Below, piece by piece: positions 1-63,590 of a DNA stretch of 63,590 nt. The notes beneath the pieces are model-generated. The model was not told the DNA's origin and ran no database searches. It was given only the letters and a program-made list of their open reading frames with translations. Location of the stretch: contig PUND01000065.1 of the NCBI GenBank assembly GCA_003551645.1, positions 1 to 63,590 of the forward strand. Reading direction: 5' to 3'. The translations under genes were made by a program, and so were the position numbers. Source of the stretch: Phycisphaerae bacterium (GTDB lineage: Bacteria > Planctomycetota > Phycisphaerae > SM23-33). Positions within the stretch are counted from its first letter, which is position 1. Each line of letters starts with the position of its first letter.

Positions 1-1100
1 ATCGAGACCGGGATGGCCGCGGCGATGATGCTCGTGCTGCGGAAGTTTCGCAGGAACACCAGCAGCACCAGCACCGCGAACAGTCCGCCGTACATGGCCG
101 CCGAACCCACGTTGCTGATGGACCGCTGTATGAAGTCCGACGTGTCCACGATGGGGATGATTTGAATCTGCGGAATATCCTCGTTGACACGCTCGACCTC
201 CTCCAGCACCCGGCGGGCGACCTCCACGGTGTTGGTGCCGGACTGTTTGTTGACGGTCAGCCGCAGCCCCGGCTGGCCGTCAACACGGACTATCCGCCTG
301 ACCCTCGCCCAGCCGTCGGTGACCTCGGCCACGTCGCCCAGTCGGACTGTCGAATCGCCCTGGCCGGCTATGCTCGTGCCGCGGACCTCATCGAGTGTGA
401 CGAACTCCCCGGGCGTTCGCACCGTCAGCTCGAGGTGCCCTTCCTCGATCACCCCGGCGGGCATGGTGATATTGGCCCGTCTCAGGCGCGAGACTACCTG
501 CTGAACGGGCATGTCCATCGCCTGGAGCTTGCCCGGGTCGAGGTCAACGTGTATTTCCCGCTCCAGGCCGCCCCAGATGTCCATCGCGGCCACGCCGGGG
601 ACACGCTCCAGGCGATACTTGATGTCATCTTCTATGATCTGCCTGGTGGTTATAGGGTCCAGACCGCTGGAGGCGCCCATGATGAGTATGGGAAAGGCCG
701 CCGGGTCGAACTTCCTCAGCATCGGACGCGCGGCGTCGTCGGGCAGGCCCGGGATGACCCTGTCAAGCCGGTCGCGGACGTCGTTGGCCGCGGCGTCCAG
801 GTCCGTTCCCCATGTGAAGCTGACCGAAACGCTGCTGTTTCCCTCGGATGAGACCGACGAGACCTCCTCCACGCCCGGAACAGCGGCCATCGCCTGCTCG
901 ATCGGGCGGGTGATCAACTGCTCGATCTCCTCCGGGCTGGCGTACTCGTAGGAGGTGGAGATGCTCAGCGTCGGGTAGCTGATGTCCGGCATCAGGTCCA
1001 CCGGCAGCCGCATAAGCGCTATTCCGCCCATGATGATAACGCTGAGCGTGGCCATCGCGGTAAAGACCGGCCGGCGTACGGAAAACGGCGCCAGGTTCAC
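1..1100 (-). CDS. RND efflux transporter permease (AcrB/AcrD/AcrF family), 3' part outside the window
   Basis: Manual translation from GTG at 1100: VNLAPFSVRRPVFTAMATLSVIIMGGIALMRLPVDLMPDISYPTLSISTSYEYASPEEIEQLITRPIEQAM, a typical AcrB N-terminus. It lies directly downstream of the membrane fusion protein gene and is absent from the ORF track because the window edge truncates it. Confidence 0.95.
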   Translation of the reverse strand, partial: MNLAPFSVRRPVFTAMATLSVIIMGGIALMRLPVDLMPDISYPTLSISTSYEYASPEEIEQLITRPIEQAMAAVPGVEEVSSVSSEGNSSVSVSFTWGTDLDAAANDVRDRLDRVIPGLPDDAARPMLRKFDPAAFPILIMGASSGLDPITTRQIIEDDIKYRLERVPGVAAMDIWGGLEREIHVDLDPGKLQAMDMPVQQVVSRLRRANITMPAGVIEEGHLELTVRTPGEFVTLDEVRGTSIAGQGDSTVRLGDVAEVTDGWARVRRIVRVDGQPGLRLTVNKQSGTNTVEVARRVLEEVERVNEDIPQIQIIPIVDTSDFIQRSISNVGSAAMYGGLFAVLVLLVFLRNFRSTSIIAAAIPVS

Positions 1101-1103
1101 GAG

Positions 1104-2324
1104 CTATTCCTCCCGGCCGGCCGTCCGGGCCGGCGCCGGGGCCGCGTCGTCGGATACGACGGTCACGGACGCCCCGTCTTCGAGCAGATGATGCCCGAGC
1201 GTTACCACCATTCCGTCAATCTCCGGCTCAATTATCTGAACCCACCCGTCTTCGCTTGCGCCGGTCACCACCGGCACGAACTCGACCGTATCGGCCTGTC
1301 GGTCTATCAGGAAAACACCGGTCTCGTCGTTGCGCCTGCTGACGGCAGAGGCCGGAACCGCAGTGGCGTCCTCGTGGGCCTCCAACTCGATGCTGACCCG
1401 CACGAACATGCCCGGCGCCAGCAGCAAATCTGGATTCGGAACCTCCAGCTCCACCCTCGCCTGTCGGGATTCCTCTTTCAGAACCGGCGCCTTCCGCGCC
1501 ACCTGGCCGCTGAACGTCCGGCCCGGCCAGGCGTCGCTGCGTATGTTGGCCTCCTGCCCGACGGTTATGCCCGGGTAGTCCCGCTCGATGACGTGTATGA
1601 CCGCCGTCAGCGGGTCGGCCTGGACTATCGAGACGATGGGGTCGTTCGCACGCAGCATGCTGCCGGCATCGACGAACCGCTCAGCCACCACTCGCTGCGA
1701 GTCGGCGTCACCTTCGTTCGCCCACGTGGCGTGAATCCGGGTGTACCTCTGCCGAACACGAGCCGCCTCAAGGGCCGCCTCCCGCTGCTTTATCTGCGCC
1801 TTGACCACCTCGTGACCGGCGTCGGCGGCGGCGTATTTGCCCTGCGCCTGGTCCAGGTCCGCCTCGGAAACCACCCTCTCCTCGCGAAGCTCCTGCACAC
1901 GCTCGTACTCCCTGCGCGCCAGCTCCAGGTTGCTGCGCGAGTCGGCGAGGTTGGCCTGGCTGACCTCCAGCTCCGCCTCGGCCTGTGCGACCGCCTGGTC
2001 GTATTCGGCGCTGTCCAGGACCGCCACCAAGTCTTCGCTGTTGACGAAATCGCCTATGTTGACCTTAAGCTCTTCCAGCCGTCCGCTGACGTTCGGCGCC
2101 ACGACTACGCGGCTTTTCGGGCGCAGCGTGCCGGTGAACCCGGCCACGTCGCGAATCGTCCGGGTTTCCACGGGATGGGCCTCCACGGCCACGGCGCGGC
2201 CGTTCCCGCGGCCGCGGCCGGAACCGGAGCCGGCCTCCGTCTGATCAGCGAGCCGCCGCTGAACCAGCAAACCCAGCAGCGCCAGGGCGCCGACCAGGAC
2301 AATAGCGACGAATAGTTTCTTCAT
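1104..2324 (-). CDS. RND efflux periplasmic adaptor (membrane fusion protein)
   Basis: N-terminal membrane anchor, lipoyl-like halves flanking a coiled coil, and the motifs APNVSGRL, LLLAPGMFVRV and AVPASAV. Start taken at MKKLFV (2324). Confidence 0.93.
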   Translation of the reverse strand: MKKLFVAIVLVGALALLGLLVQRRLADQTEAGSGSGRGRGNGRAVAVEAHPVETRTIRDVAGFTGTLRPKSRVVVAPNVSGRLEELKVNIGDFVNSEDLVAVLDSAEYDQAVAQAEAELEVSQANLADSRSNLELARREYERVQELREERVVSEADLDQAQGKYAAADAGHEVVKAQIKQREAALEAARVRQRYTRIHATWANEGDADSQRVVAERFVDAGSMLRANDPIVSIVQADPLTAVIHVIERDYPGITVGQEANIRSDAWPGRTFSGQVARKAPVLKEESRQARVELEVPNPDLLLAPGMFVRVSIELEAHEDATAVPASAVSRRNDETGVFLIDRQADTVEFVPVVTGASEDGWVQIIEPEIDGMVVTLGHHLLEDGASVTVVSDDAAPAPARTAGREE

Positions 2325-2399
2325 GGGGTTACCTTGGTTGTTCGGCGCCGCGGCCGACGGCAAATCGCCGGCGGCCCGCCCGGCGCCATGCAGAAGGAA

Positions 2400-2720
2400 T
2401 CTTACCGCAGTTTGTCACTTATACAGACACCTCTGTCGAGGAGGTAGTTGTGGGTTACCATGCGGGAGCAACCCCGGTGCGCATATCGCTGCACAGGAGT
2501 GTCGGCGTGCTGTGCAGCTAAACGCAGACACCGGCCTTTTATTGCAGACCGGTCGGCCTCTCGACCTGGACCGACGTTTATGTTATCATGGAATGTAGAT
2601 GACTTTGGCGGGCAATCTCGTCGAGCTTTACCTCATGGACACGCCTGGCCGGCAGCAGCCGCTCGACCACACGCATCATGCGTTCGCGTCTCGACAAAGC
2701 GGGCACAACTAAACCGTTAA
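2400..2720 (-). pseudogene. Degraded TetR/AcrR-family regulator
   Basis: Minus-strand translation LSRRERMMRVVERLLPARRVHEVKLDEIARQ resembles TetR helices 1-2. The recognition helix (AGVGKGTIY-like) is missing and the frame breaks soon after. It sits immediately upstream of an RND operon. Confidence 0.45.
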
Positions 2721-2854
2721 GTACTGAAGGGTCTTTCTTATGAAAAGAAAACCGCACCGGCCGTGTCAACAAAACCGAACCCGCATGTGTAAACTTTCAC
2801 TGGCAACCGCGCCTTGCCGATAGATAGAATGGCGACAAAGGAAAATATCGGTTC

Positions 2855-3172
2855 ATGTCAACAGACCCGTATATTTTGGCGGCCCCGCCCTTGGCGTGGT
2901 CCATCGGCTGGCCGGAGATCGTCCTGGTACTGCTGGTGATACTGCTGCTGTTCGGCGGCAGGAAGCTGCCGGAGCTTGCCCGTTCACTCGGAAGGGGGTT
3001 ACGCGAGTTCAAGGAAGAGATGGGCGGAGTCAAGAGGGACCTCGAAGCCGACGACAGCGAGAAGCCGGACGAATCGGACGCGAAGTCCGACCAGCCGGAG
3101 CACCCGGCCGACGAGCGGGGCGACAGCCGGGACCGGGCCGACGACGACCGTCGCGACAACCACAACCCTTAA
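2855..3172 (+). CDS. tatA: Twin-arginine translocase TatA/TatE subunit
   Basis: GWPEIVLVLLVILLLFGGRKLPELARSLGRGLREFK is the canonical TatA TM plus amphipathic helix, followed by an acidic tail. Confidence 0.95.
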   Translation: MSTDPYILAAPPLAWSIGWPEIVLVLLVILLLFGGRKLPELARSLGRGLREFKEEMGGVKRDLEADDSEKPDESDAKSDQPEHPADERGDSRDRADDDRRDNHNP

Positions 3173-3192
3173 TCACCACACACAGCGCCGCA

Positions 3193-3963
3193 TCATGCGC
3201 TTCCCCCGGCCGGCGTTTCATCCACGAAGACCCGCACCAGCAGCACGCCAAGCTCGTACAGCAGCCACATCGGCAGCGCCAGCGCCACCTGGTCCAGCGG
3301 CGAAGGCGACGTCGCCACCGCCCCCAGCAGGAACATGCAGACTATCACGTGCCGGCGGTATTTCGACAACTGCCCGCGGGTAACCACGCCCATCCTCGCC
3401 AGCAACAGCACCACTATCGGCGTCTGAAAAGCCAGGCCGAACACCAGCATCAGCCCGAGCATCATCGAGACGTGATTGTCGAAGGTGATATCCGCACGAA
3501 GGTTCAGCCAGCCGCTGAAGCCGATGAAGAACCTCAGCACCGGAACCGCCACGCCCAGCAGAAAGAACGCCGCCCCGGCCAGAAACAGCCCGGCCGAGAC
3601 CGCCACCGCCGGCAACACCATCCGCCTCTCGCGACGATGCAGCCCGGCCGCCATGAACATCCAGAGCTGGTAAAACACCCACGGGGACGACAGCACCAGT
3701 CCGGCCACAAGTGCGACTTTCAAGTATATGAGAAACCCCTCCGCGGCGTGCAGGACGATAAGCTCCGGCTCCCGGCCCGTCTCGGCCATCGCGCGGATGT
3801 AGGGGTGTTTCAGCGCATCGACCAAGTGGTTCCCGGCCGCCATGGCTATCGCGACCCCCACGGCCAGTCCCAAAAGCGCGCGGATAATCCGCCGACGAAG
3901 CTCCTCCAGATGCTCGCCGACGGTCATTCTGGCTTCATGCGCGGTTGACGGTTCATCGTCCAT
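3193..3963 (-). CDS. tatC: Twin-arginine translocase TatC
   Basis: MTVGEHLEELRRRII, YQLWMFMAAGL, FGLAFQTP, ATSPSPLDQ, LYELG and six hydrophobic segments. Confidence 0.95.
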   Translation of the reverse strand: MDDEPSTAHEARMTVGEHLEELRRRIIRALLGLAVGVAIAMAAGNHLVDALKHPYIRAMAETGREPELIVLHAAEGFLIYLKVALVAGLVLSSPWVFYQLWMFMAAGLHRRERRMVLPAVAVSAGLFLAGAAFFLLGVAVPVLRFFIGFSGWLNLRADITFDNHVSMMLGLMLVFGLAFQTPIVVLLLARMGVVTRGQLSKYRRHVIVCMFLLGAVATSPSPLDQVALALPMWLLYELGVLLVRVFVDETPAGGSA

Positions 3964-4126
3964 ATCGAAGCGACCTCGGACGCCGGCCACGCGGCGGCGG
4001 GGCATTGTAGCAGCCGGAGGAGGTCATTTGCGAAGGGTCTCGGCCGTCACTGAGTCCGCCAGGCCGAAGCGCGGTTCCGGCACCGCCGCCGCGGGCCTCG
4101 CGGGGCCAAGCACCATGGCCGCCCGG

Positions 4127-5692
4127 TCAGCTTGCCTCGTCGCGCATCGCCAGCGCGCCGGTCGGGCACGCGGCCGCGCATTGGCGGGCGGCCGTCTTGA
4201 GGCCCTTCGAAAGCGGCTCGCCGAACGGCACCTGCACGCGGACATCGAAACCCCGCCCGACGAACGTCAGCCCCAGCGGCTCCTTATGCTCGGCCGCGAC
4301 CCGCACGCATACGCCGCACTTGATGCACTTGGTCGGCTCATAGACCACCCCCGCGCCGTCGATGCGAGTATAGGTCCGCCGGTCGCCGTGGAAGCGCCTC
4401 GGCGAGGCCTCGTACTCGGCCGAGTGGAGCCGAAGCTTGCAGGAGCTTTTCTTGCGGCAGTCACACCGCAGGCAGCGGCGCGCCTCGGAGCGGGCCAGCG
4501 AATCGCGAAGCTCTCCCGGCTGGGCAGCCCCGGGAATGCGGGCGACCCTGTTGGCGTGGTTCAGGAAGGTCTCCATCTCCTGCTCGCCGAGCCGCCCCAT
4601 GTGACAGCTCCACTGCCGCCGGGGAGCGTCCGTATTGTCTCCGGCGAGCATAAGGCCGATGGATGCGGCGGCGGCCTTTCCGTCGGCCACCGAACGGACG
4701 GTCATCCGCCGGGCGCGGACCACGTCGCCGCCGGCGAAGACCCTCGCCCGAGACGTAAGCAGACTGTCGCGCGCAACCGAGACCTTGCCGTCGCGCACGT
4801 CCAGCCCGAACGGCCGGGACCCCTCCGACAGCCGACCGACGCCGACGAACACCGCGTCGAAACTCCCAAGCAGCTCCTCCAGCGAGACGGCCTTGCCGAC
4901 CTCCACGCCGAAGCGGAACTCCACCTCCATGTCTCGCACACAGTCCGCCTCGGCGTGCAGTATCCGCCTGGGCAGACGGTCTTCGCCGAGGGCGTAGCGG
5001 AGCATCCCGCCGGGCTGGTCGCGTCTTTCAAAAATGGTGCATGCGTGACCGGCCCGCCGGAGATGCCAGGCGGCCGACAGTCCCGCCGGACCCGCCCCGA
5101 CCACGGCCACGCTCCTGCCGGTATCGGCCGCGGGCTTGGGCGTATAGGGCCTGTGGCCGCCGGTGAGGTCGGCCTCGGCTGCGTAGCCCTTCAGTTGCAT
5201 GATTGATACGGCCTCGTCGGCCGCCGCCCGACGACAGGCCTTCTCGCAAGGCGCCGAGCATATCCGACCCAGCACCGCCGGCAGGGGGATGTCGGTTTTT
5301 ATTACCTCTATTGCCTCGCGGAGCTTGCCCTGGCCGATGTATCGCAGCATTTGGGGTATGTCCAGCCCGGCCGGACACGCGACGGTGCACGGTGCGTCGC
5401 AGTCGCCCAGGTGATCGCTTAGCAGAAGCTCCAGGGCGTTCCCGCGGGCCTCCAGGACCTCCGGGGTGTTGGTGAACACACGCATCCGGTCTTCACAGAC
5501 GGTCCCGCAAGAGGGCATTAGACCTTCCTGTCCGACGACCTTCACCAGACAGACCATGCAGCTCGTCCGGGCCGGCTTGCCCGGCAGGTGACAGAGCGTG
5601 GGTATGTTCACGCCCAACCCGCGGGCCACCTCAAGGACGGTCTGGCCCGGCTTGAACTCCACCTGGTGATTGTCGATTTGAATACTGGGCAT
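4127..5692 (-). CDS. Fe-S/FAD oxidoreductase: NuoG/HydA-like N-terminal 2Fe-2S domain with an inserted GltD/NfnB-like FAD domain (StnC/NsoC-like, shortened)
   Basis: IPTLCH..SCMVC..PSC (2Fe-2S), DCDAPCTVACP, GRICSAPCEKAC, VVGAGPAGLSAA (FAD binding), VFAGGD, CLRCDC..C, CIKCGVC and CPTGAL. Confidence 0.85.
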   Translation of the reverse strand: MPSIQIDNHQVEFKPGQTVLEVARGLGVNIPTLCHLPGKPARTSCMVCLVKVVGQEGLMPSCGTVCEDRMRVFTNTPEVLEARGNALELLLSDHLGDCDAPCTVACPAGLDIPQMLRYIGQGKLREAIEVIKTDIPLPAVLGRICSAPCEKACRRAAADEAVSIMQLKGYAAEADLTGGHRPYTPKPAADTGRSVAVVGAGPAGLSAAWHLRRAGHACTIFERRDQPGGMLRYALGEDRLPRRILHAEADCVRDMEVEFRFGVEVGKAVSLEELLGSFDAVFVGVGRLSEGSRPFGLDVRDGKVSVARDSLLTSRARVFAGGDVVRARRMTVRSVADGKAAAASIGLMLAGDNTDAPRRQWSCHMGRLGEQEMETFLNHANRVARIPGAAQPGELRDSLARSEARRCLRCDCRKKSSCKLRLHSAEYEASPRRFHGDRRTYTRIDGAGVVYEPTKCIKCGVCVRVAAEHKEPLGLTFVGRGFDVRVQVPFGEPLSKGLKTAARQCAAACPTGALAMRDEAS

Positions 5693-5693
5693 G

Positions 5694-8012
5694 TTATTCA
5701 ACTTCCACGGCGTCGGCGGGGCATACATCGCGGCAGGCGCCGCAGCGGATGCATTCTTCCGTGTCGATTTCGTGTTTCTCGTGCGGCCGGGCGACAATCG
5801 CGTCGGCCGGGCAGTCCTGCGCGCATCGTGTGCAGCCGATACAGTTGTCGTTTATGCCGTATGTTATAAGGGCGGTGCACTGCTTCGCCGGGCATCGGCC
5901 CCGGATGTGCGCCTCGTACTCATCTCGAAAATGCTCCAGCGTGGATAGCACCGGGTTGGGGGCGGTCTTGCCAAGTCCGCAGAGACTGTTGTCCCGTATT
6001 GAATGCCCCAGCCGTTCCAGCTCCCGCAGGTCGCCGTCGGCGCCCTCGCCGCCGCAGAGCCGCTCCAACATGCGCAGCATCAGGCGGGTCCCGACGCGAC
6101 AGAAGGTGCATTTGCCGCACGACTGGTCCTGGGTGAACTCCAGGAAGTACCGCGCTATTTCCACCATGCAGTCGTCCTCGTCGAGCACGACCAGCCCGCC
6201 CGAACCCATCATCGCGCCGACGTGGACCAGTGCCTCATAGTCCACCGGCGTATCGGCCAGCGATTCCGGAACGCAGCCGCCGGAAGGCCCGCCGACCTGC
6301 ACGGCCTTGAAGCGCTTACCTTCGCCTATGCCGCCGCCGACCTCGTGAACCACCCTGCGCAGCGTGATACCCATCGGCACTTCGATAAGCGCGTTGCGGT
6401 TCACCTTTCCGGCCAGAGCGAACACCTTGGTGCCCTTGCTGTGCTCGGTGCCAAGTTTGGCGAATTCGTCGGCCCCGTTGCGGAGGATCCACGGCACAAG
6501 CGCGAAGGTCTCCACGTTGTTGACCAGCGTCGGCCTGCCCCACAGCCCGCTCCGCGACGGATACGGCGGCCGAAGCCGGGGGTTGCCGCGACGGCCCATG
6601 ATCGACTCCAGCAGGGCGGTCTCCTCTCCGCAGACGAATGCGCCGGCGCCCTCCATGACCCGCATCTTCAGATCGCCCAGCAGCCCCTCCTGCTCGCAGT
6701 GGGATATCGCTTCGCGCACGCGCGGTATCGCCAGCGGATACTCCTGGCGGATGTACAGAATCGCCTCGCCCGCGCCGATGGTTTGAGCGGCGGCGGCTAT
6801 GCCCTCGATGACGCTGTAGGGATAGCTCTCAAGGATCATCCGGTCCATGAACGCCCCGGGGTCGCCCTCGTCGCCGTTGCACACGACGTATTTGACGTCG
6901 GAGTCCGCCTCGGCGACCTCCCGCCATTTCTCGGCGGTCGGGAACCCGGCGCCGCCCCGGCCGCGAAGCCCGCTGCGTTCGATTTCGCCCAGCACCTGCT
7001 CGGCCGACATATCCTCGCGGCACTTACGAAGCGCCTCGAAGCCGCCCGTTTCCAGGTACTCCCGCAGGTCCAGCGGGTCGCTGCGTCCGGCTCGTTCGGT
7101 GACCAGCAGCACCTGCGGGTCCCAGAAGCTCGAAGCCCGCTGCGTGCTCATATCCAGCCCGTATCGCGTCACCGGCTCCCAGGCGTCGTCGGTCAGCAGA
7201 TGCTCAAGCGCCGTGGAGGCCGTGCGCCGCGCCTTCGCCAGCACGCCGCCGGGATGCAGGTGTCTGCCGAGAATCGCCCTCACATCGTCCGGGCGGACCT
7301 GTGCGTAAAGGTGCGAGCCGTCGTCCGGCGTAACTATCTCCACCAGCGGCGTCTCGTGGCACATGTTCACGCAGCTTACCGGCTTGACCTTCGCGTCGAT
7401 GCCAAGGTCCGCCAGCGCCTTGTCGATGGCCTGCTTGACGTCCCGTGTGCCGCGGGCGACGCAGCAGGAGTCCAGCGTGATTCGGATTTCCGCCTCCCGA
7501 GGCGTGCCCGGCCGGCGCCGGCGCTGCTTGGCGCGGCGTTTCTGAAGCTCAAGGAAGTCATCCAGCGAGCGGGTGATACTCTCGGTGGTAAGGTGTCCGA
7601 AGGTCACGTCGTCTATCTGCATCACCGGCGCCAGCGAGCAGCAGCCCAGGCAGGCGACTCGCTCGACGGTGAAGACCCCTTCGCTGTCGGTATCCTCGTC
7701 GCCCTCGATGCCGAGGTGTTTGCAAAGCGCGTCGGTTACCAGCGGAGCGCCTTTGACGTGGCAGGCGGTGCCGTGGCAGACGCGGACGGTATGCCGCCCG
7801 GCGGGACGGAGCCGAAACTGCGTGTAGAATGTGCTTACGCTTTCGACCGCGGCGGGCGTGATGTCGGCAATCTCGCAGAGCCGGCGCAGCGCCTGCTCGG
7901 GCAGATACCTGTACCTGGCCTGGATCGCCTGAAGCAGCGGTATCAGAGCGTCCTCGCTACGCCCGAGCCGCTCGACCACTTCGTCAACATGTGTCAGGTC
8001 AGGTTCCGCCAC
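5694..8012 (-). CDS. Fused NuoE + thioredoxin-like 2Fe-2S + NuoF + 2x[4Fe-4S] flavoprotein (HydBC/BfuBC-type NADH module)
   Basis: VCHGTACH..CLGCCSLAP (NuoE), SCC..CVNMC (second 2Fe-2S), SGLRGRGGAGFPT, CNGDEGDPGAFMDR, FVCGEET, SCGKCTFCRVG..LCGLG, HIRGRCPAKQC and two C-terminal CxxCxxCxxxCP motifs. GTG start at 8012 follows a purine-rich RBS. Confidence 0.92.
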   Translation of the reverse strand: MAEPDLTHVDEVVERLGRSEDALIPLLQAIQARYRYLPEQALRRLCEIADITPAAVESVSTFYTQFRLRPAGRHTVRVCHGTACHVKGAPLVTDALCKHLGIEGDEDTDSEGVFTVERVACLGCCSLAPVMQIDDVTFGHLTTESITRSLDDFLELQKRRAKQRRRRPGTPREAEIRITLDSCCVARGTRDVKQAIDKALADLGIDAKVKPVSCVNMCHETPLVEIVTPDDGSHLYAQVRPDDVRAILGRHLHPGGVLAKARRTASTALEHLLTDDAWEPVTRYGLDMSTQRASSFWDPQVLLVTERAGRSDPLDLREYLETGGFEALRKCREDMSAEQVLGEIERSGLRGRGGAGFPTAEKWREVAEADSDVKYVVCNGDEGDPGAFMDRMILESYPYSVIEGIAAAAQTIGAGEAILYIRQEYPLAIPRVREAISHCEQEGLLGDLKMRVMEGAGAFVCGEETALLESIMGRRGNPRLRPPYPSRSGLWGRPTLVNNVETFALVPWILRNGADEFAKLGTEHSKGTKVFALAGKVNRNALIEVPMGITLRRVVHEVGGGIGEGKRFKAVQVGGPSGGCVPESLADTPVDYEALVHVGAMMGSGGLVVLDEDDCMVEIARYFLEFTQDQSCGKCTFCRVGTRLMLRMLERLCGGEGADGDLRELERLGHSIRDNSLCGLGKTAPNPVLSTLEHFRDEYEAHIRGRCPAKQCTALITYGINDNCIGCTRCAQDCPADAIVARPHEKHEIDTEECIRCGACRDVCPADAVEVE

Positions 8013-8019
8013 AGGCGAT

Positions 8020-9777
8020 TCATTCCTTTCCCACGGCCCACAGGTGTCGTCGGCCGCGGATGTAGATGCGTCCGTCCACGTACGCCGGAGAGCAGTTGGA
8101 CCGCTCGGACAGATCGGCCGTGCCGAGTTCGTCATACTCATCCGCCGTCGCCGAGAACCGGTGCATCACGCCGTCGGATGTCAGCAGATGCACCTCATCA
8201 CCCACAAGCGTCGGCGAGGAGCGGACGGTCGAGTCGAAGTCGTGCTCGTAGATCATGTCGCCCGTCTCGGCGTCGAGGCAGGTCATCAATCCATAGGTCT
8301 GCACAAGCCAGATGCGATCGTCGGTCGCCAGAGGACTTACGATGTCCGGCAGGTCGTCGTAGGCGATCCATTCGATGTGGGTATCCGTAACGTCGCCTTC
8401 GCCGCCGGTGCGGATGGCCGATAGCTGCGAGTATGCCGTTACCGCGTACACCTTGCCGTCGGCATACGTCGGGGACGGTCCCACGTCGCCTGTCAGACAG
8501 TCGGCCCGCCATATCTCGCCGCCGTCGGCCGGGTCGTAGGCGATTACCCACGGGCTGGAGGTGGTTATCAACTGCTCACCGTCGGGCGTATCCGCCACCA
8601 GCGGCGTGGACCAGGAGTTCATCACCGGGCGTTCCTTAAGATACCGCACCGAGCCGGTCTCCAGGTCCAGCCCGTACAGCTCGCTGTACATGGCTTCCGG
8701 GTCCGTGCCCTGGTCGTACTGGATGATGACCTTGTCGCCGTGAATAATCGGCGAGGAGGCATGGCCGTAGATGTTGTCCGGTGGCCCCAGGTTGCGGGCC
8801 CATGCTCGCTCACCCTCCATATCGGTGCAGATCACGTCGCCGTTGGCGAAAACCGCTACCACATACCTGCCGTCGGTGGCAGGGCTTGGCGCGGCATATC
8901 CGGTGTCGTCCATCACGCTAGGCGCATCGGGCCGGGCGCCGGGGATATTGACCGCCCGGTGGCGCCAGAGCAGCTCGCCTGTGTCGGCGTTATAGCAGTA
9001 AAGCTCGCGATTTTCGGCGTCGGCACCGGTGATAAACACCCTGTGGCCGGCGACGACAGGCGAGTTGTGCCCCGGAAGCGGTATCTGCTCGGACTTCCAG
9101 AGGATGTTCCGCCCGCTCTCGCCGTCCCAGTCGTCGGGAAAGTCCCCGTCGGGCGCGACCCCAAGCCCGCCGGGTCCGCGGAAGCGTGGCCAGTCCGCCG
9201 AGACCTCAACCGCCTCGGGGGCGGGTTCATCCTCGGTATCGACACCCGCAACCGGCTCCGGTTCTTCCGGGGCGACGCGCCTGGCAAGCGGGTCGGGCGA
9301 GACCAGCGCCAGTGCTGTGATGGCGGCCGCCAGTGCTATAGAGGCCGCCCCGATCGACCACCGGGCGGTTTTCCTCCGGGCGATCTCGCGCCTGCTCAAA
9401 TCGCCCGAGCCGCCGGGGACCTTCACCGGACGACCCGAGGCCGCGACGTGTGCGGATATCAGCAGTGCGGCCACGCCGCCGGCAAGCAGCCAGCCGCCGC
9501 GACGCATGAACGCCTGCCGCCGAAAGAACTCCCGCCGCAGCCGAAGGTCCGCTTCGCGAATCCGCTCGCGCAGCTCCCCGTCGCCGGGGGTTCTGTCCAG
9601 CTCCGCCCGGAGTTGCTGGAACCGCGGCGATTCCCAGGGGTCGGCGCCCTCGGCGCCGGACCATTCCCAGACCAGCAGACCGGCCACCATCAAACAGAAC
9701 ATGGCGCAGACCAGGACCATCGACCGGGCGGCCCGGCGACGGGTGGCGAGGCGTTTGTCGTCGGTCGGGGACATCAA
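8020..9777 (-). CDS. Membrane-anchored PQQ/BamB-like beta-propeller protein with three N-terminal TM segments
   Basis: Three hydrophobic segments, then DWPRFRGPGGLG and repeated W..SP/SSP propeller blades. Confidence 0.85.
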   Translation of the reverse strand: MMSPTDDKRLATRRRAARSMVLVCAMFCLMVAGLLVWEWSGAEGADPWESPRFQQLRAELDRTPGDGELRERIREADLRLRREFFRRQAFMRRGGWLLAGGVAALLISAHVAASGRPVKVPGGSGDLSRREIARRKTARWSIGAASIALAAAITALALVSPDPLARRVAPEEPEPVAGVDTEDEPAPEAVEVSADWPRFRGPGGLGVAPDGDFPDDWDGESGRNILWKSEQIPLPGHNSPVVAGHRVFITGADAENRELYCYNADTGELLWRHRAVNIPGARPDAPSVMDDTGYAAPSPATDGRYVVAVFANGDVICTDMEGERAWARNLGPPDNIYGHASSPIIHGDKVIIQYDQGTDPEAMYSELYGLDLETGSVRYLKERPVMNSWSTPLVADTPDGEQLITTSSPWVIAYDPADGGEIWRADCLTGDVGPSPTYADGKVYAVTAYSQLSAIRTGGEGDVTDTHIEWIAYDDLPDIVSPLATDDRIWLVQTYGLMTCLDAETGDMIYEHDFDSTVRSSPTLVGDEVHLLTSDGVMHRFSATADEYDELGTADLSERSNCSPAYVDGRIYIRGRRHLWAVGKE

Positions 9778-11138
9778 CCGTCCTCTCCGGCCGATGCGGC
9801 GGCGTCATTGCGGCGTTTCCGCTCAATAGGACAGACTTCGAAGCATCTCCCGCACGACAGGCACGTGCCTCGGTCGGGCACGTAGTCCGGCCTGCGCCTC
9901 CGGACCGACCATCGCACAAGGCGCATCCCGGCGACAAGGCCGACGAACCCGCCGACGATCATCGCTCCGTGTCTGACTCGCGACCGGACCCGGCCGGCTA
10001 TGGCGTGTATCTCATCCGCACCGAGCGGTTGTCTGTCATAGGCGGCCGCCAGGTCGTGGTCGGTTTCCTCGCCGGCGTCGGCGCGGCGCAGGTGTTCGGC
10101 CAGGCGGACGTGATGGTCCGTCCGGCTGACTGCCGGACCCGCCAGCCAGCCGGCGCACAGACCGGCCGCAATCATCACCGGCCAGAGCACCAGACACACC
10201 GAGAGTCCGAGCTTGCCGAAATGCCGGCCGGGGTCCGGCGCCGACGGCGCCTCGATCGCGTTGTACGGGCAGGAGTTCTCGCATAGGCGGCACTGCACAC
10301 ATTCGTCGGGTGTTATTGTTACGTGCCACTTGCTCAGCCGGCTCAACGGCCTTAGCAGCACGCTGTACGGGCAGATGTAGCGGCAATACGGCCTGGCGAC
10401 GAAAACGCCCACCAGCAGCATCACCCCGCCCAGAATCAGCAGGTCCACACGCCCGGCGACGGAAAAGCTCACACGGCCGGCTTCGCCCATCGCCACCTGT
10501 TCTATCCATTTGCCCACCGGAACCAGACGGAAGATACTCACGAACGGGTCGAACCGGCAGATGAGGAACACCGTTCCGCTGAAGGCCAGCAGCACCGCCG
10601 CGGCCAGATAAGCCACCGCGAACAAGCTCAGCCCCGCCTCAATCGGACGGGGGATTTTCAGCGCCTTCAGCGCCACCACGTCCTGTATCGCCCCCAGCGG
10701 ACAGACCCCGCCGCAGAATGTCCGCCCGAACAGCAGCGTCCCGAAAAGCGGCAACAGGAGGAACGCGATTATCGGAAAGCTGACCGCGTAGCCGTCGCCG
10801 CCGATGCTCAATGCCGCGTTCTGGACCGCGCCTATCGAGCAGACGCAGCCCAGCCGGTAGAAACCGAAATAAAACAACGAAAGCAGCATCACCACCGCTA
10901 TGCCCCGTCGGGAGCGCCTCTTGAACGCAAACCACGAGGCCGCCACGATGGCGCCGGCGAGCACTGCCGCATCCACGTATTCAATGTGCCGCCAGATGCC
11001 CTGGCGCGGTTCGGGAGTAGTGGTCTCCGGCAGCGGCTCGTCCAGTTCCGGCGTGGGGAAGCGCAGATCCGCCGTCGCTGCCCCCGACAGCAGCATCAGC
11101 AGTATCAGGATAATTCCGGCGTGGCGCGTCGAGGTCAT
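9774..11138 (-). CDS. Polytopic membrane 4Fe-4S protein (NapH/MauN/NosR-C-like)
   Basis: GCVCSIG, RTFCGGVCPLG, RPYCRYICPY, CVQCRLCENSCP, CLSCGRCFEVCP and multiple TM helices. Confidence 0.88.
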   Translation of the reverse strand: MTSTRHAGIILILLMLLSGAATADLRFPTPELDEPLPETTTPEPRQGIWRHIEYVDAAVLAGAIVAASWFAFKRRSRRGIAVVMLLSLFYFGFYRLGCVCSIGAVQNAALSIGGDGYAVSFPIIAFLLLPLFGTLLFGRTFCGGVCPLGAIQDVVALKALKIPRPIEAGLSLFAVAYLAAAVLLAFSGTVFLICRFDPFVSIFRLVPVGKWIEQVAMGEAGRVSFSVAGRVDLLILGGVMLLVGVFVARPYCRYICPYSVLLRPLSRLSKWHVTITPDECVQCRLCENSCPYNAIEAPSAPDPGRHFGKLGLSVCLVLWPVMIAAGLCAGWLAGPAVSRTDHHVRLAEHLRRADAGEETDHDLAAAYDRQPLGADEIHAIAGRVRSRVRHGAMIVGGFVGLVAGMRLVRWSVRRRRPDYVPDRGTCLSCGRCFEVCPIERKRRNDAAASAGEDG

Positions 11139-11140
11139 AA

Positions 11141-11710
11141 TCAGCGTGTCTTAAGCAGGTAGGGCTGGTCGGCGGGAACTCGGCGGAAGGCGTCGGCGGG
11201 ACAGGCAGGTGCTATGGTGCATTTGTTGCAGTTCACACAGCGGTCGTGACGTACCTGCAGAAACAGCGAGCCGTTACCAAACCGCTCGCAGCCGTCAACA
11301 CACTTGCCGCAGCCGATGCAAAGCTCCTCGTCTATGGAATATTCGTAGTAGGGGTCCTTCTTGAACGTCCTGACAATCGCGCCGGTCGGGCAAAGCTGGT
11401 TCTCGGCCGCTGTCGTCAGCTCGGTGGCCTTGGGGTCGAAGTAGCCGGTGCACAGCTCGCAGTAGCCGCATATCTCGTATGCGTGCACGGCCTTGACGGC
11501 CGAGGGGTCCAGCACGCAACGGGTGGCGCAATTCCCACACTTGACGCACTTGTCCGGGTCCAGTTGCCAGACGGTGTCGCCCTTGCCGGCGACGGCCTCG
11601 GATATCAGCCCCGCCGTACCGCCGGCCAGCACGACAACGCCGCCCGCCTGCAGGCCCCGGCGCAGCAGTTCACGCCGGGTGAGCTTGGGTTTGTCGTCGC
11701 GGTCAGTCAC
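11141..11710 (-). CDS. Tat-signal polyferredoxin (NapG/MauM-like, 16 Cys, up to 4x[4Fe-4S])
   Basis: LTRRELL twin-arginine motif with hydrophobic core; CVKCGNC..C, CGYCELC, CP, CIGCGKCVDGC, CVNCNKC, CP. Confidence 0.85.
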   Translation of the reverse strand: MTDRDDKPKLTRRELLRRGLQAGGVVVLAGGTAGLISEAVAGKGDTVWQLDPDKCVKCGNCATRCVLDPSAVKAVHAYEICGYCELCTGYFDPKATELTTAAENQLCPTGAIVRTFKKDPYYEYSIDEELCIGCGKCVDGCERFGNGSLFLQVRHDRCVNCNKCTIAPACPADAFRRVPADQPYLLKTR

Positions 11711-11960
11711 GTTCGGCTCCGCGGGTGTTCTGGCGGTAAGACATCGCCTGCGGCAGTCGGCAGCCGGAGACCGCCGAGCAGTCGCGGCAGATGAATTCGT
11801 TGATGCATGTCTCGGCCTGCCGGTCGCCGCGCCGCAGGAGGTTCTTGCCGGTCATTGTCGCACCGGCGGCCACCAGCGCGCCCGCTGCCAGCCATCGCAG
11901 GCCGCCGGCCAATAGCTCCCGCCTGGTCAGGTTCTTCGCGTCCTCTTTACGTCCGTCCAT
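11703..11960 (-). CDS. Small Tat-motif protein with a four-Cys motif (hypothetical)
   Basis: 85 aa; LTRRELL, a hydrophobic helix and C-x5-C-x2-C-x5-C. It overlaps both neighbouring genes, consistent with translational coupling. Confidence 0.7.
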   Translation of the reverse strand: MDGRKEDAKNLTRRELLAGGLRWLAAGALVAAGATMTGKNLLRRGDRQAETCINEFICRDCSAVSGCRLPQAMSYRQNTRGAERD

Positions 11961-12964
11961 CAGTCGCTCCGTTGTTTCGGCTCGAAAATGCGCACCTCGG
12001 CTTTGATGGCATCCAGCACGTGGATTCGGTCGCGGCTGTCCACAGCCAGTTCCAGCCGCTCGGTGTCGGCGTCGAATTCCGTGGCCAACGCGACCACGGA
12101 CAGGAACCGCCCGTGCGGGTCATAGAGTTTAACGCGCGGCAGGCCCTTTTCGGCCGTAACTACCCGGCCGTCGGACAGGACCGCCACGTTGGTGGGGTTG
12201 CAGCAGCCGCAGAAGCCCTCGATATCCCGCATGGACGGCTCGCCCCAGCTCAGCTCCAGACCTCCGTCGGGCGTATAGGTCTCCACCCGCCATCGGCCGG
12301 GGTTGGTCACACGAATCAGCCCGTCCGCTCCGGCGGCGATATCCAGGCACAGCGCCCGGACCAGCAGGCCTGGTATATCCCACTGCTCATCCGCCTCGCC
12401 GAGCCGGCCGATCGGATTTCCGGACAGGTCCAGTCGATGCACTACCGCGTTGCCGGCGTCGGCCGCAAAGACATCTTCGCCCATCACCGCCAGGCCGGTC
12501 AGCATTGTCCGTTCGTCGAACGGCTCCCATTCATCGAGCATGTCGCCGTCCGGGCCGTACACCTCCACCCGGTCTATCATCCCGACGTACACCGTGCCTT
12601 CGTCCGCCACGGCCAGGCACGTCGCCTGTCCGCCGGTTTCAAACCGTCGGATGGTTTCACCGTCCGGATTGACGCTCCGCAGTTCGGCATCCCCGGCGAT
12701 ATACAGGACATCGTCCGGGCCGACAGCGATTGCCCGCGGGGTTTCCACACCGGCCGGAATCGCATCGACCTGCCGGTAACCCACGCGGTCGGCGCCGAGG
12801 TCTTTCAGCTCCGAGATGTCGTAGCGGAACTCCTGACCGACCCGGCCGCCCGGCCGACCGGTGCCTTCGCCGGTGAATATCACCCATAGCGTCACCCCCA
12901 GGGCCACGCCCACCACGGCCGCCGGCAGGGCAATCTTCACCAGTCTGTTTAGCGATTCGGACAT
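11960..12964 (-). CDS. Membrane-anchored NHL-repeat beta-propeller with an FCGCCNP motif
   Basis: N-terminal TM segment, NHL-like repeats (PRAIAVGPDDVLYIAG, GLAVMGEDVFAADAGN) and GFCGCCNPTNVAV. Confidence 0.8.
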   Translation of the reverse strand: MSESLNRLVKIALPAAVVGVALGVTLWVIFTGEGTGRPGGRVGQEFRYDISELKDLGADRVGYRQVDAIPAGVETPRAIAVGPDDVLYIAGDAELRSVNPDGETIRRFETGGQATCLAVADEGTVYVGMIDRVEVYGPDGDMLDEWEPFDERTMLTGLAVMGEDVFAADAGNAVVHRLDLSGNPIGRLGEADEQWDIPGLLVRALCLDIAAGADGLIRVTNPGRWRVETYTPDGGLELSWGEPSMRDIEGFCGCCNPTNVAVLSDGRVVTAEKGLPRVKLYDPHGRFLSVVALATEFDADTERLELAVDSRDRIHVLDAIKAEVRIFEPKQRSD

Positions 12965-13039
12965 CCTGTCTCACCAGTCAGCCGGCGGAACACAAACGCC
13001 GGCAGGCACGACGGCTCCTGTCTTCAAACATCCGTGTAT

Positions 13040-13055
13040 ATCCGCGTTCATCCCT
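13040..13055. repeat. Dispersed 16-bp intergenic repeat ATCCGCGTTCATCCCT, copy 1
   Basis: Exact match at 49059-49074. Preceded here by the related unit ATCCGTGTAT. Confidence 0.75.
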
Positions 13056-13096
13056 GCTCAGCTTCCAGCAAATGCCGCCAGGGTTCTGTCTCGGTA

Positions 13097-14497
13097 TCAC
13101 GGCTGCGCCTCGGCCGACACATCCAGGCAACGCATCCGCCCGAGGTCTCTTACCAGCAGCTTCCCGCCGGCCAGCGCGGGCGGGCCCCACGCCTCCGGGC
13201 CGGGCAGCACCCGGGCCTGCGCGATCTGCCGATACCCCTTCGGCGTCGCCTCCACCATCGTAAGCGTTCCGTCATCGTCAATAAGGTATATAACGCCGTC
13301 GGCGAGCAGGTATCCGCCCAGTCCGAAGCGATGCTCCCTGCCGCTGGTCCAGATGATATTGCCGTCAAGGTCCAGACAGACCAGCCGGCCGTCGGCTCGG
13401 ACACCGTAAATGTGGTCCTCATAAAGGACAGGCGTCTGCTGTTCGGCGCCGAATTCACTCGCCGACAGACGCCATTTCTCGACTGGTTCAATCCCACCGT
13501 CGTTCTGTCGGAGCTGGAGCATCATGCTGCCGGCGTTGTACCCGCCGGTAAGCAGAATCCGCCCGTCGGGAACGATAACCGGGCTGGGCACGGTTGCGAT
13601 GCTGATGCGCCAGGCGTCCGTGTGCCAGAGTATCTCGCCGTCGTCGGCACATACCCCGACGACGCCCCCGCTGCCGCAGTACACGTACATCCGCCTGTCG
13701 GCGAAGTCCATCGGCATCACCGAGCTGTGGGTCATGTCCCAGCCGAACTCGTTCGGTGTCTCCCATACCTTCTCGCCGCTTTCGGCGTCGATCGCCGTCA
13801 GCAGCACATCATCGCCGGCGGGGGCAAGTATAACTCGACCATCATCGATGAGCGGGCACTGTCCGGCGTACCAGGGGGGGACCCTGGTGCCGTATTCGGA
13901 GACCATGTCGATGCCCCAGAGGTACTCGCCGGTCTCGGCCTCCAGGGCCATGACGTGGCACTTCGGCCCCAGCGTTACCAGCACACCGTCGGCCAGGGCG
14001 GGCACGGTCCTGCTCATGCCGTGATTGCGGCGGATGTCCACCGGCACCGACCGGCGGTAGATTTCCCTGCCGTCGTCGAGGTTGATGCAGCGAAGGGCAT
14101 TGGCGCGGTTCTCCACGTCGTAGTCCAGCACGTAGGCCCTGCCGTCTTTGACCGCGGCCGCGGCGTAACCCTCCCCCAGCGAAACCTCCCAGAGTACAGG
14201 CGGGCCGTCGTCGGGCCAGTCTCTAGCCAGTTCGGCGGCCGATCGCGCTATGCCGTCGCGCGCCGGTCCGCGGAACTGCGGCCAGGCGTCCGCCGTGGGT
14301 TCCCCGGGCGGTACGTCGAAGGTCTCCAGCGTACCGGGCAGGGCCGGCTCGGCCGGCGCATCCTGACGGGGGGCTTCGTCTATACCCGGCTCGCGCCGTA
14401 CCAGCTCCGGGGCGCCGTCGCCGGCGGCGAGCAGCCAGAAAGACAGCACCGCTATTAGCACGGCTGCTGCGAAGATTGGGAGTATCCGGGCGAGCAC
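13097..14497 (-). CDS. Membrane-anchored PQQ/BamB-like beta-propeller protein
   Basis: N-terminal TM segment, AWPQFRGPARDG and blades ending in W..P/SSP. Confidence 0.88.
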   Translation of the reverse strand: MLARILPIFAAAVLIAVLSFWLLAAGDGAPELVRREPGIDEAPRQDAPAEPALPGTLETFDVPPGEPTADAWPQFRGPARDGIARSAAELARDWPDDGPPVLWEVSLGEGYAAAAVKDGRAYVLDYDVENRANALRCINLDDGREIYRRSVPVDIRRNHGMSRTVPALADGVLVTLGPKCHVMALEAETGEYLWGIDMVSEYGTRVPPWYAGQCPLIDDGRVILAPAGDDVLLTAIDAESGEKVWETPNEFGWDMTHSSVMPMDFADRRMYVYCGSGGVVGVCADDGEILWHTDAWRISIATVPSPVIVPDGRILLTGGYNAGSMMLQLRQNDGGIEPVEKWRLSASEFGAEQQTPVLYEDHIYGVRADGRLVCLDLDGNIIWTSGREHRFGLGGYLLADGVIYLIDDDGTLTMVEATPKGYRQIAQARVLPGPEAWGPPALAGGKLLVRDLGRMRCLDVSAEAQP

Positions 14498-14650
14498 TGA
14501 TGTTCCGGTGCGGTCTGTCGGCTTGAACCTCGACAGGCGGCAGTGTACATTAATCTACCCACCATTTTTGTCTTTATGCTCCTGAAAACCAAGAGATTTT
14601 GCGGGCCGACCGGCCCTGAAACAGGTTCAACCCCGATAAGGGGGCCGATT

Positions 14651-15889
14651 ATGCCAAAGATTGCGGCTTTGCTGTGCGCGTTTCTGTGTGTCGGTGTTCT
14701 GATGCACTTGTATCCCCCCGCGGCAAGCGCCGAGGATAGCGCCGTGTCCGACTGGCCGCAGTTCCTCGGCCCGAACCGCGACGGCACCACCCCGGAAAGC
14801 GGCTGGCGAACCGACTGGGACGACCAACCGCCCGAAAAGCTCTGGGAAAGAGACGTCGGCACCGGCTACGGCAGCGTGGCCGTCCGCGACGGCCGGGTGT
14901 ACACCATGGGCAACGCGGACCGAACACAGGACGTGGTCTGGTGTCTTGACGCCTCCTCCGGCGAGGTTATCTGGAGGCACAGCTATCGGCAGCGGGGCGC
15001 CGGCGCCGGCTACCCAGGCCCGAGGGCGACGCCGACACTCGACGGCGACCACGTTTACTCCTTCAGCATTGAGGGCAAACTGCTGTGTCTGGACGATTCC
15101 CGCGACGGCGAGGTCGTCTGGAGCAGGGACGTGGTGGACGATTTTTCCGGAACAGCCGGGCAGTGGGGCTTCGCCTCGTCGCCGCTGGTGCTGGGTGAGA
15201 AGCTCATCGTGGACGCCGGGACGGTCCTCGCACTGGACAAGAACACGGGCGAGCTTATATGGCGGACCGGCGACTACCGGGCCGGCTACAGCTCCCCTGT
15301 GGCGTTCGAACGAGACGGCGAGACGCTGCTGGCGATATTCAACGCCTCCGGCCTGGTGATCCTCAACGCCGAGGACGGCGAGAAGATCGCCGAGCACCGC
15401 TGGCGGACCGCCCATGACGTCAACGCGGCCCTGCCCCTGATTGACGGGGACCACATCTTCATCACCTCCGGCTACCGAAGCGGCGGGGCGCTGCTGAAGC
15501 TGACCGATGAGGGGCTTGAGGAAATCTGGCAAAACCGTGCCCTGGGCAGCCAGTTCTCCAGCGTGATACTCAGGGACGGCTACCTCTACGGCTTCGACGG
15601 CAACGTCGGTGGCGCGCGGATGAAGTGCGTGGAGCTGGAGACCGGCCGGGAGGTCTGGCAGCACCGCGAGTCCGGCGCGATGATACTCGCCGGCGACAAG
15701 TTCCTCATACAGGGCCACGCGGGCCGACTGGCCGTGGCCAGGCCGACGCCCGAGGAGTACGAAGAACTGTCGTCGTTTACTCTGCCGCGCGACCGATGGT
15801 GGAATATCGCCGTACTCGCCGAAGGCCGCATATACGCGCGTAGCCACGGCGGAAAACTGGTCTGCCTGGACGTCAGCGAAGAACAGTAA
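14651..15889 (+). CDS. Secreted PQQ/BamB-like beta-propeller protein
   Basis: Sec signal (ASA-ED), DWPQFLGPNRDG, ATPTLDG and FASSPLV. ATG at 14651. Confidence 0.88.
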   Translation: MPKIAALLCAFLCVGVLMHLYPPAASAEDSAVSDWPQFLGPNRDGTTPESGWRTDWDDQPPEKLWERDVGTGYGSVAVRDGRVYTMGNADRTQDVVWCLDASSGEVIWRHSYRQRGAGAGYPGPRATPTLDGDHVYSFSIEGKLLCLDDSRDGEVVWSRDVVDDFSGTAGQWGFASSPLVLGEKLIVDAGTVLALDKNTGELIWRTGDYRAGYSSPVAFERDGETLLAIFNASGLVILNAEDGEKIAEHRWRTAHDVNAALPLIDGDHIFITSGYRSGGALLKLTDEGLEEIWQNRALGSQFSSVILRDGYLYGFDGNVGGARMKCVELETGREVWQHRESGAMILAGDKFLIQGHAGRLAVARPTPEEYEELSSFTLPRDRWWNIAVLAEGRIYARSHGGKLVCLDVSEEQ

Positions 15890-15923
15890 AACACCCCACA
15901 ACCCCAAACGCGAGGAACACAAA

Positions 15924-17306
15924 ATGAGAACTAACACCGTCGCCCTGTGTCTGGCTGCCCTGGTCGCCTCCTGCGCCGCGGCCAGCCCGCCTGTTGGCTG
16001 GCGGGGCGACGGAACCGGGCGCTACCCGGACTCCGAAGCGCCGAAGGAATGGTCCGCTGAGCGGAACGTATTGTGGTTTGCGGAAACCTCTGAATGGTCC
16101 AACACGATGCCGACCATCGTGGGCGACCGGATTTTCATAACCGCCGAGCCGGCGACCCTGATATGCCTAGACGCATCGGACGGCTCGGTCCTCTGGCAGG
16201 CCGAGAACGATTACGAAAGCATTCTCCGCGAGGAGGAACTGGCCCGCGCCGAAAAGGCCCGGGAGCTTAACCGTGAGCTTTCCAGTCTGCGAGGCGAACA
16301 CCGCCGCACCCGCCGGGAGGCCGAACGCGCCGAGGATGAGCCGGAAAAGGCCGCCGAACTCGCACAGCAGGTCGAGAAACTCCAGGAGCAGGTGGATGAG
16401 TTGCAGCAGCGCCTGGCGTCCTACAGGGAATACCTCAAGCCCGACACCCACGGCACCAACGGCTATTCCTCGGCGACCGTCGTCAGCGACGGCCGATACG
16501 TTCACGCGCTTTTCGGCATCGGTGTGGCCGTCTCTTACGACATGGAAGGTAACCGCCGCTGGGCAAGGCGCGTCGATAAGCCCCGCAGCGGCTGGGGCCA
16601 CAGTGCATCTCCGGTTTTGGCGGACGGCAAGCTGATAGTGCATGTTACCGACGTGGTTGCGCTGAATACCGACGACGGTGAAGAGATATGGCGCACGCCC
16701 GCCAAGGCCAGCTTCGGCACACCCGTGGTGGCCTCGGCCGACGGCGGCGACGTGATCATCACACCCCGCGGCGACTTCATCAGGGCCTCGGACGGCGAGA
16801 AACTCGGCTCGGTCGCCGCGGGCCTTGAGTACAACTCACCCGTAATCCAGGACGGAGTGGTGTATTTCGTCGCCAACCAAAGAGGCAGGGCAACAGCCGT
16901 CAAGCTTCCGGAAAAGCCGGAGCCATTCGACGCGGAACCCCTCTGGCAGGTGGATATCACACGCAATCGGTACTACGGGTCGCCGGTTTACCGCGACGGC
17001 AGGATTTACGCCGTCACACAGAGCCACCAGTTGACCGTCCTGGACGCCTCCAACGGCGAGGCCATATACGAGATGAGGATCCCCGATATGCCCGGCCTGG
17101 TCTATTCAAGCATCACCATGACACGCAACGCACTGCTGATAAGCACCGAGCGGGGCGCGACCGTTCTGCTCGCGCCCGGTGATGAATACGAGGAACTCGG
17201 CCGGGGCCGCCTGGATACCTTCCGCAGCACTCCGGTGTTCGACTCCGGAAGGATGTACATACGCACACGGTCGGGGCTGTACTGCATCGCACCCGAGGAC
17301 AATTGA
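15924..17306 (+). CDS. Secreted PQQ/BamB-like beta-propeller with a coiled-coil insertion
   Basis: Signal peptide, GWRGDGTGRY, a ~70 aa Glu/Arg-rich helical insert, HSASPVL and STPVF. Confidence 0.82.
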   Translation: MRTNTVALCLAALVASCAAASPPVGWRGDGTGRYPDSEAPKEWSAERNVLWFAETSEWSNTMPTIVGDRIFITAEPATLICLDASDGSVLWQAENDYESILREEELARAEKARELNRELSSLRGEHRRTRREAERAEDEPEKAAELAQQVEKLQEQVDELQQRLASYREYLKPDTHGTNGYSSATVVSDGRYVHALFGIGVAVSYDMEGNRRWARRVDKPRSGWGHSASPVLADGKLIVHVTDVVALNTDDGEEIWRTPAKASFGTPVVASADGGDVIITPRGDFIRASDGEKLGSVAAGLEYNSPVIQDGVVYFVANQRGRATAVKLPEKPEPFDAEPLWQVDITRNRYYGSPVYRDGRIYAVTQSHQLTVLDASNGEAIYEMRIPDMPGLVYSSITMTRNALLISTERGATVLLAPGDEYEELGRGRLDTFRSTPVFDSGRMYIRTRSGLYCIAPEDN

Positions 17307-18163
17307 CCATGGAATCACCCGCGGATGTGTTGTTTTGCCGCTGCGCATACGCCGGCCTCACAGACCCCGCCGAATGTGAACGTCTGCTCGCTGGGCTGCG
17401 GGCGGCGGGGCTTTCCTGCAGCCCTATACCTGACCTGTGCTCGCTGGTCGAAAGACGCGACCCGATACTGAGCGAGACCGCCGGGCGGCGGCGGCCGGTG
17501 ATCGTCGCCTGTCGGCCGAGGGCGGTGCGGGCACTGTTCGCGTACGCCGGGGCGGAGCTTCCCGAAGATGCGGCCGTGACAGACCTTCGCAACACGCCCG
17601 TTGAGGAGGCGCTTGCGGAAATAGTGCCGCCGGAAACACTCCCGGCCGCCCGCGCCGCGGCCGAGGCGGCCGGCGTCGCCGAGCCAAGGCAAGACCCCGA
17701 AGACGGCTGGCTGCCGTGGTTTCCGGTCATCGACTACACACGCTGCACCCACTGCGGTAAGTGCCGTAACTTCTGTCTGTTCGACGTTTACACCACCACC
17801 GACGACGGCCGGGTCGCCGTCTCGGCGCCGCGAAACTGCAAGACCTTCTGCCCGGCCTGTGCCCGCACGTGCCCGGCCGGCGCGATCATCTTCCCCAAAC
17901 ACCCCGATCCGCCCATCGACGGCGGCGAGCCGGACAAACCCTCCAAGGCCGAAGATGCGCCTACACTGGTGCAACAGGATGTGTTCGAGGCATTGAAGGC
18001 CCGCAACCGCCGCCGGCAAGACCCTTGCGAATGCGACTGCGAGAAGGGCGCGGCTGATCCGTCGGAGCAGTTGAAACAGGCCGGGCTTTCCCCCGACAAG
18101 ATAGCCGAGATTTCCCGACGTATTCATGAACATGCCCGGGACAATGAGACCCCCGACAAATAA
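17303..18163 (+). CDS. Ferredoxin-family protein: HdrA-N-like Cys domain plus 2x[4Fe-4S]
   Basis: FCRC..LC..ACRPR N-terminal domain, [24 protein letters not shown] and C-terminal CECDC. Confidence 0.8.
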
Positions 18164-19709
18164 CCGCCTCACACCTGCGGTCGTCCTGGTGGCCGACAGG
18201 ACCCTCAGCGCCCGCTACAACGTGCTGTTCGAGGGCATCCTCGCGACTATGCAGACAACTCAGGTCCCGTCGGTGGCGATGCGGCGGCTTCTGTCTCCCT
18301 CGGCGCCGACCGACCGCGACGGCCGGGCCGTAGTCGCTCCGCTGGGGCTGCGAAGGGTGGAAGCCGCGCTGCTGGACGACGGCCTGGACAACGCCGACGT
18401 TGTCGTCACCACACCGGAACGGCTCGAAGACCTGCTCGGCCCGTGGACCATGGTCGTCGCGGTCAGCTCCAGCGACTTCCTCGGCCGGGGCATGAGCAAC
18501 ACCACAACGAGCAATTTCTGGTCCGGCGAGCTTTATACGCGCCGCTGGACACGTCGGATGATGCAACGGATCCTCGATGCGAAACGTCGTTTCGGCTTCT
18601 CGGTCATCGCCGGCGGGGCGGGCGCCTGGCAGTTGGCCCAGAGGCCGCAAGAGGCAGGGCGACTGGGCATTGATACCGTCTTTCAGGGTTACTTCGAATC
18701 CGGCGGCCCGGACACTGTCCGCGATCTCCTGCGGGGCCGCGAAGCCCCGTTCCACATACACCAGCTGCGGACCCGCGCGGCCTGGGCACGGCCGATTCGC
18801 GCGGCGTCCTCGATGGGCGTGGTGGAGCTTTCCCGCGGCTGCGGCAACGGCTGCCAATACTGCACCATGGGCCGGCATGCGATGGAGCACCTGCCGCCGG
18901 AGACCATACTCAGCGACCTTCGGACCAACTGCGAGGCCGGACTACGAAGCGCCGTCAGCAGCAGTGAGGACTTCTTCCGCTACGGCGCCGACCGCGGCCG
19001 GGTCAACTTCGACGCCCTTACAGGCCTGCTCGAACAGGTCCGCCGGATCCCGGTGCGGTTCATGCAGATAGACCACGCCAACATCAGCTCGGTTCTGGAG
19101 TTCTCCGACTCGCAACTGCGGGAAATCCGCCGACTCCTGACGTGGTCGCCCTCGACTCGCTACCTGTGGGTGAACCTCGGCGCCGAGAGCGCGAACGGCG
19201 AGCTGGTCGCGGCCAACGGACCGGGCAAGCTAGGCGGCATCCCGCCGGCCGACTGGCCCGAAGCCGTCATCGAGGCCGCCGACAAGCTCGACCGCACCGG
19301 CTTTTTCCCCGTGTTCAGTCTGGTCCTTGGGCTTCCCGGCGAGACACCCGCCGACGTCCGTGCTACGCTGGACATGGTGCGGCGGCTCGCCAACGGCCGG
19401 GCTGTCATATTCCCGGTGTTCCACGAGCCGATCATGCCCGGCCAGAAGCGATTCGGCATGGCCGAGATGACATCCGAGCACCTGCAACTGTACCGTACTT
19501 GTTACGAGCTGAATTTCCGATGGGTACCGCGGCTGTTCCGCGACAACCAGAGAGTGGGCGGCGTCGGCGGCGTTCGTCGGACGCTGTTCCAGTTGCTGGG
19601 CAGGGCGGAAGTTGTGTCCTGGAGGCGGAACTTCGCTCGCCTTGGCCGGAAACTGCCCGAAAGCCCCACAACCCGCCATCGGCCGGCCGAGATCGCCGCC
19701 GGCGGTTAG
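18144..19709 (+). CDS. Radical SAM enzyme with B12-binding-like N-domain, resembling the GDGT ring synthase (GrsA/B) family
   Basis: CxxxCxxC ([11 protein letters not shown]), [11 protein letters not shown] and LGLPGET. N-terminal VLVADRT..Y and [19 protein letters not shown] match my recollection of the Grs-family pattern. Confidence 0.8.
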
Positions 19710-19716
19710 AATCGCC

Positions 19717-21399
19717 ATGACCGAACCGCAACCCAGACACGCACCCGCCGACGCGGCCACCCGGCGCAAGCTGGAGGCGCTGGCGGCGGAGACCGCCACC
19801 CGCGAGGCGCTGGTCCCGCCGGTGTCGCTGGAGCGGCTCCGCACACTGGCCGCCGGGCTGCTCCGCGAAGCCGGCGCGCCCGACCGCTGGCGCGACTACG
19901 TCATGGTGATCCTCAGCAACGCCGCCTGGCGCGACGCCTTCGCCGACGTGCCCATGAACAAACGCCTGCTTATGCTGCCGCAGTGCCTGCGGCACGATCG
20001 CGACGCCTGCCCGGCGGAAATGGACGGCTTCGGCCTGCTGTGCGGCGACTGCGGCCGATGCCGGATAGGCGAGCTGCGGGCCGTAGCAGAGGCGCTGGGA
20101 TACGTCGTCCTGGTCGCCGAGGGCACAACCGTCGTAACCTCGCTGATAGCGGACGGGCAGGTCGAGGCGATACTCGGCGTAAGCTGCATGAGCGTGCTCG
20201 AGAAGGTCTTCCCATACATCCAGGCGGCAGCGATTCCGGGCATCGCCGTCCCGCTGCTGACGGACGGCTGCTCCGGCACCGAGGTGGACATCGCCGGGGT
20301 GCACGAGGCGATCAACCTCAGCGGCGACGGCGCCACCCGCCGGCTGGACATCGAGGCCGTCCGCCGGGAGGTGCTCGGCTGGTTCAGCGAACGGCGGCTG
20401 GAGGAGATGATGGGCGAGGCCGGCGGCTCGGCCGAGCGCATCGCGCGAGACTGGCTCCTCGCCGGCGGCAAGCGTTGGCGCCCCCTGCTGACGGCCTGCG
20501 CCTACCAGTCGCTGCGCGACGACGAACGAGACGACCTGCCGGTGGAACTCGAAAAAACCGCACTGTCCGTCGAATGCTTCCACAAGGCCTCGCTGATACA
20601 CGACGACATCGAGGACGCCGACGACCAACGTTACGGCCGCGAGACTCTGCACAAGACACACGGAGTCGCGGTGGCGCTGAACGCCGGGGATTTGCTCATC
20701 GGGGAGGGCTACCGGCTGCTCGCCGAGAGCGGCCTGGACGCCGCGAGAACCGCCCGCATGGTCCGCTCGGCGGCCGAGGCCCACCGCCGGCTGTGCGGCG
20801 GACAGGGAGATGAGCTTTCCTGGGCCAGCCGGCCCGGACCGCTGCCGGTGGAGAAGATGCTGGACATCTTCTCGCGAAAGACCTCACCGAGTTTCTACCT
20901 CGCACTGCACCTCGGCGCGATATGCGCCGGCGGGGACCGTGAAATCGACCCACACCTCCGCCTGTACAGCGACTCGGTCGGCATCGCCTACCAGATTCAC
21001 GACGACCTGCGGGACCTCCACTCGCCAGGCGGCGCCGGCGACCTGGACGCGAATCGGCTGTCGGTGGTCCTGGCGGCCGCGTGGGAGCACGCCGACGAAC
21101 AGGGCAGAACACAGCTGGAGGCGGCGCTTCGCAAACCCGCCTCCGACGCCGGCCGCGGCCGGGAGATGTCGCGGCTGCTGAACCGGACACGCGCCGTCCA
21201 TACCGCCCGGCAACTGCTGCAAATGCACAAGCAACAGGCGATCCGCTCGCTGGACGGCCTGCGATGCGCCCCGCTTAAGGCGCTTTTGAGACGACTACTG
21301 GGCAAGATATTCGGCGACGCCGAGGAACTGGGCTGGTGTGCTGACCATTCGGCTGCAAATGCTCCACTGGGCGAGCTTGGCTCGCAACAGACTGCCTGA
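19717..21399 (+). CDS. DUF116-like Cys-rich domain fused to a trans-isoprenyl diphosphate (polyprenyl) synthase
   Basis: N-terminal LPQCLR..CP..CGDCGRC..VAEG..GVSC; C-terminal GGKRWRP, FARM HKASLIHDDIED, RKT and SARM YQIHDDLRD. Confidence 0.9.
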   Translation: MTEPQPRHAPADAATRRKLEALAAETATREALVPPVSLERLRTLAAGLLREAGAPDRWRDYVMVILSNAAWRDAFADVPMNKRLLMLPQCLRHDRDACPAEMDGFGLLCGDCGRCRIGELRAVAEALGYVVLVAEGTTVVTSLIADGQVEAILGVSCMSVLEKVFPYIQAAAIPGIAVPLLTDGCSGTEVDIAGVHEAINLSGDGATRRLDIEAVRREVLGWFSERRLEEMMGEAGGSAERIARDWLLAGGKRWRPLLTACAYQSLRDDERDDLPVELEKTALSVECFHKASLIHDDIEDADDQRYGRETLHKTHGVAVALNAGDLLIGEGYRLLAESGLDAARTARMVRSAAEAHRRLCGGQGDELSWASRPGPLPVEKMLDIFSRKTSPSFYLALHLGAICAGGDREIDPHLRLYSDSVGIAYQIHDDLRDLHSPGGAGDLDANRLSVVLAAAWEHADEQGRTQLEAALRKPASDAGRGREMSRLLNRTRAVHTARQLLQMHKQQAIRSLDGLRCAPLKALLRRLLGKIFGDAEELGWCADHSAANAPLGELGSQQTA

Positions 21400-22219
21400 A
21401 GGGCCTGAGCCGGTCCGGGCGTTCCTGGAATCCAGGCGACTCGCCGGCGGCGGGTTCTCCGGCCGGGACGACAAGCCGGACCTGTACTACACGTCCTTCG
21501 CAGCAGATCTGTTCCGGGCGCTGGGCGGCGACGACCCGCCGCCCGGGCTTACCGACTATCTCGATCGCGCCCTGACCGGCACAGCCGATATGGACCTGGT
21601 CCACCTGTGCTGTCTCATCAGGTCCCGGCGGTCGCTGGGGCTTGCCTGCGACGGACGGTTCGCCGACCGGCTGGCCGAGTTTCGCAGCGCGGACGGCGGG
21701 TTCGCGACCTCCCCGAACGCCAGGACCGGAAGCAGCTACGGGGCGTTCCTGGCTGTGGGGGCGTGGGAGGAACTGGACTCTCCCCCCGAAGACATCAACG
21801 CCGTCGCCGAGAGCGTCCTTGCTCTTCGCTGCCGGGGCGGAAGCTTCGCCAACGACTCCCACCTGCGGATCGGCTCGGTACCCGGCACGGCCGCGGCGGT
21901 GGTGGCTTTGAGACACATGGACCGGCCCGCGGACCCTGAAAGCGCCGATTGGCTGAGCAAACGGCAACTCGCCTCCGGCGGGTTTGAACCGGTCGCCGGA
22001 CTGGGCCGCGCCGATTTGCTTTCGACCGCAACGGCGATGGCCGCCCTCGCCGGCGAAGGGCGGCTGACCGGCGAACAGGCCGAAGCGGCCGTGCCGTTCG
22101 TACACCGGCTGTATCGCGGCGGCGGGTTCGCGGCCTCCGAAGACGACCGCGGCGCCGACTGCGAATACACCTGGTATGCGCTGCTGGCACTGGGTCTTCT
22201 GGAGGAGGACCAGGCGTGA
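21338..22219 (+). CDS. Prenyltransferase/squalene oxidase repeat protein (GGTase-beta-like alpha-alpha barrel)
   Basis: Repeated GGF motifs (AGGGF, ADGGFA, GGSFA, ASGGFE), DLYYT, DLLSTATA and DCEYTWYAL. Confidence 0.85.
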   Translation: MLTIRLQMLHWASLARNRLPEGPEPVRAFLESRRLAGGGFSGRDDKPDLYYTSFAADLFRALGGDDPPPGLTDYLDRALTGTADMDLVHLCCLIRSRRSLGLACDGRFADRLAEFRSADGGFATSPNARTGSSYGAFLAVGAWEELDSPPEDINAVAESVLALRCRGGSFANDSHLRIGSVPGTAAAVVALRHMDRPADPESADWLSKRQLASGGFEPVAGLGRADLLSTATAMAALAGEGRLTGEQAEAAVPFVHRLYRGGGFAASEDDRGADCEYTWYALLALGLLEEDQA

Positions 22220-24030
22220 CCGTACCGCACCTGAAAGAGACCCTCGATACGCTCCGCGACCGGCTGCTGGCCGAGCGGTCCGCCCGCGGATGCTGGACCG
22301 GCCGGCTCTCCACCAGCGCCCTTGCGACGGCCACGGCGGTTACCGCTCTGACCATCGCCGAGCCGGAGACCGCCGGCGAGCAAATAGAAGGCGGACTCGA
22401 CTGGCTCCGGACCAACGCCAACAGCGACGGCGGTTGGGGCGACAGCCCGGAAAGCCCGAGTAACCTCTCTACCACCGTGCTGGGCTGGTCCGCATTCGCC
22501 GCGGCCGGCAGGGCGGACGACGAGTGCGCCGCCGCTGCCGAGTCGTGGATAGACCGCGCCGTCGGCGGGCTGGATACGGACAAGCTTCTCGGCGCGATTG
22601 TCGGCTCATACGGCGGCGACCGGACCTTCTCGACGCCGATCCTGGCAATGACCGCGCTTGCCGGACGGCTCGGCCCCGGCCGGGACACCTGGCGGCACGT
22701 GCCACCTCTGCCATACGAACTCGGCGCGCTTTCGCACCGCTGGCTGCGCCGCCTGCGGCTGCCGGTGGTCAGCTATGCGTTGCCGGCGCTTATCGCGGTC
22801 GGCCGGCTGAGGCGATGCCGGCTGCGGCCGCGAAACCCGATAACACGGCTGGTCCGCCGGCTCGCCGATGGCCCGGCCCTGCGGAAGCTCGAACACATCC
22901 AGCCCGAAAGCGGCGGCTACCTGGAGGCCCCGCCGCTGACGGCGTTCGTGGTGATGTCGCTGGTCTCCTGCGGAGCGGCGGAGCACCCCGCGGTGCCGCG
23001 GGGGCTGCGGTTTCTGCACGATACGGTCCGGCCCGACGGCGGCTGGCCCATCGACACCGACCTGGCGACCTGGCTTACGTCCCTGTCGGTCCGCGCGCTT
23101 GCCGCCGACGGGTGTCCTCCGCCGCGATTCACGGCCGAAGACCGCCGTACGACACTTCAATGGCTGCTGGACTGCCAACTGCGACGCGTGCATCGCTACA
23201 CCGAGGCCCCGCCCGGCGGCTGGGCTTGGACCGACCGCTCAGGCGGGGTCCCCGACGCCGACGACACCTCCGGCGCCATGCTCGCCCTGCGACTGCTGGA
23301 CGGCGACGACCCGAGCCGCGCCCGGGCGGCCGAGTTCGCCGCCGACTGGCTCGGAGGGCTGCAGAACCGCGACGGGGGAATCCCGACGTTCTGCCGCGGG
23401 TGGGGCCGGCTTCCGTTCGACCGCAGCGCGGCCGACCTGACCGCCCACGCCGTCGCCGCATGGTCCGCCTGGCCGCCTGCCGGCGACCGGGCCGGCGAGA
23501 GGATGTCCCGCATCAAGCGGGCGGTCGCATACCTGGCGCGGGCACAACGAGCCGACGGCGCCTGGCTGCCGCTGTGGTTCGGCAACCAGCACACGCCTGA
23601 TATGACCAACCCGGTTTACGGGACCGCTCGCGTGCTGATAGGGCTTTGCGGCGCGGACGCCGCGAACAACACGCCCGACGCGCTGAGCCGTGGGGCCGGA
23701 TGGCTGCTGTCGGTCCAGCGGTCCGACGGCGGATTCGGCGGCGACTCGGACGGGCCTTGTTCCATCGAGGAGACCGCGGTAGCCGTATCGGCCCTGTCGG
23801 CCGTCGGCCTGCGTATGCCGGATGAGCCGCGGCTGCCCGATGCCGTGCGGCGCGGAGCGATGTGGCTTATCGAACACACAGACGGCGGAAACGTAACGCC
23901 CGCCACGCCCATAGGGCTTTACTTCGCCAGACTGTGGTATTCCGAGAAGCTGTACCCGCTTATTTTCTCCACTGAGGCCCTGGCACGGGCCGGGGCATTG
24001 CTGCATCGTCGCTACGAAGGCGATACGTGA
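22216..24030 (+). CDS. Class II terpene cyclase (squalene-hopene cyclase-like)
   Basis: Catalytic DxDD motif (PDADDTS) and at least six QW-type repeats (NANSDGGWG, VRPDGGW, LQNRDGG, AQRADGAW, VQRSDGGFG). Confidence 0.88.
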   Translation: MTVPHLKETLDTLRDRLLAERSARGCWTGRLSTSALATATAVTALTIAEPETAGEQIEGGLDWLRTNANSDGGWGDSPESPSNLSTTVLGWSAFAAAGRADDECAAAAESWIDRAVGGLDTDKLLGAIVGSYGGDRTFSTPILAMTALAGRLGPGRDTWRHVPPLPYELGALSHRWLRRLRLPVVSYALPALIAVGRLRRCRLRPRNPITRLVRRLADGPALRKLEHIQPESGGYLEAPPLTAFVVMSLVSCGAAEHPAVPRGLRFLHDTVRPDGGWPIDTDLATWLTSLSVRALAADGCPPPRFTAEDRRTTLQWLLDCQLRRVHRYTEAPPGGWAWTDRSGGVPDADDTSGAMLALRLLDGDDPSRARAAEFAADWLGGLQNRDGGIPTFCRGWGRLPFDRSAADLTAHAVAAWSAWPPAGDRAGERMSRIKRAVAYLARAQRADGAWLPLWFGNQHTPDMTNPVYGTARVLIGLCGADAANNTPDALSRGAGWLLSVQRSDGGFGGDSDGPCSIEETAVAVSALSAVGLRMPDEPRLPDAVRRGAMWLIEHTDGGNVTPATPIGLYFARLWYSEKLYPLIFSTEALARAGALLHRRYEGDT

Positions 24031-24377
24031 AACTGATATACTCAAACGTGAAGGGCTTTCAGCCGGCAGCGAAACGGCCGGCGGCTTTGAGACGCCTTAA
24101 TTCGCGACCCATTGACAGGGCCGAGCGGAAAAGCCGTTCAAGCAGCCACTGTCATACGCGGCTGTGCGTCGCGTGTGCGAACGTTTTGCGTTGCGATGGG
24201 CCGAGTACCGAGGCCGTCCGGAAATGCGTGGCAAGTGAGTTAATGACTTACGACAGAAGTACGGAACTGTTTGGGGCTGATGCTTCAACAGCGGCCGACC
24301 GGAGGTCCGAAGGACCGGCAGTCATCAGCCGGAGCCGTGAGGCCCCGGAGCACTAACGATTGCGGAAACAAGCCGAC

Positions 24378-25574
24378 ATGAAGCAGGCAATCATCCTGGT
24401 CCTGATAATGGGCGCCGCGTTCGCGGCGCTGCTCCTGTTGCGGATGCGCGACGACAGCGACGCTGATGCCGATCCGCCTCGGCCGCGGGAGGAACCCGCG
24501 CAAATCAACGCCCGTGGAGACTGGCCGATCTTCCGGGGCGATGCGGCGCTGCAGGCCCACAGCCCGACCGAGCTGCCCCGGCGGCTGCGGCTTATCTGGC
24601 GACAGGACACCGCAGCGCCGATCAACAGCTCGCCGGTAATCGCCGACGGTCTGGTCTTCGTCGGCAACGACGACGGAAAGCTGCTGGCCCTTCGGCTCAG
24701 CGACGGCCGGGAGCAATGGTCGTTCGCCGCGGCCGACCCGATAGTCGCGCCGCCGATGGTCGCGGACGGCTCGGTCTATGTCGGCACGCTTGCCGGGGAC
24801 CTGCTGCGGCTGGACGCCGCCGACGGCGAGAAGCTCTGGTCATACGCCACCGGCGGTGAGATTCACGGCTCGGCCAACTCCGCCGGCAGCGGCGACCAAC
24901 TGCGGATACTGGTGGGCAGCTACGACGGCAAGCTGCACTGCGTGCGCGCCTCCGACGGGCACGGGCTTTGGACGTACCAGACCGACAACTACGTTCACGG
25001 CGCCCCGGCCGTCGCCGACGGGCTGGCCGTCTTCGGCGGCTGTGACTTCAACATCCACACCGTCGGCATCGAAGACGGACAACCCGCCGGGAGCGTCCAT
25101 CTGGGGCAGGGTTCATACGTCGCCGCCTCCGTCGCCGTCGCCGACGGCAGGGCCTACGCGGGCACGCACGACAACAGCTTCGTGGCCGTTGAACTTCCAG
25201 AAGGCCCGATCCGATGGGAACAGACCGCCGGCGGCGCCTTTTTCAGCCCGCCGGCGATAGCCGACGGCATGCTGGTTATCGGCTGCCGCGACCGGAACGT
25301 TTACTGCTTCGACGCCCGGACCGGAGAGCTTGTCTGGAGCTTCCTGACAGGCGGCGATGTTGACGGCGGGGCGGTTGTCGCCGGCCGGCGCGTGGTGGTC
25401 GGCTCGGCCGGCGGCAAGCTGTACCTGCTGGACCTCGCCGACGGCCGCGAGATATGGTCCCACACGCTGGGCGGGCCGATAAAGACCACGCCGGCGGTGG
25501 TCGAGGGCGCAGTCGTGGTCGGCTGCGAGGACGGCTTCGTGTACGCCTTCGCCCCCGAGGAGCCGGAGCAATGA
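24378..25574 (+). CDS. Membrane-anchored PQQ/BamB-like beta-propeller protein
   Basis: N-terminal TM segment, DWPIFRGD and eight regular blades (SSPVIADGLVFVG..GKLLAL..W). Confidence 0.9.
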   Translation: MKQAIILVLIMGAAFAALLLLRMRDDSDADADPPRPREEPAQINARGDWPIFRGDAALQAHSPTELPRRLRLIWRQDTAAPINSSPVIADGLVFVGNDDGKLLALRLSDGREQWSFAAADPIVAPPMVADGSVYVGTLAGDLLRLDAADGEKLWSYATGGEIHGSANSAGSGDQLRILVGSYDGKLHCVRASDGHGLWTYQTDNYVHGAPAVADGLAVFGGCDFNIHTVGIEDGQPAGSVHLGQGSYVAASVAVADGRAYAGTHDNSFVAVELPEGPIRWEQTAGGAFFSPPAIADGMLVIGCRDRNVYCFDARTGELVWSFLTGGDVDGGAVVAGRRVVVGSAGGKLYLLDLADGREIWSHTLGGPIKTTPAVVEGAVVVGCEDGFVYAFAPEEPEQ

Positions 25575-26278
25575 ACAACGATGCGCAAATCGCACAGATG
25601 GAGCATGTGGCGCGGTGGTTCCAGCAGCCGGACCGGACAGAGCGGCTGGAGGTGCTGCGGGATGTGTCGCTGCAAGTCGCGGCGGGCGAGTCGCTGGCTG
25701 TCGTGGGCCCCAGCGGGTCGGGCAAAAGCACGCTGCTGAACCTTCTGGCCGGGCTGGACAGGCCCAGTTCCGGGCGGGTGACTGTGGACGGCCGGGAGGT
25801 GTCCGGCCTCGACGACGATGCCCGCAGCCGGCTGAGATGCGAGCGGATCGGCATAGTCTTCCAGCTACACCATCTCCTGCCACAGTGCAGCGTGATGGAG
25901 AACGTCCTCATCCCCACGCTGGCGCCGGGGGCGCCGGAAGCGGCGTCGGCGCCGCGGCGCGCGAGCGACCTTCTGGAGCGCGTCGGCCTGGCCGACCGGC
26001 TGGACCACCGCCCGGGGCAGCTATCCGGCGGTGAGCGCCAGCGCGTGGCGGTGGTGCGGGCGCTGATAAACCGTCCGGCGCTGCTGCTTGCGGATGAGCC
26101 GACCGGATCGCTGGATCGTGCGGCGTCGGAGTCGCTGGCGGACCTGCTGGCGGAGCTGAACCGCGAGCAGGGCGTGGCGATGGTGACGGTCACCCACTCC
26201 ATGCGGCTGGCCGAGCGCATGGGTCGAGTGCTGCAACTGGACGACGGGACGCTTCGGACCGACGGGGAGCGGGCGTGA
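25571..26278 (+). CDS. ABC transporter ATP-binding protein (LolD/MacB-type)
   Basis: GPSGSGKST, LSGGERQRVA, LLADEPTGSLD and VTH. Confidence 0.95.
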   Translation: MNNDAQIAQMEHVARWFQQPDRTERLEVLRDVSLQVAAGESLAVVGPSGSGKSTLLNLLAGLDRPSSGRVTVDGREVSGLDDDARSRLRCERIGIVFQLHHLLPQCSVMENVLIPTLAPGAPEAASAPRRASDLLERVGLADRLDHRPGQLSGGERQRVAVVRALINRPALLLADEPTGSLDRAASESLADLLAELNREQGVAMVTVTHSMRLAERMGRVLQLDDGTLRTDGERA

Positions 26279-29200
26279 ATTATTCCCGGATATGGCTTCG
26301 TTCACTGCGGTTCTACCGGCGGACGCACCTCGGCGTGCTGGCGGCGGTGGCTGTGGCCACGGCCGTGCTGGTCGGCGCGCTTGTAACCGGCGACACCGTC
26401 CGCCACAGCATGCGCCGCATGGCCGAACAACGGCTGGGCGAGGTCGAGTTCGCGGTCGTATCTCCGCATCGGCTGTTCGCCGCGGACCTGGCGGGTCGGC
26501 TGGACCCCGGCTGCTCGGCCGTGCTGGAGCTTGCCGCGGCCGCACAGAGACCCGACGGCGCGGCCCGCGCCGCCGGCGTACGGGTGCTGGGAGTCGATGA
26601 GCGGTTCCGGCGTTTGTCCGCGTCGGCCGATGAGCGGATGCGGCCGGAAGGCAACGAGGCCGTCGTCAACGCCCGCCTGGCCGAGCGGCTGGAAATCGCG
26701 CCCGGCGATGAGCTTGTGCTGCGGCTCGAGACTCCGGGTGTGCTGCCGCTTGATGCGCCGCTGGCGGGGCCGGTGGACGGGACACACCTGTCGGTCCGCA
26801 TCCGGGCGGTGGTCGAGGCCGACAATCTTGGCGATTTCGCACTGACGGCCGACCAGCAGACGCCGCTGAACGTGTTCGTCAGTCGAGAGCTGCTTGCCGA
26901 GCGGATCGGCCGCCCGGGCATGGCGAACCTGCTGCTTATGCCGCGGGGCCTGGCCGACGACGCGGCCGATGCGGATGCACTGGTTCGCCAGAACTGGCGG
27001 CCGGCGGACTCCGGGCTGGAACTGCACCGGCCCGGCGAAGATACGGTCGAGCTGCGCAGCGAGAGGGTATTTCTCGATGCGGCCGTGGTGCGGGCGGCGG
27101 CGGAGCTTGGACCCGCCGCCGGCGTGCTGACATACTTTGTGAACACCTTCGCCACCGACGATGCGGAAGCTCCATACGCCTTCGCGGCCGGAGTCGGACC
27201 GCTAGGCGGCAGGCCGGACGACTGCCCGCTGCTGGATGCGCTGGGGGAGTTGGACGACGATGAGGCGGTCGTCAACGAATGGCTCGCCGAACGCGACCTG
27301 CAGGCGACGCCGGGCGATACGCTGCGAATGAGCTATTACGTTGAGGGCGTGGGCGGGCGGCTAGTCGAGCGGACAAGGGAGTTTGGCATATCGGCCGTGG
27401 TTCCGCTTGCCGGCGCGACCGGCGATTCGACGCTGATGCCGGAGTTTCCCGGCCTGGCCGGCGTCGAGGACTGCCGCAACTGGGACCCCGGCGTGCCGAT
27501 GGACCTGTCGCGCATACGCGACCTCGACCAGAGGTACTGGGACAACCACGGCGGCACGCCCAAGGTATTCGTGAACCTGCCGGCGGCGCGGGAGATGTGG
27601 GGCAACCGCTTCGGCGAGCTGACGGCCATCCGCTGGCCGGCGGCCGACGGAAGCCCGGACGGCATTGCCGAACGCCTCGGGTATCTGATAGACCCGGCCG
27701 AGCTTGGGCTGTACTTCCAGCCGGTGCGGATGCGGGCGATTGACGCGGTCGAGCAGGGCCAGGACTTCGGGCAGTTGTTCCTGGGCTTCAGCATGTTCCT
27801 TATCGGCTCGGCGGTGCTGCTGACGGGGCTGTTGTTCGTATTCGGCGTTCAGCAGCGGAGGGAGGAGGTCGGCACGCTGCTTGCCGTCGGCTGGACCAAG
27901 GACCAGGTCCGGCGGCTGCTGCTGACAGAGGGCGCCGTTGTGGCGGTCGTCGGCGGACTTATCGGCGCCCCGGCCGGGCTTGGCTATACGGCGGCGGTCG
28001 CCTGGGCGATGGAGACGTTCTGGCCGCGTGCGGTCGCCGGCGGAAGGCTTGCGCTGCATGCCGGCTGGGTGTCGCTGGTGCTGGGAACGGTCTCGGCGGT
28101 GACGATAGCGGTACTTGCCATGTGGCTTACGCTGCTGCGGCAGATGCGCCGCGATGTGCGTGAGTTGCTGGCCGAAGCGGCCGAGCCGCCTCCACCGCCT
28201 CGGCTGCGGCGGCTGGGATATCTGCCGGCGCCTCTGTGTGCGGCGGCGGCTGGTGTGCTGCTGGCGGCCGGGCCTGGGCTTGGCCCGCAGGCGGCGGCGT
28301 GGTTCTTTGCGGCGGGCGCGTTGCTGCTGGCGGCCTTCGTGACCGGCCTGTATGCGGCTCTGGGACGGCTGTCGGGGAGGTCGCGCCGGTCGCTTGGCTG
28401 GTGGTCGCTGGCGGCCCGCAATGTCGCGCGTCGTCGCGGGCGGAGCGTGGCGGTGGCGGCGCTGCTGGGCTGTGCGAGTTTCATGGTAGTCGCCGTGGGG
28501 GCGAACCGACTCGGCGTCGGCGAGGATGTGTCTGAGCGGTCCGGTCCTGCCGGCGGGTTCGAGCTTATGGCGCGTTCGTCACTGCCGATTGCGGAAGACC
28601 TGCACACCGCCGATGGCAGGAGGGAATTCGGGCTGGACGCCGAGACGGCGGAGTCGGCCGAGGCAGTGGCCTTTCGCGTACACGACGGCGATGAGGCGAG
28701 TTGCCTGAACATAGGCAGGGCGCAGCGGCCGCGACTGCTGGGCGTCCGTCCGGAGGTGCTGGACGGCCGGGGGGCATTTCGCTTTGTGGAGCTTGCCGAG
28801 CAGGCCGATGTGGAAAGCCCGTGGGGCGTGCTGGATATGGAGCTTGCCGAGGGCGAGATCCCGGTCATCGGCGACCAGCCGACGCTGCGATGGTCCCTCA
28901 ACAAGGGACTCGGCGACACCGTCGAGTACACTGATGAGCATGGCGGGCCTTTCCGGCTGAGGATTGTCGGCGTCATCGCATCTTCGGTGCTCCAGGGCAA
29001 TCTGGTGATATCGGAGGAGCATTTCCGGCAGCGGTTCGGGTCCGTCGGCGGCTACCGGATGGCGCTTTTCGACGCCCCGGCCGGCGATACCGACCGGCTA
29101 GCTGAGATGCTCACACGCGCCGGCGAGCCGGTGGGCCTGGAGGTGACGACTACGGCTGAGCACCTCGCGGAGTTCCGCCGGGTGGAGAACACTTACCTGT

Positions 29201-29571
29201 CGATTTTTCAGATACTCGGCGGGCTTGGGCTGCTGCTGGGCACGGTGGCGGTGGGCGTGGTGACGGCCCGGAACGTGCTGGAGCGGCGGACTGAGCTTGC
29301 CCTTCTGCGGGCGGTGGGGCATCCGCCTGCGGGAGTGCGGCGACTGGTGATAGCCGAGCACTGGATGCTACTGACCGCGGGCGTGGGCGTCGGGGCGGCG
29401 GCCGGGCTGCTGGCTGTGATGCCGGCGATGGCCCAGCGGGACGGGCAATTCCCCGCTGTTTCACTGGCCCTTACGCTTCTGGCGATCCTCGCCGGTGGGC
29501 TGGTATGGACATACCTGGCCGCGTCGGCGTCGATGCGCGGCGACCTGCTGCCGGCGCTGAGGAACGAATAA
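26275..29571 (+). CDS. Large FtsX/MacB-family ABC permease (duplicated, 1098 aa)
   Basis: Two repeats of TM, large periplasmic domain and FtsX TM block (QRREEVGTLLAVG; ERRTELALLRAVG). Confidence 0.92.
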   Translation: MNYSRIWLRSLRFYRRTHLGVLAAVAVATAVLVGALVTGDTVRHSMRRMAEQRLGEVEFAVVSPHRLFAADLAGRLDPGCSAVLELAAAAQRPDGAARAAGVRVLGVDERFRRLSASADERMRPEGNEAVVNARLAERLEIAPGDELVLRLETPGVLPLDAPLAGPVDGTHLSVRIRAVVEADNLGDFALTADQQTPLNVFVSRELLAERIGRPGMANLLLMPRGLADDAADADALVRQNWRPADSGLELHRPGEDTVELRSERVFLDAAVVRAAAELGPAAGVLTYFVNTFATDDAEAPYAFAAGVGPLGGRPDDCPLLDALGELDDDEAVVNEWLAERDLQATPGDTLRMSYYVEGVGGRLVERTREFGISAVVPLAGATGDSTLMPEFPGLAGVEDCRNWDPGVPMDLSRIRDLDQRYWDNHGGTPKVFVNLPAAREMWGNRFGELTAIRWPAADGSPDGIAERLGYLIDPAELGLYFQPVRMRAIDAVEQGQDFGQLFLGFSMFLIGSAVLLTGLLFVFGVQQRREEVGTLLAVGWTKDQVRRLLLTEGAVVAVVGGLIGAPAGLGYTAAVAWAMETFWPRAVAGGRLALHAGWVSLVLGTVSAVTIAVLAMWLTLLRQMRRDVRELLAEAAEPPPPPRLRRLGYLPAPLCAAAAGVLLAAGPGLGPQAAAWFFAAGALLLAAFVTGLYAALGRLSGRSRRSLGWWSLAARNVARRRGRSVAVAALLGCASFMVVAVGANRLGVGEDVSERSGPAGGFELMARSSLPIAEDLHTADGRREFGLDAETAESAEAVAFRVHDGDEASCLNIGRAQRPRLLGVRPEVLDGRGAFRFVELAEQADVESPWGVLDMELAEGEIPVIGDQPTLRWSLNKGLGDTVEYTDEHGGPFRLRIVGVIASSVLQGNLVISEEHFRQRFGSVGGYRMALFDAPAGDTDRLAEMLTRAGEPVGLEVTTTAEHLAEFRRVENTYLSIFQILGGLGLLLGTVAVGVVTARNVLERRTELALLRAVGHPPAGVRRLVIAEHWMLLTAGVGVGAAAGLLAVMPAMAQRDGQFPAVSLALTLLAILAGGLVWTYLAASASMRGDLLPALRNE

Positions 29572-29624
29572 TCGCGTCGGCAAGTCGCAAACGGTACAAC
29601 TGGCACGACCCTACGATTCATCGC

Positions 29625-29664
29625 TTGATCGGTTGAGCCGTCAAACCGTTGAGCCGTTGACCCG
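29625..29664. repeat. Five degenerate 8-bp tandem repeats (TTGAGCCG-like)
   Basis: TTGATCGG TTGAGCCG TCAAACCG TTGAGCCG TTGACCCG, between convergent genes. Confidence 0.75.
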
Positions 29665-29733
29665 GCGGAACGGCTACTTGCTAAGCTGCCCCGCGAAGCC
29701 CGATACGCAGGGTGAAGCAGAGCCGGCTGCTGG

Positions 29734-31233
29734 TTACGGGTTACGGGTGCTGCTCACTACCTCAAGCTCGCAGTTTTCCATGGAGATCGTATCAACGGTG
29801 TCGGCCGATGCGCGGAGGCCTCGCGCCTCGATCAATCCGCTTACGTTCCTCGCCCAGACGGCCGTGAACGGCGGGGCGGACCGGCCGCTGATGACGGCGT
29901 CCATGTCGCCGTAGTATTCCGGATTCTGGAGCCGGTTGGACGAACGAAGCAGCTCGACCTTGTCCTCATCCACCGGGTAACTCGGCCAGTGGATGCGGTA
30001 GTCGGTTACTCGCAGGTCGGCGATGTTCTCGGCGACCAGCGCGGCCCGGGCTGTTCGCAGGTCTTCGAGGTCGCCGAAGAAGGAGTTACCGCCGGCCCTT
30101 TTGCCGACCGGCTTGGGGTCGTCGATCATCGGGTAGCGCAAGCGGATATGGTCCAGCGATATGTCCTCGACCGTCGCATCTCCGCCGGCGCCCATCATTA
30201 TCCGGCCGCAGGTCTCGATGTCGAGGTTGGTCACGGTTATCCCGCGGATTCGCCCCGGCGGCCGGGCCGGATAGGTCTTCCCGCAGTTCGGGTGCTCCGG
30301 GATGCACACCTTGTACGGGTCGTCGGTGATGGAGGCGTAGATTTCTATCGGTCGGTCGAACAGCCAGCCGCTCATGCATCGGCCGACGATGTTGGTGAAG
30401 CTGATGTTCTCTATGTTGCCGCCGGCGAACGTGACCAGGTCTATTCCTCGGGAGCAGTTCCTGATGGTGATATTGCTGAACGAGCAGTTCAGGAAGGCCT
30501 GGTCGGACTCGAACCCCAGCCGCATCGCCGCGCACGAGGTCTCCAGGACGCAGTTTGTGACGGTGATGTATTCGCAGCTCCGGCTGTCTTCGGTGGTCTT
30601 CAGCGCGATGGCGTCGTCGCCGGTGTGGATGTAGCAATCGCTGATGATGGTGTGGTGACAGCCGGTGAGGTCGATGCCGTCGCTGTTCGGCCAGAACAGC
30701 GAGTTGTCGATGGTTATGGCGTGTACGAACGCCTTGTCGCAGTCGTGCAGGTGGAGCGTCCAGCCGGCCGGGTCGCACAGGCGGACCTTCTCGACGCGGA
30801 CGTCCGTGCACCGGCTGATCTCGACCATGGGGCTTGGCCGCATGGGGATTTCCCGCCAGAAGGCCCATTCGTGCTCGCGGTCGGGGTGCTGGAAGTGCTT
30901 TCCGTTGCCGTTTATCTCGCCCTCGCCGGCGATGGTGATGTGGTGGGCGTCCTCGGCGAATATCAGGTGGTAGGGGGTGCGGTCGTCGTGGTGGCCCCAG
31001 GAGTGGGCTGCGTAGTCGGAAAGATTCCGCGAGCCGACAATCCGCGCGCCCTGTGAAAGGTGCAGCGTGACGCGGCTCTTAAGCTCGACTGTACCGGTGA
31101 CAAAGTCGCCAGCGGGCACGAGCACCGTGCCGCCGCGCTCGGCGGCGGCGTCCACCGCGCTCTGGAATGCGACGGTATTCAGCGTCTTGCCGTCGGCGAC
31201 GGCGCCGTAATCGAGAACGTTGTGCGTGTTCAT
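29734..31233 (-). CDS. Glycoside hydrolase family 28 / pectate lyase superfamily beta-helix protein
   Basis: NVLDYGAVADG..NT.AFQ.A, NSDGID and GDDAIALK. Confidence 0.85.
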   Translation of the reverse strand: MNTHNVLDYGAVADGKTLNTVAFQSAVDAAAERGGTVLVPAGDFVTGTVELKSRVTLHLSQGARIVGSRNLSDYAAHSWGHHDDRTPYHLIFAEDAHHITIAGEGEINGNGKHFQHPDREHEWAFWREIPMRPSPMVEISRCTDVRVEKVRLCDPAGWTLHLHDCDKAFVHAITIDNSLFWPNSDGIDLTGCHHTIISDCYIHTGDDAIALKTTEDSRSCEYITVTNCVLETSCAAMRLGFESDQAFLNCSFSNITIRNCSRGIDLVTFAGGNIENISFTNIVGRCMSGWLFDRPIEIYASITDDPYKVCIPEHPNCGKTYPARPPGRIRGITVTNLDIETCGRIMMGAGGDATVEDISLDHIRLRYPMIDDPKPVGKRAGGNSFFGDLEDLRTARAALVAENIADLRVTDYRIHWPSYPVDEDKVELLRSSNRLQNPEYYGDMDAVISGRSAPPFTAVWARNVSGLIEARGLRASADTVDTISMENCELEVVSSTRNP

Positions 31234-31331
31234 CCAGGCAAATCCCTGTTCGTTTTGTCCGCGGCGATGTAAGGCGGCCAATCATAGGTCTCTGCACCTC
31301 CGGTGGCAACGGCCGGCGGGGTTTGCCGGAA

Positions 31332-31871
31332 CTACGGCTCGTCGTCGGGCGTGTGTTCGCCGGCGTCTTCGGGGCAGTCGGCGTTCAGCGGCTCTCGCGG
31401 GCCGTGGGGACCTCTCTGATTGGTGCGGAAACCGGGACCACGGCCTTGCTCACCGGCGCGGCGTCGTTCGCGGAAGGTGGGGAAGTGCTCGTCGAGCCGG
31501 TCAAGCTTCTCCCGCCAGCGCCGGGCCTGATCTTCATCCAGTACGTTGGCGACCTCGTCGTCCAGCTCGATCAGTTGGGCGACGATTCTCGGCCTGGCCT
31601 CGGTGCGGATATCGCGCAACGCGCGATAGTGGTCCTGGAGTATCGGCTCAAGTTGCTCTCGCTGCCGCGCGGTCAGGTCCAGTTCCCTTGTCAGCCGGCG
31701 GAGCATCTGCTCGGCGAACTCTTCCGGTTCCGGTTCGCCGGTGTCATGTGGACCGCCGGTAACGATAAGCGTGGCGCTCACGCCGATGGCGATGCCCGCG
31801 ACCAGTATGACAAGCCCCGGCAGGATCGCCTTCCAGACGGAACGTTTCTGATGAGGTAAGTCCGTATTCAT
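31332..31871 (-). CDS. Membrane-anchored Spy/CpxP-like (heavy-metal-sensor-like) periplasmic helical protein
   Basis: N-terminal TM segment, LDLTARQREQL and VLDEDQ..W helical repeats; last gene of the ECF operon. Confidence 0.6.
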   Translation of the reverse strand: MNTDLPHQKRSVWKAILPGLVILVAGIAIGVSATLIVTGGPHDTGEPEPEEFAEQMLRRLTRELDLTARQREQLEPILQDHYRALRDIRTEARPRIVAQLIELDDEVANVLDEDQARRWREKLDRLDEHFPTFRERRRAGEQGRGPGFRTNQRGPHGPREPLNADCPEDAGEHTPDDEP

Positions 31872-32131
31872 TGTGCGGCCCAGATAACGACTTCCAGAAT
31901 ATCGTTCATGGAGTCTGCTCGCTGTTGCCAGAAAGACAGAGCCAGCAGCACCAGCGCCGCGGCGGCCGCCGAGGACGCCACAGAGAACCACAGCAGTGAC
32001 CGCTGCACGCGATTGCCCTGGTCAGCGCCCCGCGCGTTCAGTGTCTTCATCACCTGCTCGGTCACGTCCACATCGGGGACGGCCTCGTTACGCGCTCCGG
32101 CGAAGAGGTTGTTAAGTTTGACGCGTTTCAT
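31868..32131 (-). CDS. Small single-TM protein, putative anti-sigma factor
   Basis: 87 aa with one C-terminal TM segment; overlaps the stop of the ECF sigma gene. Confidence 0.6.
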   Translation of the reverse strand: MKRVKLNNLFAGARNEAVPDVDVTEQVMKTLNARGADQGNRVQRSLLWFSVASSAAAAALVLLALSFWQQRADSMNDILEVVIWAAQ

Positions 32132-32748
32132 TACCGCTCCAGTCGGATGTTCGCTTTGGCGGCGAGTTTCTGCAGTTTCTTCATGGCCCGGTGCGTCCGC
32201 ACGCGTACGCTCGTCTTCGACCAGCCGGTGAGGTAGGCGGTTTGCTCGGTGTCGTGCTGTTGCAGATACCGCAGAGTGATCACCAGCCGGTCTCGCGCCG
32301 GCAATCGCGACAGCAGATGGCGAACCAGTTCGGCGGCCTCCTGCCTGTCGCGGTCGTCTTCGGAGTCACCGGCGATGCGCTGCCAGGCGTCGTCGCCGAG
32401 CGAGTCGGCCTGCCGGTCGCAGCTTTTGTCACACCAGTATCGGTAGCCGACCCGAGTGGCTATGCGGGCCAGCCAGTGCTCGAACGGCGCCTTGTGCTTG
32501 TAGCCGGCGATGCTCATATATGCCTCAACGAACACATTGTGCGTCAGCTCTTCGTGTTCCAGCCGGTCCCGCGTGAACCGCCACATGATCTTCGCAACGG
32601 CCTGCTGATGGCGCTCCACCAGGCGCCTGTATGCTTCGGGGTCGCCGTTTTGGCTCAGCCGGACGTCCTCGGCGTCGGCCCCGACGGGCCGGAAAACTTC
32701 GGCGCTCGGGCGGGGCGGCGCATCGGCGAGCATGGCAAGAAGCTCCAT
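32131..32748 (-). CDS. ECF RNA polymerase sigma-70 factor
   Basis: GDPEAYRRLVERH, EELTHNVFVEAY, FEHWLARIA, LPARDRLVITLRY and SVRVRTHRA. Start uncertain (32748-32811). Confidence 0.9.
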   Translation of the reverse strand: MELLAMLADAPPRPSAEVFRPVGADAEDVRLSQNGDPEAYRRLVERHQQAVAKIMWRFTRDRLEHEELTHNVFVEAYMSIAGYKHKAPFEHWLARIATRVGYRYWCDKSCDRQADSLGDDAWQRIAGDSEDDRDRQEAAELVRHLLSRLPARDRLVITLRYLQQHDTEQTAYLTGWSKTSVRVRTHRAMKKLQKLAAKANIRLER

Positions 32749-32892
32749 CACTGTGTAGCGAATCTCGCCGAAGGCAATCGAGCCGCCCGAATGTGCCGTC
32801 GCAGGGTTCATCTCATCCCGATCAGTACGCGGTTGACAGGCCTTGCCCGCGGCGTGCGGGCAAGACCTGTCGCCATAACGTCATTATCCGCA

Positions 32893-33303
32893 TTACCGGC
32901 AGTCGGGTCCACTGCCGTCGCGCGGGCCTTGCCGGGCGCCGCCGCCTCTGGCCTGGCCTCTGCCCCGGCCGCTGCCGTCACGAGGGCCTTCACCTTCCCC
33001 GCGACCTTCGCCATGACCCAGCCCACGCCGGGCGCCGGAACCGTCACGCGCGCCTTCGCCTTCGCCGCGACCTTCGCCGCGATTCTCACGCCGGCGGGCC
33101 CCGCGGCCGTCACGAGGGGCGTTTTCGCCGCGGGTCCCATCGCGCGGACCAACCTGATCGCCCTGGGGGTCTTCCGCGTCGCACGCCGGCTCGGCCGTCT
33201 CTGTGGTGACCGCATCTTCGGCCTCGGCCGAGACGGTCCCGACCGTTACGGCCAGGCCCAGGAGCAGCACCAGTCCGAAACCCGTCAGTAGCATCGCCTT
33301 CAT
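32893..33303 (-). CDS. Secreted low-complexity Gly/Arg/Glu protein with RDGSG repeats
   Basis: Signal peptide (VSA-EA), duplicated GEGRGEGEG(A/P)RDGSG unit and two Cys. First gene of the ECF operon with an RBS. Confidence 0.7.
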   Translation of the reverse strand: MKAMLLTGFGLVLLLGLAVTVGTVSAEAEDAVTTETAEPACDAEDPQGDQVGPRDGTRGENAPRDGRGARRRENRGEGRGEGEGARDGSGARRGLGHGEGRGEGEGPRDGSGRGRGQARGGGARQGPRDGSGPDCR

Positions 33304-33467
33304 CGTTCTGTCCTTTCTGTCAGGGACTTAACTCTTCACAGGCCCGCCGATGGGCCTGTCCACCCCTGTAGTGGGCGCGACGGCCGCCGGCGTTACACGG
33401 TTTCCGGATTTTTTGCCGCCTGCGGCCTTACAGCGGCACGACCGGCGCCTCAAGCTCGGGTGGAGGT

Positions 33468-33926
33468 TTGGGCCTCAAAGGACCGATAAATGCACCGGAG
33501 ACAAATATCGTGGAATTGCTCGGACATAACATCGGCGACATCGTCGCCCTGCTGGCCGATATATGCGTCTCAGTCGTCGAGGCGATCGGGCTGGTGGTGA
33601 TCGTCGGCATCACCATCCACTCCCTGATAATAGCCTGCGGCGGCCTGCTGAAACGCCTCAAGGGCGGCGTGGTCTTTCGCGATGTGCGTCTGCGCCTGAC
33701 ACGCGGCATTCTGCTGGGGCTGGAGTTGCTGGTGGCCGCGGACATCATCCGCACCATCGCCATCGACATGACTTTCAAGAGCATCGGCGGACTGGCACTG
33801 ATAATCGCCATCCGCACATTCCTGAACTTCACGCTTGAAGTGGAGATGACCGGCCATTGGCCGTGGCAGCAGAAGGGTCGGTTATCCGGCCCGAAGCCAC
33901 CTCAGGAGACATCTGCCAACGGCTGA
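33468..33926 (+). CDS. DUF1622 family membrane protein
   Basis: RLRLTRGILLGLELLVAADIIRTI..IRTFLNFTLEVE. Start uncertain. Confidence 0.88.
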   Translation: MGLKGPINAPETNIVELLGHNIGDIVALLADICVSVVEAIGLVVIVGITIHSLIIACGGLLKRLKGGVVFRDVRLRLTRGILLGLELLVAADIIRTIAIDMTFKSIGGLALIIAIRTFLNFTLEVEMTGHWPWQQKGRLSGPKPPQETSANG

Positions 33927-34038
33927 GGCCCCCATGCAGGGCGGCTTTGGATTGATCGCGGGGACAAGCGCTTGGGTTTCGATCATAAACCCGCATCTGC
34001 TTCAACCGGCGAACACGCCAAGCTGAGCAGACCCCCCT

Positions 34039-34200
34039 CCGCACGCTCCCACGCATAAACTGGCCAAGGGCGGCACATATTTCGTAACGGCCGGAACATA
34101 CCAGAAAGATAATCATTTCCGCTCTCGCCGCCGCCCGGACGTGCTTAAACGCGGGCTTCTGACGGTGGCCCGGGATTTCGACTGGTCCATCGAGGCATGA
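34039..34200 (+). pseudogene. N-terminal fragment of a REP-associated tyrosine transposase (RAYT/Y1 HUH)
   Basis: Manual translation PHAPTHKLAKGGTYFVTAGTYQKDNHFRSRRRPDVLKRGLLTVARDFDWSIEA*. TGA stands where Trp is expected just before the HUH motif, and there is no in-frame start (stop at 34024). Confidence 0.7.
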
Positions 34201-34307
34201 GCACGGAGAGGCGTGCATGTGTCTTGCCCCCCTTCAGGAAGCGATTGAAATCCGATAGCCCGCACGCGTCGTCGGGGGCGGCTGCCGCTCAGCCAAGGTT
34301 TCCCGCA

Positions 34308-34601
34308 CTAATGCGGCGGCATTTTATCTTTGCCTTCGGATTCTTGGATGGCCCGGCCGATTTCGCCGGCTGTCTGCTCGACGCGCTCGTCGGCCCGCAC
34401 CGCGGCCTTCCAGAACCAGAACGCAATCGCCCCCAGCACAAACGTCAGCACAAGAACCGCCGCCCATATCGCCTTGTCATGCCTGCCCGCAAAGGCCTTA
34501 TCCGGCATGCGCATCAAGCTGACGACCTGGAAGATCCAGAATATCAGCGCACCGACCACCAAAACGACGAGCAGGAGCCCAAAGAAATTCATTATTACCA
34601 C
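34308..34601 (-). CDS. Small membrane protein with a PLDc_N-like two-TM domain
   Basis: WIFQVVSLMR..DKAIWAAVLVLTFVLGAIAFW pattern. Confidence 0.7.
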   Translation of the reverse strand: MVIMNFFGLLLVVLVVGALIFWIFQVVSLMRMPDKAFAGRHDKAIWAAVLVLTFVLGAIAFWFWKAAVRADERVEQTAGEIGRAIQESEGKDKMPPH

Positions 34602-34732
34602 ATCTGCCTCCTTCCCAGTACGCCACCGCCCCTGCTGGCCGGAAGCGCCCGCAAACCCGGTTGATAAGTCACTATCCCCAGTCTGTCCCGCGCCGTCAAG
34701 CCAGAATAACTCCGATGGTCGGGCTGATCGGG

Positions 34733-35500
34733 TCAGAGCGACCAGTCTCGTCCGGTGAGGTCGTCTAGCCGGCGGCGGTCGGTCATATCCACGTGCAGGG
34801 GCGTTACGGTGATATAGCCGTCGGCCAGGGCGACAACGTCGGTGTTTTCCTGCTCGTCGGCGAAGGAGTAGTCGTCTGTCAGCCGGTAGCTTTCGGCGCC
34901 GTCGCGGCCGACGTCGCGGTGGTATGCATCCTCGATGCCCGCGGTGGACTGCGCCGCCACCCGCACGCCCGCGGGCCTGCCCTCACCGAGCAGCGGCACG
35001 TTTACGTTGATAAGCTCGCCCGGCCCCACACCGGCACCGAGCAGATTGTCCAGGACGCGCCTGCACAGGCGGGCCGCCGCGGGAAAGTCCGTCTCGCCGT
35101 TTACGGTCTCGGCCGAGAAGGCCACCGCGGGCAGGCCGAGCATGGCCGCCTCCGCCGCCGCGGCGACTGTGCCGGAGTAGAAGACGTTTATACCGACGTT
35201 GCTGCCGGCGTTCAGCCCGGCGATGACCAGTTCCGGCGGCGAGTCCATCAAGCTGCGGACGGCCAGGCGAACGCAGTCGGCCGGTCGGCCGGCGACCGAG
35301 AAGCCGGCGAACCCCGGCGGCCCGTCCACCTCCACGCGGTGCACGGTCAGCGGCCGGCGGATGGTGATGGCGTGCCCGGCGGCCGACTGGGGCGAATCCG
35401 GCGCCGCGACCGTAACGTCGCCCATATCCGCCACGGCGCCGTACATCGCCGCCAGCCCGGGCGCGAGTATGCCGTCGTCGTTGCTCAGCAGGATTCTCAT
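34733..35500 (-). CDS. surE: 5'/3'-nucleotidase SurE
   Basis: MRILLSNDDGI, AP..QSAAGHA, GLNAGSNVG..YSGTVAAA and VTPL. Confidence 0.96.
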   Translation of the reverse strand: MRILLSNDDGILAPGLAAMYGAVADMGDVTVAAPDSPQSAAGHAITIRRPLTVHRVEVDGPPGFAGFSVAGRPADCVRLAVRSLMDSPPELVIAGLNAGSNVGINVFYSGTVAAAAEAAMLGLPAVAFSAETVNGETDFPAAARLCRRVLDNLLGAGVGPGELINVNVPLLGEGRPAGVRVAAQSTAGIEDAYHRDVGRDGAESYRLTDDYSFADEQENTDVVALADGYITVTPLHVDMTDRRRLDDLTGRDWSL

Positions 35501-35619
35501 TGCCGATGAGTCTATCGCACCCGCCGTCGGGGGCAAGCCGGCATTCCATTGATGTCTGTGAGGTATGTGGCGCATTGGCCCCGACCGGAGCGTTCACGGC
35601 CGGGACGGCCGTGCCACAT

Positions 35620-36513
35620 CTACCGTCCGGCGTCAAAAAACTGCCAAACCCGCTCGGCGTAGGTGGCGTAATGGAGGTCGTCCTCGGGCAGCTCGCCGCC
35701 CGGCGGCAGCGTGTTGGCCTTAACAGTGCCGTCGTCTTCCAGCGTCCGCACGGCACCGCCGCCGAACAGCACGTTGAACCTTCCACGATGGCCCCAGCCC
35801 GCGCGTACGGGATATGCCCCCTCGCCGGCCGGAGCGGAATAGTCCCGTCGCCAGAACTGGTCGCTGAGTATCGCATTCCGCATCGGGTCGAACTCGCCGC
35901 CTATCGGCTCGGCCAGGCGGTACGTCCTGTCCATCCGCACCAGCGGCACACGGGGCCGATACCCGCCGGTCGGCATCACCTGCCCGCCGGCACTGACGAC
36001 ATAGGCCTGGAGCAGCCCGCCGCGCCGATAGTACGCCAGCTCCGGCGCCGAAGAGAACAGGTCCTCACTCGGCGGAAACCGCAGGCAATAGCTGCTGAAC
36101 CGCGATGTGTCGGGAAAGTAGCTTGCGTCGCCGCCGCGCAGCGACCCGTCCTCGGCCGGGCATATAAGCCGGCGCCTGGCTATGCGGTCCTGATCCGCAA
36201 CCGTCCAGAGGTTCACGCTTTCCGTGCCGGGCCGGCCGAAGTCGCCACCCTCGCCGGCGCCGCCCCAGTGCCCCGACAGCGGCAGGTTCGCGTCGCGATA
36301 GTCGCTGAACGCGAAGGGGGGCAGGCGCCTGTCATTCTCGGCCGCGTAGCCCAGAAGCGCCTGATGGGCCCCCCGCATGGACGCCGCGCAGCCGACCAGC
36401 CGGGCCTGGGCACGCGCCGCACCCAGAACAGGCAGAAGAATCCCCGCCAGAAGCGCAATTATGGCCACCACGGCCAGCAACTCGACCAGCGTAAAACCCT
36501 TGCGCGACAACAT
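35620..36513 (-). CDS. Prepilin-type N-terminal cleavage/methylation domain protein (planctomycete DUF1559-like)
   Basis: KGFTLVELLAVVAIIALLAGILLPVLGAAR, LICPA and C-terminal GHRGRFNVLFGGGAV. Confidence 0.88.
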   Translation of the reverse strand: MLSRKGFTLVELLAVVAIIALLAGILLPVLGAARAQARLVGCAASMRGAHQALLGYAAENDRRLPPFAFSDYRDANLPLSGHWGGAGEGGDFGRPGTESVNLWTVADQDRIARRRLICPAEDGSLRGGDASYFPDTSRFSSYCLRFPPSEDLFSSAPELAYYRRGGLLQAYVVSAGGQVMPTGGYRPRVPLVRMDRTYRLAEPIGGEFDPMRNAILSDQFWRRDYSAPAGEGAYPVRAGWGHRGRFNVLFGGGAVRTLEDDGTVKANTLPPGGELPEDDLHYATYAERVWQFFDAGR

Positions 36514-36704
36514 ACCCGTCTGCCCTTACCTGTTCCGATATGACCGTAAGGCGAACGGGCCGGAGTGTTACAGACATCCAAGCCGCTGTCAACTACCGGT
36601 TTGGCGGGTTTCCGGCGGCCGTGGCGCCGCATTCCCCGCGGTTCACACGGCCGGCTGGGGTTGCTGATTGGTCTGGTTTTGTCGTACTGCCGCGGCCTGG
36701 GTGG

Positions 36705-37667
36705 TCAGAACCACCACGCCTCGCCGGCTTTCTCGCGGAGGATGATCGGCTTGAGGTACTCGACGGCCTTCTCGAAGCCCTCTGACATGCTCATCAGCGC
36801 ATCCTCGTGCTCGATGCTGATGACGCCGTCGTAGTCGTACCGCCGCAGCATGGACAGGAACGGCCGCCAGAAATCGTCGCCGTGGCCGTAGCCGACCGTG
36901 CGGAAGACCCACGCGCGGGCGTTTATCTCGCCGTAGCTCTTGATATCAAGGTTGCCGGTGATGCGGCTGTTGCGGTCGTCTATCTCGCAGTCCTTGGCGT
37001 GGACGTGGAAGATGCACTTGTTCTCGCCGAGGTACCGCGCCGCCTCGATGGGGTCGATGCCCTGCCAGAAGAAGTGGCTGGGGTCGAGGTTCGCGCCGAG
37101 GGCGTTTCCCGCGGCCTTTCGCAGCCGGACGACATCCTCGGGGTTGTGCACCGTCATGCCCGGATGGGCCTCGAAGGCGATCTTGACGCCGTGCTTTTTG
37201 GCGAACTCCGCCTCCTTGGACCAGTAGGGGATGATGACCTTGTTCCACTGGTAGTCGGCTATCTGCTCAAAATCCGGCGGCCAGGGGCAGGTCACCCAGT
37301 TGGGCGTGCGGTCGTTCGGCCCGCCGCCGGGGCAGCCGGAGAAGTTGATGACCACCGTGTTGAACTCCGCCGCCAGGCGAACCGCGTTGCGATGGGCCTT
37401 GTGGTGGGCGTTGGCGGTGCGCTTGTCAGGATGGACCGGGTTGCCGTGGGCGGCGATGCCGCGGACATTCAATCCGTGGTCGGCGATCTTGGCCTTCAGC
37501 TCCTTGACCTTGGTCTTGCTGGTGTGGATGCCGCCGAGGTTCCACGGATCGCCGGGATAGGCCCCGCAGGGCAGCTCGACGGCGTCCAGCCCGAGCTTCT
37601 GGCAGTAGCCCAGCGCCTCATCCAGCGACATCCCGCCGAACATTGCTCCCATCACGCCAAGTTCCAT
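36705..37667 (-). CDS. Sugar phosphate isomerase/epimerase (xylose isomerase-like TIM barrel)
   Basis: FEAHPG, ANLDPSHFFWQG, FHVHAKD and SIEHED metal ligands. Confidence 0.92.
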   Translation of the reverse strand: MELGVMGAMFGGMSLDEALGYCQKLGLDAVELPCGAYPGDPWNLGGIHTSKTKVKELKAKIADHGLNVRGIAAHGNPVHPDKRTANAHHKAHRNAVRLAAEFNTVVINFSGCPGGGPNDRTPNWVTCPWPPDFEQIADYQWNKVIIPYWSKEAEFAKKHGVKIAFEAHPGMTVHNPEDVVRLRKAAGNALGANLDPSHFFWQGIDPIEAARYLGENKCIFHVHAKDCEIDDRNSRITGNLDIKSYGEINARAWVFRTVGYGHGDDFWRPFLSMLRRYDYDGVISIEHEDALMSMSEGFEKAVEYLKPIILREKAGEAWWF

Positions 37668-37790
37668 GGTCTTTCTCCTGCTTGTGTTCGGGACTTGCTA
37701 ATTCATACGGCCGTGCCGTCATTATGCCGCCCGTTGCGCACGATGCAAGCGCGGCTTGTCCACGACTCCCGGGGCGTCTATCCTGCCGGT

Positions 37791-38438
37791 ATGGGCAGCC
37801 AGTCTTCAAGGAATGTCGGTCGTCGCAAGCGGTACGAGCCGGGCGAGGTCCTGCTGGATGTGTCGGCCTTCCGCGGGCCGGTGGACCTGCGCGAGGTGTT
37901 CGGGAACTCCCGGCCGGTGGAGGTGGAGATAGGCACGGGCAAGGGGACGTTTCTCATCGCCCGCGCCGCGGCCCGGCCGGATGTGAACCTGCTGGGCATC
38001 GAGTACGCCAAGCCGTACTGCTACTACACAGCCGACCGCGCCCGCCGGCGCGGCCTGGCCAATGTGCGGATGCTCCACGCCGACGCCGCGACGGTCTTTG
38101 CCCGGGCGCTGGCCGACGCGGGCTTGCGGCGCGTGCACATCTACTTCCCGGACCCCTGGCCGAAGCGGAGGCACCACCGGCGGCGGCTGATTCAGCCCGC
38201 GTTTGTCGAGCATCTCCGCCGGGTCCTGGTTCCGGGCGGGCAACTGCTTGTGGTAACCGACCATATGGACTACTTCGGGCATATCAGCCGGGTGCTGACC
38301 GATGTGCCTGGGCTTGCGAGAATCCCCTTCCCGCGGATGGCCGACGCCGACGCGGAGGTAGTGGGCACGAATTTCGAGCGAAAGTACATCGGCCAGGGCC
38401 GGCGGTTCTACTCGCTGGCCCGGCTGCGCTATGTCTGA
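37791..38438 (+). CDS. trmB: tRNA (guanine-N7)-methyltransferase
   Basis: EIGTGKG, LGIE, FPDPWPKRRH.RRRL, TDH and TNFERKY. Start taken at ATG 37791, well inside the track ORF. Confidence 0.95.
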   Translation: MGSQSSRNVGRRKRYEPGEVLLDVSAFRGPVDLREVFGNSRPVEVEIGTGKGTFLIARAAARPDVNLLGIEYAKPYCYYTADRARRRGLANVRMLHADAATVFARALADAGLRRVHIYFPDPWPKRRHHRRRLIQPAFVEHLRRVLVPGGQLLVVTDHMDYFGHISRVLTDVPGLARIPFPRMADADAEVVGTNFERKYIGQGRRFYSLARLRYV

Positions 38439-38446
38439 GCCGGCAG

Positions 38447-39508
38447 TCAGCCCTGCTCGGCCTGCAGCTTCTGCACGGCGTCGCTGGCACCTCGCTGGCC
38501 GATAAAAATCAGCGTATCACCCGGAGCCGGGTGCAGATCGGAGGTGGGGTTGTAAACCGTCTCGCCGTTGGCCCGACGAACCGCCACCACGTGGGCGCCT
38601 ACGCGCCGGGGCAGTTCCAGCTCCCGCAGCGTCTTGCCTGCTAGCTTGCTGTCGGCCGAGAGCACCATCTGGTCCATTTCCAGCTCGACGCCTTTCTGCG
38701 CCATTTCGACGAAGTCCACCACTGCCGGCCGAAGGATCACATCCACCATCCGCGAAGTTCCAAGCTCGCTGGGGCATATCACGCGCGTGGCACCGGCACG
38801 GCGGAGCTTGCCCACCGACGACGGGCCTTGTGCCCGGACAATAACCGACACACGCGGGTTGACCGCGCAGGCCGTCAGGGTCACGAAGACATTGGCCGCA
38901 TCCGTCGGCAGGGCGGCCACCAGGGCCGACGCCCGCTCAAGCCCGGCGTCCCGTAAAGTGTCCTCTTCCTGCGCATCCGCACGGAGGTAGAGCAGTCCGG
39001 CCCGGTCGGCCAGCTCCGTCCTGTCTTGGTCAGGGTCCACCACGACGACCGGTTTGCCCGCCGCCGCCAGCTCCAGAGCGACGTTCTGGCCGAGCATGCC
39101 GTAGCCGCAAATTACGACGTGGTTCGACAGGTTTTGTATTTTCCGCTCCAAGTGACGCCTCCCGAATATCCGTCGCACCTCGCCCTCAATCAGCGAGGAT
39201 GCGACAAGTGTTATCAGCACCGCCCCGCTGATAAGTCCCGTCAGTACGATGAGGATAGTCCAGACCATCGTCGCTTCAGACGGCGGGTGGATTTCCCGAT
39301 AGCCCACCGTCGCGACGGTGATGACCGTCATGTACAACGCCTCCAGGGCGCTGTATTGCGGCTGAATAATCCGATAGCCGGCGCTGCCGCCGAGAATAAC
39401 TATCACGAAAATAGTCAGCGGAAGCCCTATGCGCAAGCCGAACCATCGGCCCGACTGGTCCCGGTCGATCTGCCTGCGCGGCGTCGTTGGTTTCCGGCTA
39501 CTGGTCAT
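38447..39508 (-). CDS. Two-TM potassium channel with RCK (TrkA-N/TrkA-C) domains
   Basis: TM-pore (ITVATVGYRE)-TM, HVVICGYGMLG and a C-terminal TrkA-C domain. Confidence 0.9.
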   Translation of the reverse strand: MTSSRKPTTPRRQIDRDQSGRWFGLRIGLPLTIFVIVILGGSAGYRIIQPQYSALEALYMTVITVATVGYREIHPPSEATMVWTILIVLTGLISGAVLITLVASSLIEGEVRRIFGRRHLERKIQNLSNHVVICGYGMLGQNVALELAAAGKPVVVVDPDQDRTELADRAGLLYLRADAQEEDTLRDAGLERASALVAALPTDAANVFVTLTACAVNPRVSVIVRAQGPSSVGKLRRAGATRVICPSELGTSRMVDVILRPAVVDFVEMAQKGVELEMDQMVLSADSKLAGKTLRELELPRRVGAHVVAVRRANGETVYNPTSDLHPAPGDTLIFIGQRGASDAVQKLQAEQG

Positions 39509-39869
39509 GTTCCGGTGTGATTATAGGCGGCTGGGGGCGTGGAGCAAACCTCGCCATTACCCACACCGTTATTAGTAAGAGGTAGTAAGAGATTAATCTT
39601 CTATCACAGCAGTAATCAGTCGTGTGGGTTGTGTGTTGGCTCATTCTGGCTTCGAAGAAGTCCTTGCATTGAGTGACCTTGCGGGTAATGGGTCAGGCGG
39701 TGTGGGTGTGGAAAAGCTGTCGGCCGGGTTGTCCGCCGCTGATGCTCGCATCGGGCCTGGCCGCCACGGCGCCGCCGGTGGGGCTGCTCGCCGGTGGGCT
39801 GATGTGCGTCGGTGACTGATTCATGACGGGGAACCGTCAGGATATCCACAATCGGCTGTGGGCGAGTGG
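39509..39869. promoter_or_regulatory. Candidate replication origin (oriC) downstream of dnaA
   Basis: DnaA-box-like 9-mers TTACCCACA (39557-39565), TGTGGAAAA (39707-39715; exact TTWTNCACA on the minus strand) and ATATCCACA (39842-39850). AT-rich tract 39568-39620 with TAGTAAGAG x2. Confidence 0.5.
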
Positions 39870-41201
39870 TCACTGGGTCAGCTGGACGTGCTGGGAGAGC
39901 CGTTCGAGCATAGCGCGGAATTGGGGGTCATTCTCGCGGAGCGCATCGACGGCACGGTTGGCGTGAAGGACCGTGGTGTGGTCGCGCCCGCCGAAATAGC
40001 CGCCTATTTCCTCCAAGCTGTGCCGGGTGAAGTTGCGGGCCAGGTACATGCAGACCTGCCGGGGCAGCGCGATGGAGCGGCTGCGCTTCTTGCTCTGCAG
40101 GTCGGCCAGGCGAACGTCGTAGCACGAGGTAACGGCCTTGAGGATGTCCTCGATGGTCACCTCCCGCTGTCTCGGCCGGGCCTCGTTGCCGATGGCGTCC
40201 TGGGCGACGGCAAGGTTGATGGGCCGGTCGCTGACCCGGGCCAGCATGGCCACCTTGGCTATCGCGCCTTCAAGCTCGCGGATGTTGGAATCGATGCAGC
40301 CGGCGATGTAGCAGACGACATCCTCGGGAAGCTCCAGTCCGCGGAGGCGGGCCTTCTTGCGGACGATCGCGACGCGCGTCTCGTAGCACGGGCGGTCCAG
40401 CCGGGCGACAAGCCCCCAGTTGAACCGGCTTACCAGCCGCTCCTCCAGCCCGGGGATATCCGAGGGGCTGCGGTCCGACGACAGGATAATCTGCTTCTGC
40501 GACTGATACAGCGTGTTGAAGGTGTGGAAAAACTCCTCCTGGCTCTGCTCGTGGTCGGACAGGAACTGGATATCGTCGATTACCAGCATGTCCACATGGC
40601 GGTACCGGTAGCGGAACGCGTGCTGGTCGCCCTGTTCCACGGACGTTATGAAGTGATTGACAAACGTCTCGCAGCTCAGCACCGCTATGCCGCCTTCGCC
40701 AACGGATTCACCGACCTTCCGGCTGGTTGCGTGGAGCAGGTGGGTCTTGCCAAGCCCGACGCTGCCGTGGATGAACAGGGGGTTGTAGCTCTTTCCGGGC
40801 GATTCGGCGACGGCCTGAGAGGCCGCGTGGGCCAGGCGGTTGCTGGGTCCGCGGACAAAGCTCTCGAAGGTGTAATCGGGGTTCAGTACTACGGTGGACA
40901 CATCGTCCGCGTTCGCCGATGAAGCCGCCTCCTGTTCCGGCTGTGACGACGCCTGCTCCGGCGTCACGAAGACCACGCTTATCAGCCGTCCGGTGGCCGA
41001 CTGCGCCGCCTCGGTGAAGATACGGCCGGCGTGGCGCGTGCAGTAGTCGCGCTCGGCAGGCCCGGGAGTCAACACCTCGAGCACGCCGTGCTCCAGGCAG
41101 ACCGGCTCAAGCTCCGTGAACCAGGGGCGTATCACCTGCCCGGCGCTCGAAACGACCTGCTCGATGATTCTTTGCCACACTGCGGAGTCCATCATCGGCA
41201 T
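39870..41201 (-). CDS. dnaA: Chromosomal replication initiator DnaA
   Basis: YTFESFV.G.SN, YNPLFIHGSVGLGKTHLL, LVIDDIQF, RLVSRF..GL, NIRELEGA and GGRDHTTVLHA. Confidence 0.98.
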   Translation of the reverse strand: MPMMDSAVWQRIIEQVVSSAGQVIRPWFTELEPVCLEHGVLEVLTPGPAERDYCTRHAGRIFTEAAQSATGRLISVVFVTPEQASSQPEQEAASSANADDVSTVVLNPDYTFESFVRGPSNRLAHAASQAVAESPGKSYNPLFIHGSVGLGKTHLLHATSRKVGESVGEGGIAVLSCETFVNHFITSVEQGDQHAFRYRYRHVDMLVIDDIQFLSDHEQSQEEFFHTFNTLYQSQKQIILSSDRSPSDIPGLEERLVSRFNWGLVARLDRPCYETRVAIVRKKARLRGLELPEDVVCYIAGCIDSNIRELEGAIAKVAMLARVSDRPINLAVAQDAIGNEARPRQREVTIEDILKAVTSCYDVRLADLQSKKRSRSIALPRQVCMYLARNFTRHSLEEIGGYFGGRDHTTVLHANRAVDALRENDPQFRAMLERLSQHVQLTQ

Positions 41202-41521
41202 CAGCCGTCTCCCTAAACAAAAAAGCGCCGAAGATTTGATCCAAGGACTGCCAACTGCGACCACGAGTGCGAAACCCTCCGTGGTTTGCCGGCCGCACCC
41301 TTAGTTCGACCGAAGTTTAAGACCGGATAGGGCGCAAGTCAAAGGCAAAATCGCCGCCGTCGCGAAAACTCCCGGCCCGGCCGGCAGGGGCAGTGGAGGG
41401 CTGTTACAAACCCGTTGCGCAGGTTCCGCTGGCCGGGTGCGATACTGTCTGTGGAAGCGGCGAGAACCCCGTCCGCGGAGGCGGGGAAGGGCCGCGGGAA
41501 ACCCAATCCGAGGAGCGCACC

Positions 41522-43117
41522 ATGAACAATCGCACGCTGACAATCATCTTGGCACTCGCGGCATTGATGCTGTGGACGGCGGCCTCATCCGCCGACGACC
41601 AGACCGTCCTGTCCGACGAAAAACCCGACCACCCCCACGTCTGGGACGGGCAGGTCAGCCGGGTGGCGGTATTCAAGAACGGGCTTGGCTTCTTCATGCG
41701 AGAAGGGGAAGTCGAATACCACGACGGCTGGGCGCTGGCTGGGCAGGTTCCGCCGGCGCTGTTCGGAACACTGTCGATATACTCGCACGAGCCGGACCAG
41801 ATGGTGGACATCGTCGGCTCCGGGCCTGGCGAGATTGTCGCCTTCGACGGCGTGGACGCACCCGACACCGTCGAGGCCAGGCGTCGCCGGCTGGAGGCGT
41901 GGAAGGGGCTGAAAGTGCAGGTCGAATACCGCCACGAGCGGGAGCCGCGAACGGCCGTCGGCAAGCTGGCGTCCGTTGCGGAGAATTTCGTCATCGTCGC
42001 CGGTCCGGACAATCATTTCGCCGTGCCGCTGGAGGCCGTGACCAAGGTGCAGGTGCTGGAGCTGCCGCTGCGCGTGCACGTATCGGGAGAAAACGGCCAG
42101 GTCCCCGCCTCCGGCCGGCTGGGAATGGCGTATCTGCGCAAGGGCATCACCTGGATACCGGATTACAACCTGGAGATTATCGACGAGGACACGGCCGAGC
42201 TTACGCTACGCGGGACGCTGGTGAACGAGGCCGAGGATATCGTCGGCTGTGATGTGAGCTTCGTTGTCGGCGTGCCGCACTTCGTTCACACCGATTACCT
42301 CGCCCCCCTGGCCGTGGGGCAGGTTATCCGCTCGGTGAGCACTTCGGTGGCGCCCGACGAAGTGAGGACCCAGATAAGGACCCGGGCTGCGCTGGTATCC
42401 AACGTGGCCGGCAGCAGGCAGTTCGACGTCGTGGACCAGCCGGTGGACCGGGATGCCGGCCGGGAGGTGACCGAGCTTATGGGCAACCTGCCCCGCATGG
42501 ACGGCGCTGCCGGGACCGACTACACGGTCTATACCAAGGAGAACCTCACGCTGCGCCGCGGCGAAAAGGCCATCGTCACGCTGTTCCGCGTGCGGATAAA
42601 CTACGATCACGTGTACCGCTGGGATGCCTGCGGCGGCGGCATGAGGCACTACCTGGTGCTCCATAACGACACCGACACCGCCTGGACGACAGGCCCCTGC
42701 CTGACGGTTGAGGACTCCAACCCGCTCAGCCAGGACCTGCTGAAGTACGTGCCGCGCGGCGGGACGGGCGAGATTCCCGTATCCACCGCCATCAACATCG
42801 CGCACGAAAAGAGTGAGAGCGAGGTTGATCGCAAGCTCAAGGCCCACAGCCCCCGTCACAACCGCCACCTTGATCTGGTGACGCTGGAAGGCCGGCTCCG
42901 GCTGCGGAACTTCGAGGACCGCACAGTGCGGGTGGTGATTACCAACAGCGTGCCCGGCCGGCCGATAAGGGCGGACAAAGACGGCTCCATAAGCGTGGAC
43001 ACCGACGCCCTGAAACTGCAGGAGCGGGCCGGCTCGATAAGATGGGAAATAAAACTCGAGCCAGGCGAGAGCAAGACGTTGACTTATCAGTACGAAAGGT
43101 ACGTGCCGTCAATGTAA
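41522..43117 (+). CDS. Secreted DUF4139/DUF4140-like protein
   Basis: Signal peptide, VAVFKNG.GFF, an Sm-like insert, YLRKGITWIPDY and WTTGP. Confidence 0.72.
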   Translation: MNNRTLTIILALAALMLWTAASSADDQTVLSDEKPDHPHVWDGQVSRVAVFKNGLGFFMREGEVEYHDGWALAGQVPPALFGTLSIYSHEPDQMVDIVGSGPGEIVAFDGVDAPDTVEARRRRLEAWKGLKVQVEYRHEREPRTAVGKLASVAENFVIVAGPDNHFAVPLEAVTKVQVLELPLRVHVSGENGQVPASGRLGMAYLRKGITWIPDYNLEIIDEDTAELTLRGTLVNEAEDIVGCDVSFVVGVPHFVHTDYLAPLAVGQVIRSVSTSVAPDEVRTQIRTRAALVSNVAGSRQFDVVDQPVDRDAGREVTELMGNLPRMDGAAGTDYTVYTKENLTLRRGEKAIVTLFRVRINYDHVYRWDACGGGMRHYLVLHNDTDTAWTTGPCLTVEDSNPLSQDLLKYVPRGGTGEIPVSTAINIAHEKSESEVDRKLKAHSPRHNRHLDLVTLEGRLRLRNFEDRTVRVVITNSVPGRPIRADKDGSISVDTDALKLQERAGSIRWEIKLEPGESKTLTYQYERYVPSM

Positions 43118-43133
43118 ACCGGCCCGTGTCGGC

Positions 43134-43170
43134 GGGTCGGGCGCCGCGACCGCTGTCGCCCGCCCGACCC
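43134..43170 (+). terminator. GC-rich hairpin (possible terminator or RNA stem)
   Basis: Perfect 10-bp inverted repeat GGGTCGGGCG/CGCCCGACCC after the stop at 43117; no U-tract. Confidence 0.3.
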
Positions 43171-43236
43171 ATGCCGGACGGCGAGGCGCTACGGCGCCGA
43201 CAGCGGCTGAACAAACCGTTTTAAGGAGACCCTGCC

Positions 43237-44406
43237 ATGACAAAACAAGGCCTGCTCAACGTGATGATCACAGTCGGATTGATCCTGCCGGCCGCGGCCT
43301 GCGGCGCGAGCGAGCCGGCGAATGAGGCGGCGGAACCGCCGGAGATTGACAATGCCGCGATCCGAGCATCAATCGAGTCGCTGGACTTGGATATGGAGAA
43401 CTTCCCCCGGCTGGACTGCTCTACCTCGGCCCAGCCACTGATGATGACCGTACTCGGGGCGATTTTCGACCAGCAGATATCCTGGCGTATGAGTCCTCGT
43501 GACGGCGAATGGCGAATGCGCGGACTGCCCCCCGGCAAAGGGCCGATTGCCGTCTGGGGCGCTGACCTGCTCCAGGCCCTGGACGAGGAGCATATCCGTC
43601 GGTTGCGGGCCGTCGAGTCACACCTGTCGGTTTCGGGGACACACGGCGCCTACGGCAGAGTCATCGAGGGGCGCTGCGACCTGGCGGCCATAGCACGCAA
43701 GCCCAGTGAGGACGAAAAGAAGGCGATGGAACAAGCGGGCGTCGAACTCGATGTTGTTCCGGTCGCGTTGGACGCCTTCGTCTTCATCGTGCATCCGGAC
43801 AACCCGGTCGAGGGGCTGACGCTCGAACAGGTCCGAGGCATCTTTACCGGGGAAATCACCAACTGGAAGGAGGTCGGCGGCCCGGACCACCGCATAAATC
43901 CCTACACTCGGCAGCGCAACAGCGGCAGTCAGGAACTGATGATCGACCTGGTGATGGGAGATCGCACCTTCGCGCCCCATGCCGGCAGCGCTATCACGTA
44001 TGCCATGTTTGGTCCGATGGATATGATGAGCCACGACCGCCACGGAATCAGCTACACCGTTCATTACTACAACCGTTATATGGCCCCGCCCCTGGCCAGG
44101 CGCGGTTTACCCGTTCAGGAAACACCGCGCGAGGCCCTGCCGCCGGCCGAGGCCGAGCGGCGGGAGGATGAGGACATCGAACTGCCGCCTCGCGCGCGAA
44201 TGCTGGCCATAGACGGCTTGGAGCCGGGTCCGGAAAGCATAGCCGACGGTACCTACCCGCTGATCGAGCCGGTTTATCTAGTCACGCGCAAGGACCTCGC
44301 CGAAGATGCGCCGGCCGCGCGACTGCGCGACTGGCTGCTTTCGCCCGAGGGTCAGGCGGTGGTGCGGCGGAGCTTGTATGTGGACCGAAAGGGCAACGCG
44401 CCGTAG
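43237..44406 (+). CDS. PstS-like periplasmic substrate-binding protein (possible lipoprotein)
   Basis: DCSTSAQPL, SGTHGAY, ARKPS, VALDAFVFIVHPDNPV..LTLEQVRGIFTG.ITNW, RQRNSGSQ and YPL; possible lipobox AAAC. Confidence 0.85.
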   Translation: MTKQGLLNVMITVGLILPAAACGASEPANEAAEPPEIDNAAIRASIESLDLDMENFPRLDCSTSAQPLMMTVLGAIFDQQISWRMSPRDGEWRMRGLPPGKGPIAVWGADLLQALDEEHIRRLRAVESHLSVSGTHGAYGRVIEGRCDLAAIARKPSEDEKKAMEQAGVELDVVPVALDAFVFIVHPDNPVEGLTLEQVRGIFTGEITNWKEVGGPDHRINPYTRQRNSGSQELMIDLVMGDRTFAPHAGSAITYAMFGPMDMMSHDRHGISYTVHYYNRYMAPPLARRGLPVQETPREALPPAEAERREDEDIELPPRARMLAIDGLEPGPESIADGTYPLIEPVYLVTRKDLAEDAPAARLRDWLLSPEGQAVVRRSLYVDRKGNAP

Positions 44407-44495
44407 GGCGACCCGCTACCGCGGGCGCGGAAGCGAGGCCGCAACGGCGCCGCACTGGCCATCGCGAAATGGCCATGCGATGGTATATTGGATAC

Positions 44496-45200
44496 GTGAG
44501 CCACTCCCGGAAAATCCTGATTGTCGAGGATGACTCGGCCATCCGCCGCGGGCTTGCCGACGCGGTGGCGGTGGCGGGTTTCTCGGCCGTCGAGGCGGCA
44601 GACGGAAAGACCGGGCTTGAGCTGGCACTTACCGTCGATTGCGACCTGGTGCTGCTGGACCTTGTCCTGCCCGGCGGCGACGGGCTGGAGATACTCAGGG
44701 AGGTCCGCATCAGCCGGCCGACGCTGCCGGTCATCATACTCACCGCCCGCGGAGCCGACCGCGACCGGGTAACCGGCCTGCAACTGGGAGCCGACGACTA
44801 CGTGGTCAAGCCCTTCAGTTTGGCCGAGCTTCTGGCCCGCATAAAGGCGGTGCTGCGACGAAGCCCGGAAAGGCCCGCCGACGTTACGCGGCTTCGGGCC
44901 GGCTCTGCCGAGGTCCGGCTGGACGCCCGCCGCATCCGCCACGAAAACGGCGAAGAAACCGAGCTTACCGAGACCGAGTCGCACCTGCTGCGCTACCTCG
45001 CCGCAAACGCCGGCAGGTGCGTCGGCCGGGACGAGATACTCCATCGCGTCTGGCGGCTGGACCCTACGCACCTGAGCACCCGCGCGGTGGATATGACCAT
45101 AGCCCGGCTGCGCGAGAAGCTGCGGGACGATTCCGGGAAACCGAGGATACTCATTACCGTCCGCGGTAAGGGATACCTGTTCGCGGAGGGCCAATCATGA
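44496..45200 (+). CDS. OmpR-family response regulator
   Basis: ILIVEDD, LVLLDLVLP, GADDYVVKPF and a winged-helix domain (TVRGKGY). Confidence 0.95.
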   Translation: MSHSRKILIVEDDSAIRRGLADAVAVAGFSAVEAADGKTGLELALTVDCDLVLLDLVLPGGDGLEILREVRISRPTLPVIILTARGADRDRVTGLQLGADDYVVKPFSLAELLARIKAVLRRSPERPADVTRLRAGSAEVRLDARRIRHENGEETELTETESHLLRYLAANAGRCVGRDEILHRVWRLDPTHLSTRAVDMTIARLREKLRDDSGKPRILITVRGKGYLFAEGQS

Positions 45201-46813
45201 AGCGACCGCTGACAATCTGGCTTGTCTATGCCGCGTGCCTGGCCGGCGTGTTGGGTGCGATGGGCTACGTCACGCTGCGGGTGGTCCGACTGGAGCGGGC
45301 CGCCGAGGACGCCCGACAACACGCCGCGGCAGAGGAGACGGTCCGCCTGGCGCTTTGGCGGCTGGATTCGACGGCCATGCCGCTTATCGCCCTGGAAAAC
45401 GGCATGCCCTTCCACGCCTACATGCCGAACGAGGCCGGCCCGCGGGTTGCCCTCGCGGCCGAGGCGGACGGCGCAGGCCCCTTCGACGCCGTGCGCCTGC
45501 GGTTCACCGTCATGCAGGATGGACAATTCCTTGCCGGTGGGCCTGACCCGGACGCCGAGGCGGAGTTGCTGGAGGTGGCCGGCCCGGCGGAGCTGCTCTC
45601 GGCCGCGCGTACGGCCCCGTTGGTCCGCCAGGAGCAGTGGGTCGTCGGGCCGACCGGCCGGGAGCAGGACGCATCCAACATAAAGGAAGTCAGGGCCAGG
45701 GGGCAGGCCCGCAGTCAGTGGGACATGGCCAACGTGGCGGTGCAGGCCGGCGACCGTGTGGTGCAGCAGCCGGTGGAGGCGGTCTGGCTGGGCGGGCAGA
45801 TGCTGCTGCTGCGTCGCGTGCGGATAGGCGAGCGGTCCGGTGTGCAGGGCGCCTGGCTTGACTGGCCGGTGCTGCGCGAGTCGCTTCTGGATGCGGTCGC
45901 GGATTTGCTGGGCGACGCCGACCTGAAGCCCCGCCCCGCGGATGCGGTGAGTTGGGACCGGGCGATGGCTGCCTTGCCGGTGGAACTGGCGCCCGGAGAA
46001 GTCGCAGTCGAGCCGGCGGCCGCCGGCGCAGGACTGGCCTGGCCGCTGTCGCTGGCGTGGTCGGCGACGCTGGCCGCCGCCTGCGGCGCTGCGGCGCTGC
46101 TGCACGGCGCGATGTCGCTGAGCAGGCGGCGTGGCAGGTTCGTATCGGCCGTAACGCACGAGCTGCGCACGCCGCTGACGACCTTCCGTCTGTACTCCGA
46201 CCTGCTCGCCGAAGACGCCTTCGACGAACCCGAAAAGCGGCGGATGTATCTGCGGCGGCTCCAGGACGAGGCCGACCGGCTGGGGCGGCTGGTGGAGAAT
46301 GTGCTCTCATACGCGCGGCTGGACGGACGGGCGGCCCGGCGGGTCGAGGCGGTTCGGCTGGACGGCGTGCTCGACCGGTGCGCCGGCCGACTGGAGGAAC
46401 GCGCGGCACAGGCCGAGATGAAAATCCGGACCGAGCTGACGGACGAGGCGAGTCGGGCGATCGTCAGCGTCGATGGCGAGGCGGTCGAACAGATACTGAT
46501 GAACCTTGTGGATAACGCCTGCAAGTACGCCGCCGACGGCGACGGGACGATTCGCATAACCGCCGACGCGGGCCGGCACCGCGCGACTATACGCGTGGCC
46601 GACACAGGCCCGGGCATCGACGCGGGGCAGGCGAAGCGGCTGTTTCAGCCGTTCTCGCGCTCCGACCGCGAGGCGGCCGGCTCGGCCCCCGGTGTTGGGC
46701 TGGGTCTGGCTCTATCGCGGCAACTCGCCAGGCGGATGGGGGCCAAACTCCGCCACGAACCGGCCGAGCGAGGCGCCGTCTTCGCCGTCGAAATCAAGCG
46801 GGCCGACGCCTGA
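45197..46813 (+). CDS. Sensor histidine kinase
   Basis: Two TM segments with a periplasmic domain, H-box VTHELRTPL, NLVDNACKY, DTGPGI and GVGLGL. Confidence 0.95.
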   Translation: MKRPLTIWLVYAACLAGVLGAMGYVTLRVVRLERAAEDARQHAAAEETVRLALWRLDSTAMPLIALENGMPFHAYMPNEAGPRVALAAEADGAGPFDAVRLRFTVMQDGQFLAGGPDPDAEAELLEVAGPAELLSAARTAPLVRQEQWVVGPTGREQDASNIKEVRARGQARSQWDMANVAVQAGDRVVQQPVEAVWLGGQMLLLRRVRIGERSGVQGAWLDWPVLRESLLDAVADLLGDADLKPRPADAVSWDRAMAALPVELAPGEVAVEPAAAGAGLAWPLSLAWSATLAAACGAAALLHGAMSLSRRRGRFVSAVTHELRTPLTTFRLYSDLLAEDAFDEPEKRRMYLRRLQDEADRLGRLVENVLSYARLDGRAARRVEAVRLDGVLDRCAGRLEERAAQAEMKIRTELTDEASRAIVSVDGEAVEQILMNLVDNACKYAADGDGTIRITADAGRHRATIRVADTGPGIDAGQAKRLFQPFSRSDREAAGSAPGVGLGLALSRQLARRMGAKLRHEPAERGAVFAVEIKRADA

Positions 46814-46822
46814 GACTGTGGC

Positions 46823-47512
46823 TCAGGCCGATGGGTACTCGTTGCACAGCAGGTGCAGGGGCGGCTCATCCTCGTCGATTTCGGGGAACCGGGGCAGCGG
46901 TTCGAAGAACCGGTTGTCGTGCTCATCGTCGTTGACTCGCGAGACCTCACCAGCCAGGACGGCCCCGCGGCCGGCCTCTGCGTAGAAGGTGTGGTACATG
47001 TAGGGCATCAGGCAGATGGACTCGCCGGGGGCGAGCACCACTTTGCCGCCGGCGGGCACGGTTCGCCGTATGCCGTCGATGCTTACGGTGACATCGGACT
47101 TCTCGTCACGTGATTCATCCTCGCGGCGGGCGTTCCATAGCTCGATTACCAGCCGCCCGCCGGAACGGTTGATGATGTCCTCCATCTTCTGCCAGTGGAA
47201 GTGGATGGGGGTGACCTGTTCGGGCTTGATGACCATGATCTTCTCGCAGTAGTCCTTGGTCATGTCGTCGCGGTCGGCGTCGGCCGGGCCGTTGCGGAGC
47301 GTGAACAGGACCAGCCCGAGCCGGTCGAAGTCGCCGGAGCCGAAGTCGGTGAGGTCCCATCCGAGGGCGCGCCGGCGGATTTCATCGGCTTCGGGTCCCG
47401 CGGCGGCCCAGTCGTCCGGTGTCCAGAACGCCCAGGGCGGCAGGTTGAAATTGCCTTCGTTCAGCAGCCCGGTCGCCTCGCGCAGGTGCGCGTTTATCTC
47501 GCTACGTTTCAT
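46823..47512 (-). CDS. D-lyxose/D-mannose family sugar isomerase (cupin)
   Basis: YCEKIM, TPIHFHWQKMEDIINR, GESICL..YH.F and EVSRVNDDEHDNRF. Confidence 0.92.
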   Translation of the reverse strand: MKRSEINAHLREATGLLNEGNFNLPPWAFWTPDDWAAAGPEADEIRRRALGWDLTDFGSGDFDRLGLVLFTLRNGPADADRDDMTKDYCEKIMVIKPEQVTPIHFHWQKMEDIINRSGGRLVIELWNARREDESRDEKSDVTVSIDGIRRTVPAGGKVVLAPGESICLMPYMYHTFYAEAGRGAVLAGEVSRVNDDEHDNRFFEPLPRFPEIDEDEPPLHLLCNEYPSA

Positions 47513-47575
47513 GTCGCCTCCTCTATGGTATTGAGCTTATCGGCTCCTCCGGGCCGCGCCAAGCCGCGTTCGGCT

Positions 47576-48958
47576 CTACCGCTTCTTCGGTCCGCGGCCG
47601 CGCTTGCGGACTGGTTCATCCCGCTGGAGCGTCGCACGTCGGCGGAGGATGTGGTGGTAATGCTGGGCGAAGCGGTGCGCCTCGTCGCGTACGCTCTGGA
47701 GTATGCGCAGTCCCGGGTCGCGCCGCGGCAGCCGAAGCGGCTCGTCGCGCCCCAGCACGTAAACGACCTCCTCCTGTTTCGCAAGCGACGCCAGCACCGG
47801 CGGGGCAAGCTCCAGCGGTTCGAACGCCTCGTGTGCCGCGGATAGCTGGCCCGGCCCGCCGTCGATGAGGACGATGTCGGGGAAGACCTCCTCGGCCATT
47901 CCGGCGGCCTTGTAGCGACGCCAGACCACCTCGCGGATGGAGGCGTAGTCGTCGTTGCGGTCGTGTGACTTTATCTTGTAGCGGCGGTAGGCGCTCTTGA
48001 GGGGCTTGCCGTCGATGAAGCACACCAGCGACCCGCAGCTTTCGCCGCCGGCGAGGTGGGCGACGTCGATGGCCTCGATGATCCTCGGCTGGCGGCTCAG
48101 ACCGAGCACGTCGGCCAGCCGCTGCAACCCCTCGCCGGGGTCGATGAAGAACGCCTCCGGCTGGACGTGCTCATCGACCAGTCCGCGTTTCTGAAGCCCG
48201 TCCAGCGCCCGCAACTCGTCGCGCAGCTCGGCCGCCCGTTCGTATTCCAGCGCCTCGGCGGCTTCCCGCATCTGCTTTTGCAGCACGCGGCGGAGCTGCG
48301 TGCCCTTGCTTTCCAGGAACTGACGGAAGCTGCGTATCTGGCGGGCGTAGTCGTCCTTGCCCACGCGCGCGGCGCAGGGGGCGGTGCACTGTTTGATGCT
48401 GTGGAGTATGCACGGCCGGAAGTGCCGCCGCGACTCGTCGCCCTCGGAGATATCCAGGTTGCACGTGCGGAACTTGAACACCCGCTGGAGCAGCGGAAGC
48501 GCCGCCCGCAGGTCCGCCACCGAGACGAAAGGCCCGTACAGGCGGGCGTTCTTCGACTTCGGCTCGCGCGTGATGCCCACACGCGGGAAGTCCTCCCGCG
48601 TGGTCACCTGCAGGTAGGGGTAGGTCTTCTCGTCGCGGAGCTGGGCGTTGTAGGGCGGCTGAACGTCCTTTATCAGCCGGCTTTCCCGCAGCAGCGCATC
48701 GACCTCCGACTCGCACTCGATATAGTCCACGTCGGCGGCCTCGCGGGCCATCCTGTCGATGCGGGGTCCCCTGCTGGCCGACAGGTTCGCGCCCGGCTGG
48801 AGATAGCTCGATACCCGCGACCGCAGGTTCGCGGCCTTGCCGATGTACAGCACACGGCCCTCGGCGTCCTTGAACAGATACACCCCGGGCGCCGCCGGCA
48901 ACTCCGCCGCCTTGCCGAGAATCTGTCGCTGAGCTTCATTCCGGTCCGACTCGCTCAT
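47576..48958 (-). CDS. uvrC: Excinuclease ABC subunit C (lacks the C-terminal HhH domain)
   Basis: PGVYLFKD..LYIGKA.NLR.RV (GIY-YIG), UVR domain, IEAIDVAH, YRRYKI, DDYA, LIDGG.GQL and RDEAHRFA. Confidence 0.92.
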   Translation of the reverse strand: MSESDRNEAQRQILGKAAELPAAPGVYLFKDAEGRVLYIGKAANLRSRVSSYLQPGANLSASRGPRIDRMAREAADVDYIECESEVDALLRESRLIKDVQPPYNAQLRDEKTYPYLQVTTREDFPRVGITREPKSKNARLYGPFVSVADLRAALPLLQRVFKFRTCNLDISEGDESRRHFRPCILHSIKQCTAPCAARVGKDDYARQIRSFRQFLESKGTQLRRVLQKQMREAAEALEYERAAELRDELRALDGLQKRGLVDEHVQPEAFFIDPGEGLQRLADVLGLSRQPRIIEAIDVAHLAGGESCGSLVCFIDGKPLKSAYRRYKIKSHDRNDDYASIREVVWRRYKAAGMAEEVFPDIVLIDGGPGQLSAAHEAFEPLELAPPVLASLAKQEEVVYVLGRDEPLRLPRRDPGLRILQSVRDEAHRFAQHYHHILRRRATLQRDEPVRKRGRGPKKR

Positions 48959-49058
48959 ACGGACCATTCTACAGCGCACGACCGTCCCGGCACACAGACA
49001 CACTTAGAGCACAGAGGCACCGAAGACATGCACAGTTGACGGCAAGCCAACCTGAGGA

Positions 49059-49074
49059 ATCCGCGTTCATCCCT
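49059..49074. repeat. Dispersed 16-bp intergenic repeat ATCCGCGTTCATCCCT, copy 2
   Basis: Exact match at 13040-13055. Confidence 0.75.
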
Positions 49075-49076
49075 CC

Positions 49077-50264
49077 TCATTTGAGCAGCTTGCGCAGCTC
49101 GCGGTCGGCGGCCTGTCGCAGTGCGCCGCCCCGGCCGGTGGCTCGCTCGCGCTCGAGCTTGCGGATGAGCCGGTCGATTGCGCCGGCGTCGAGCGGCAGG
49201 TCCACGAACTTGCCGCCGAAGCCGCTGACGTACGCGGCGTTGGAAAGCTCCAGCTCTCCCAGGGCGTCGTCGCCGGTGGCGTAGATGCCCTTGCCGGTCT
49301 GTATCTGCCGGACGAAGCCGCGGACGATCTCCAGGTGTCCGACCTTGCCTCTGCGCGCGGGATAGGTGACGTCGGACCAGGTGGCCTTCTGCTTGCCGCC
49401 GGAGGCGTCCGCTACCGCGTCGGCGGAGGCGCCGGCGTGGATGTGGTCGTGCACGCTCATCCTGAGCTTGCCGAGCCGGAGCTTGTCGTGCTCGATGACC
49501 AGCGTGCCCTTCTCGCCGCAGAAGGTTAGCTGTTCGCCGCCCGGCTCGTGAGCGGTGGATGCGTAGATATAGCCGTTCCTGCCGTCGCCGTAGTCCAGCA
49601 GGATGTTGGCGGTGTCCTCGACCTCGATGTCGTGGTCGCGCGTCGCGAGCAGGGCCACCAGGCGCTTCGGCATCCCGCCTATCCACTGGAACAGGTCCAG
49701 GTGGTGGGGCATCTGGTTTATCAGCACGCCGCCGCCCTCGCCGTCCCAGGTGCCGCGCCACTCGCCGCGGTTGTAGTAGGCCTGGGTCCGGAACCAGTTG
49801 GAGCAGATCATCCGGGTGTGGAATATCTCACCGATCTGCCCGGACTCGACTATCTGCCGGGCCTTTATCATGATTCCGCGCGTGCGGTGCTGGAAGACGG
49901 TGCCCAGTACGCGGTGGCGCTTCTTGCATTCTTTGACCATCGCACGTGCTGGCCCGATGCGGCTTTCCAGCGGCTTCTCGCAGAGGATGTGCAGACCGGC
50001 CCGGGCGGCCATGATGACCTGCGGGCCGTGCAGATAATGCGGCGTGGCTATTATGACCGCGTCGCACAGCCCGGAGTCGTACAACTCGGCCGTGTCGGTG
50101 AAGTGCGGAACGTGGTGCTTATCGCCCGCCTCGGCGGCCTTTTCGGCGTCGATGTCGCAGACGGCCGACAACTCGAAATCCCTGGCATTCGCGCCGGTGA
50201 TATTCCCGGCGTGCCCGTTTCCCATCGCTCCCATGCCGACGATGCCGATGCGAACCTTGCTCAT
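49077..50264 (-). CDS. Gfo/Idh/MocA family oxidoreductase
   Basis: IGIVGMG.MG, AVIIATPH..H, LCEKPL and GGGVLINQ.PH.LD. Confidence 0.95.
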   Translation of the reverse strand: MSKVRIGIVGMGAMGNGHAGNITGANARDFELSAVCDIDAEKAAEAGDKHHVPHFTDTAELYDSGLCDAVIIATPHYLHGPQVIMAARAGLHILCEKPLESRIGPARAMVKECKKRHRVLGTVFQHRTRGIMIKARQIVESGQIGEIFHTRMICSNWFRTQAYYNRGEWRGTWDGEGGGVLINQMPHHLDLFQWIGGMPKRLVALLATRDHDIEVEDTANILLDYGDGRNGYIYASTAHEPGGEQLTFCGEKGTLVIEHDKLRLGKLRMSVHDHIHAGASADAVADASGGKQKATWSDVTYPARRGKVGHLEIVRGFVRQIQTGKGIYATGDDALGELELSNAAYVSGFGGKFVDLPLDAGAIDRLIRKLERERATGRGGALRQAADRELRKLLK

Positions 50265-50366
50265 GGATGCTCTCCTGTTAAAGCGGACAATAACCTATCT
50301 CGACGGGAGCATAGACCCCCGCCGGGCGCATTGCAAGCGGCGGTGCGGCGCACTATAGTTGCGCAC

Positions 50367-51047
50367 ATGCAGAGAGTGCGGGTAAAAATAGAGGGCCTTC
50401 GCGACCCGGCCGAGGCGCTGCAGGTAGCACAGATCGGCGCCGACGCCGTGGGTGTTGTCTTCGCCGAAAGCCCCCGCTGGGTATCGCCGGAACAGGCCCG
50501 GGCGATAGTGGAGGCCCTTCCGTTGTGGGTGGCGACGGTGGGGGTGTTTGTCAATGCCGACGCCGAGTCCATCAACCGCGTGGTCTCCCGTACGGGCATC
50601 GATACTGTTCAACTGCACGGCGACGAGCCGCCGGAACTCGTCGCCGGGATAGACGCCCCGGTCATCAAGGCTTTCCGCATCCGCGACGAGCACTGGCTGG
50701 ACGAGATCCGACGCTGGCTCGACGGTGTCGAAGCCGGTCGACTGGCGGCCGTGGTGCTGGACGCCTACAGTCCGCGAGCGAGGGGCGGCACCGGGGAGGC
50801 GTTCAACTGGCAGGTAGTCGCCGAGGCGCGGGCGGCCGGCGCGATGGCCGGGCTGGATCCGATTGTCCTGGCCGGCGGGCTGACCCCCGGAAACGTCGGC
50901 GGCGCCATCGACCTGGTGCAGCCCTGGGCCGTGGACGTCGCCAGCGGCGTGGAAAAGGCCCCCGGCGTCAAAGACCTCAAAAAGGTCGAGAAGTTCATCC
51001 GCGCCACGAGAGAAGGCGACCAGCTCAAGACGGAATTCTGGTTGTGA
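50367..51047 (+). CDS. trpF: Phosphoribosylanthranilate isomerase
   Basis: GADAVGVVF..SPR.V, VGVFVN, VQLHGDE, VLDAY..GGTG..FNW and LAGGLTP.NV..AI....PWAVDVASGVE. The N-terminal motif is VKIEG rather than VKICG. Confidence 0.93.
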   Translation: MQRVRVKIEGLRDPAEALQVAQIGADAVGVVFAESPRWVSPEQARAIVEALPLWVATVGVFVNADAESINRVVSRTGIDTVQLHGDEPPELVAGIDAPVIKAFRIRDEHWLDEIRRWLDGVEAGRLAAVVLDAYSPRARGGTGEAFNWQVVAEARAAGAMAGLDPIVLAGGLTPGNVGGAIDLVQPWAVDVASGVEKAPGVKDLKKVEKFIRATREGDQLKTEFWL

Positions 51048-51058
51048 AACGGCCCTTG

Positions 51059-51218
51059 GCCACTAGCCACGAACAGCAGAAGCGGAACAAGGAACAAGTA
51101 ACCAGTAACCGGTAACCAGTCGCCGGGCTTGCCGCCACGCAGCCGGAGGCGAAGACGGGAGCCACGAGCCACGACTTATGCCTAGTGGCTAATGGCTAGT
51201 GGCTAGTGGCTCATGGCT
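51059..51218. repeat. Composite 7-bp tandem-repeat element with inverted ends
   Basis: GGAACAA x2, (A/G)GTAACC x3, AGCCACG x2 and CTAGTGG-like x5 (51182-51216). The left CCACTAGCCAC is the reverse complement of GTGGCTAGTGG at 51199-51209. Confidence 0.8.
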
Positions 51219-51257
51219 GAGTTCAAGTTTTCCTCCCCGTTTTGCCGATAAGTCGGC

Positions 51258-51263
51258 TATAAT
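51258..51263 (+). promoter_or_regulatory. Sigma70 -10 box (TATAAT) upstream of the putative 6S RNA
   Basis: A perfect TATAAT about 8 nt before the predicted RNA 5' end; no convincing -35 box at canonical spacing. Confidence 0.45.
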
Positions 51264-51270
51264 CTCACAT

Positions 51271-51443
51271 GAAGAAGTTGCCTCTGCCGTGTTCGACAGG
51301 CGGCCCACAATAAAAGAACCGTTACCCCATTACTCAGGGAAGCGTAGTCCGCGGCGCCGAGGCGTCCGGCAGCTGCCCACTTAGACGAGATTGGGTTCTT
51401 TTCGTCGGCCGTCACCGGCACCTGGCGGAGGCCTTCTTTTTTT
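51271..51443 (+). ncRNA. ssrS: 6S RNA (probable)
   Basis: ~170 nt rod. Pairings: GCCTCTGCC/GGCGGAGGC, GTGTTCG/CGGCAC (the typical 6S closing-stem motif), GGCGGCC/GGCCGTC and AAAAGAACC/GGTTCTTTT. A ~40-nt closing stem is followed by a central bubble and an apical stem (GGGAAGC/GCTGCCC), and the RNA ends in a U-tract. Confidence 0.72.
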
Positions 51444-51658
51444 CACCGCGGGCGGCCCGCCGCGTCGGGCCGCCGGCGCATGCCTTCGGCGGGCAAGGGT
51501 CTTGCAAACACGTCCGCCAAATCCGCATAATACCGCAATCGCGGGATTTGTACGCCGCCGGGTCCGATACGTGCCGCCGCAGTGTGTGGCGGGGTCGGTT
51601 CCGGCCGTGGCCGCGACTGCAACGCCCCAGCGCCGGGGCCTTTCCAACCGGAGTGATT

Positions 51659-54600
51659 ATGAGCTGCTACGTCGGAATCGATATTGGCGCGGTAAGCGCA
51701 ACGGCCGCACTGCTGGACAACGGCGAGAACCCGGTTTCTTTCACTGACGGCGATACGCTGCGTGAGATGTCCGGCTCGCGAGTCGGGCGTGTCTATCTCA
51801 GCAACTACCGCCGCACCCAGGGCAGGCCCATAGCGGCCGCGACCGAACTGCTCGAAGAGGTCATCGCCGCGGTTGGGGCGGAGAACATATCGGGTGTTTG
51901 CCTTACCGGCAGCGGCTCGAAGCTGGCGGCCCGGAAGCTCGAAACCTCCGTCGTCAACGAGTTCAAGGCCCTTGCCACAGGCGTCGCCGCGGCGGGCATC
52001 GAGGCCAACACCGTCTTCGAGATGGGCGGCGAGGCCAGCAAGTACCTCCGTCTGGAGCACCACGACGACGGATCCTGCGGGATAATTGATTACGCCACCA
52101 ACGGCGACTGCGCCGCGGGTACCGGAAGCTTCCTGGACCAGCAGGCCGGGCGACTGAAGTTCAGCGTCGAGGAGATAGGCCCGAATTCGCTGTCGGCCGA
52201 CCGGGCGGCCCAGATTGCCGGACGATGCAGCGTCTTCGCCAAGAGCGACATGATCCACGCCCAGCAGAAGGGCTACGGTCCGGCGGAGGTGCTTCGCGGG
52301 CTTTGCGACGCGGTTGCCCGGAACTTCCGCTCCGCGGTCGTCCGCAGCCATCCGGTCGAGCCGCCGGTTGTGCTGGTCGGCGGGGTGGCGGCCAACGAGG
52401 CGGTCGTCCGCTCCATGCGGGACGCCTTTGAGCTGGATGATACTCAGCTTATCTTGCCGGAAAACTACGCGCACCTGCCGGCGATAGGCGCGGCTGTGAC
52501 GGCCTCGCGGACTGCCGACGCCGCGGACCTCTCGCACATGTCCGACCTGCGGTCGGCCAGCGACACGGCCGCTTCGGACGCATTCCCCACCACCGCCCCG
52601 CTGAGCATGGACCGCGTTGTGCTGCTGCGGGACCAGGTGCTGCCGTATGAGCCGCCGTTCTCTGATGAGCCGATAGACGCCTACCTCGGCCTGGACGTCG
52701 GCAGCGTATCGACAAACCTGGTGGTAATCGATTCCGACGGGCAGGTCATCACCGAAATCTACACGCGCACCCAGGGCAGGCCCATCGAGGTAGTCTCCGA
52801 AGGCCTCAAGCAGATACGCTCCGAATGGGGCGATAAGCTGAATATCCGCGGGGTCGGGACTACCGGTTCGGGGCGCGAGCTTATCGGGATACTGGTCGGC
52901 GCGGACACCATCAACGATGAAATCACCGCCCACAAGACCGGTGCCACCTTCATCGGACACAAGATGCTCGACGGCCGGGTGCCCGACACAATCTTCGAAA
53001 TCGGCGGCCAGGACTCCAAGTTCATCTCGCTTCAGGACGGCATTGTGGTGGATTTCACCATGAACGACGCCTGCGCCGCCGGCACCGGCAGCTTTCTGGA
53101 AGAACGGGCCGAGGAGCTTGGCATCGCGATCAAGGAGGAGTTCGCCAACTTCGCGCTTTCCAGCGAAGCGCCCACCCGCCTCGGCGAGCGGTGCACCGTG
53201 TTCATGGAACGCGACGTGAACAGCTACCTCCAGAAGGGCGCCGAAAAGCCGGACCTGGTCGCGGGGCTGGCGTACTCGGTGGTGTATAACTACATCAACC
53301 GCGTCGTCCGCGGCCGCAAGATTGGCGACAGCATCTATTTCCAGGGCGGCACCGCCTATAACGACTCGGTGGCGGCCGCGTTCGCGGCGGTCTGCGGCAA
53401 GGATATAATCGTGCCGCCGCACAACGGCGTCATGGGCGCCATCGGGGCGGCCCTGCTGGCCCGGGACAAAATGAACGCCGAGATGACGCCCGAGGAGGCC
53501 GCCGCCGTCGGCGGCGAGGGCGGCCAGGGCGGAACTTACCTCGCAGAATCCGACCGCGAACCGGCGAGCAGGACCAGCCAGTTCCGCGGCTACGACCTGT
53601 CGCAGGTCAACTACACGCTCCGGGAGTTCACCTGCAAGGCGTGCTCGAACCACTGCCGTATACAGGAGTTCAACGTCGAGGGCGAGAAGACCTACTGGGG
53701 CGACAAGTGCTCGTCCCGCTACCGCAGCCAGTCCGCCAGCGCCCGTGAGCCGGTGATCGACGACCTGCTGTCTCTGCGTACAGAGCTGCTGCTGGACGAG
53801 TCGCATCTGCCGGAGGTCCCCGAAGGCGCCGCCTCGGTCGGCATACCCATGTGCATGTTCGCCTACGATCAGTTGCCGTTCTGGCGGACCATGCTCGCCC
53901 ACTGCGGGCTGCGGGTGGAGCTGTCCGAGACCACCAACAACAGTATCATCACTCTCGGCGGCGAGACCGCGGTGGCCGAGCCGTGCTTCCCTATCATCGT
54001 CGCTCACGGGCACGTCCGTCGGCTCGTCGAGCGGGACGACCTCGACTGGGTCTTTCTGCCGAACATCGTCTCGCTGCGGACGCGCTGGATGGATACCGAA
54101 AGCCACCTTTGCCCGTGGCATCAGACGTTGCCGTTCGTCTGCCGGCAGGCGCCGGCCATCGCCCCGAACGCGGGCAAACTGCTGGAGCCGATAGTGCATT
54201 TCCGTGAGGGAAAGAAGTTCGTCACGCGCGAGCTTCAGGACTATTTCGCCAGGAAGCTGAATCTGCCGAAGCGGCGGGTGGCTCGTGCCGTCGAAGCCGG
54301 CTTCGAGGCCCAGGAGCGGTTCCGCGGCAAGCTGCTGGCCGCGGGGCAAAAGGCGCTGGACACGCTCGACAGGACCGGCGAGACGGGCATCGTGCTGGTC
54401 GGCCGGCCCTACAACATCCACGACGCCGGCGTGAACCTCTCGGTCGGATACAAACTCCGCAAGACCTACGGCGTCAACGTCATACCGATGGACTTCCTCG
54501 ATACCGAGGCCGTCGATATCCGCGATATCAACGAGAACATGTACTGGCCGCTGGGCCAGCGAATACTCGGCGCCGCCAAGATAGTGGCCGAGCGGCCGAA

Positions 54601-54817
54601 TCTGCATATCATCCACATAACCAACTTCAAGTGCGGGCCGGATTCGTTCGTCAAGCACTTCATCCGACCGGCTGCGGGGCAGAACCCGTTCCTGTCCATC
54701 CAGTTCGACGCACACAGCAACGACGCCGGTATCATGACGCGCTGCGAGGCATACCTCGACAGCAAGGGCGTGCTCCGGCCGTGGCGATCCGAACAACCCG
54801 CCGCGGCTACGGCGTAG
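51659..54817 (+). CDS. Double ASKHA activase + DUF2229-like protein (CoA-substrate activase; PlsA/Ger-like)
   Basis: Two BcrAD/BadFG domains (GIDIG..NGDCAAGTGSFLD..CSVFA; GLDVGS..NDACAAGTGSFLE..CTVF), C..C.N.C, EPCFP, CPW, GRPYN, NFKCGPD and RCEA. Confidence 0.9.
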   Translation: MSCYVGIDIGAVSATAALLDNGENPVSFTDGDTLREMSGSRVGRVYLSNYRRTQGRPIAAATELLEEVIAAVGAENISGVCLTGSGSKLAARKLETSVVNEFKALATGVAAAGIEANTVFEMGGEASKYLRLEHHDDGSCGIIDYATNGDCAAGTGSFLDQQAGRLKFSVEEIGPNSLSADRAAQIAGRCSVFAKSDMIHAQQKGYGPAEVLRGLCDAVARNFRSAVVRSHPVEPPVVLVGGVAANEAVVRSMRDAFELDDTQLILPENYAHLPAIGAAVTASRTADAADLSHMSDLRSASDTAASDAFPTTAPLSMDRVVLLRDQVLPYEPPFSDEPIDAYLGLDVGSVSTNLVVIDSDGQVITEIYTRTQGRPIEVVSEGLKQIRSEWGDKLNIRGVGTTGSGRELIGILVGADTINDEITAHKTGATFIGHKMLDGRVPDTIFEIGGQDSKFISLQDGIVVDFTMNDACAAGTGSFLEERAEELGIAIKEEFANFALSSEAPTRLGERCTVFMERDVNSYLQKGAEKPDLVAGLAYSVVYNYINRVVRGRKIGDSIYFQGGTAYNDSVAAAFAAVCGKDIIVPPHNGVMGAIGAALLARDKMNAEMTPEEAAAVGGEGGQGGTYLAESDREPASRTSQFRGYDLSQVNYTLREFTCKACSNHCRIQEFNVEGEKTYWGDKCSSRYRSQSASAREPVIDDLLSLRTELLLDESHLPEVPEGAASVGIPMCMFAYDQLPFWRTMLAHCGLRVELSETTNNSIITLGGETAVAEPCFPIIVAHGHVRRLVERDDLDWVFLPNIVSLRTRWMDTESHLCPWHQTLPFVCRQAPAIAPNAGKLLEPIVHFREGKKFVTRELQDYFARKLNLPKRRVARAVEAGFEAQERFRGKLLAAGQKALDTLDRTGETGIVLVGRPYNIHDAGVNLSVGYKLRKTYGVNVIPMDFLDTEAVDIRDINENMYWPLGQRILGAAKIVAERPNLHIIHITNFKCGPDSFVKHFIRPAAGQNPFLSIQFDAHSNDAGIMTRCEAYLDSKGVLRPWRSEQPAAATA

Positions 54818-54856
54818 TCATCGGTTAATCGGTTGATTCGTTGATTGGTTGACTGG
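54817..54856. repeat. Five degenerate 8-bp tandem repeats (TTGATTGG-like)
   Basis: GTCATCGG TTAATCGG TTGATTCG TTGATTGG TTGACTGG immediately after the activase stop codon. Confidence 0.75.
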
Positions 54857-55039
54857 TGAAGCTCGGCTGGCAGTTCCGCACTATTAGAACGGCAACGATG
54901 CCTCTGCTCTAGGCATAGTCCGCCCCAATTCGATCGCCAAGCGAAGGCCGGATTGTTCCAGCGAATACCCATTTCGGCTTTTTCTTTTTGTCACTCGGAT
55001 CAGGTCGACAGGCCCTTTCGTCGCCGCTAGAAGAACCCC

Positions 55040-55270
55040 ATGGGCAGACGCCGGGACATAACTGAACGATTGGGTTGGGTCGTGCGTGAGCGCCGGATTG
55101 AGCTAGGCATGTCTCAGGAGCGGTTGGCTGGAACTGCCGGAATAAACAGAAGCTATATCGGTGACATCGAACGAGGGGCTAGAAATCCGGCCTTGGGGAC
55201 GTTGGTCAAGCTTGCGCGTGCATTGGAGCTTGATGTTGCTGAGCTTATTCGTCGGGCAGAGGGGAGTTGA
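55040..55270 (+). CDS. XRE-family HTH regulator, restriction-modification controller (C-protein)-like
   Basis: 76 aa; MSQERLA..AGINRSYIGDIERG.RNP.L..L.KLA.AL. Confidence 0.85.
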   Translation: MGRRRDITERLGWVVRERRIELGMSQERLAGTAGINRSYIGDIERGARNPALGTLVKLARALELDVAELIRRAEGS

Positions 55271-55271
55271 T

Positions 55272-56297
55272 ATGTGCCCCACTGTTTTCGAGTTACTCGA
55301 TGGGCAGGACGACAGAATTGACTACGAGCAGGTTCTGTCAGCATATCCATGGGTTGTTGAGCAGGGACATGACTGCATTGTAAGCCCGGATAGCGACGGA
55401 TTGCTCTGCGGTTTGCTGATGACCAATGCATTGAACTGGCGAGTGCGTGGCTTCTACGATGGCAAGGCCCTTGTCGCCGATCACAGAATTGCTCCATCGG
55501 AATGCGTCTTCCTTGATATGGAGATATTTCGAAGTGGTGTAAGGAGTGTCGGGCACCACATGTTGCTGTACAACAAGAACCAGGTCCCTGGCTCCTGGGG
55601 CCAGTTCAGTGACGCCCTGTCCGTAAACGACCTCCGCAATCGTGACGGACTTCACGATTTCCGTCTTAAGTATCCGTTCGGAACGATACACTTTTTACTG
55701 GCGGTTGTGGCCCGCCAGACGGAAGTACCCTTTGAGCCAACGGCGGTAGCGCCGCTGCTGTTCACGGACGGTACCTACAAGAACCTGTTTGGATATACCG
55801 AAAACTGCCTCAACTGGCTCCGGTATCTGCGCGCCGACGAAAAGCGCAGTCCGCTACGAACCTTATTCTACGAGGATACCTACACGATAGAGAAGCTGAT
55901 GCGCGGAATGAACGACTTCTGGCGCACCAGAGATGAGATCAGCGTGTCCGGCCAGCGCGGCGATAGGGTAGGGATCACGAACCGAGGCGGGCGGGGAGAG
56001 GTTATCAACATGGTCGCCAATGGTGACTGGTTTGACTTCGACGCGCAGGCTAGGGCGAGGGCCGAACGCTTTCTTGAACTTTTGGCCGAGAAAACCGGCT
56101 GGCGATACGAGCGGAGCTGGTGGACCTGGGGCCCTTGGCGGCTTCGGAGGTTCACGAAGAGGGATTTCAAACAGACCAAAAAGAGCGTGCGAGGAGAGAC
56201 CTTTGCCGAAATGCTTGCTTCGGAACCTTTGTCGTTTGCCATGACGTCGAACGACAACTACGAGTATACCCTCGAACAGCCGGACACTTTCGAATAG
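55272..56297 (+). CDS. Hypothetical protein with DHH-phosphoesterase-like motifs
   Basis: SPDSDG, VFLD, GHH and FTDG in DHH motif order. ATG lies 1 nt after the HTH stop codon. Confidence 0.6.
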   Translation: MCPTVFELLDGQDDRIDYEQVLSAYPWVVEQGHDCIVSPDSDGLLCGLLMTNALNWRVRGFYDGKALVADHRIAPSECVFLDMEIFRSGVRSVGHHMLLYNKNQVPGSWGQFSDALSVNDLRNRDGLHDFRLKYPFGTIHFLLAVVARQTEVPFEPTAVAPLLFTDGTYKNLFGYTENCLNWLRYLRADEKRSPLRTLFYEDTYTIEKLMRGMNDFWRTRDEISVSGQRGDRVGITNRGGRGEVINMVANGDWFDFDAQARARAERFLELLAEKTGWRYERSWWTWGPWRLRRFTKRDFKQTKKSVRGETFAEMLASEPLSFAMTSNDNYEYTLEQPDTFE

Positions 56298-56300
56298 GCG

Positions 56301-57128
56301 TCAGAACAACCGAGGTAATTCCCGGGTGAGGCGTTTCTCCACAAGCTGACAGTATTCCCGGCTGATTTCAAAACCGATGAAGTGACGGCCCAATCGTTTC
56401 GCCGCGACGGCGGTTGTGCCACAGCCCATAAAAGGATCAACCACCAAGCCGCCTTCTGGGCAGAAACACCTAATGATATCCTCGGGTATGGCGTCGGGGA
56501 AGGGCGCTGGATGTTGCCGCTTGATGGGATCCTTGTCTCCGGCCATTAGGTAGTCCCATACGGTCCCACGGCATTTCATCTCATTGATTGGCCTTCGGAC
56601 CGTTTCCCCGGTAGTGCCATCTGTCCGTCTGTTGCCGCTGCCGCTCAAGACCTTGCCGCCGTGCTTTGACGGGACCTTCAGCGGTTCTTTGTCAAAGTGG
56701 GCTGGACGATCCCCCTTCAGGAACAGCGGTATATACTCGTGATCGACTCTAAACCGGTGTTTCCACCACGCGCCCTCGGTTCCATGCTTCCGATATATCA
56801 CACACTCAAACAGCTTAAACCCAATGTTGTCGCACCAGTCGACGATTGTACGGAAAGAGGTCAGGGTTTTGCCGAAATTCTGGGTTTGGTCCTGTATGAC
56901 CATTGCTGCGATAGATCCCTGCTTAAGGACTCTATATAACTGTTCGCCAGTGGCATGCAGATCATACTGGAATCCCGTATATGTCCTTACGCCGTCGTAG
57001 GGGGGAGAGGTGACAGCCATATCAACGGACTCATCGGGCAACGCGGCAAGACCTTCCAGGCAATCCATGCACTGGACGGTATCTATCCAGTCAGCGTGTG
57101 TCGAAGTGTCTGTCTGTGCGTGGCTCAT
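56301..57128 (-). CDS. DNA methyltransferase, beta class, N4-cytosine type
   Basis: DCLEGL..LPDESVD..VTSPPY (motif IV), HPAPFP and VVDPFMGCGTT..AA..LGR.FIG.E (motif I, C-terminal). Confidence 0.93.
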   Translation of the reverse strand: MSHAQTDTSTHADWIDTVQCMDCLEGLAALPDESVDMAVTSPPYDGVRTYTGFQYDLHATGEQLYRVLKQGSIAAMVIQDQTQNFGKTLTSFRTIVDWCDNIGFKLFECVIYRKHGTEGAWWKHRFRVDHEYIPLFLKGDRPAHFDKEPLKVPSKHGGKVLSGSGNRRTDGTTGETVRRPINEMKCRGTVWDYLMAGDKDPIKRQHPAPFPDAIPEDIIRCFCPEGGLVVDPFMGCGTTAVAAKRLGRHFIGFEISREYCQLVEKRLTRELPRLF

Positions 57129-57409
57129 TCGGGAGTATCCTATCAGCCAAATTGCCGTGCTGTGTTTTGGCCACTCGCTCAATCCGGAAGCCGCCAGTAC
57201 ACGGAAGCATCGCCCGTGGCGGCAAAACGATCATGTGTCCTTATACACCACGGAACGGGTATGGGCAACTCAGAGGTATGTTTTTCACCAGATCCGGCCG
57301 CTTTTGTCGCCGGTCGGTGCGAAACCGAAGGGATGAGCGAGTGTTGTAGCTAAAGAGCAGGTGAGGAAGCTTTGTCCCGTCCGGGCCAGGCAAGGAAAGG
57401 ATTTTAGAC

Positions 57410-58135
57410 ATGTTGCGTAATTTTCGTGATGCGGCGGCCACGGCGTTGTTCGGCGGCGTTGTGGTTTCGGCAGCGGTCGCTGTGTCGGCGGTTGTGGCTT
57501 TGGGGGCTTCGGGGGATGCGCCGTCGGCTGACCGGCGGTCGGATGCGGTGGTTGTGGCTGCGTACGATTTTGAGAATCCCGACGCCAGGCCCGCCCCCAC
57601 CGAGGTCCACGCGGACGTTGAGGCGGGGCTTTTCATGCACATGGGCTTTTTCCCGCCGACGTCCTGTTTCTTCGACGGCTCGCGGGATGGCGATGAGGGC
57701 GAGGCCGTCGTGGACGGACACTGGCCGGAGTATTACGAGTTCACCGTCGAGGGGCTTGACCTGTTCGAGCGGCTGGATGCGCTGCGGTTCAACGTGGTCA
57801 CGCGCCGGCGCCACGCGTCGGCCGCTCATACGATCTCGGTCAAAGCGGTCGAGGATGAAGGCCGGACCATCGTGCCGCTGAAGTTTGACTTTTACGACCG
57901 CGGCGACGACACCGACCAGGACGAGCCGGCCGAGGCGGGCGTGGAGTCCGTCCGCGTCGGCGAGGCAAGCCCGTACCTCGGCTTTACCGGCAATACAGGG
58001 ACCATAGTGGTTGACCTGTCCGACCTGCCGGCCGCCGATGAACGGACCCTCCGAATCGTCTTCGACGCCTACAGCCACCGCTCTCGCACCGCGGTGGACA
58101 ACGTGGAACTGACCGCCACACCCGCATCCGATTGA
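57410..58135 (+). CDS. Secreted acidic hypothetical protein (beta-sandwich-like)
   Basis: Signal-like N-terminus, Asp/Glu-rich body ending VDNVELTA, and host-like codon usage. Confidence 0.6.
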   Translation: MLRNFRDAAATALFGGVVVSAAVAVSAVVALGASGDAPSADRRSDAVVVAAYDFENPDARPAPTEVHADVEAGLFMHMGFFPPTSCFFDGSRDGDEGEAVVDGHWPEYYEFTVEGLDLFERLDALRFNVVTRRRHASAAHTISVKAVEDEGRTIVPLKFDFYDRGDDTDQDEPAEAGVESVRVGEASPYLGFTGNTGTIVVDLSDLPAADERTLRIVFDAYSHRSRTAVDNVELTATPASD

Positions 58136-58163
58136 CACCCCTGAACGCAAGAGGAATGGAATT

Positions 58164-60872
58164 TTGAATCCGACTAATACGACAAGAGCATATTTGCGGC
58201 AGCTACGAAATCCGGCGACGATCGTTACGCTTGTGCTGGCCCTTGTGGCCCACGCAGCCGCCTACGGCGCCGATCCGGTCTCGCTGGTCGATGAGACCAC
58301 GCCGTGGCGTGTTCACCTGACGGCCGGGCCGAACCTGGTCCGCAACGATGACGGAGAGTTCGAGTTCAGCAGGACCCGGCATTCCCCCGAAGAGTTCCGC
58401 CGCCTGCCTCGCGACCGGCGCCTGCCGCCGGCGGGCTGGACAGACGAGGACTTCGACGATTTCCACTGGCCTCAGTACCAGCCGGAGGAACTGGACGACT
58501 TTATCGGCGGCTACGGCTCCTGGCTGATGGACGGCGGCCACGTGTGGCTGACCACGCTGAGCTTGCGGACGCGCTTCGGTATCGCCGACCCCAGCCGGGT
58601 CGAGGACCTCAAGCTCACCGTTACCTGCCTCGGCGGCGCCGTGGTGTACGTCAACGGCGTCGAGGTCGGCCGGGGATACATGCCCGACGGCGAATTGCAT
58701 CCGGTAACGCCGGCCGACGACTACCCCTCGGAGGCCTACGTTGACGAATACGACGAAGCGCTGCCGCGCGTCGATATTGGCGAGCAGCCGGAGGAGGAAT
58801 GGAAAGACCGCTACGAGAAGCGCATACGCACCTTCACCGTCGATATCCCCTCCGACGTTCTGCGTGAAGGGTCCAACGTGCTGGCCGTTGACCTCCGCCG
58901 CGCGCCGGCGACCGGGCCTTTCGACGAGCAGTGGGACCACGTGGGATTCCGCGAGATCAAACTTACCGGCCGCGGCGACGGCGTAATCGCATACAACAGC
59001 GCCGTCGGCGAGACCCGCATCACCACGCTGCCGGCCCAGCAGCAGGTGGCCCAGACGCTGCCCGACCAATCGCTTATCCAGCGTGGCTGGTTCTGGACCA
59101 TGTACTGGGCACGCGGCATGCCCGTCCAGGGCGTCTCGGTTCCGAACCCCTTCGACCCGCCCCGGCCGGTGCGTATGCCGACACCACGAAACGGCACAGG
59201 CAGCGGGCAGGTTGTGATTTCCGACCCGGAGGGACTGAGTGAGATATCGGCGGAGCTTGCGGGCGATCTGACCGGCCCGGACGGCGCGCGTATCCCGTCG
59301 GGCGCGGTGGATATCCGCTACGCCGTCCAGCGGGATGAGCCGCACTACGCAGATGCGCTGATGCCGAATCCGCCGGATGACGCCTCGGTCTTGCCCGTCT
59401 GGCTTCTGGTGGATGTTCCTTCGGATGCGGCTCCGGGATGGTACACCGCCGATCTGAATGTGGCAGCCAACGGCCAGGATTTTCGAGTGCCGGTGGAGGT
59501 TCTGGTTACCGGTTTCGAGATGCCGGGGCCGCGCGACTTCCAGCACACCTCGGTGGTCCTGACGCAGTCGCCGAAGAGCGTCGCGCTCTATTACGACGTC
59601 GAGCCGTGGTCCGAGGAGCACTGGCGACTGCTGGAGCCGTCGCTGGAGCTGCTTGGCCAGCTCGGCAACGACGCGGTGACTGTTCCGGTGATTCTCAGCA
59701 ACTTCCCTGTCGCCGGCAGGCCGCATCCGCCCGGCAGGAGCGGCAACCAGCTCCGCTGGCGGCAGCCGATGGTCCAATGGGTTGACAACGACGGCAATCT
59801 GGAGCCGGATTTCAGCATCCTTGAGCGGTTTCTCGATATGTACGAAAAGCACGCCGGCATGCCCCAGGCACTGTCGCTGTGGGTGTGGGATCCGCCCTCG
59901 TCGCCTGAGCTGGCGCGGGCGTACGAGGGCCAGCAGGAGGCGGGCTTCGAACACGACGCGTCCGAACCGGTGCTGGTGGAGGTACTTGACCCGGAAACCG
60001 GTGAAATCGAGCACAGGGAGGTCCCGGCCTTCCTCGACGACGGGGCCGAGGATTTCTGGAAGCCGTTTTTCGACGATGTTCGCGATCTGGTTACAGACCG
60101 GGGCTGGGACGAGGAGATAATCATGCTCGGTCTGGGCAGCGATATTCGCCCCGGCAAAGAAACCGGCGAGCTTCTGCGGGAGTGGGCGCCTTATGCGAGG
60201 TGGGATATCCTGTCGCACTTCAGCGGCGACCCGGGCAGCCATCATTACGACGGCAACGACTACACGAGAGAGCAACTCGAAAAAGGCCGGCTTATCGCCC
60301 TGGGCGACCTGGAGGTCGGCGTCAAACGCTGGCCTCACACCGGTTCCGGTCTTGGCGCCGACGGCATCGAGGAAATGCTCGAAAGCCCGCTGGAGTATCT
60401 TAAGGTGCCAACGATTCGCTGGCGTCATCAGAGGTGGTCCCCGCCGCACCTGTTCCGGACCATCCCGCAACTGACGGGCAGGTTCGGACATATGGGACTG
60501 GATTTCTGGATGCCGTCGGACGAAGGCCCGAGTACCCGCACGTTCTTTTCCCACATAAACGCCCTGACGGCGCCGGGGCCGGACGGCGCCGAGCCGACCC
60601 TGCGTTTGCGGATGCTGCGGGAGGGCGTGCAGGACATGGAGCTGCGGATGGCCATCGTGCGCATGTATATGGACCTGCCCGAAGACGAGCGACAGCCATA
60701 CCGCGACCTGCTGGACGATCTGCCCGATTACATCAACTGGAGCAGAGCTTACATGAGCCAGCACGAGCTTTCTTACGATTACCAGGACTATATTGCCCGG
60801 ATCCAGCAGGCGGCCGCCGAGCTTGCCGGCGTGGAGAGCGACGCCGAATGGGACCAACCGCCTAGCAAATAG
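58164..60872 (+). CDS. Secreted glycoside-hydrolase-like protein (galactose-binding-like domain + GH123/DUF4091-like region)
   Basis: Signal peptide, GGAVVYVNGVEVGR beta-sandwich, PVWLLVDVP..AAPG.Y and C-terminal LRLRMLREGVQD.E. Confidence 0.65.
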   Translation: MNPTNTTRAYLRQLRNPATIVTLVLALVAHAAAYGADPVSLVDETTPWRVHLTAGPNLVRNDDGEFEFSRTRHSPEEFRRLPRDRRLPPAGWTDEDFDDFHWPQYQPEELDDFIGGYGSWLMDGGHVWLTTLSLRTRFGIADPSRVEDLKLTVTCLGGAVVYVNGVEVGRGYMPDGELHPVTPADDYPSEAYVDEYDEALPRVDIGEQPEEEWKDRYEKRIRTFTVDIPSDVLREGSNVLAVDLRRAPATGPFDEQWDHVGFREIKLTGRGDGVIAYNSAVGETRITTLPAQQQVAQTLPDQSLIQRGWFWTMYWARGMPVQGVSVPNPFDPPRPVRMPTPRNGTGSGQVVISDPEGLSEISAELAGDLTGPDGARIPSGAVDIRYAVQRDEPHYADALMPNPPDDASVLPVWLLVDVPSDAAPGWYTADLNVAANGQDFRVPVEVLVTGFEMPGPRDFQHTSVVLTQSPKSVALYYDVEPWSEEHWRLLEPSLELLGQLGNDAVTVPVILSNFPVAGRPHPPGRSGNQLRWRQPMVQWVDNDGNLEPDFSILERFLDMYEKHAGMPQALSLWVWDPPSSPELARAYEGQQEAGFEHDASEPVLVEVLDPETGEIEHREVPAFLDDGAEDFWKPFFDDVRDLVTDRGWDEEIIMLGLGSDIRPGKETGELLREWAPYARWDILSHFSGDPGSHHYDGNDYTREQLEKGRLIALGDLEVGVKRWPHTGSGLGADGIEEMLESPLEYLKVPTIRWRHQRWSPPHLFRTIPQLTGRFGHMGLDFWMPSDEGPSTRTFFSHINALTAPGPDGAEPTLRLRMLREGVQDMELRMAIVRMYMDLPEDERQPYRDLLDDLPDYINWSRAYMSQHELSYDYQDYIARIQQAAAELAGVESDAEWDQPPSK

Positions 60873-60887
60873 ACAGGAGCTTCACGC

Positions 60888-62807
60888 ATGCGCAACAGTA
60901 ACCTAATGGCGACCGCGTGTCTGAGGACCGCTGTTATGTTAGCGGCAGTGCTGATTCCGCCGACGGCCGCGCGGGCGATCATCAACCCGCAGTTTACACC
61001 GCGCGACCTTGTCCGAGGCAGCGAGCGGATCATGCTGCTGGAGGTCCGCTCGCCCGAGGAGGGTGTTATTGCCGCGGAGGTGAAGGAAGTCCTGCGTGGC
61101 GAGTCCGCCAAGGAGGATTTTGACCTGCACGTTTATGAGTATCTGGATTCCGGCGATTTGGCGCGTGGCTTCGGCGGCCGGCAGACGGTCACGGCCGTGC
61201 TGCTGCTGGTTCCGGAGACCCCGGGACACGCCAGAATGGGCGAGCCGGACGGCATGCTGCTAGTCGGCACGCAGTGGTTCGCCATGCACCGCGAGAACGG
61301 CCGGAAGGTACTCCGGGAGGATGAGCAGCAGATGTTCTCGGTCTGGGGAGGAAGCGCCCGACTGCTTGCCGAGGCCACGCTATACGCAAAGGCCGACCCG
61401 CGGGCGACGTTCCCGGTCCGCTCGGAGCTGATCTGGGAGTCGGATATCAAGCTTGCCGAGCTGTCTGCGGCGCCGCAAGCCGCACTGGCGATAGACCTTG
61501 GCGAGCCGACAGGCCGGGGCGTGCTGCTGGCCTCAGAGGCGGGCGACCGGTTCTTCGCCGTTACCGACGAAGACGGCCCGGAGGATGTGACCGAGCAGTT
61601 GAACCTGAAAACCGCGTCCAAGCTGGCCGTCCCCGCGGACCTGACCGGAGACGGGCGGCTGGACCTGGTGACGTGGGACGGCGAAAAGCTGAACCTGTCC
61701 GAGCGGACGGACGCGGGCGGATTTGCCGAGCCGCGCGCGATAGCGACCGTCGAGGATTGCGTTTCACTGAGCGCGGCCGTCGCCGAAGACGGCCGGGCCG
61801 GACTTGTCGTCGGCACCGCGGACGGGCCGATGTTGCTGGCGCCGGGGGGAGACGGCTACCGGCTGCGCCCGATTGTTGATACGTCCGAAGATGCCGACCC
61901 GGCGGCGGAACTGGGCGAAGGCGGGCTTTGCGTCACCGGCGACTTCACCGGTAACGGATTTGCCGACGTGATGCGGCTGCACAGCGGCGGCGCGCTGCTG
62001 TACGAGGCGGCGGAGCCGGGCCGATACGAGCAGCCGGTGCTTATTGAGGTCCGCATGCCGGACAGTCCTCGTTCGGCGGTCTGCGGTGACTTCATCCACG
62101 ACGGCCGGCTCGACGTGATGATCGGCGGCGACGGCGGCGTGGTTTTGCTGGCTCGCGACGCCGACGGCGACTGGGCCGACCTGACCGATGTGACCTACGA
62201 ACTGAACCATCACGGCAATCAGCACGCTCCGGTGGTCTCGGCGCTGTCGGCCGCCGACGTCAACAGCGACGGCCGACAGGGCCTGGCGATGTTCTACGCC
62301 GACCGCAAACCGATGCTGTTCTTCAATCGCGGCTTCGGCTGTTTCGGCTGGGCGCGCGAGCTGGATGTGGATGCGGCCACCCACATCATTGCGGGTATGG
62401 GCGGCGACGAGTTGGACGAGCCGCTGGAGGGTATTCGGTCGCTGCAGCGGGGCCAGTCGGCCGCAGTGGTGGCGGACCTCGACGGCAGCGGCCTGGACGA
62501 CCTTTTCGCCGTCACGGCCGATACTCACGAGGCGTGGATGGTCTTCGGCAGCCACGGCGACGATCCGCGCCTGCGCCGGGTGGAGCTGACGCTTCCGGAT
62601 GCGGCGGCCGGGGCGGTGACGGTGACGGTTATAGACGCCAACCGCACCGAGGCCCCGGGCGGGGTGCATGTGGTCCGGCCGGGGATGCCGGTCTCGGTCA
62701 CCAGAGGCCGCGCGGGTCCGGTGGAGCTTCGCTGGGTCGGCCCGGACGGTCGCGAGCGAACCGAGGAGGTAGTCGTCGTCGGCGAGCACCGGGTCGTGCT
62801 GGAATAG
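60888..62807 (+). CDS. Secreted FG-GAP/VCBS repeat protein
   Basis: DLTGDGRLDL, GDFTGNGFADV, GDFIHDGRLDV, ADVNSDG and DLDGSGLDDL. Confidence 0.85.
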   Translation: MRNSNLMATACLRTAVMLAAVLIPPTAARAIINPQFTPRDLVRGSERIMLLEVRSPEEGVIAAEVKEVLRGESAKEDFDLHVYEYLDSGDLARGFGGRQTVTAVLLLVPETPGHARMGEPDGMLLVGTQWFAMHRENGRKVLREDEQQMFSVWGGSARLLAEATLYAKADPRATFPVRSELIWESDIKLAELSAAPQAALAIDLGEPTGRGVLLASEAGDRFFAVTDEDGPEDVTEQLNLKTASKLAVPADLTGDGRLDLVTWDGEKLNLSERTDAGGFAEPRAIATVEDCVSLSAAVAEDGRAGLVVGTADGPMLLAPGGDGYRLRPIVDTSEDADPAAELGEGGLCVTGDFTGNGFADVMRLHSGGALLYEAAEPGRYEQPVLIEVRMPDSPRSAVCGDFIHDGRLDVMIGGDGGVVLLARDADGDWADLTDVTYELNHHGNQHAPVVSALSAADVNSDGRQGLAMFYADRKPMLFFNRGFGCFGWARELDVDAATHIIAGMGGDELDEPLEGIRSLQRGQSAAVVADLDGSGLDDLFAVTADTHEAWMVFGSHGDDPRLRRVELTLPDAAAGAVTVTVIDANRTEAPGGVHVVRPGMPVSVTRGRAGPVELRWVGPDGRERTEEVVVVGEHRVVLE

Positions 62808-62875
62808 GCGGCCTGGCCGCCGCTCCGGATAGCACACTCGGCCCGCCGGCGGCGGTGACAGCCGCCGCAAGGCCA

Positions 62876-62907
62876 ATTCGCGACTCGCGATTCGCCACTC
62901 GCGATTC
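62876..62907. repeat. 7-bp tandem repeats A(T/C)TCGC(G/C) x4+
   Basis: ATTCGCG ACTCGCG ATTCGCC ACTCGCG ATTC, between convergent genes. Confidence 0.8.
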
Positions 62908-62918
62908 TTATGCCGGGC

Positions 62919-63590
62919 CTACGGGCCGTTGAGTATGGCGTCGGCCTTGCCTTCGTCCAGTTCCATAATGTACCGGATTCCGCTGACCTCGGCGGCCTCT
63001 CGCGTAAGCGCGGCCAGGTCCTCGCGGGACAGATGCTCGAGGGCGAACTTCCGGCTGCCGGCCATCAGTTGCCGCAGGCCCTGGTCGAGCCGTTCATAGT
63101 AGGTGTACAACCCGAGCGCCCCGGCCGGGAGCTTCTCAAATTGCTCGTCGCCAAGTTCCCGCCGCAGATGACCGGCGGTGACGAAGATATCGTCGGTGCT
63201 GTTGCCGAAACGCTCCACGTACACGGGAACCTGCTTTTCCTCAATGGTCCGTCCGATGGTCTTGCCGACCATCGTGGCGGCTATCGGCGCCCTGGCCATG
63301 CCGACGAGCTTGATAAACGGCGAACCCATCGCCAGCGCCTTGAATATCTGGTCCTCGAAGGAGAACCCGCCCGCCACGGCTATCGCCGGCAGATGTTCGC
63401 CGCGGTCGGCGAGCTTCTTGGCGTAGCGATGCAGCAGCGAGTGCAGGTACATCGGCGGAACCCCCCACTCATTCATCATCTTCCAGGGGCTCATGCCGGT
63501 GCCGCCGCCGGCGCCGTCCACGGTCAGCAGGTCCAGCTTGTATCGCGAGGCGAACATTACCGCCCGCGCCAGGTCCGCGGGCCTGTAGGC
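62919..63590 (-). CDS. FMN-binding glutamate synthase family protein (5' part outside the window)
   Basis: TVDGAGGGTGMSP, AVAGGF..EDQIFKALAMG and VGMARA. Confidence 0.88.
   Translation of the reverse strand, partial: AYRPADLARAVMFASRYKLDLLTVDGAGGGTGMSPWKMMNEWGVPPMYLHSLLHRYAKKLADRGEHLPAIAVAGGFSFEDQIFKALAMGSPFIKLVGMARAPIAATMVGKTIGRTIEEKQVPVYVERFGNSTDDIFVTAGHLRRELGDEQFEKLPAGALGLYTYYERLDQGLRQLMAGSRKFALEHLSREDLAALTREAAEVSGIRYIMELDEGKADAILNGP

Follow-up and report, generated by a model that had tools for sequence, protein, structure and literature searches.

The 26-kb gene cluster at positions 3193–29571 of a Phycisphaerae bacterium contig brings together isoprenoid enzymes, beta-propellers and a redox chain, raising the question of whether these genes form a single system. 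We addressed this question within the window, that is, the whole 63,590-nt stretch of contig PUND01000065.1 (assembly GCA_003551645.1) under analysis, and defined modules by comparison with about 170 related loci. The cluster proves to be a mosaic, in which two modules that are conserved independently of each other, a terpenoid cassette (T) and a redox and exporter module (R), are spliced together. Both modules are widespread, and the functions of both are uncharacterised. A first-pass annotation, which had proposed one system that makes, exports and uses a modified polyprenoid, is partly supported by our data.

Gene content and module boundaries

Searches with Pfam and NCBIfam models confirmed that the cluster is genuine, all previously listed genes and domains being found in place. 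The genes are tightly coupled, as had been described, with junctions of −62 to +7 nt and three exceptions, located between the propeller P2 and the NHL protein (132 nt), between the propellers P3 and P4 (34 nt) and between the GltD-like gene and tatC (121 nt). The sequence of the cluster was found in two DNA runs only. Among the window's major ORFs, the same model searches revealed no hydrogenase, FDH, Rnf or complex I membrane core, and a PQQ-synthesis gene was likewise absent, in agreement with the first-pass annotation. The two strands diverge at 14498–14650, a 153-nt gap with an AT-rich core that is presumed to be a bidirectional promoter; the sigma-70 consensus, which is uninformative for this phylum, was unmatched there. 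Whereas the divergence had been correctly described, the two arms are not functional units, because P5, the ABC ATPase and the permease of the right arm form a single-strand module with the left-arm redox genes elsewhere. In the window, T extends over 17303–24030 and has its own propellers P3 and P4 at 14651–17306, and R comprises the minus-strand genes at 4127–14497 plus P5, the ABC ATPase and the permease at 24360–29571. The cluster encodes six propellers rather than the five counted previously: five are of the PQQ_2 type, and the NHL protein is the sixth.

Neither tatC nor orf109 is a conserved part of the system. The doubtful orf109 (24027–24356, plus strand) had no family match and no tblastn match in any locus; its position corresponds to a 38-nt gap in the closest relative, and it is probably a spacer. 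The tatC gene (3193–4005, minus strand; TatC Pfam 199 bits, TIGR00945 above cut-off), separated from its nearest gene by the 121-nt junction, is missing after the BfuA-like gene in a relative of 68% identity (L171) and in all R loci. We thus regard tatC as a neighbour and not, as had been assumed, as a cluster member.

The terpenoid cassette

Module T is encoded on the plus strand of the window, and its members are a ferredoxin with a small Cys domain, a radical SAM enzyme, a polyprenyl synthase carrying DUF116, a protein with a single toroid and an SHC-like cyclase with a DxDD motif. At least 588 species from Verrucomicrobiota, Planctomycetota, Acidobacteriota and further phyla carry this module, and its core order is repeated in Verrucomicrobiota, Planctomycetota, Acidobacteriota and Armatimonadota. 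The first gene (17303–18163) fuses the small Cys-rich domain (residues 1–112) to a 2x[4Fe-4S] ferredoxin, the two halves being separate adjacent genes in other phyla; the 8 Cys of the ferredoxin fusion are invariant in 34 loci. It is followed by a type A radical SAM enzyme of ~530 aa with a B12-like N-terminal region (18126–19709; Radical_SAM Pfam), which has an invariant CX3CX2C motif, scores 64 bits against TIGR04013, well under the cut-off, and for which a close solved relative was not found. In other lineages, this slot is taken by an unrelated ~400-aa SPASM-type radical SAM enzyme. The next gene (19717–21399; Pfam DUF116 and polyprenyl_synt) fuses a Cys-rich DUF116 domain to a trans-polyprenyl diphosphate synthase with invariant FARM (DDIED) and SARM motifs, and has more than 6000 homologues in at least 588 species. 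The single alpha/alpha-toroid protein PT293 (21338–22219; AF2 pLDDT 96) matched the folds of RabGGTase and GGTase3 beta subunits, single-domain class II cyclases, drimenyl-PP synthase and MstE, and has neither an invariant Cys/His Zn triad nor DxDD.

The last enzyme of the cassette, an SHC-like class II terpenoid cyclase (22216–24030), carries SQHop_cyclase_N and _C domains and a DxDD motif (VPDADDT, invariant in 14 loci), features that would also fit an ordinary hopanoid cluster. However, its score with the hopene cyclase model TIGR01507 is 131 bits, where the cut-off is 431 (and 94 bits to A. acidocaldarius SHC), and the literature places its clade outside SHC, as function-unknown and probably non-squalene. 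Squalene synthase and HpnCDE genes are absent, and no match to the HpnH model exceeded its cut-off. Because of the low cyclase score, and because the partner is a polyprenyl synthase instead of squalene genes, the cluster is not an ordinary hopanoid cluster, as the first-pass annotation had also held; we consider that explanation the most improbable of all. Judging from its enzymes, T probably makes an unknown ring-bearing isoprenoid lipid. The DUF116-polyprenyl synthase would produce a regular head-to-tail prenyl diphosphate, which would be cyclised by the toroid protein together with the class II cyclase and tailored by the ferredoxin and radical SAM pair, yielding a non-hopanoid cyclic polyprenoid.

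Two propellers accompany T, both on the plus strand and matching Pfam PQQ_2. P3 (14651–15889) has a signal peptide, and its orthogroup adjoins T cassettes of Planctomycetota and Verrucomicrobiota and lies outside canonical R. P4 (15924–17306) has a lipoprotein-type signal and a coiled-coil insert, as indicated by coiled-coil matches, and its sister is the T-adjacent propeller of a Verrucomicrobiota locus (L046). Related propellers accompany T cassettes in three phyla, even without R. Of note, these phyla are very rich in BamB-like propellers, and some propeller–T neighbourhood is therefore expected by chance.

The redox and exporter module

Canonical R is encoded on a single strand in the order P5, GT4 glycosyltransferase, ABC ATPase, ~1100-aa MacB/FtsX permease, P2, NHL protein, Tat mini-protein, NapG-like protein, NapH-like protein, P1, NuoEF/BfuBC fusion and truncated BfuA/GltD-like protein. 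This order was seen in all five napH-anchored contexts (L086–L090) and in about 21 permease-anchored metagenome loci, and the ligand motifs of R are invariant across orthologues. We found no published description of this module; our literature searches returned the function-unknown SHC-like clade and nothing on the redox and propeller genes, so that the combination does lie outside characterised pathways, as had been suggested.

On the minus strand of the window, R includes a truncated BfuA/StnA-like subunit (4127–5692; Pfam Fer2_4, Fer4_20, NAD_binding_8) containing 2Fe-2S, GltD-type 2x[4Fe-4S], FAD and HydA-like ferredoxin domains. Its best PDB matches were 9bov_A, 8oh5_C and 9n5u_A NfnA, and the alignment to 9bov_A skips about 130 residues (292–420) and stops at residue 671 of 1178; the protein has no NAD(P)H Rossmann domain and is without the catalytic half at the C terminus. 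The adjacent gene (5694–8012) encodes a BfuC–BfuB fusion with a NuoE-like 2Fe-2S domain, a NuoF-like FMN/NADH site and a C-terminal 2x[4Fe-4S] domain (Pfam 2Fe-2S_thioredx, Complex1_51K, NADH_4Fe-4S, Fer4). Best PDB matches were 9bov_B, 9n5u_B NfnB, 8oh5_B and HydB (E 1e-201 to 1e-161), and homologues of 771–786 aa favour a GTG start at 8012. The NapH-like polytopic membrane polyferredoxin (9774–11138, minus strand; Fer4_5) scores 50.7 bits with TIGR02163, whose cut-off is 213. Its Cys residues, invariant in 24 orthologues, make up two CX3CP motifs, a 4-Cys cluster motif in the centre and an additional 4-Cys motif at the C terminus; the protein has about 7 hydrophobic segments and more than 3400 homologues. 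Two products carry a twin-arginine LTRRELL signal: a NapG-like ferredoxin (11141–11710, minus strand; Fer4 domains), whose 16 Cys, enough for four [4Fe-4S] clusters, are invariant together with R12 and R13 in 27 orthologues, and an 85-aa mini-protein with a Cx5Cx2Cx5C motif (11703–11960, minus strand). An orthologue of the latter lies between the NHL gene and napG in many R loci, and its RR and 4 Cys are kept in 10 sequences. In some R loci, a different set of periplasmic redox partners is present, comprising an FAD protein with a Tat signal and an additional NapH-like gene.

The propellers of R appear to be tethered outside the inner membrane. P1 (8020–9777, minus strand) consists of three N-terminal TM helices, detected by a TM scan, and a PQQ_2/BamB-like propeller; its gene overlaps napH by 4 nt, and in R loci napH is always followed by a member of this orthogroup. 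P2 (13097–14497, minus strand) is a signal-anchored PQQ_2/BamB-like protein by Pfam, and in canonical R loci the gene immediately after the permease belongs to its orthogroup. P5 (24360–25574, plus strand), also signal-anchored, is the most BamB-like of the five (Beta-prop_ACSF4 212 bits, PQQ_2 173 bits), and canonical R opens with its orthogroup, ahead of GT4 and the ABC genes. The membrane-anchored NHL protein (11960–12964, minus strand) is predicted to be six-bladed (AF2 pLDDT 85.7), and its top PDB fold matches are NHL domains. Its GFxGCCNP motif is invariant, the vicinal Cys pair being kept in 30–32 orthologues, and as a marker it returned 864 cluster representatives at E<=1e-30. P5 is directly followed by a LolD/MacB-type ABC ATPase (25571–26278, plus strand; ABC_tran; LolD TIGR02211 253 bits against a cut-off of 308), which overlaps P5 by 4–7 nt and the permease by 4 nt. 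The 1098-aa permease (26275–29571, plus strand) has two FtsX units, two large periplasmic domains and an ADOP C-terminal match; its homologues combine MacB_PCD with FtsX, it has about 10 TM segments, and relatives are encoded in at least 403 metagenome stretches. A generic GT4 glycosyltransferase is present in most R loci and absent from the window. Taken as a whole, R appears to carry electrons from NADH via Fe-S proteins to propellers located beyond the inner membrane, with a lipid-type exporter alongside.

This layout resembles clade II nos clusters, in which a propeller enzyme is combined with NosG/H and an ABC system. R could accordingly be a Nos-like periplasmic reductase, with propeller(s) holding a metal/sulfur cluster assembled in the periplasm, NapG/H-like electron delivery and NosDFY-like ABC maturation, T being irrelevant or structural; the Tat Fe-S proteins and the invariant vicinal Cys pair of the NHL protein would suit such an enzyme. 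However, invariant His, Cys or Met are nearly absent from the propellers (C194, C228 and H233 in P5, two Cys in P2/3, one Cys in P1). Moreover, the ABC system of R is of the MacB/FtsX and not the NosDFY type, electrons enter R through a Bfu-type NADH module and not from quinol, and Pfam/NCBIfam searches of the window found no NosZ, NosL or NosD domain. We therefore regard a Nos-like reductase as unlikely. Less likely still is a specific form of the first-pass proposal, in which the T product is a lipophilic redox cofactor that, once exported, takes the place of PQQ in the propellers, giving quinoprotein-like enzymes fed by the NapGH-like pair. The PQQ_2 superfamily membership of the propellers, the lack of PQQ-synthesis genes in the window and the vicinal Cys-Cys pair of the NHL protein, a feature also known from PQQ methanol dehydrogenases, would fit this idea. 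Against it, the propellers score 27–72 bits to PQQ-dehydrogenase models with a cut-off of 480, and by established chemistry a cyclised polyprenoid needs a quinone or aromatic head to be redox-active. In addition, R mostly occurs without T nearby, and a T-derived cofactor is therefore not generally required.

Adjacency of the two modules and a candidate link

In the window, T with P3 and P4 lies inside R, between P2 and P5. P4 overlaps the ferredoxin fusion by 4 nt, the cyclase overlaps orf109 by 4 nt, and orf109 is followed by P5 after 3 nt. Since translational coupling links T to R genes at each end, T and R are predicted to be expressed together. T–R adjacency is repeated in seven other independent loci, in a divergent layout like that of the window (L171/L173, 68% identity; L069; L009) or in a co-directional layout in which T precedes P5, GT4, ABC, permease and P2 (L055, L114, L148, L162), and on the permease tree it requires at least three state changes. 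The synteny expected by the first-pass annotation thus recurs, with BamB-like propellers and redox/ABC genes beside T in other lineages, but adjacency is facultative and confined to a minority of loci: of the 21 R loci with enough flank, 2 have T in the 10 kb upstream and the other 19 lack it there, and R markers are near T in 3 of about 45 T loci.

These numbers would also fit T and R being two independent envelope modules, brought together by operon shuffling or shared envelope-gene regulation and having no common substrate. T would then provide a membrane lipid used hopanoid-like, and R a periplasmic oxidoreductase/export system for a glycan, glycolipid or small molecule. R loci that lack T group into a large clade on the permease tree, three R loci (L087, L088, L172) have unrelated genes on both flanks, and both the alternative redox partners of some R loci and the usual presence of a generic GT4 fit this explanation. 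Set against it are the position of T within R with 4-nt overlaps at both joints, the adjacency in two different architectures arising in three or more events, and the same-superfamily propeller partners of T in three phyla. We consider independent modules a real but clearly lesser possibility.

Gene content, module boundaries, conservation and the recurrence of T–R adjacency are observed, whereas we infer all chemistry, the direction of electron flow and the role of the T product as R substrate; a mosaic in which the T lipid is handled by the extractor and propellers of R is, as a whole, a reading that we hold to be about evenly balanced between right and wrong. The functional link itself is plausible, at slightly below even chances; counting against it, neither the propellers nor the NHL protein have a recognisable site for binding a cofactor or lipid, and the GT4 gene usual in R is absent here. 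According to this mosaic reading, the Bfu-type NADH flavoprotein, composed of fused BfuBC and a BfuA remnant without NADPH site or catalytic domain, would pass electrons to the NapH-like membrane polyferredoxin and from there to the Tat-exported NapG-like and 4-Cys mini-proteins, which would serve the membrane-tethered NHL and BamB-like propellers. The MacB-type ABC extractor would act alongside, joined by GT4 in most other lineages. In this Phycisphaerae-like lineage, T would have entered R between P2 and P5. The likeliest connection between the modules is through the T lipid, or a derivative of it, which the R extractor and propellers would handle in the periplasm, where the Fe-S chain would provide reducing power.

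Two interleaved modules in one divergent cluster

The window has a G+C content of about 65-66% over 63.6 kb, and its sequence is matched in only two runs, both of metagenome DNA (one from a salt lake, one from a soda lake), and in no RNA run; the organism itself derives from a salt-lake metagenome. Searches with Pfam and NCBIfam bore out, position by position, the genes and domains that the first-pass annotation had assigned to a bidirectional cluster of about 26 kb. The two strands diverge from a gap at 14498-14650, where a promoter scan gave no match to a consensus that says little for this phylum. Outward from the gap, the minus strand encodes the PQQ_2/BamB-like propeller P2 with its signal anchor, an NHL protein anchored in the membrane, a twin-arginine (Tat) mini-protein of 85 aa, a NapG-like ferredoxin that has 16 Cys and a Tat signal, a polytopic polyferredoxin of the NapH-like kind, P1, whose propeller follows three N-terminal TM helices, a NuoE+NuoF+2x[4Fe-4S] fusion, an Fer2+GltD-like FAD protein and tatC. 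The plus strand encodes the propellers P3 and P4 (14651-17306), a 286-aa ferredoxin, a 527-aa radical SAM enzyme, a DUF116-polyprenyl synthase fusion, a 293-aa toroid protein, a 604-aa SHC-like cyclase, the doubtful orf109 (24027-24356), the propeller P5, a LolD/MacB-like ATPase and a 1098-aa permease. The proposed count of five propellers holds for the PQQ_2 type and rises to six once the NHL protein is included. With start codons set to agree with homologue lengths, the junctions range from -62 to +7 nt, except for gaps of 34, 121 and 132 nt.

The genes flanking the cluster are unrelated to it: a polygalacturonase (29734-31281) on one side and, just beyond tatC, an RND efflux permease cut at the window edge with a periplasmic adaptor (1-2363). 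In related loci, we saw no tie between these efflux genes and the cluster. TatC itself, initially counted within the system, was ruled out because relatives of the cluster do not keep it. Neither family searches nor related loci gave anything in favour of orf109 as a gene, and we do not consider it part of the system. The remainder of the window carries housekeeping genes. A low-GC islet at 54000-58000 (58% vs about 65%) contains an N6/N4 DNA methylase gene (56301-57182, minus strand) and adjoining ORFs without family matches (55161-56297 and 57404-58150), and may be a mobile restriction-modification-like insert. A 1117-aa ORF (51443-54796, minus strand) had no Pfam match at E<=1e-5. The DnaA gene lies at 39870-41264, and a chromosomal replication origin may therefore be close to the cluster; the cumulative GC skew of the window has its minimum near 18-24 kb.

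The two strand-wise arms, first read as functional units, did not stand up to comparison with related loci, which resolved the locus into two interleaved conserved modules: a redox, propeller and ABC module (R; 4127-14497 on the minus strand and 24360-29571 on the plus strand) and a terpenoid cassette (T; 17303-24030). All five contexts of NapH-like homologues share one single-strand order, namely P5, usually a GT4 glycosyltransferase, the ABC ATPase, the permease of ~1100 aa, P2, the NHL protein, the mini-protein (where called), the NapG-like and NapH-like proteins, P1, the NuoEF fusion and the GltD-like protein. The same order is repeated in about 21 loci long enough to show it, of 80 retrieved, and the P5, ATPase and permease genes of the right arm therefore belong with the left arm. 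In the propeller tree, P1, P2 and P5 separate as R orthogroups, and P3 and P4 are companions of T in Planctomycetota and Verrucomicrobiota. Greedy ORF clusters c5, c10, c13-c15 and c19 were left out as antisense artefacts of high-GC loci. R is widespread: a metagenome scan anchored on the permease returned at least 403 stretches, and among clusters at 50% identity, 864 representatives match the NHL marker at E<=1e-30. We came across no account of the module in our literature searches. Its composition varies in places. Most R loci have a GT4 gene between P5 and the ATPase; the window and its closest relative lack it, and P5 adjoins the ATPase directly in the window (25574/25571) and in locus L173 (14338-16229). 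In some R loci (L120, L121, L128, L132), the stretch from P5 to GT4 also encodes an FAD-dependent oxidoreductase with a Tat signal and another NapH-like polyferredoxin, and upstream of P5 many R loci have two unknown genes along with one of the Hsp70/DnaK-like kind.

The window has T, together with P3 and P4, nested inside R. An overlap of 4 nt joins P4 to the first T gene, and the last T gene is followed, after a short spacer, by P5, the ATPase and the permease, with overlaps of 4-7 nt. This divergent layout is repeated, without orf109, GT4 or a tatC beyond the GltD-like gene, in a Phycisphaerae MAG of about 68% identity, which is the closest relative. Two Planctomycetaceae MAGs (L069, L009) likewise share the layout. 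Four further loci (L055, L114, L148, L162) form a co-directional T>P5>GT4>ABC>permease>P2... supercluster. At L162, an SHC-like cyclase gene (4553-6298) is located immediately upstream of P5, and the preceding 4.5 kb gave no sign of a DUF116-synthase or toroid gene. T-adjacent loci are spread over several deep branches of the permease tree, where the trait must have changed at least three times. Counted from the R side, T is present in 2 of the 21 loci with at least 8.5 kb upstream; counted from the T side, R markers occur in 3 of about 45 loci with useful flanks, and a BamB-like propeller lies nearby in 9 of 39 T-cassette loci. Three R loci (L087, L088, L172) have unrelated neighbours. Adjacency of T and R is thus recurrent and facultative, the exception rather than the rule. 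Its recurrence and the embedding seen in the window would suit a functional coupling of T and R, to which we give a chance at or just short of even. The low counts would suit two independent modules that happen to be neighbours, a reading that we hold to be unlikely, if by no means far-fetched.

A terpenoid cassette with an SHC-like cyclase

The gene order of T was derived from genomic contexts plus tblastn and clustering of 85 loci. An optional front of cysteine desulfurase, GcvH-like and CobW-like GTPase genes precedes a core comprising a small Cys-rich protein, a 2x[4Fe-4S] ferredoxin, a radical SAM enzyme, the DUF116-synthase, the toroid protein and the SHC-like cyclase. The front genes, sulfur/metal helpers beside T in other phyla, are absent from the window. 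Here, a single fused chain of 286 aa (17303-18163) combines the small Cys protein with the ferredoxin. In Acidobacteriota and Verrucomicrobiota they are separate genes (e.g. L002 1792-2807), encoding a Cys-rich protein of ~115-145 aa without a family match and a 2x[4Fe-4S] ferredoxin. Depending on lineage, the slot upstream of the DUF116-synthase is occupied by one of two unrelated radical SAM families, either of ~530 aa with a B12-like N-terminus, as in the window (18126-19709), or of ~400-430 aa and similar to SPASM, NirJ and HpnH enzymes (L004 8632-9822; L027 8620-9915), which looks like a non-orthologous replacement. Invariant features of T are the FARM and SARM of the synthase, the DxDD of the cyclase, the radical SAM CX3CX2C motif and eight ferredoxin Cys.

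The DUF116-synthase fusion has been noted before, with a predicted role in electron transfer (Makarova et al. 2015). We found more than 6000 homologues at about 50% identity and, scanning one genome per species, at least 588 species with the fusion; carriers include Chthoniobacter flavus Ellin428, many Verrucomicrobiota, Planctomycetota, Acidobacteriota and one Armatimonadota MAG. The gene often stands alone, with no toroid, cyclase or radical SAM gene nearby, as on a 5.7-Mb contig (L001) and in many Verrucomicrobiota (e.g. L011, L015, L021), and may therefore also have a housekeeping role in prenyl-chain synthesis. The toroid protein has a predicted fold of pLDDT 96 that resembles prenyltransferase beta subunits (RabGGTase beta) and single-domain class II cyclases. 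It has no DxDD and, across 31 orthologues, no invariant Cys or His. We rejected it as a protein prenyltransferase beta subunit, as the Asp/Cys/His Zn2+ triad is not conserved and an alpha-subunit gene is missing.

The cyclase is a distant relative of the solved squalene-hopene cyclase (SHC), with 94 bits against the A. acidocaldarius SHC chains, and its general-acid motif D347-A-D-D350 is invariant in 14 orthologues. As in hopanoid biosynthesis, a class II cyclase that has a DxDD motif and QW-like repeats shares its operon with a radical SAM enzyme. However, the cyclase reaches 131.5 bits against the squalene-hopene cyclase equivalog TIGR01507, well under the cut-off of 431.1, the window has neither squalene genes (Sqs, HpnCDE) nor genes for hpn tailoring, its radical SAM enzyme is neither HpnH nor HpnJ, and the prenyl synthase carries a fused Cys-rich DUF116 domain. 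We therefore give an ordinary hopanoid cluster almost no credence.

A better match is the clade named 'SHC-like', described by Santana-Molina et al. (2020; PMC7306690) as having conserved catalytic residues and a context hinting at a non-squalene precursor. Together with McShea et al. (2025; PMC12414744), who likewise suggest such a precursor and state the function to be undetermined, they delimit the clade by a length of 550-700 aa, retained catalytic residues, occurrence in PVC, Acidobacteriota and FCB, and a non-squalene context. With 604 aa, an intact DxDD, a polyprenyl synthase instead of squalene genes as neighbour, and orthologues in Planctomycetota, Verrucomicrobiota and Acidobacteriota, the window cyclase fits this clade by length, motif, taxa and context, as judged from sequence. 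The main text of both papers differs from our picture in that it mentions neither ferredoxin, radical SAM, DUF116-synthase and toroid partners nor any connection with propellers, with a NapGH-like chain or with an ABC exporter. Our literature searches found no paper identifying the product of the T cassette.

Module R and its known relatives

Within R, the RR signals and every Cys ligand of the NapG-like protein and the mini-protein are invariant, as are two CX3CP and two 4-Cys motifs of the NapH-like protein and a GFxGCCNP motif of the NHL protein. The propellers, by contrast, have hardly any invariant His or Cys. The model of the NHL protein shows a TM helix carrying a plain NHL propeller of six blades, and a fold search returned generic NHL domains alone (e.g. 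TRIM2, Brat), with no functional lead.

The pair of a Tat-exported 16-Cys ferredoxin and a polytopic membrane protein with two CX3CP and [4Fe-4S] motifs is reminiscent of NapGH, NosGH and MauMN. The NapG-like protein has the RR signal and, in 16 invariant Cys, the four [4Fe-4S] motifs of NapG. The NapH-like protein keeps the CX3CP motifs but scores 50.7 bits against TIGR02163 (cut-off 213) and 39 bits against NF007013 (cut-off 234). Unlike these systems, R has no NapA/B/C, NosZ or MauA/B partner, and neither the window nor any R locus examined contains a molybdopterin or cytochrome c gene of the kind associated with NapAB(C). R further differs by an extra C-terminal 4-Cys motif in the NapH-like protein, by the additional Tat mini-protein and by its cytoplasmic partner, a Bfu-type NADH flavoprotein, which suggests that NADH rather than quinol would be the electron donor of the chain. 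The NosGH-like supply chain, a propeller and an ABC transporter might also be read as a Nos-like small-molecule reductase. The nos cluster, however, is characterised by a NosZ propeller with seven His ligands for CuZ and a CuA domain, and by a NosDFY-type ABC transporter; P1, P2/3 and P5 have no conserved His set, Pfam and NCBIfam searches gave no NosZ, NosD or NosL match, and the ABC transporter of R appears to be of the MacB type. Accordingly, we regard such a reductase as improbable.

For the cytoplasmic pair, we used the Bfu family of flavin-based, electron-bifurcating complexes (HydABC, NfnABC, StnABC; PDB 9bov, 9n5u (NfnABC), 8oh5, 7q4v) as reference, and the B and A chains of 9bov, 9n5u and 8oh5 proved the closest solved relatives. 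The NuoEF fusion combines a BfuC-like NuoE domain (residues 53-195) with a BfuB-like FMN/NADH site and C-terminal 2x[4Fe-4S] (residues 218-815; best PDB matches 9bov_B, 9n5u_B and 8oh5_B), and the Fer2+GltD-like protein has the N-terminal 2Fe-2S, GltD-type FAD and HydA-like Fe-S domains of BfuA. In contrast to the known family members, the B and C subunits are fused in R, and the BfuA-like protein lacks the NAD(P)H Rossmann domain of ~130 aa as well as the entire C-terminal catalytic/molybdopterin-like half: its alignment to 9bov_A skips residues 292-420 and ends at 671 of 1178, and we found neither an H-cluster module nor an NADPH-binding GltD with C-terminal domain. In place of a soluble catalytic subunit, R encodes membrane and periplasmic Fe-S proteins.

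With a putative LolD/MacB-like ATPase (253 bits, LolD cut-off 308), FtsX-like permease units and predicted large periplasmic domains, the transporter is a candidate relative of the MacB/LolCDE type VII exporters. The permease has two FtsX-like 4-TM units, and MacB_PCD was detected solely in homologues. Distinct from that family are the fusion of both FtsX units in a single chain of ~1100 aa and the partners, which are propellers and usually GT4; a MacA-type adaptor and LolA/B are missing from the cluster. The propellers, exported or membrane-anchored, belong to the eight-bladed PQQ_2-type fold family of BamB and PQQ-dependent dehydrogenases, but score 53-176 bits against BamB (TIGR03300, cut-off 285) and 27-72 bits against PQQ-dependent dehydrogenase (TIGR03075, cut-off 480), and they form five paralogous orthogroups at fixed module positions. 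This fold might suggest that the T product is a lipophilic cofactor for the propellers, as the first-pass annotation had proposed; given the dehydrogenase scores, we consider this very unlikely.

By analogy, then, R may work as an electron supply of the NapGH/NosGH type to which a Bfu-type NADH module and a MacB-type exporter are added. By its sequence features, it falls outside the NapGH, nos and Bfu systems proper, because the NapH-like protein is below the cut-offs, a terminal reductase and the BfuA catalytic module are absent, and NosZ features are lacking.

A possible trans-envelope system

Going by the protein families, the T synthase would provide a regular polyprenyl diphosphate, which would be cyclised by a class II (DxDD) mechanism and tailored in a ferredoxin-dependent radical SAM step. 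R would oxidise NADH at the NuoF-type FMN site, and Fe-S clusters would carry the electrons, in the direction that we propose, first to the NapH-like protein and then to the two proteins exported by Tat, the NapG-like one and the mini-protein, which may in turn serve the propellers and the NHL protein. An amphiphile would be drawn out of the inner membrane, from its outer leaflet, by the MacB-type machine. Taken to its full extent, this scheme would make T and R one previously unrecognised trans-envelope lipid pathway of PVC-type diderms. An oxygen-independent T cassette would yield a cyclised regular non-squalene polyprenoid, glycosylated in most lineages, and the MacB-type machine would extract it from the inner membrane and pass it to membrane-tethered propellers. 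There, it would be reductively tailored or inserted with NADH-derived electrons from a haem-free, Fe-S-only chain leading from the Bfu-like flavoprotein via the NapH-like protein to the NapG-like protein and mini-protein. That all these steps apply jointly is a rather unlikely proposition; if true, the lipids could be the source of orphan cyclic polyprenoid biomarkers.

For the SHC-like clade, whose product and role are explicitly left open in the two studies (McShea 2025; Santana-Molina 2020), the locus supplies a defined, predicted co-transcribed gene set for expression (17303-24030), making the question testable, and the envelope partners (propellers, MacB-type extractor and Fe-S chain) may explain why expression of the cyclase by itself revealed no function. 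Module R, large and widespread, would represent a new haem-free, and possibly quinone-free, route for NADH-derived electrons into the periplasm. The first-pass interpretation thus holds in part: the combination is indeed undescribed, and its arms, with tatC, give way to two separable modules, which alters the choice of genes to clone or delete together. As predicted from its gene content, the locus would join a terpenoid-lipid cassette to a periplasmic electron supply, with a widespread, undescribed envelope redox module tied physically to the gene set of a cyclase clade long listed as 'unknown'. If the coupling is real, T and R as a whole would be a new kind of system.

Follow-up and report, generated by a model that had tools for sequence, protein, structure and literature searches.

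A close relative of the NfnABC/Stn transhydrogenases without its NADPH-binding domain, probable head of a membrane-bound redox complex

The closest described systems are NfnABC (Nfn-Bfu) of Caldicellulosiruptor saccharolyticus (Csac; 9BOV/9BP5; PMC11829005) and StnABC of Sporomusa ovata (8OH5; PMC10482914, PMC7483475), each a soluble three-gene unit with an NfnA/StnC subunit of 1172–1178 aa. Thermococcus sibiricus NfnABC (9N5U/9N5V; PMC12018979) and T. litoralis NsoABC follow the same subunit logic as the gene pair described here; unlike that pair, the T. sibiricus enzyme is soluble and monomeric and retains an NADPH domain, an Fdh-like domain and cluster A5. Bfu cores can also take their third substrate via polyferredoxin subunits, as in Type 2/3 Bfu enzymes (PMC9304861) and WorABCSL (PMC12318220). 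The latter, a Type 2 Bfu enzyme of Acetomicrobium mobile, is similar in outline to our system: its Bfu core, with a pared-down BfuA, serves as a “plug” that does not bind the third substrate but swaps electrons with polyferredoxin subunits, which in that case are soluble and lead to tungstopterin aldehyde oxidoreductases. A further parallel is offered by NapGH, NosGH and MauMN, which combine a Tat-exported four-cluster ferredoxin with a polytopic protein carrying two CX3CP and two 4Fe-4S motifs, as the present locus does. Canonical NapGH operates through quinol. Coupling of NapGH, NosGH or MauMN to a cytoplasmic Bfu head was not found described in the literature searched.

The window analysed here (the whole 63,590-nt stretch of Phycisphaerae bacterium contig PUND01000065.1, assembly GCA_003551645.1) contains a two-gene Bfu unit that, in contrast to Csac NfnABC and StnABC, shares its operon with genes for membrane and periplasmic proteins. 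Genes of this cassette overlap or stand 1–7 bases apart:

4127..5692, (-) strand: BfuA-short, P0001, 521 aa, NfnA/StnC-like (PDB phmmer, AF2, Foldseek)
5694..8012, (-) strand: BfuC-BfuB (NuoE-NuoF) fusion, P0002, 772 aa (alignment to bifurcating BfuB chains)
8020..9777, (-) strand: membrane-anchored PQQ_2/BamB-like propeller with N-terminal TM1, helical hairpin, TM2 and TM3 (Pfam PQQ_2, 2e-31; 45/48 loci)
9774..11138, (-) strand: NapH-like polytopic membrane Fe-S protein (Pfam Fer4_5; NCBIfam napH subfamily, 1.7e-13; 45/48 loci)
11141..11710, (-) strand: NapG-like ferredoxin with Tat signal and 16 Cys (Fer4 families; 45/48 loci)
11703..11960, (-) strand: Tat-type mini-protein, 85 aa, C-x5-C-x2-C-x5-C (from the translation; membership of the system uncertain)
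11960..12964, (-) strand: NHL/SGL-type six-bladed propeller with an invariant G-C-C-N-P (C254-C255) (weak Pfam NHL match; 44/48 loci)

Alignments show the pair P0002 and P0001 to be closely related to the electron-bifurcating transhydrogenase NfnABC/Stn, but the pair has cleanly lost the NADPH-binding domain. The initial annotation had read the pair as a bifurcating-type module joined to an Stn/Nso-like subunit missing one Fe-S cluster as well as its NADP(H) domain, a reading that alignments and metal sites bear out, and every sequence feature it named was found in place. P0002 begins with a GTG codon preceded by an AAGGA ribosome-binding site and, unlike the corresponding Csac and Sporomusa proteins, has BfuC fused to BfuB. 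Its NuoE domain (residues 10–152; cluster C1) is accompanied by the expected extra 2Fe-2S domain, a second thioredoxin-like Cys4 domain (C183/C184/C214/C218; B5), by EGDPGAFMDR, and by a NuoF core (FMN/NADH) with cluster B1 (C632/635/638/678); the H-x4-C-x4-C site (H702, C707, C712; B2) and the C-terminal 2x[4Fe-4S], seen as two CxxCxxCxxxCP motifs (724–734 and 754–764; B3/B4), are likewise present. Residues 175–772 give end-to-end alignments with 9bov_B (4e-201), 9n5u_B and 8oh5_B, and P0002 scores 540–674 bits against bifurcating BfuB vs. ~340–355 bits against non-bifurcating NuoF/FdsB. Its ligand residues are all invariant (60 cassette homologues). By sequence, the bifurcating Bfu core is thus complete, with its FMN/NADH site and all its metal sites (B1, C1, B2, B5 and B3/B4), and the C1, B1, B2, B3/B4 and B5-site residues are shared with Csac NfnABC and StnABC. 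Chains of WorABCSL (9mqx) are matched by both P0002 and P0001.

The P0001 ATG lies one base past the upstream TAA, and the gene, its frame intact, is translationally coupled to its neighbour. Searches against the PDB (phmmer) returned 9bov_A (4e-91), 8oh5_C (5e-91) and 9n5u_A (9e-79); the AlphaFold2 model (pLDDT 94.6, pTM 0.92) superposes on the same three chains with Foldseek TMq of 0.90, 0.88 and 0.89, respectively. Within P0001 the following elements were delimited, including the GltD/NfnB-like FAD domain that had been described as inserted in the N-terminus and which follows the 2Fe-2S domain as an NfnL/GltD-type domain:

5453..5692, (-) strand: N-terminal [2Fe-2S] domain, cluster A1 (C34, C45, C48, C62) (Pfam Fer2_4, 1e-11)
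5171..5401, (-) strand: Fer4_20 domain, clusters A6 and A7 (Pfam PF14691, 5e-17)
4835..5122, (-) strand: FAD domain, N-terminal half (GxGxxG 199–204, E222, G228-G229, R239) (motif conservation)
4808..4834, (-) strand: deletion scar, the 9-residue linker RLSEGSRPF replacing the NADPH Rossmann domain (alignment)
4643..4807, (-) strand: FAD domain, C-terminal half (VFAGGD; D323) (conserved F319, A320, G322)
4439..4474, (-) strand: cluster A3, C-x2-C-x-C-x5-C (C407, C410, C412, C418) (invariant, 149 representatives)
4151..4348, (-) strand: NuoG N4-type single-cluster ferredoxin domain, A2 (C456, C459, C462, C509-P510) (Pfam Fer4_Nqo3)

BfuA clusters A1, A2, A3, A6 and A7 (with its Lys ligand) are shared with Csac NfnABC and StnABC, and the A3 motif aligns with an identical motif in 9bov_A and 8oh5_C. 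All four A1 Cys are invariant in 54 short forms, as are the six A6/A7 Cys (C98, C102, C106, C145, C149, C153); the non-Cys ligand K168, a Lys ligand to A7 having been described previously (PMC11829005), is represented across 136 clusters of BfuA-short by K (65), H (30) or E (20). The ADP-binding motifs of the FAD site (GxGxxG, D/E222 and the GG pair) are also invariant, and the A1-A2-A3-A6-A7 wire together with this part of the FAD site is, judged by residue conservation, strongly constrained. The flavin contacts behave differently: R239 is kept in only 36 of 136 short forms vs. 13/13 long forms, and an acidic residue at D323 in only 22/136 vs. 10/13. This relaxation of the flavin-N5 Arg and GD Asp in short forms, a new result of the present analysis, leaves open that FAD may be weakly bound or absent in many members.

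What is missing is equally well delimited. Residues 4–291 of P0001 align to Csac NfnA 6–291 and residues 273–514 to 421–671, so ~150 residues, the NADPH Rossmann domain, are missing; long homologues carry an insert of 132–185 aa exactly at this point. The gap of ~25 aa noted initially is one of 26 residues, between AVFVGVG (ending at 286) and TSRARVFAGGD (starting at 313), and the scar linker varies from 2 to 36 residues (mode 10; 135 short clusters) with poorly conserved sequence. The C-terminal dicluster, flagged as degenerate (CIKCGVCVRVA; TAARQCAAACP), indeed retains one cluster with four ligands and at most one ligand of the other. The lost cluster is A4, off the FAD-to-FMN path, and its ligands are absent family-wide (A, T or S at position 466; no Cys at 499–502). 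Taken alone this loss is unremarkable, because the active bifurcase of T. sibiricus has an NfnA that also lacks A4 (PMC9304861, PMC12018979) and so provides a precedent. Two points went beyond the initial annotation: the Fdh/NuoG-like C-terminal half of StnC/NfnA (~500 residues) and cluster A5 are also gone from P0001, which accounts for its 521 aa alongside the NADPH domain and A4, and the features described hold throughout the family instead of being confined to the source genome, the short form accounting for at least 135 clusters (50% identity) and no fewer than 587 species hits. Without A4 and the NADP(H) domain, the pair is therefore not a standard transhydrogenase, in agreement with the initial annotation.

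Among the 48 loci with at least 8 kb of upstream flank, 45 keep the order NHL, NapG, NapH, PQQ_2, BfuCB, BfuA. Cassette loci span at least seven phyla (Planctomycetota, Bacteroidota, Armatimonadota, Verrucomicrobiota, Lentisphaerota, Calditrichota and Poribacteria), and the cultured Anaerobaca lacustris also carries the cassette. The NapH-like protein has two CX3CP and two CxxCxxCxxxCP motifs, with additional conserved C98, C100 and C194; on our own reading of the sequence, the positive-inside rule would place the Fe-S motifs in cytoplasmic loops. It falls far under the equivalog cut-offs (39–51 bits vs. 213–234), and the cassette contains no Nap, Nos or Mau enzyme. The NapG-like ferredoxin conserves its RR motif and 16 Cys at ≥90%. 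By tblastn, the 85-aa mini-protein was seen in only 3 loci, a search of low sensitivity for so short a query. In two loci (L074, L075) an orphan BfuA-short stands beside mobile or defence genes. Ferredoxin, a radical SAM enzyme and the membrane Fe-S protein had all been proposed as the electron outlet; synteny favours the last (9774–11138; 45/48), the radical SAM and Fer4 genes at 17303–19709 being adjacent in only 3–5 of 81 loci.

The same seven-gene cassette in Acidobacteriota (PQQ_2, NHL/SGL, NapG-like, NapH-like, NuoE, NuoF, BfuA; P0154, P0300, P0355, P0338), as yet uncharacterised, encodes a long BfuA that is 40–45% identical to P0001 and shares with it the absence of A4 and the Fdh-like domain. 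Unlike P0001, this BfuA retains an intact NADPH domain, with GGGNTAMD, YRR, YRLP and FAGGD kept in 4/4 loci; that these cassettes hold a BfuA predicted to be fully NADPH-competent is a new result of the present analysis. Acidobacterial NapH differs from that of the window (315–337 aa, with adjacent Fe-S motifs), no 3-TM propeller stands between NapH and NuoE, and NuoE, fused to NuoF in the window, is separate and membrane-anchored by an N-terminal TM-hairpin-TM module (4/4 loci). This module is homologous to residues 10–122 of the window propeller protein (hhalign 97.6–97.7%, E 1.5e-12 to ~2e-12; reversed controls about 9.6–12%, NapH TM 0.3%). The match is made up of TM helices, though controls were low. 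Sharing of the module between NuoE-long and the propeller, also new here, argues for a Bfu head that would be membrane-bound. As module and NADPH site occur together in the same four loci, the module is not merely a substitute for that site. Since acidobacterial cassettes retain the NADPH domain, the putative membrane link is older than the deletion, which is inferred to be a secondary event; NADPH motifs are decaying in intermediate lineages.

Because in hundreds of species the pair shares one operon with a membrane Fe-S conduit and exported propellers, we consider, with reasonable but not high confidence, that P0002 and P0001 make up a BfuABC-type head, facing the cytoplasm and reactive with NADH, within a membrane-bound complex completed by the NapH-like, NapG-like, PQQ_2 and NHL proteins, although evidence for association is indirect (synteny and one domain-swap) and a search for transcript data yielded none. 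NAD(H) would react at the FMN of P0002, NADPH would be dispensed with as the classic third substrate, and the Fe-S conduit would replace it as redox partner. The cytoplasmic 2x[4Fe-4S] of NapH may dock to the FAD/A7 end or, alternatively, to the B3/B4 “ferredoxin” site (the arm is unresolved), and the conduit would link the cytoplasm electrically to the periplasmic propellers, with direction, use of soluble ferredoxin and periplasmic substrate undetermined. We liken this arrangement to the polyferredoxin feeding the Bfu “plug” in WorABCSL; here NapH-like membrane and Tat-exported NapG-like proteins would take the place of the soluble polyferredoxin, and BfuA, unlike that of WorABCSL, retains the FAD, A6 and A7 module. 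Counting against a membrane complex, a transmembrane electron route without haem or quinone remains unexplained.

It is possible, if unlikely, that the enzyme is instead soluble and that its exposed flavin/A7 end reduces a small non-nicotinamide acceptor (O2, S0/polysulfide, Fe(III) chelates or quinone), with NADH and ferredoxin as the other partners and the operon neighbours functionally linked rather than attached. Removal of the NADPH domain should expose one isoalloxazine face (inferred from alignment to 9bov_A), the FAD site keeps its ADP-binding motifs unchanged, and promiscuous relatives act in this way: SfrAB has been described as a soluble Fe(III) reductase, and Nso of T. litoralis as a sulfur/oxygen oxidoreductase that depends on NADPH (PMC7483475). 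However, the scar linker, being short and lacking conservation, offers no new substrate-binding motif, the flavin-proximal residues are relaxed rather than re-tuned, and neither the near-obligate operon with NapH, NapG and propellers nor the membrane-anchored NuoE of Acidobacteriota would be explained.

We regard as similarly doubtful the proposal that BfuA has become a vestigial side arm, a dead end or a store of electrons, its FAD possibly unbound, and that BfuCB alone passes electrons from NADH or ferredoxin through B3/B4 straight to NapH. The A2-A4-A5 branch in Csac NfnA is a conserved dead end (PMC11829005), so conserved clusters may lie off the path; since the NADPH domain fills the FAD face in long-form cassettes, NapH would most simply dock at B3/B4; and the R239 and D323 flavin contacts are relaxed. 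Nevertheless, the A6/A7 Cys, a ligand-competent residue 168 (K/H/E), GxGxxG, D/E222 and GG have not changed across very deep divergence, although the adjacent NADPH domain could be lost freely. This pattern speaks for continued use of the FAD end. Moreover, a third partner is thermodynamically required if NADH is to charge low-potential clusters (general Bfu logic, PMC9304861).

That P0001 is a pseudogenised StnC or a MAG artefact can be set aside with near certainty, for although the window stems from a metagenome assembly (98% of sampled words within one salt-lake run), the intact, coupled frame, the confident AF2 model, the ligands invariant in 54–149 homologues and the wide spread of the short form, with same-length homologues at 49–63% identity from a cultured isolate and numerous independent contigs, rule it out.

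Returning to the membrane-bound reading, the pair is probably the head of an undescribed membrane redox machine, whose substrate and direction of electron flow are undetermined.

The pair analysed here consists of P0001 (BfuA-short, 521 aa) and P0002 (a BfuC-BfuB, or NuoE-NuoF, fusion of 772 aa), which are translationally coupled on the minus strand, have starts that are both backed by homologue N-termini, and belong to a cassette arranged as follows:

4127-5692, minus strand: P0001, the BfuA-short protein, whose ATG lies one base past the TAA of P0002
5694-8012, minus strand: P0002, the BfuC-BfuB fusion, with a GTG start that follows the upstream gene's stop by 7 bases and has AAGGA before it
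8020-9777, minus strand: PQQ_2 propeller protein with three transmembrane helices (3-TM)
9774-11138, minus strand: NapH-like membrane Fe-S protein
11141-11710, minus strand: NapG-like Tat ferredoxin
11960-12964, minus strand: NHL propeller

The Bfu family is defined by its BfuBC core (Schut et al. 2022, PMC9304861). In P0002, a NuoE-type [2Fe-2S] domain (residues 10-152; PF01257 at 1.5e-48) is fused to BfuB, which carries a second thioredoxin-like Cys4 domain, a NuoF FMN/NADH core containing EGDPGAFMDR, the N3/B1 cluster, an H-x4-C-x4-C site and a C-terminal 2x[4Fe-4S]; Pfam matches (PF01512, PF10531, PF10589 and Fer4_21) account for the FMN/NADH domain, SLBB, B1 and B3/B4. Residues 175-772 match C. 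saccharolyticus NfnB (9bov_B, 4e-201) end to end, and P0002 likewise aligns at full length with T. sibiricus NfnB (9n5u_B) and S. ovata StnB (8oh5_B). Bifurcating HydB proteins are the next-best relatives (540-630 bits), and non-bifurcating FdsB/NuoF score only ~335-355 bits, with the terminal domains left uncovered. Across P0002 and 59 cassette homologues, the ligands of C1 (C79, C84, C121, C125) and of the B2 site (H702, C707 and C712, with C580 and C615) are invariant, as are those of B1 (C632, C635, C638, C678) and all eight B3/B4 cysteines (60/60); at the B5 site, C184 and C214 occur in 60/60 and C183 and C218 in 51/60. The B2 (His/Cys, Zn) and B5 (thioredoxin-like Cys4) sites are absent from non-bifurcating NuoF homologues. 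Since the C1, B5, B1, B2 and B3/B4 ligands are invariant or nearly so in 60 homologues, the BfuBC core that defines the family is, as judged by its ligands, complete in P0002, although the identity of the metals at B2 and B5 cannot be read from sequence.

P0001 is ordered as a NuoG/HydA-type [2Fe-2S] domain, a GltD-type Fer4_20 domain, an FAD Rossmann motif and then C-x2-C-x-C-x5-C, its last domain being a NuoG-N4-type single-cluster ferredoxin domain. All features that the initial annotation had listed for 4127-8012 are present, including the short gap between AVFVGVG and TSRARVFAGGD, which amounts to only 26 residues. Among solved structures, P0001 is closest to the A subunits 9bov_A, 8oh5_C and 9n5u_A; with P0001 residues 4-291 corresponding to 9bov_A 6-291 and residues 273-514 to 9bov_A 421-671, an NADPH-binding Rossmann domain of ~150 residues is missing relative to all three. 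The proposed loss of the NADP(H) domain is thereby borne out, and alignment against Stn/Nfn/GltD relatives found no intact NADPH-binding domain. When superposed, an AlphaFold2 model built with 54 homologues (pLDDT 94.6, pTM 0.92) gives query-normalised TM scores of 0.90 against 9bov_A, 0.88 against 8oh5_C and 0.89 against 9n5u_A, and these structural alignments of ~680 columns imply a gap of ~157 residues. The protein also ends at residue 521, just past the A2 domain, where a ~500-residue Fdh/NuoG-like domain would start; PDB relatives are 953-1178 aa, and cluster A5 with its Fdh/NuoG-like C-terminal domain is not in P0001.

Cluster names follow the Csac (C. saccharolyticus) structure, in which the electron path runs FAD-A7-A6-A3-A2-A1-[B1-FMN-C1]-B3-B4 and A4-A5 form a dead-end branch (PMC11829005). 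In P0001 and 53 other short forms (BfuA without the NADPH Rossmann domain), the ligands of A1 (C34, C45, C48, C62), A6/A7 (C98, C102, C106, C145, C149, C153), A3 (C407, C410, C412, C418, all Cys) and A2 (C456, C459, C462, C509-P510) are invariant. K168 of P0001 aligns to the Lys ligand of A7, and this non-Cys position is K in 65, H in 30 and E in 20 members across the family, all of them ligand-competent. The Fe-S cluster previously flagged as lost is A4, whose ligands are missing family-wide (position 466 is A/T/S and no Cys occurs at 499-502). As A4 lies off the main path and is already gone from the active T. sibiricus enzyme (PMC9304861, PMC12018979), its loss is trimming and not a break in the electron wire. 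Same-length homologues, the invariant ligands and the confident AlphaFold2 model rule out a pseudogene or assembly artefact.

The deletion extends across a large family. A word-indexed search with P0001 returned thousands of matches, the best 120 of which were all 517-553 aa (47-63% identity, 99-100% coverage), and HMMER, run exhaustively over 50%-identity representatives, returned 2068 matches at E <= 1e-30, the best 149 comprising 135 short and 14 long forms (homologues with the inserted NADPH Rossmann domain). Short-form linkers measure 2-36 residues (mode 10), and long-form inserts of 132-185 aa are located at the P0001 linker point; because its sequence is not conserved, the linker resembles a simple closing of the loop more than a new motif. 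In a FastTree tree of 146 representatives, 4 changes between long and short are required, and well-supported branches force at least 2 of them; as the tree is unrooted and not deeply resolved, it says no more than that multiple events are likely. Acidobacteriota abound in long forms whose NADPH domain is intact. Several non-acidobacterial long forms carry decaying glycine motifs (GPLETG, GGDAEA, AAGSPG), which fit a gradual loss of the NADPH domain.

Among the long forms, P0186, P0201, P0215, P0218, P0219, P0232, P0184 and P0213 keep the inserted domain with degenerate GxGxxA and YRR NADPH motifs and look like intermediates between NADPH-competent and deleted forms; their short contigs have a gene of BfuCB type on the upstream side, and a propeller follows downstream in one case. 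Two fusions of the short form, to a complete GltD module (P0126) and to a URO-D-like domain (P0131), were set aside, each occurring on one short metagenomic contig only with uninformative context.

To describe the flavin site, the FAD contacts of Tsi NfnA (PMC12018979) were transferred to P0001 via the alignment. ADP-binding residues G199, G201, G204, D/E222 and G228-G229 are invariant in short and long forms alike. R239 of P0001 is the counterpart of the Arg close to flavin N5 (Tsi R234, Sov R239) and D323 that of the GD Asp, so that P0001 itself carries both. The N5 Arg is found in 36/136 short forms, with (F/Y)-R-L-P in 13/13 long forms; the aromatic residue of that motif never occurs in the 136 short forms, and the acidic GD residue is retained in 22/136 short forms compared to 10/13 long forms. 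We infer, from sequence alone, that the short forms still bind a dinucleotide, most likely FAD, and still use the A7 end, and that selection for NADPH-type hydride transfer is gone.

With respect to known systems, the pair meets every Bfu criterion that is testable by sequence, a class that excludes coupled electron transfer itself among NAD(H), ferredoxin and a third partner; the BfuA criterion (at least A1 and A2) is met by P0001. Nfn-Bfu/Stn enzymes share the NfnL-like FAD domain, A6 and A7, the last of which they ligate by three Cys plus Lys, but P0001 is without their NADPH domain, marked by GxGxxA and an Arg pair for the 2'-phosphate, and their Fdh-like domain with A5 (NF009454 score of 392 bits against a cut-off of 916). 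Because these two defining features are missing, the pair should not be filed as a transhydrogenase, in agreement with the initial annotation, which had held that it could not be a standard one. Whereas the GltD/NfnSL large subunit (NfnB) combines FAD with an inserted NADPH domain, P0001 retains the FAD half only, its matches to 4ylf_B, 5jca_L and GltD ending at ~residue 287 (Foldseek TMq 0.42-0.45). Complex I NuoG, whose gene accompanies those of the nuo membrane subunits, differs in its His-ligated N5 and large C-terminal domain, compared to an all-Cys A3 and no C-terminal domain in P0001 (TIGR01973 score of 87 bits against a cut-off of 470), and no nuo genes were found in the cassette. No curated NCBIfam model reaches its cut-off for the pair; present labels of these genes are ‘glutamate synthase small subunit-like’, ‘formate dehydrogenase major subunit’ and ‘ferredoxin’, and the source names are generic. 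Neither an NADPH-less Nfn nor this cassette architecture was found described in the searchable literature, and no fused or membrane NapH-linked type is mentioned in the main text and one supplementary file of the Bfu census (PMC9304861).

Conservation of the cassette was assessed in 80 related loci fetched from one-genome-per-species contigs (Planctomycetota 49, Bacteroidota 14, Armatimonadota 6, Verrucomicrobiota 3, and also Lentisphaerota, Calditrichota and Poribacteria), 587 of 600 scanned stretches being true relatives. Aminicenantes and KSB1 are also named in some titles of relatives. The branch encompasses at least 587 species matches and >130 clusters at 50% identity, cultured anaerobes included, and the cultured Anaerobaca lacustris carries the cassette. 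Among the 48 loci whose upstream flank is 8 kb or longer, gene order is constant and the BfuCB fusion occurs in 46, the 3-TM PQQ_2 propeller, the NapH-like protein and the NapG-like protein in 45 each, and the NHL propeller in 44. The output of the pair had been proposed to go to ferredoxin, the radical SAM enzyme or the membrane Fe-S protein; this distribution favours the membrane Fe-S protein at 9774-11138 and disfavours the radical SAM enzyme, as the radical SAM and Fer4 genes (17303-19709) were rejected as a general partner with the terpene/rSAM cassette adjacent in 3/81 loci and the Fer4 gene in 5/81. TatC (3193-4005) was rejected as a part of the system (0/81 loci), and the HlyD-like gene (1104-2363, minus strand) was likewise found in 0/81.

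Several further features of these loci were recorded. A MacB-type ABC ATPase and a 1098-aa FtsX-family permease (25454-29571, plus strand) lie upstream or downstream in 21-24/81 loci. The Fer4, Grs-like radical SAM, prenyl synthase and class II cyclase genes at 17303-24030 (plus strand) adjoin the redox cassette; in L018, L052 and L068 this terpene/rSAM cassette lies on the opposite side, downstream of BfuA, a minority yet recurrent pattern. An 85-aa ORF (11703-11960, minus strand) with a TRRELL twin-arginine motif, one hydrophobic helix and C-x5-C-x2-C-x5-C overlaps both neighbours and was detected by tblastn in 3/81 loci, the query being too short for sensitivity. Odd gene spacing in L025, L050, L073 and L081 was considered as possible fusions and proved to be inserted genes or ORF extensions. 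Orphan BfuA-short genes in L074 (8595-9719, beside a Fic gene) and L075 (7928-9786, directly beside an AAA_21/DUF4276 pair) were attributed to rearrangement, and suggest that the cassette there was broken by mobile or defence insertions. A promoter/terminator scan gave no signal exceeding shuffles, and a search for transcripts found the window stretch in only three DNA metagenome runs and no RNA runs. Elsewhere in the same genome (C70:35700-43700; L087 2061-10730), an [FeFe]-hydrogenase operon is ordered Rex-like regulator, HydC, HydB-GltD, HydA and sensory hydrogenase-histidine kinase, its 1088-aa HydB being fused to a complete GltD module including the NADPH domain. The host is an anaerobe, and with this operon ferredoxin is available to it and full GltD domains are kept elsewhere in its genome.

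A membrane link was recovered from the acidobacterial long forms, whose long contigs (4/4) contain a compact seven-gene cassette of PQQ_2, NHL/SGL, NapG-like, NapH-like (315-337 aa), NuoE (295-338 aa), NuoF and BfuA-long, the last retaining GGGNTAMD, YRR, YRLP and FAGGD. This NuoE is twice the normal length, its extra N-terminus consisting of TM1, a charged helical hairpin and TM2. Since pairwise BLAST of the TM module was not convincing alone (E 0.08 and 4.3), it was replaced by profile-profile comparison with controls, which identified the module as homologous to residues 10-122 of the window PQQ_2 propeller protein (hhalign with two acidobacterial sequences: 97.7%, E 1.5e-12, 107 columns; with four: 97.6%, E 2.6e-12; reversed profile: 9.6-12.2%; NapH transmembrane region: 0.3%). 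By the positive-inside rule, the segment after TM2 is predicted to be cytoplasmic, which in Acidobacteriota is NuoE; in the window protein, TM2 is predicted to be followed by a basic loop, TM3 and then a periplasmic propeller. A single membrane module thus occurs in two fusions, with the cytoplasmic head in one and the periplasmic propeller in the other, and alternate fusion of a module to two proteins is a classic signature of partners in one complex. Because the acidobacterial cassette couples a membrane-anchored NuoE with an NADPH-competent BfuA, the membrane link is older than the loss of the NADPH domain and independent of it. In a Planctomycetota MAG (L029 6919-7569), the gene before BfuCB encodes the TM-hairpin-TM module alone (216 aa, no propeller; 40% identity over residues 22-113 of the window propeller protein).

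The NapH-like protein contains two CX3CP and two CxxCxxCxxxCP motifs with Cys at least 90% conserved, the CxxCxxCxxxCP loops being predicted as cytoplasmic. Additional cysteines C98 and C100 (GCxCxxG) and C194, also at least 90% conserved, are held in loops predicted to face the periplasm, a pattern that is compatible with a haem-free wire and remains untested. In the window protein a two-TM hairpin (~residues 311-410) splits the two 4Fe-4S motifs, which are adjacent in the acidobacterial 315-aa version. In the NHL propeller, F-x-G-C-C-N-P is invariant in 43 homologues, with C254-C255 at ~nt 12200-12205. Adjacent Cys-Cys pairs are rare, the methanol dehydrogenase pair being a redox-relevant vicinal disulfide, and C254-C255 could be a periplasmic redox site of the system.

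Collectively, three elements of the head are intact: the NAD(H)/FMN flavobicluster, the low-potential exit (C1-B3-B4) and the mid-potential arm, which ends in FAD/A7. We propose that the NapH/NapG conduit would act as its third redox partner, given that a Bfu enzyme needs one, NADPH cannot bind, and no other conserved candidate exists. Docking of NapH at the FAD/A7 end would explain why the FAD/A7 arm is conserved; alternatively, NapH might dock at B3/B4 in place of soluble ferredoxin, the simplest arrangement for the acidobacterial form, where the FAD face is covered. The closest precedent for such a conduit is WorABCSL, in which polyferredoxin subunits plug into a Bfu core (PMC12318220). Only tentatively, and with considerable doubt, we suggest that the cassette represents an unrecognised class of membrane-integrated Bfu complex, spanning at least 8 phyla, in which a flavobicluster-type bifurcating/confurcating head that handles NADH and ferredoxin (and NADPH in Acidobacteriota) is joined to a haem-free, possibly quinone-independent NapH-like to NapG-like transmembrane Fe-S conduit, moving low-potential electrons to or from periplasmic PQQ_2/NHL propeller enzymes with the NHL vicinal Cys-Cys as one candidate redox site.

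To our knowledge, the characterised Bfu enzymes are all soluble, and the third substrate of each can be named, whether H2, NADPH, formate or aldehydes. In this branch the third-substrate site is deleted and the enzyme is tied to the membrane genetically and, in one lineage, covalently; metabolic reconstructions could miscount these genes as Nfn/Stn transhydrogenases. If the complex is real, the reach of flavin-based bifurcation would include the export or import of electrons across the membrane, a role would be at hand for the cytoplasmic clusters of NapH-type proteins, which are poorly understood, and widespread ‘BamB-like’ propellers would stand out as enzymes or clients of redox chemistry. 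The entire machine could turn out to be a new class, provided that a trans-membrane bifurcating complex is confirmed.

Follow-up and report, generated by a model that had tools for sequence, protein, structure and literature searches.

A remote NapGH homologue encoded with a flavoprotein head and propellers: a candidate NAD(P)H/ferredoxin-to-periplasm conduit

The NapGH pair of the periplasmic nitrate reductase systems of Escherichia coli and Wolinella succinogenes combines a Tat-exported ferredoxin of 16 cysteines with a polytopic membrane partner, a combination shared by the two proteins studied here. In the MauMN system, the genes for a NapG-like and a NapH-like protein neighbour those for a propeller and for a small, cysteine-rich exported subunit. 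NosZ, NirS and ExaA are also propellers. To our knowledge, no membrane-crossing electron route has been described in the NapH family; the passage of electrons through the bilayer and the function of the CX3CP motifs are open questions for NapH-, NosR- and RdhC-type proteins. NosR/NirI, NosGH and RdhC/PceC have the same four-helix CX3CP membrane module as the protein described below and are likewise paired, in modular fashion, with periplasmic propeller enzymes (Meheust et al. 2021, PMC8238504; Buttet et al. 2018, PMC5928378). In the PFD protein of delta proteobacterium MLMS-1, according to the accessible part of its description, a NapH-like and a NapG-like part are naturally fused (Tooke et al. 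2017, PMC5449189), which shows that the two parts work as one unit.

Here we analyse a locus in a 63.6-kb stretch of DNA from a Phycisphaerae bacterium (the window), in which a NapGH-like pair shares an operon with a flavoprotein head and propellers. We propose, with a probability of roughly 0.55, that this pair is the core of a conduit from NAD(P)H/ferredoxin to the periplasm, fed by the head and reaching the propellers. The system is widespread in bacteria and apparently undescribed: full-text literature searches found no published description, and among the matches listed its parts are labelled only '4Fe-4S binding protein', 'ferredoxin' or 'RnfB'.

The ferredoxin and its membrane partner

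An earlier note on this DNA had reported a Tat-signal ferredoxin with 16 cysteines and a polytopic 4Fe–4S membrane protein at 9774..11710, and both open reading frames (ORFs) are present there on the minus strand (Table 1). The ferredoxin starts with TRRELLRR, a hydrophobic stretch and AVA-G. Its 16 cysteines, equal in number to those of E. coli NapG, form four Cys4 groups with Pfam 4Fe–4S matches (Fer4_7, 2.9e-11), so that the twin-arginine signal and the four 4Fe–4S motifs of NapG/MauM are both present. Across 29 aligned family members, drawn from about six phyla, all 16 cysteines and the first arginine of the RR pair are invariant, and the second arginine is kept in at least 90%. Tat export is plausible, given the retained RR motif and the position at the operon end of tatC (one match in the genome, which is 93.9% complete) and tatA, each the only copy detected. 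Clustered at 90% identity, relatives of the ferredoxin (E ≤ 1e-10) make up at least 4552 groups. Its alignment with E. coli NapG reaches 91.2% in hhalign (E 1e-6); the list of 19 NCBIfam families at E ≤ 0.001 includes no curated NapG/MauM model, so the link to NapG is a remote hhalign match only.

Table 1. Features of the operon and of neighbouring genes in the window
Feature	Coordinates	Strand	Evidence or remark
TatA, convergent with tatC	2855..3172	+	Sole TatA detected in genome
TatC, last operon gene	3193..4005	−	7.6e-59
Truncated NfnA/StnA-like (GltD/NfnA-like) subunit, 556 aa	4127..5797	−	Pfam, NCBIfam, structure relatives
NuoE–NuoF fusion (HydB/NfnB/StnB type), C-terminal 2x[4Fe-4S]	5694..8141	−	Pfam, NCBIfam, structure relatives
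PQQ_2/BamB-type propeller, three-helix N-terminal membrane anchor	8020..9777	−	Start overlaps NapH-like stop
NapH/NosR-type polytopic Fe–S membrane protein, 454 aa	9774..11138	−	Pfam, NCBIfam, alignment, hhalign, AF2
Predicted Tat-exported ferredoxin, 189 aa, four [4Fe-4S] motifs	11141..11710	−	Pfam, alignment, hhalign
Small Tat-signal peptide (TRRELL), 85 aa, C-x5-C-x2-C-x5-C	11703..11960	−	Overlaps start of ferredoxin gene
Membrane-anchored six-bladed NHL propeller	11960..12964	−	AF2, fold match, synteny
PQQ_2-type exported propeller (Prop466), operon head	13097..14497	−	PQQ_2 4.1e-32
Exported PQQ_2 propeller	14543..15889	+	Divergent from operon
Exported PQQ_2 propeller	15924..17306	+	Divergent from operon
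Fifth PQQ_2/ACSF4-type propeller	24360..25574	+	Follows the terpene cassette

In the membrane protein, a signal peptide at the N-terminus and roughly seven hydrophobic helices accompany the NapH-type membrane module Fer4_5 (PF12801, 1.3e-11) and Fer4 motifs; its sequence includes a conserved RFPxPEF segment, GCxC, two CX3CP motifs, ICxxDPF and two CxxCxxCxxxCP motifs. Alignment with E. coli NapH by hhalign (95.9%, E 6.3e-9) covers both CX3CP motifs and the first Fe–S motif, confirming as homology the NapGH-type architecture that the note had recognized. The scores nevertheless lie below the NCBIfam cut-offs for NapH/MauN (TIGR02163 and NF007013), at 50.7 versus 213.05 bits and 39.4 versus 234 bits, and the genome as a whole has no match above the cut-off. 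By profile comparison, then, the pair is remotely homologous to NapGH and falls outside the family proper.

Both CX3CP and both CxxCxxCxxxCP motifs are invariant in 28 family sequences. A larger set of 119, made up of the window protein and 118 representatives (one per 50%-identity cluster), keeps both CX3CP motifs in every member and contains 15 conserved cysteines, each present in 117–119 sequences; this conservation is well above chance. Invariant cysteines outside the ferredoxin motifs number seven. The two CX3CP motifs and two 4Fe–4S motifs, cytoplasmic by prediction, are shared with NapH, but the window protein differs from it by its signal peptide and extra N-terminal helix, by three extra invariant cysteines on the predicted outer face, and by a ferredoxin domain split by a two-helix hairpin. 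Contiguous in E. coli NapH, the two CxxCxxCxxxCP motifs are here about 135 residues apart, and the two helices between them put both motifs on the same side of the membrane. A KRRSRRG loop follows helix 1, and from the positive-inside rule we infer that the motif-bearing side is the cytoplasm; NapH topology is described likewise, with cytoplasmic Fe–S motifs, in the excerpts of PMC5449189. The AF2 model is moderate overall (pLDDT 76.4) and poor in the Fe–S segments, and none of the solved folds resembles the protein.

Two other identities were rejected. Like NosR, the protein has an N-terminal signal followed by an extracytoplasmic segment, but it lacks an FMN-binding Pfam match and scores 34.4 bits against a NosR/NirI cut-off of 1000 (NF046105). 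A dual Sec–Tat polytopic polyferredoxin (PFD) was dismissed because the ferredoxin and NapH-like genes are separate, no conserved RR precedes the last helix, where the family consensus is R-x-R-F, and the two helices between the Fe–S motifs hold both on one side. In the available PFD description the NapH part comes first, an internal twin-arginine motif stands before the last, weakly hydrophobic helix and the C-terminal Fe–S domain is exported, whereas fusions in the present family begin with the Tat ferredoxin.

Conserved neighbours and natural fusions

The window proteins were compared by tblastn with 31 related loci in about six phyla (Bacteroidota, Hydrogenedentota, Nitrospirales, Armatimonadota, Verrucomicrobiota and Spirochaetes). 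Gene order is conserved: Prop466, NHL propeller, the Cys4 peptide where present, ferredoxin, NapH-like protein, anchored propeller, NuoEF and the NfnA/StnA-like subunit. Among loci with enough contig, the ferredoxin gene lies upstream of the NapH-like gene in 28/28, the NHL propeller upstream of the pair in 26/26 and the anchored propeller directly downstream of the NapH-like gene in 23/24; the Prop466-type propeller is found in 22/24, the NuoEF fusion in 19/22 and the NfnA/GltD-like gene in 17/20. The system occurs in 30 of the 201 sampled genomes of the window's phylum, and at E ≤ 1e-30 the NapH-like family comprises 599 clusters at 50% identity, each with one representative.

This comparison of neighbourhoods had been set beforehand as the refuting test of the earlier reading. 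It returned propellers, and no known reductase beside the pair in the 31 loci (tblastn; Pfam on 40 flanking ORFs from 10 loci). The note's observation that the window has no recognizable terminal reductase also holds for the ORFs scanned across its 63.6 kb. Neither the window nor the 40 flanking ORFs contain napA, napB, napC or mau structural genes, and the locus is thus unlike NapGH in lacking nearby nap genes as well as in falling below the family cut-offs. MauMN clusters resemble it in content, with a NapG-like/NapH-like pair, a propeller and a small, cysteine-rich exported protein; they differ in that no mauA or mauB relatives were recognized here and the TIGR02163 score is below cut-off.

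Natural fusions link the pair to two of the propellers. Of 17 longer ferredoxin relatives, 12 run on from the ferredoxin into a NapH-like part, with the junction close to RFPxPEF, and one (P0283) joins an NHL propeller to the ferredoxin. All ten NapH-like representatives of at least 900 aa are fused to the anchored propeller. The junctions are consistent with the predicted topology. From their recurrence, the NHL and anchored PQQ_2 propellers are physical partners of the pair. The note had cast the propellers as redox clients; the physical tie stands, and the propellers, whose conserved residues are mostly structural Trp and Gly, may be clients or scaffolds. In the operon-head propeller (13097–14497) the invariants are mainly Trp and Gly plus H159, and a conservation check of the PQQ_2 propellers found no conserved cofactor ligands. 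They score 26.6–38.8 bits with the PQQ dehydrogenase model (cut-off 480) and also match an 'empty quinoprotein' model. These propellers may be scaffolds instead of acceptors. Only the NHL propeller, modelled by AF2 with a TRIM-type NHL fold (pLDDT 91.8), has a suggestive invariant vicinal cysteine pair (GCCNP), together with the motif T-x-EKG-xx-R-x-K, in 27 sequences. The system differs from NosR-type systems in that its partner propellers have no known cofactor and its periplasmic carrier is an Fe–S ferredoxin, not a flavin.

The same residues bear on a reading in which the propellers oxidize a periplasmic substrate and electrons run inwards to the Bfu-type head, which would reduce NAD+ and ferredoxin. 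Bfu enzymes of the HydABC and Nfn families are reversible, which counts in favour of such reverse flow, as do the PQQ_2 domains themselves. According to excerpts of PMC8238504, 172 genomes have a NapH-like protein encoded next to ExaA, a PQQ alcohol oxidase, and the authors mention possible reversal. We nonetheless consider inward flow distinctly improbable, given scores far under the PQQ dehydrogenase cut-off, the 'empty quinoprotein' matches, the structural character of the invariant residues and the very low-potential donor that reduction of NAD+ or ferredoxin would require.

The propellers are not, as the note had supposed, the only exported neighbours of the pair: the 85-aa Tat-signal Cys4 peptide is encoded there too. 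Its cysteine pattern recurs between the NHL and ferredoxin genes in 12/28 loci and is absent by pattern in the other 16. The existence of this peptide, the vicinal cysteines of the NHL protein and the seven invariant non-ferredoxin cysteines of the membrane protein would suit a thiol or maturation system, in which the CX3CP pairs and the outer cysteine triad act as a thiol–disulfide relay, or a cysteine-derived cofactor is matured on the NHL CC pair or the peptide. MauMN, which accompany the propeller and the cysteine-rich light chain of methylamine dehydrogenase, offer a parallel for maturation. The role of CX3CP, disulfide or 2Fe–2S, is given as unsettled in the accessible text of PMC5928378. 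A periplasmic protein with four [4Fe–4S] clusters suggests one-electron wiring instead, and the peptide is missing by pattern from those 16 loci; the window ORFs scanned yielded neither a thioredoxin-fold nor a DsbD-type protein. We give the thiol reading very little credence.

The cytoplasmic flavoprotein head

The NuoE–NuoF fusion, whose real start is probably near 8012, has all the domains of the Bfu-type B/C subunits: a NuoE-like 2Fe–2S domain, a NuoF-like FMN/NADH domain and a C-terminal 2x[4Fe–4S] domain. Among solved structures it matches NfnB, StnB and HydB best, with 9bov_B (E 5.7e-201), 9n5u_B (NfnB) and 8oh5_B at the top and E values ranging to 4.1e-161. The adjoining NfnA/StnA-like subunit, which probably starts near 5692, contains 2Fe–2S, Fer4_20, an FAD/NAD Rossmann fold and a C-terminal Fe–S domain, and matches 9bov_A, 8oh5_C and 9n5u_A best over the first 290–355 residues of those chains. 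At 556 aa, against 963–1178 aa for those proteins, it is not a full-length A subunit with its acceptor module and lacks the greater part of the catalytic or NADPH-binding region. Judged by domain content, the two form a Bfu-type NADH/ferredoxin flavoprotein. It corresponds to the B subunits and the N-terminal part of the A subunits of NfnABC, StnABC and HydABC (PDB 9bov, 9n5u, 8oh5) but, unlike them, is encoded with a putative membrane conduit, not a soluble acceptor module. No NuoH was detected in the genome (93.9% complete), which places the head outside complex I.

The earlier reading of the operon was incomplete in that it made no link to the fusion (5694–8141) or the GltD/NfnA-like gene (4127–5797), and it called the pair quinol-oxidizing. 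This label finds no support here: the conserved partner is a cytoplasmic Bfu-type head (19/22 loci) and the NapH cut-off is missed. The label corresponds to a NapGH-type quinol dehydrogenase, in which the membrane protein oxidizes menaquinol and the ferredoxin passes electrons to the propellers, NuoEF being separate or merely regulatory. NapGH is so described in the excerpts of PMC5449189 and PMC5928378, the two proteins here have NapH and NapG as homologues, and a futalosine-pathway (MqnA/D) gene in the genome makes a menaquinone pool possible. NuoEF is, moreover, absent next to the core in three of 22 loci (L014, L021, L023), so the core is able to exist without an adjacent head. The L014 genome has a propeller–NuoEF pair on a separate contig, whereas for L021 and L023, both from Verrucomicrobiota, only ordinary split NuoE/NuoF-type modules were found elsewhere in the genome, and these two loci speak for the quinol reading. 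We still think it unlikely: NuoEF shares the operon in the remaining 19 loci, both NapH cut-offs are missed, the three additional invariant cysteines are absent from E. coli NapH, and no NapH is known to have a defined quinol-binding site. With no NuoH found, the genome also offers no other explanation for NuoEF genes at this position.

A proposed electron path

In the head-fed conduit that we favour, the pair would form the membrane-spanning centre of an envelope redox system whose several genes are conserved together. Its NapH/NosR-type member would expose its split 2x[4Fe–4S] ferredoxin domain and both CX3CP motifs to the cytoplasm and a family-specific invariant cysteine triad (GCxC plus ICxxDPF) to the periplasm, with the Tat-exported four-cluster ferredoxin placed on its outer face. 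The Bfu-type head would oxidize NADH, possibly together with reduced ferredoxin, and deliver electrons to the cytoplasmic clusters. Outside, they would pass to the ferredoxin, then probably to the small Tat Cys4 protein, and on to the membrane-anchored propellers, namely NHL with its vicinal cysteine pair and the three-helix-anchored PQQ_2 protein. Such a wire would need no quinone pool. The topology is predicted; for the direction of flow, the docking of the head and independence from quinones, it is gene order that points this way.

Docking of a cytoplasmic Fe–S partner on NapH has a precedent in NapF, for which the first CX3CP motif of that protein is required (Kern and Simon 2009, cited in PMC5928378). 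In the accessible part of Meheust et al. 2021 (PMC8238504), NuoF-like proteins are tied to MsrQ-like clusters, not to NapH-like ones. Against the proposal, it would be difficult to assemble an Fe–S site on the periplasmic side of a protein inserted by Sec.

More tentatively, and at less than even odds, the system could be a quinone-independent exporter of low-potential electrons. In it, a bifurcation-type NADH/ferredoxin head would be bolted to a NosR/NapH-type protein whose own cysteine sites on the two faces would conduct electrons through the bilayer to the exported ferredoxin, the Cys4 mini-protein and the propeller enzymes. Across many phyla, anaerobes might use it as a new class of fermentative sink or as a reductase that modifies the envelope; a possible substrate is the product of the co-travelling terpenoid cassette and ABC/FtsX exporter. 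Should the head indeed supply the conduit, NADH and ferredoxin would be connected to the periplasm with quinones bypassed, and flavin-based bifurcation enzymes would be linked to the cell envelope. With its defined cytoplasmic donor, defined periplasmic ferredoxin and extra invariant outer-face cysteines, the NapH-like family is favourable for structure determination and reconstitution.

Propellers are also encoded outside the operon. Paralogues of the divergent propeller at 14543–15889 lie upstream in many related loci. The fifth propeller (24360–25574) follows a terpene cassette in the window and a GltD-like gene in other genomes.

Operon layout and conserved neighbourhood

The Tat ferredoxin and the NapH-like membrane protein are encoded in a tightly packed operon on the minus strand of the window, with overlaps or gaps between successive genes (table). 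Because both open reading frames (ORFs) could be placed and their motifs confirmed by Pfam, the coordinates and description of the two proteins in the earlier note proved exact. It had also described propellers as their only periplasmic neighbours; exported propellers are indeed present, but an 85-aa ORF, here called the Cys4 peptide, had been overlooked; it combines a twin-arginine signal, TRRELL, with four cysteines spaced C-x5-C-x2-C-x5-C.

Features of the operon and of other genes in the window
Feature	Positions	Strand	Remarks
PQQ_2 propeller (Prop466)	13097-14497	-	
NHL propeller	11960-12964	-	
85-aa Cys4 peptide	11703-11960	-	8-base overlap with ferredoxin start
Ferredoxin, 189 aa	11141-11710	-	4Fe-4S motifs by Pfam
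Membrane protein, 454 aa	9774-11138	-	NapH-type Fer4_5 module and Fer4 motifs by Pfam; ferredoxin 2 bases away
22-residue insertion in membrane protein	10461-10526	-	Residues about 205-226
Anchored propeller	8020-9777	-	Three N-terminal helices; 4-base overlap with membrane-protein gene
NuoE-NuoF fusion	5694-8141	-	
GltD/NfnA-like protein	4127-5797	-	
tatC	3193-4005	-	
tatA	2855-3172	+	
RND efflux pump and its membrane-fusion protein	3-2363	-	N-terminal part of pump, cut by window edge
Radical SAM and cyclase gene group	17303-24030	+	
Fifth propeller, ABC ATPase, permease	24360-29571	+	In this order
dnaA	39870-41264	-	Bac_DnaA 7.3e-65

Using tblastn with the window proteins, we compared 31 related loci that carry a relative at 36-45% identity, from metagenome-assembled genomes (MAGs) labelled Bacteroidota, Hydrogenedentota, Nitrospirales, Armatimonadota, Verrucomicrobiota and Spirochaetes, and counted neighbours only in loci with enough contig on the relevant side. 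The ferredoxin gene is directly upstream in 28 of 28 loci and the NHL propeller is present in all 26; Prop466 is found in 22 of 24 (missing from L023 and L026) and the anchored propeller lies directly downstream in 23 of 24 (missing from L014). NuoEF (19/22) and the GltD-like gene (17/20) are both missing from L014, L021 and L023. In the L014 genome a propeller-NuoEF pair was found on a different contig, and the two Verrucomicrobiota genomes, L021 and L023, have only ordinary split NuoE/NuoF modules elsewhere. The earlier note had seen no recognisable terminal reductase, and the homologues agree: the 40 flanking ORFs scanned by Pfam in 10 loci included no molybdo-, haem- or copper reductase.

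In 12 of 28 loci the Cys4 pattern occurs in the interval separating the NHL gene from the ferredoxin gene, and the pattern search gave nothing in the other 16; the Hydrogenedentota peptides (L009, L012, L013, L015 and L029) carry SRHEF or SRYEF, with RH or RY replacing RR. In three of the 10 scanned loci (L001, L003 and L020), the fifth propeller comes after the GltD-like gene and has a GT4 glycosyltransferase behind it and then, in L001 and L020, an ABC ATPase. The window's own fifth propeller precedes genes for an ABC ATPase and a 1,098-aa FtsX-type permease. Insertions and fusions are tolerated within the operon: L024 has an ORF6N-domain gene (9430-9972) between the ferredoxin and NapH-like genes and a GDSL lipase (15784-16866) between the NuoEF and GltD-like genes, and in L027 (16148-19003) the GltD-like protein is 951 aa long, with a URO-D-like C-terminal part.

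Natural fusions join the same components. Of the 150 best-matching membrane-family representatives, 10 reach 900 aa or more, and all 10 are fusions of the NapH-like protein to the anchored propeller, 34-43% identical to the anchored propeller of the window. Seventeen longer ferredoxin relatives comprise 12 ferredoxin-to-NapH-like fusions, with junctions just ahead of or near an RFPxPEF segment, one NHL-ferredoxin fusion and four without a recognised second part. No other evidence in this analysis speaks as strongly as these fusions for a single assembly of the pair with two of the propellers, but they are silent on propellers as electron acceptors.

Relation to NapGH and NosR, conserved residues and predicted topology

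Profile comparison places the pair as a distinct branch of the NapGH/NosGH/NosR superfamily, outside the named families. The membrane family aligns with Escherichia coli NapH (hhalign 95.9%, E 6.3e-9, 142 columns) and the ferredoxin family with NapG (hhalign 91.2%, E 1e-6). The membrane protein scores under the cut-offs of the curated NapH/MauN model (50.7 bits; cut-off 213.05), the NapH equivalog (39.4; 234) and the NosR model (34.4; 1000), and no NapG/MauM model is among the 19 NCBIfam matches of the ferredoxin. E. coli NapH shares the two CX3CP motifs of the window family, but its two Fe-S motifs are contiguous and it lacks GCxC and ICxxDPF, both of which the window family has. Foldseek against the PDB returned no structure resembling the NapH-like protein at E<=0.001, and its sequence profiles matched generic ferredoxin motifs alone among solved structures.

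In an alignment of 29 ferredoxins from the related loci, all 16 cysteines and the first arginine of the RR pair are invariant, with RK in one sequence. Invariant among 28 aligned membrane proteins are a signal peptide followed by RFPxPEF, then GC98xC100, C142xxxC146P, IC194xxDPF, C252xxxC256P and two CxxCxxCxxxCP motifs (C280-C290 and C426-C436). A wider comparison of the window protein with 118 representatives of 400-500 aa, from a library clustered at 50% identity, found each of these 15 cysteines in 117-119 of 119 sequences, whereas the other two cysteines of the window protein are not conserved (1/119 each). Among the aligned sequences, the window protein alone has the outer loop joining helices 4 and 5 enlarged by 22 residues, VPVGKWIEQVAMGEAGRVSFSV; the other 27 lack this insertion.

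An AF2 model (pLDDT 76.4, pTM 0.76), in which the Fe-S segments are poorly modelled, and a hydropathy and charge count agree with each other. Together they suggest a topology in which the signal peptide would be cleaved, helix 1 would run from outside to inside and the KRRSRRG loop would lie inside. A four-helix CX3CP module would follow, its two CX3CP motifs placed where their helices end on the inner side, and C98, C100 and C194 at outer helix ends. A two-helix hairpin separates the two ferredoxin-type motifs, so both should lie inside. The fusion junctions are consistent with the ferredoxin and RFPxPEF being outside, and with the C terminus of the membrane protein and the N terminus of the propeller anchor being inside. 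A dual Sec-Tat topology, as in the polytopic polyferredoxin PFD, was dropped for want of a conserved RR ahead of the final helix. Complex prediction for residues 26-454 of the NapH-like protein and 43-188 of the mature ferredoxin, both entered as alignments, gave scores of 0.09 and 0.01, where the mark is 0.32; this counts neither for nor against binding.

Proposed electron route

The NuoE-NuoF fusion has its best solved relatives in 9bov_B (E 5.7e-201), NfnB (9n5u_B), 8oh5_B and HydB chains. The GltD/NfnA-like protein matches 9bov_A, 8oh5_C and NfnA best across their first 290-355 residues, and is 556 aa long compared with their 963-1,178 aa. The genome, 93.9% complete, yielded no NuoH, which ruled out assigning the NuoEF genes to complex I. 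It also yielded no MenA but one MqnA/D-type gene, and a menaquinone pool may therefore exist.

Gene content, ligand conservation, synteny and fusions are directly documented here. The reading with most support is an Fe-S wire from NADH to the periplasm that may draw on ferredoxin as well. The Bfu-type head, made up of the NuoE-NuoF fusion and the GltD/NfnA-like protein, would dock on the NapH-like protein and pass electrons to its cytoplasmic clusters, from which they would flow outwards to its membrane cysteine sites, on to the Tat ferredoxin and finally to the Cys4 protein and propellers, independently of quinone. The earlier note had read the pair as quinol-oxidising; that interpretation is supported in part, since the pair is of the NapGH/NosR kind, but NADH/ferredoxin, and not quinol, is the probable donor. 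According to PMC5928378, NapH needs its CX3CP motifs to retain NapG on the membrane, and the cytoplasmic Fe-S protein NapF needs the first of them to dock. PMC8238504 describes NapH-like proteins as modular transmembrane conduits with NosZ, PceA, NirS or ExaA as partners.

The residues kept in the PQQ_2 propellers are mainly structural Trp and Gly, and these proteins score far under the PQQ dehydrogenase model; the PqqC model had no match in the genome, but also none in control genomes. In the NHL propeller (AF2 pLDDT 91.8) a vicinal Cys pair is invariant, and the protein also carries an EKG-R-K motif. A fold search for it gave no enzyme lead, only generic TRIM-type NHL domains, and the ESM Atlas only 'hypothetical' NHL clusters. 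The convergent tatA and tatC genes lie at the end of the operon, and no others were detected in the genome at its 93.9% completeness, so that Tat export may be chiefly for the ferredoxin and Cys4 peptide.

Distribution and other genes

The pair, a variant of the NapGH/NosR kind, belongs to a widespread and apparently undescribed system. The membrane family numbers 7,696 (E<=1e-3), 2,746 (E<=1e-10) or 599 (E<=1e-30) representatives, and the ferredoxin at least 4,552 clusters at 90% identity (E<=1e-10) among 5,000 candidates; among the ferredoxin matches listed, names are only '4Fe-4S binding protein', 'ferredoxin' or 'RnfB', and the closest is from a Phycisphaerae MAG (79%). Of 201 genomes sampled from the phylum to which the window belongs, representing 171 genera, 30 (from 28 genera) gave matches at E<=1e-50. 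We found no description of the gene cluster in open full texts. Passages of the flavinylation survey PMC8238504, whose supplements catalogue NapH-like gene clusters, tie NuoF-like genes to MsrQ-like, not NapH-like, clusters.

A second, shorter NapH-type protein (286 aa; Fer4_5 8.9e-17, TIGR02163 51.8 bits) is encoded on G000 contig C54 (L032:1441-2301, minus strand) beside an AIR-synthase-related/CMD gene, with no propeller or NuoF found in the 3.6 kb covered. Adjoining the propeller genes of the window are genes for a ferredoxin, a Grs-like radical SAM enzyme, a DUF116-polyprenyl synthase, a prenyltransferase barrel and an SHC-like cyclase; in the Armatimonadia loci L027 and L028, radical SAM, cyclase and Prop460-type propeller genes adjoin the conduit operon. 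The window also contains dnaA and, downstream of the Tat genes, an RND efflux pump with its membrane-fusion protein.
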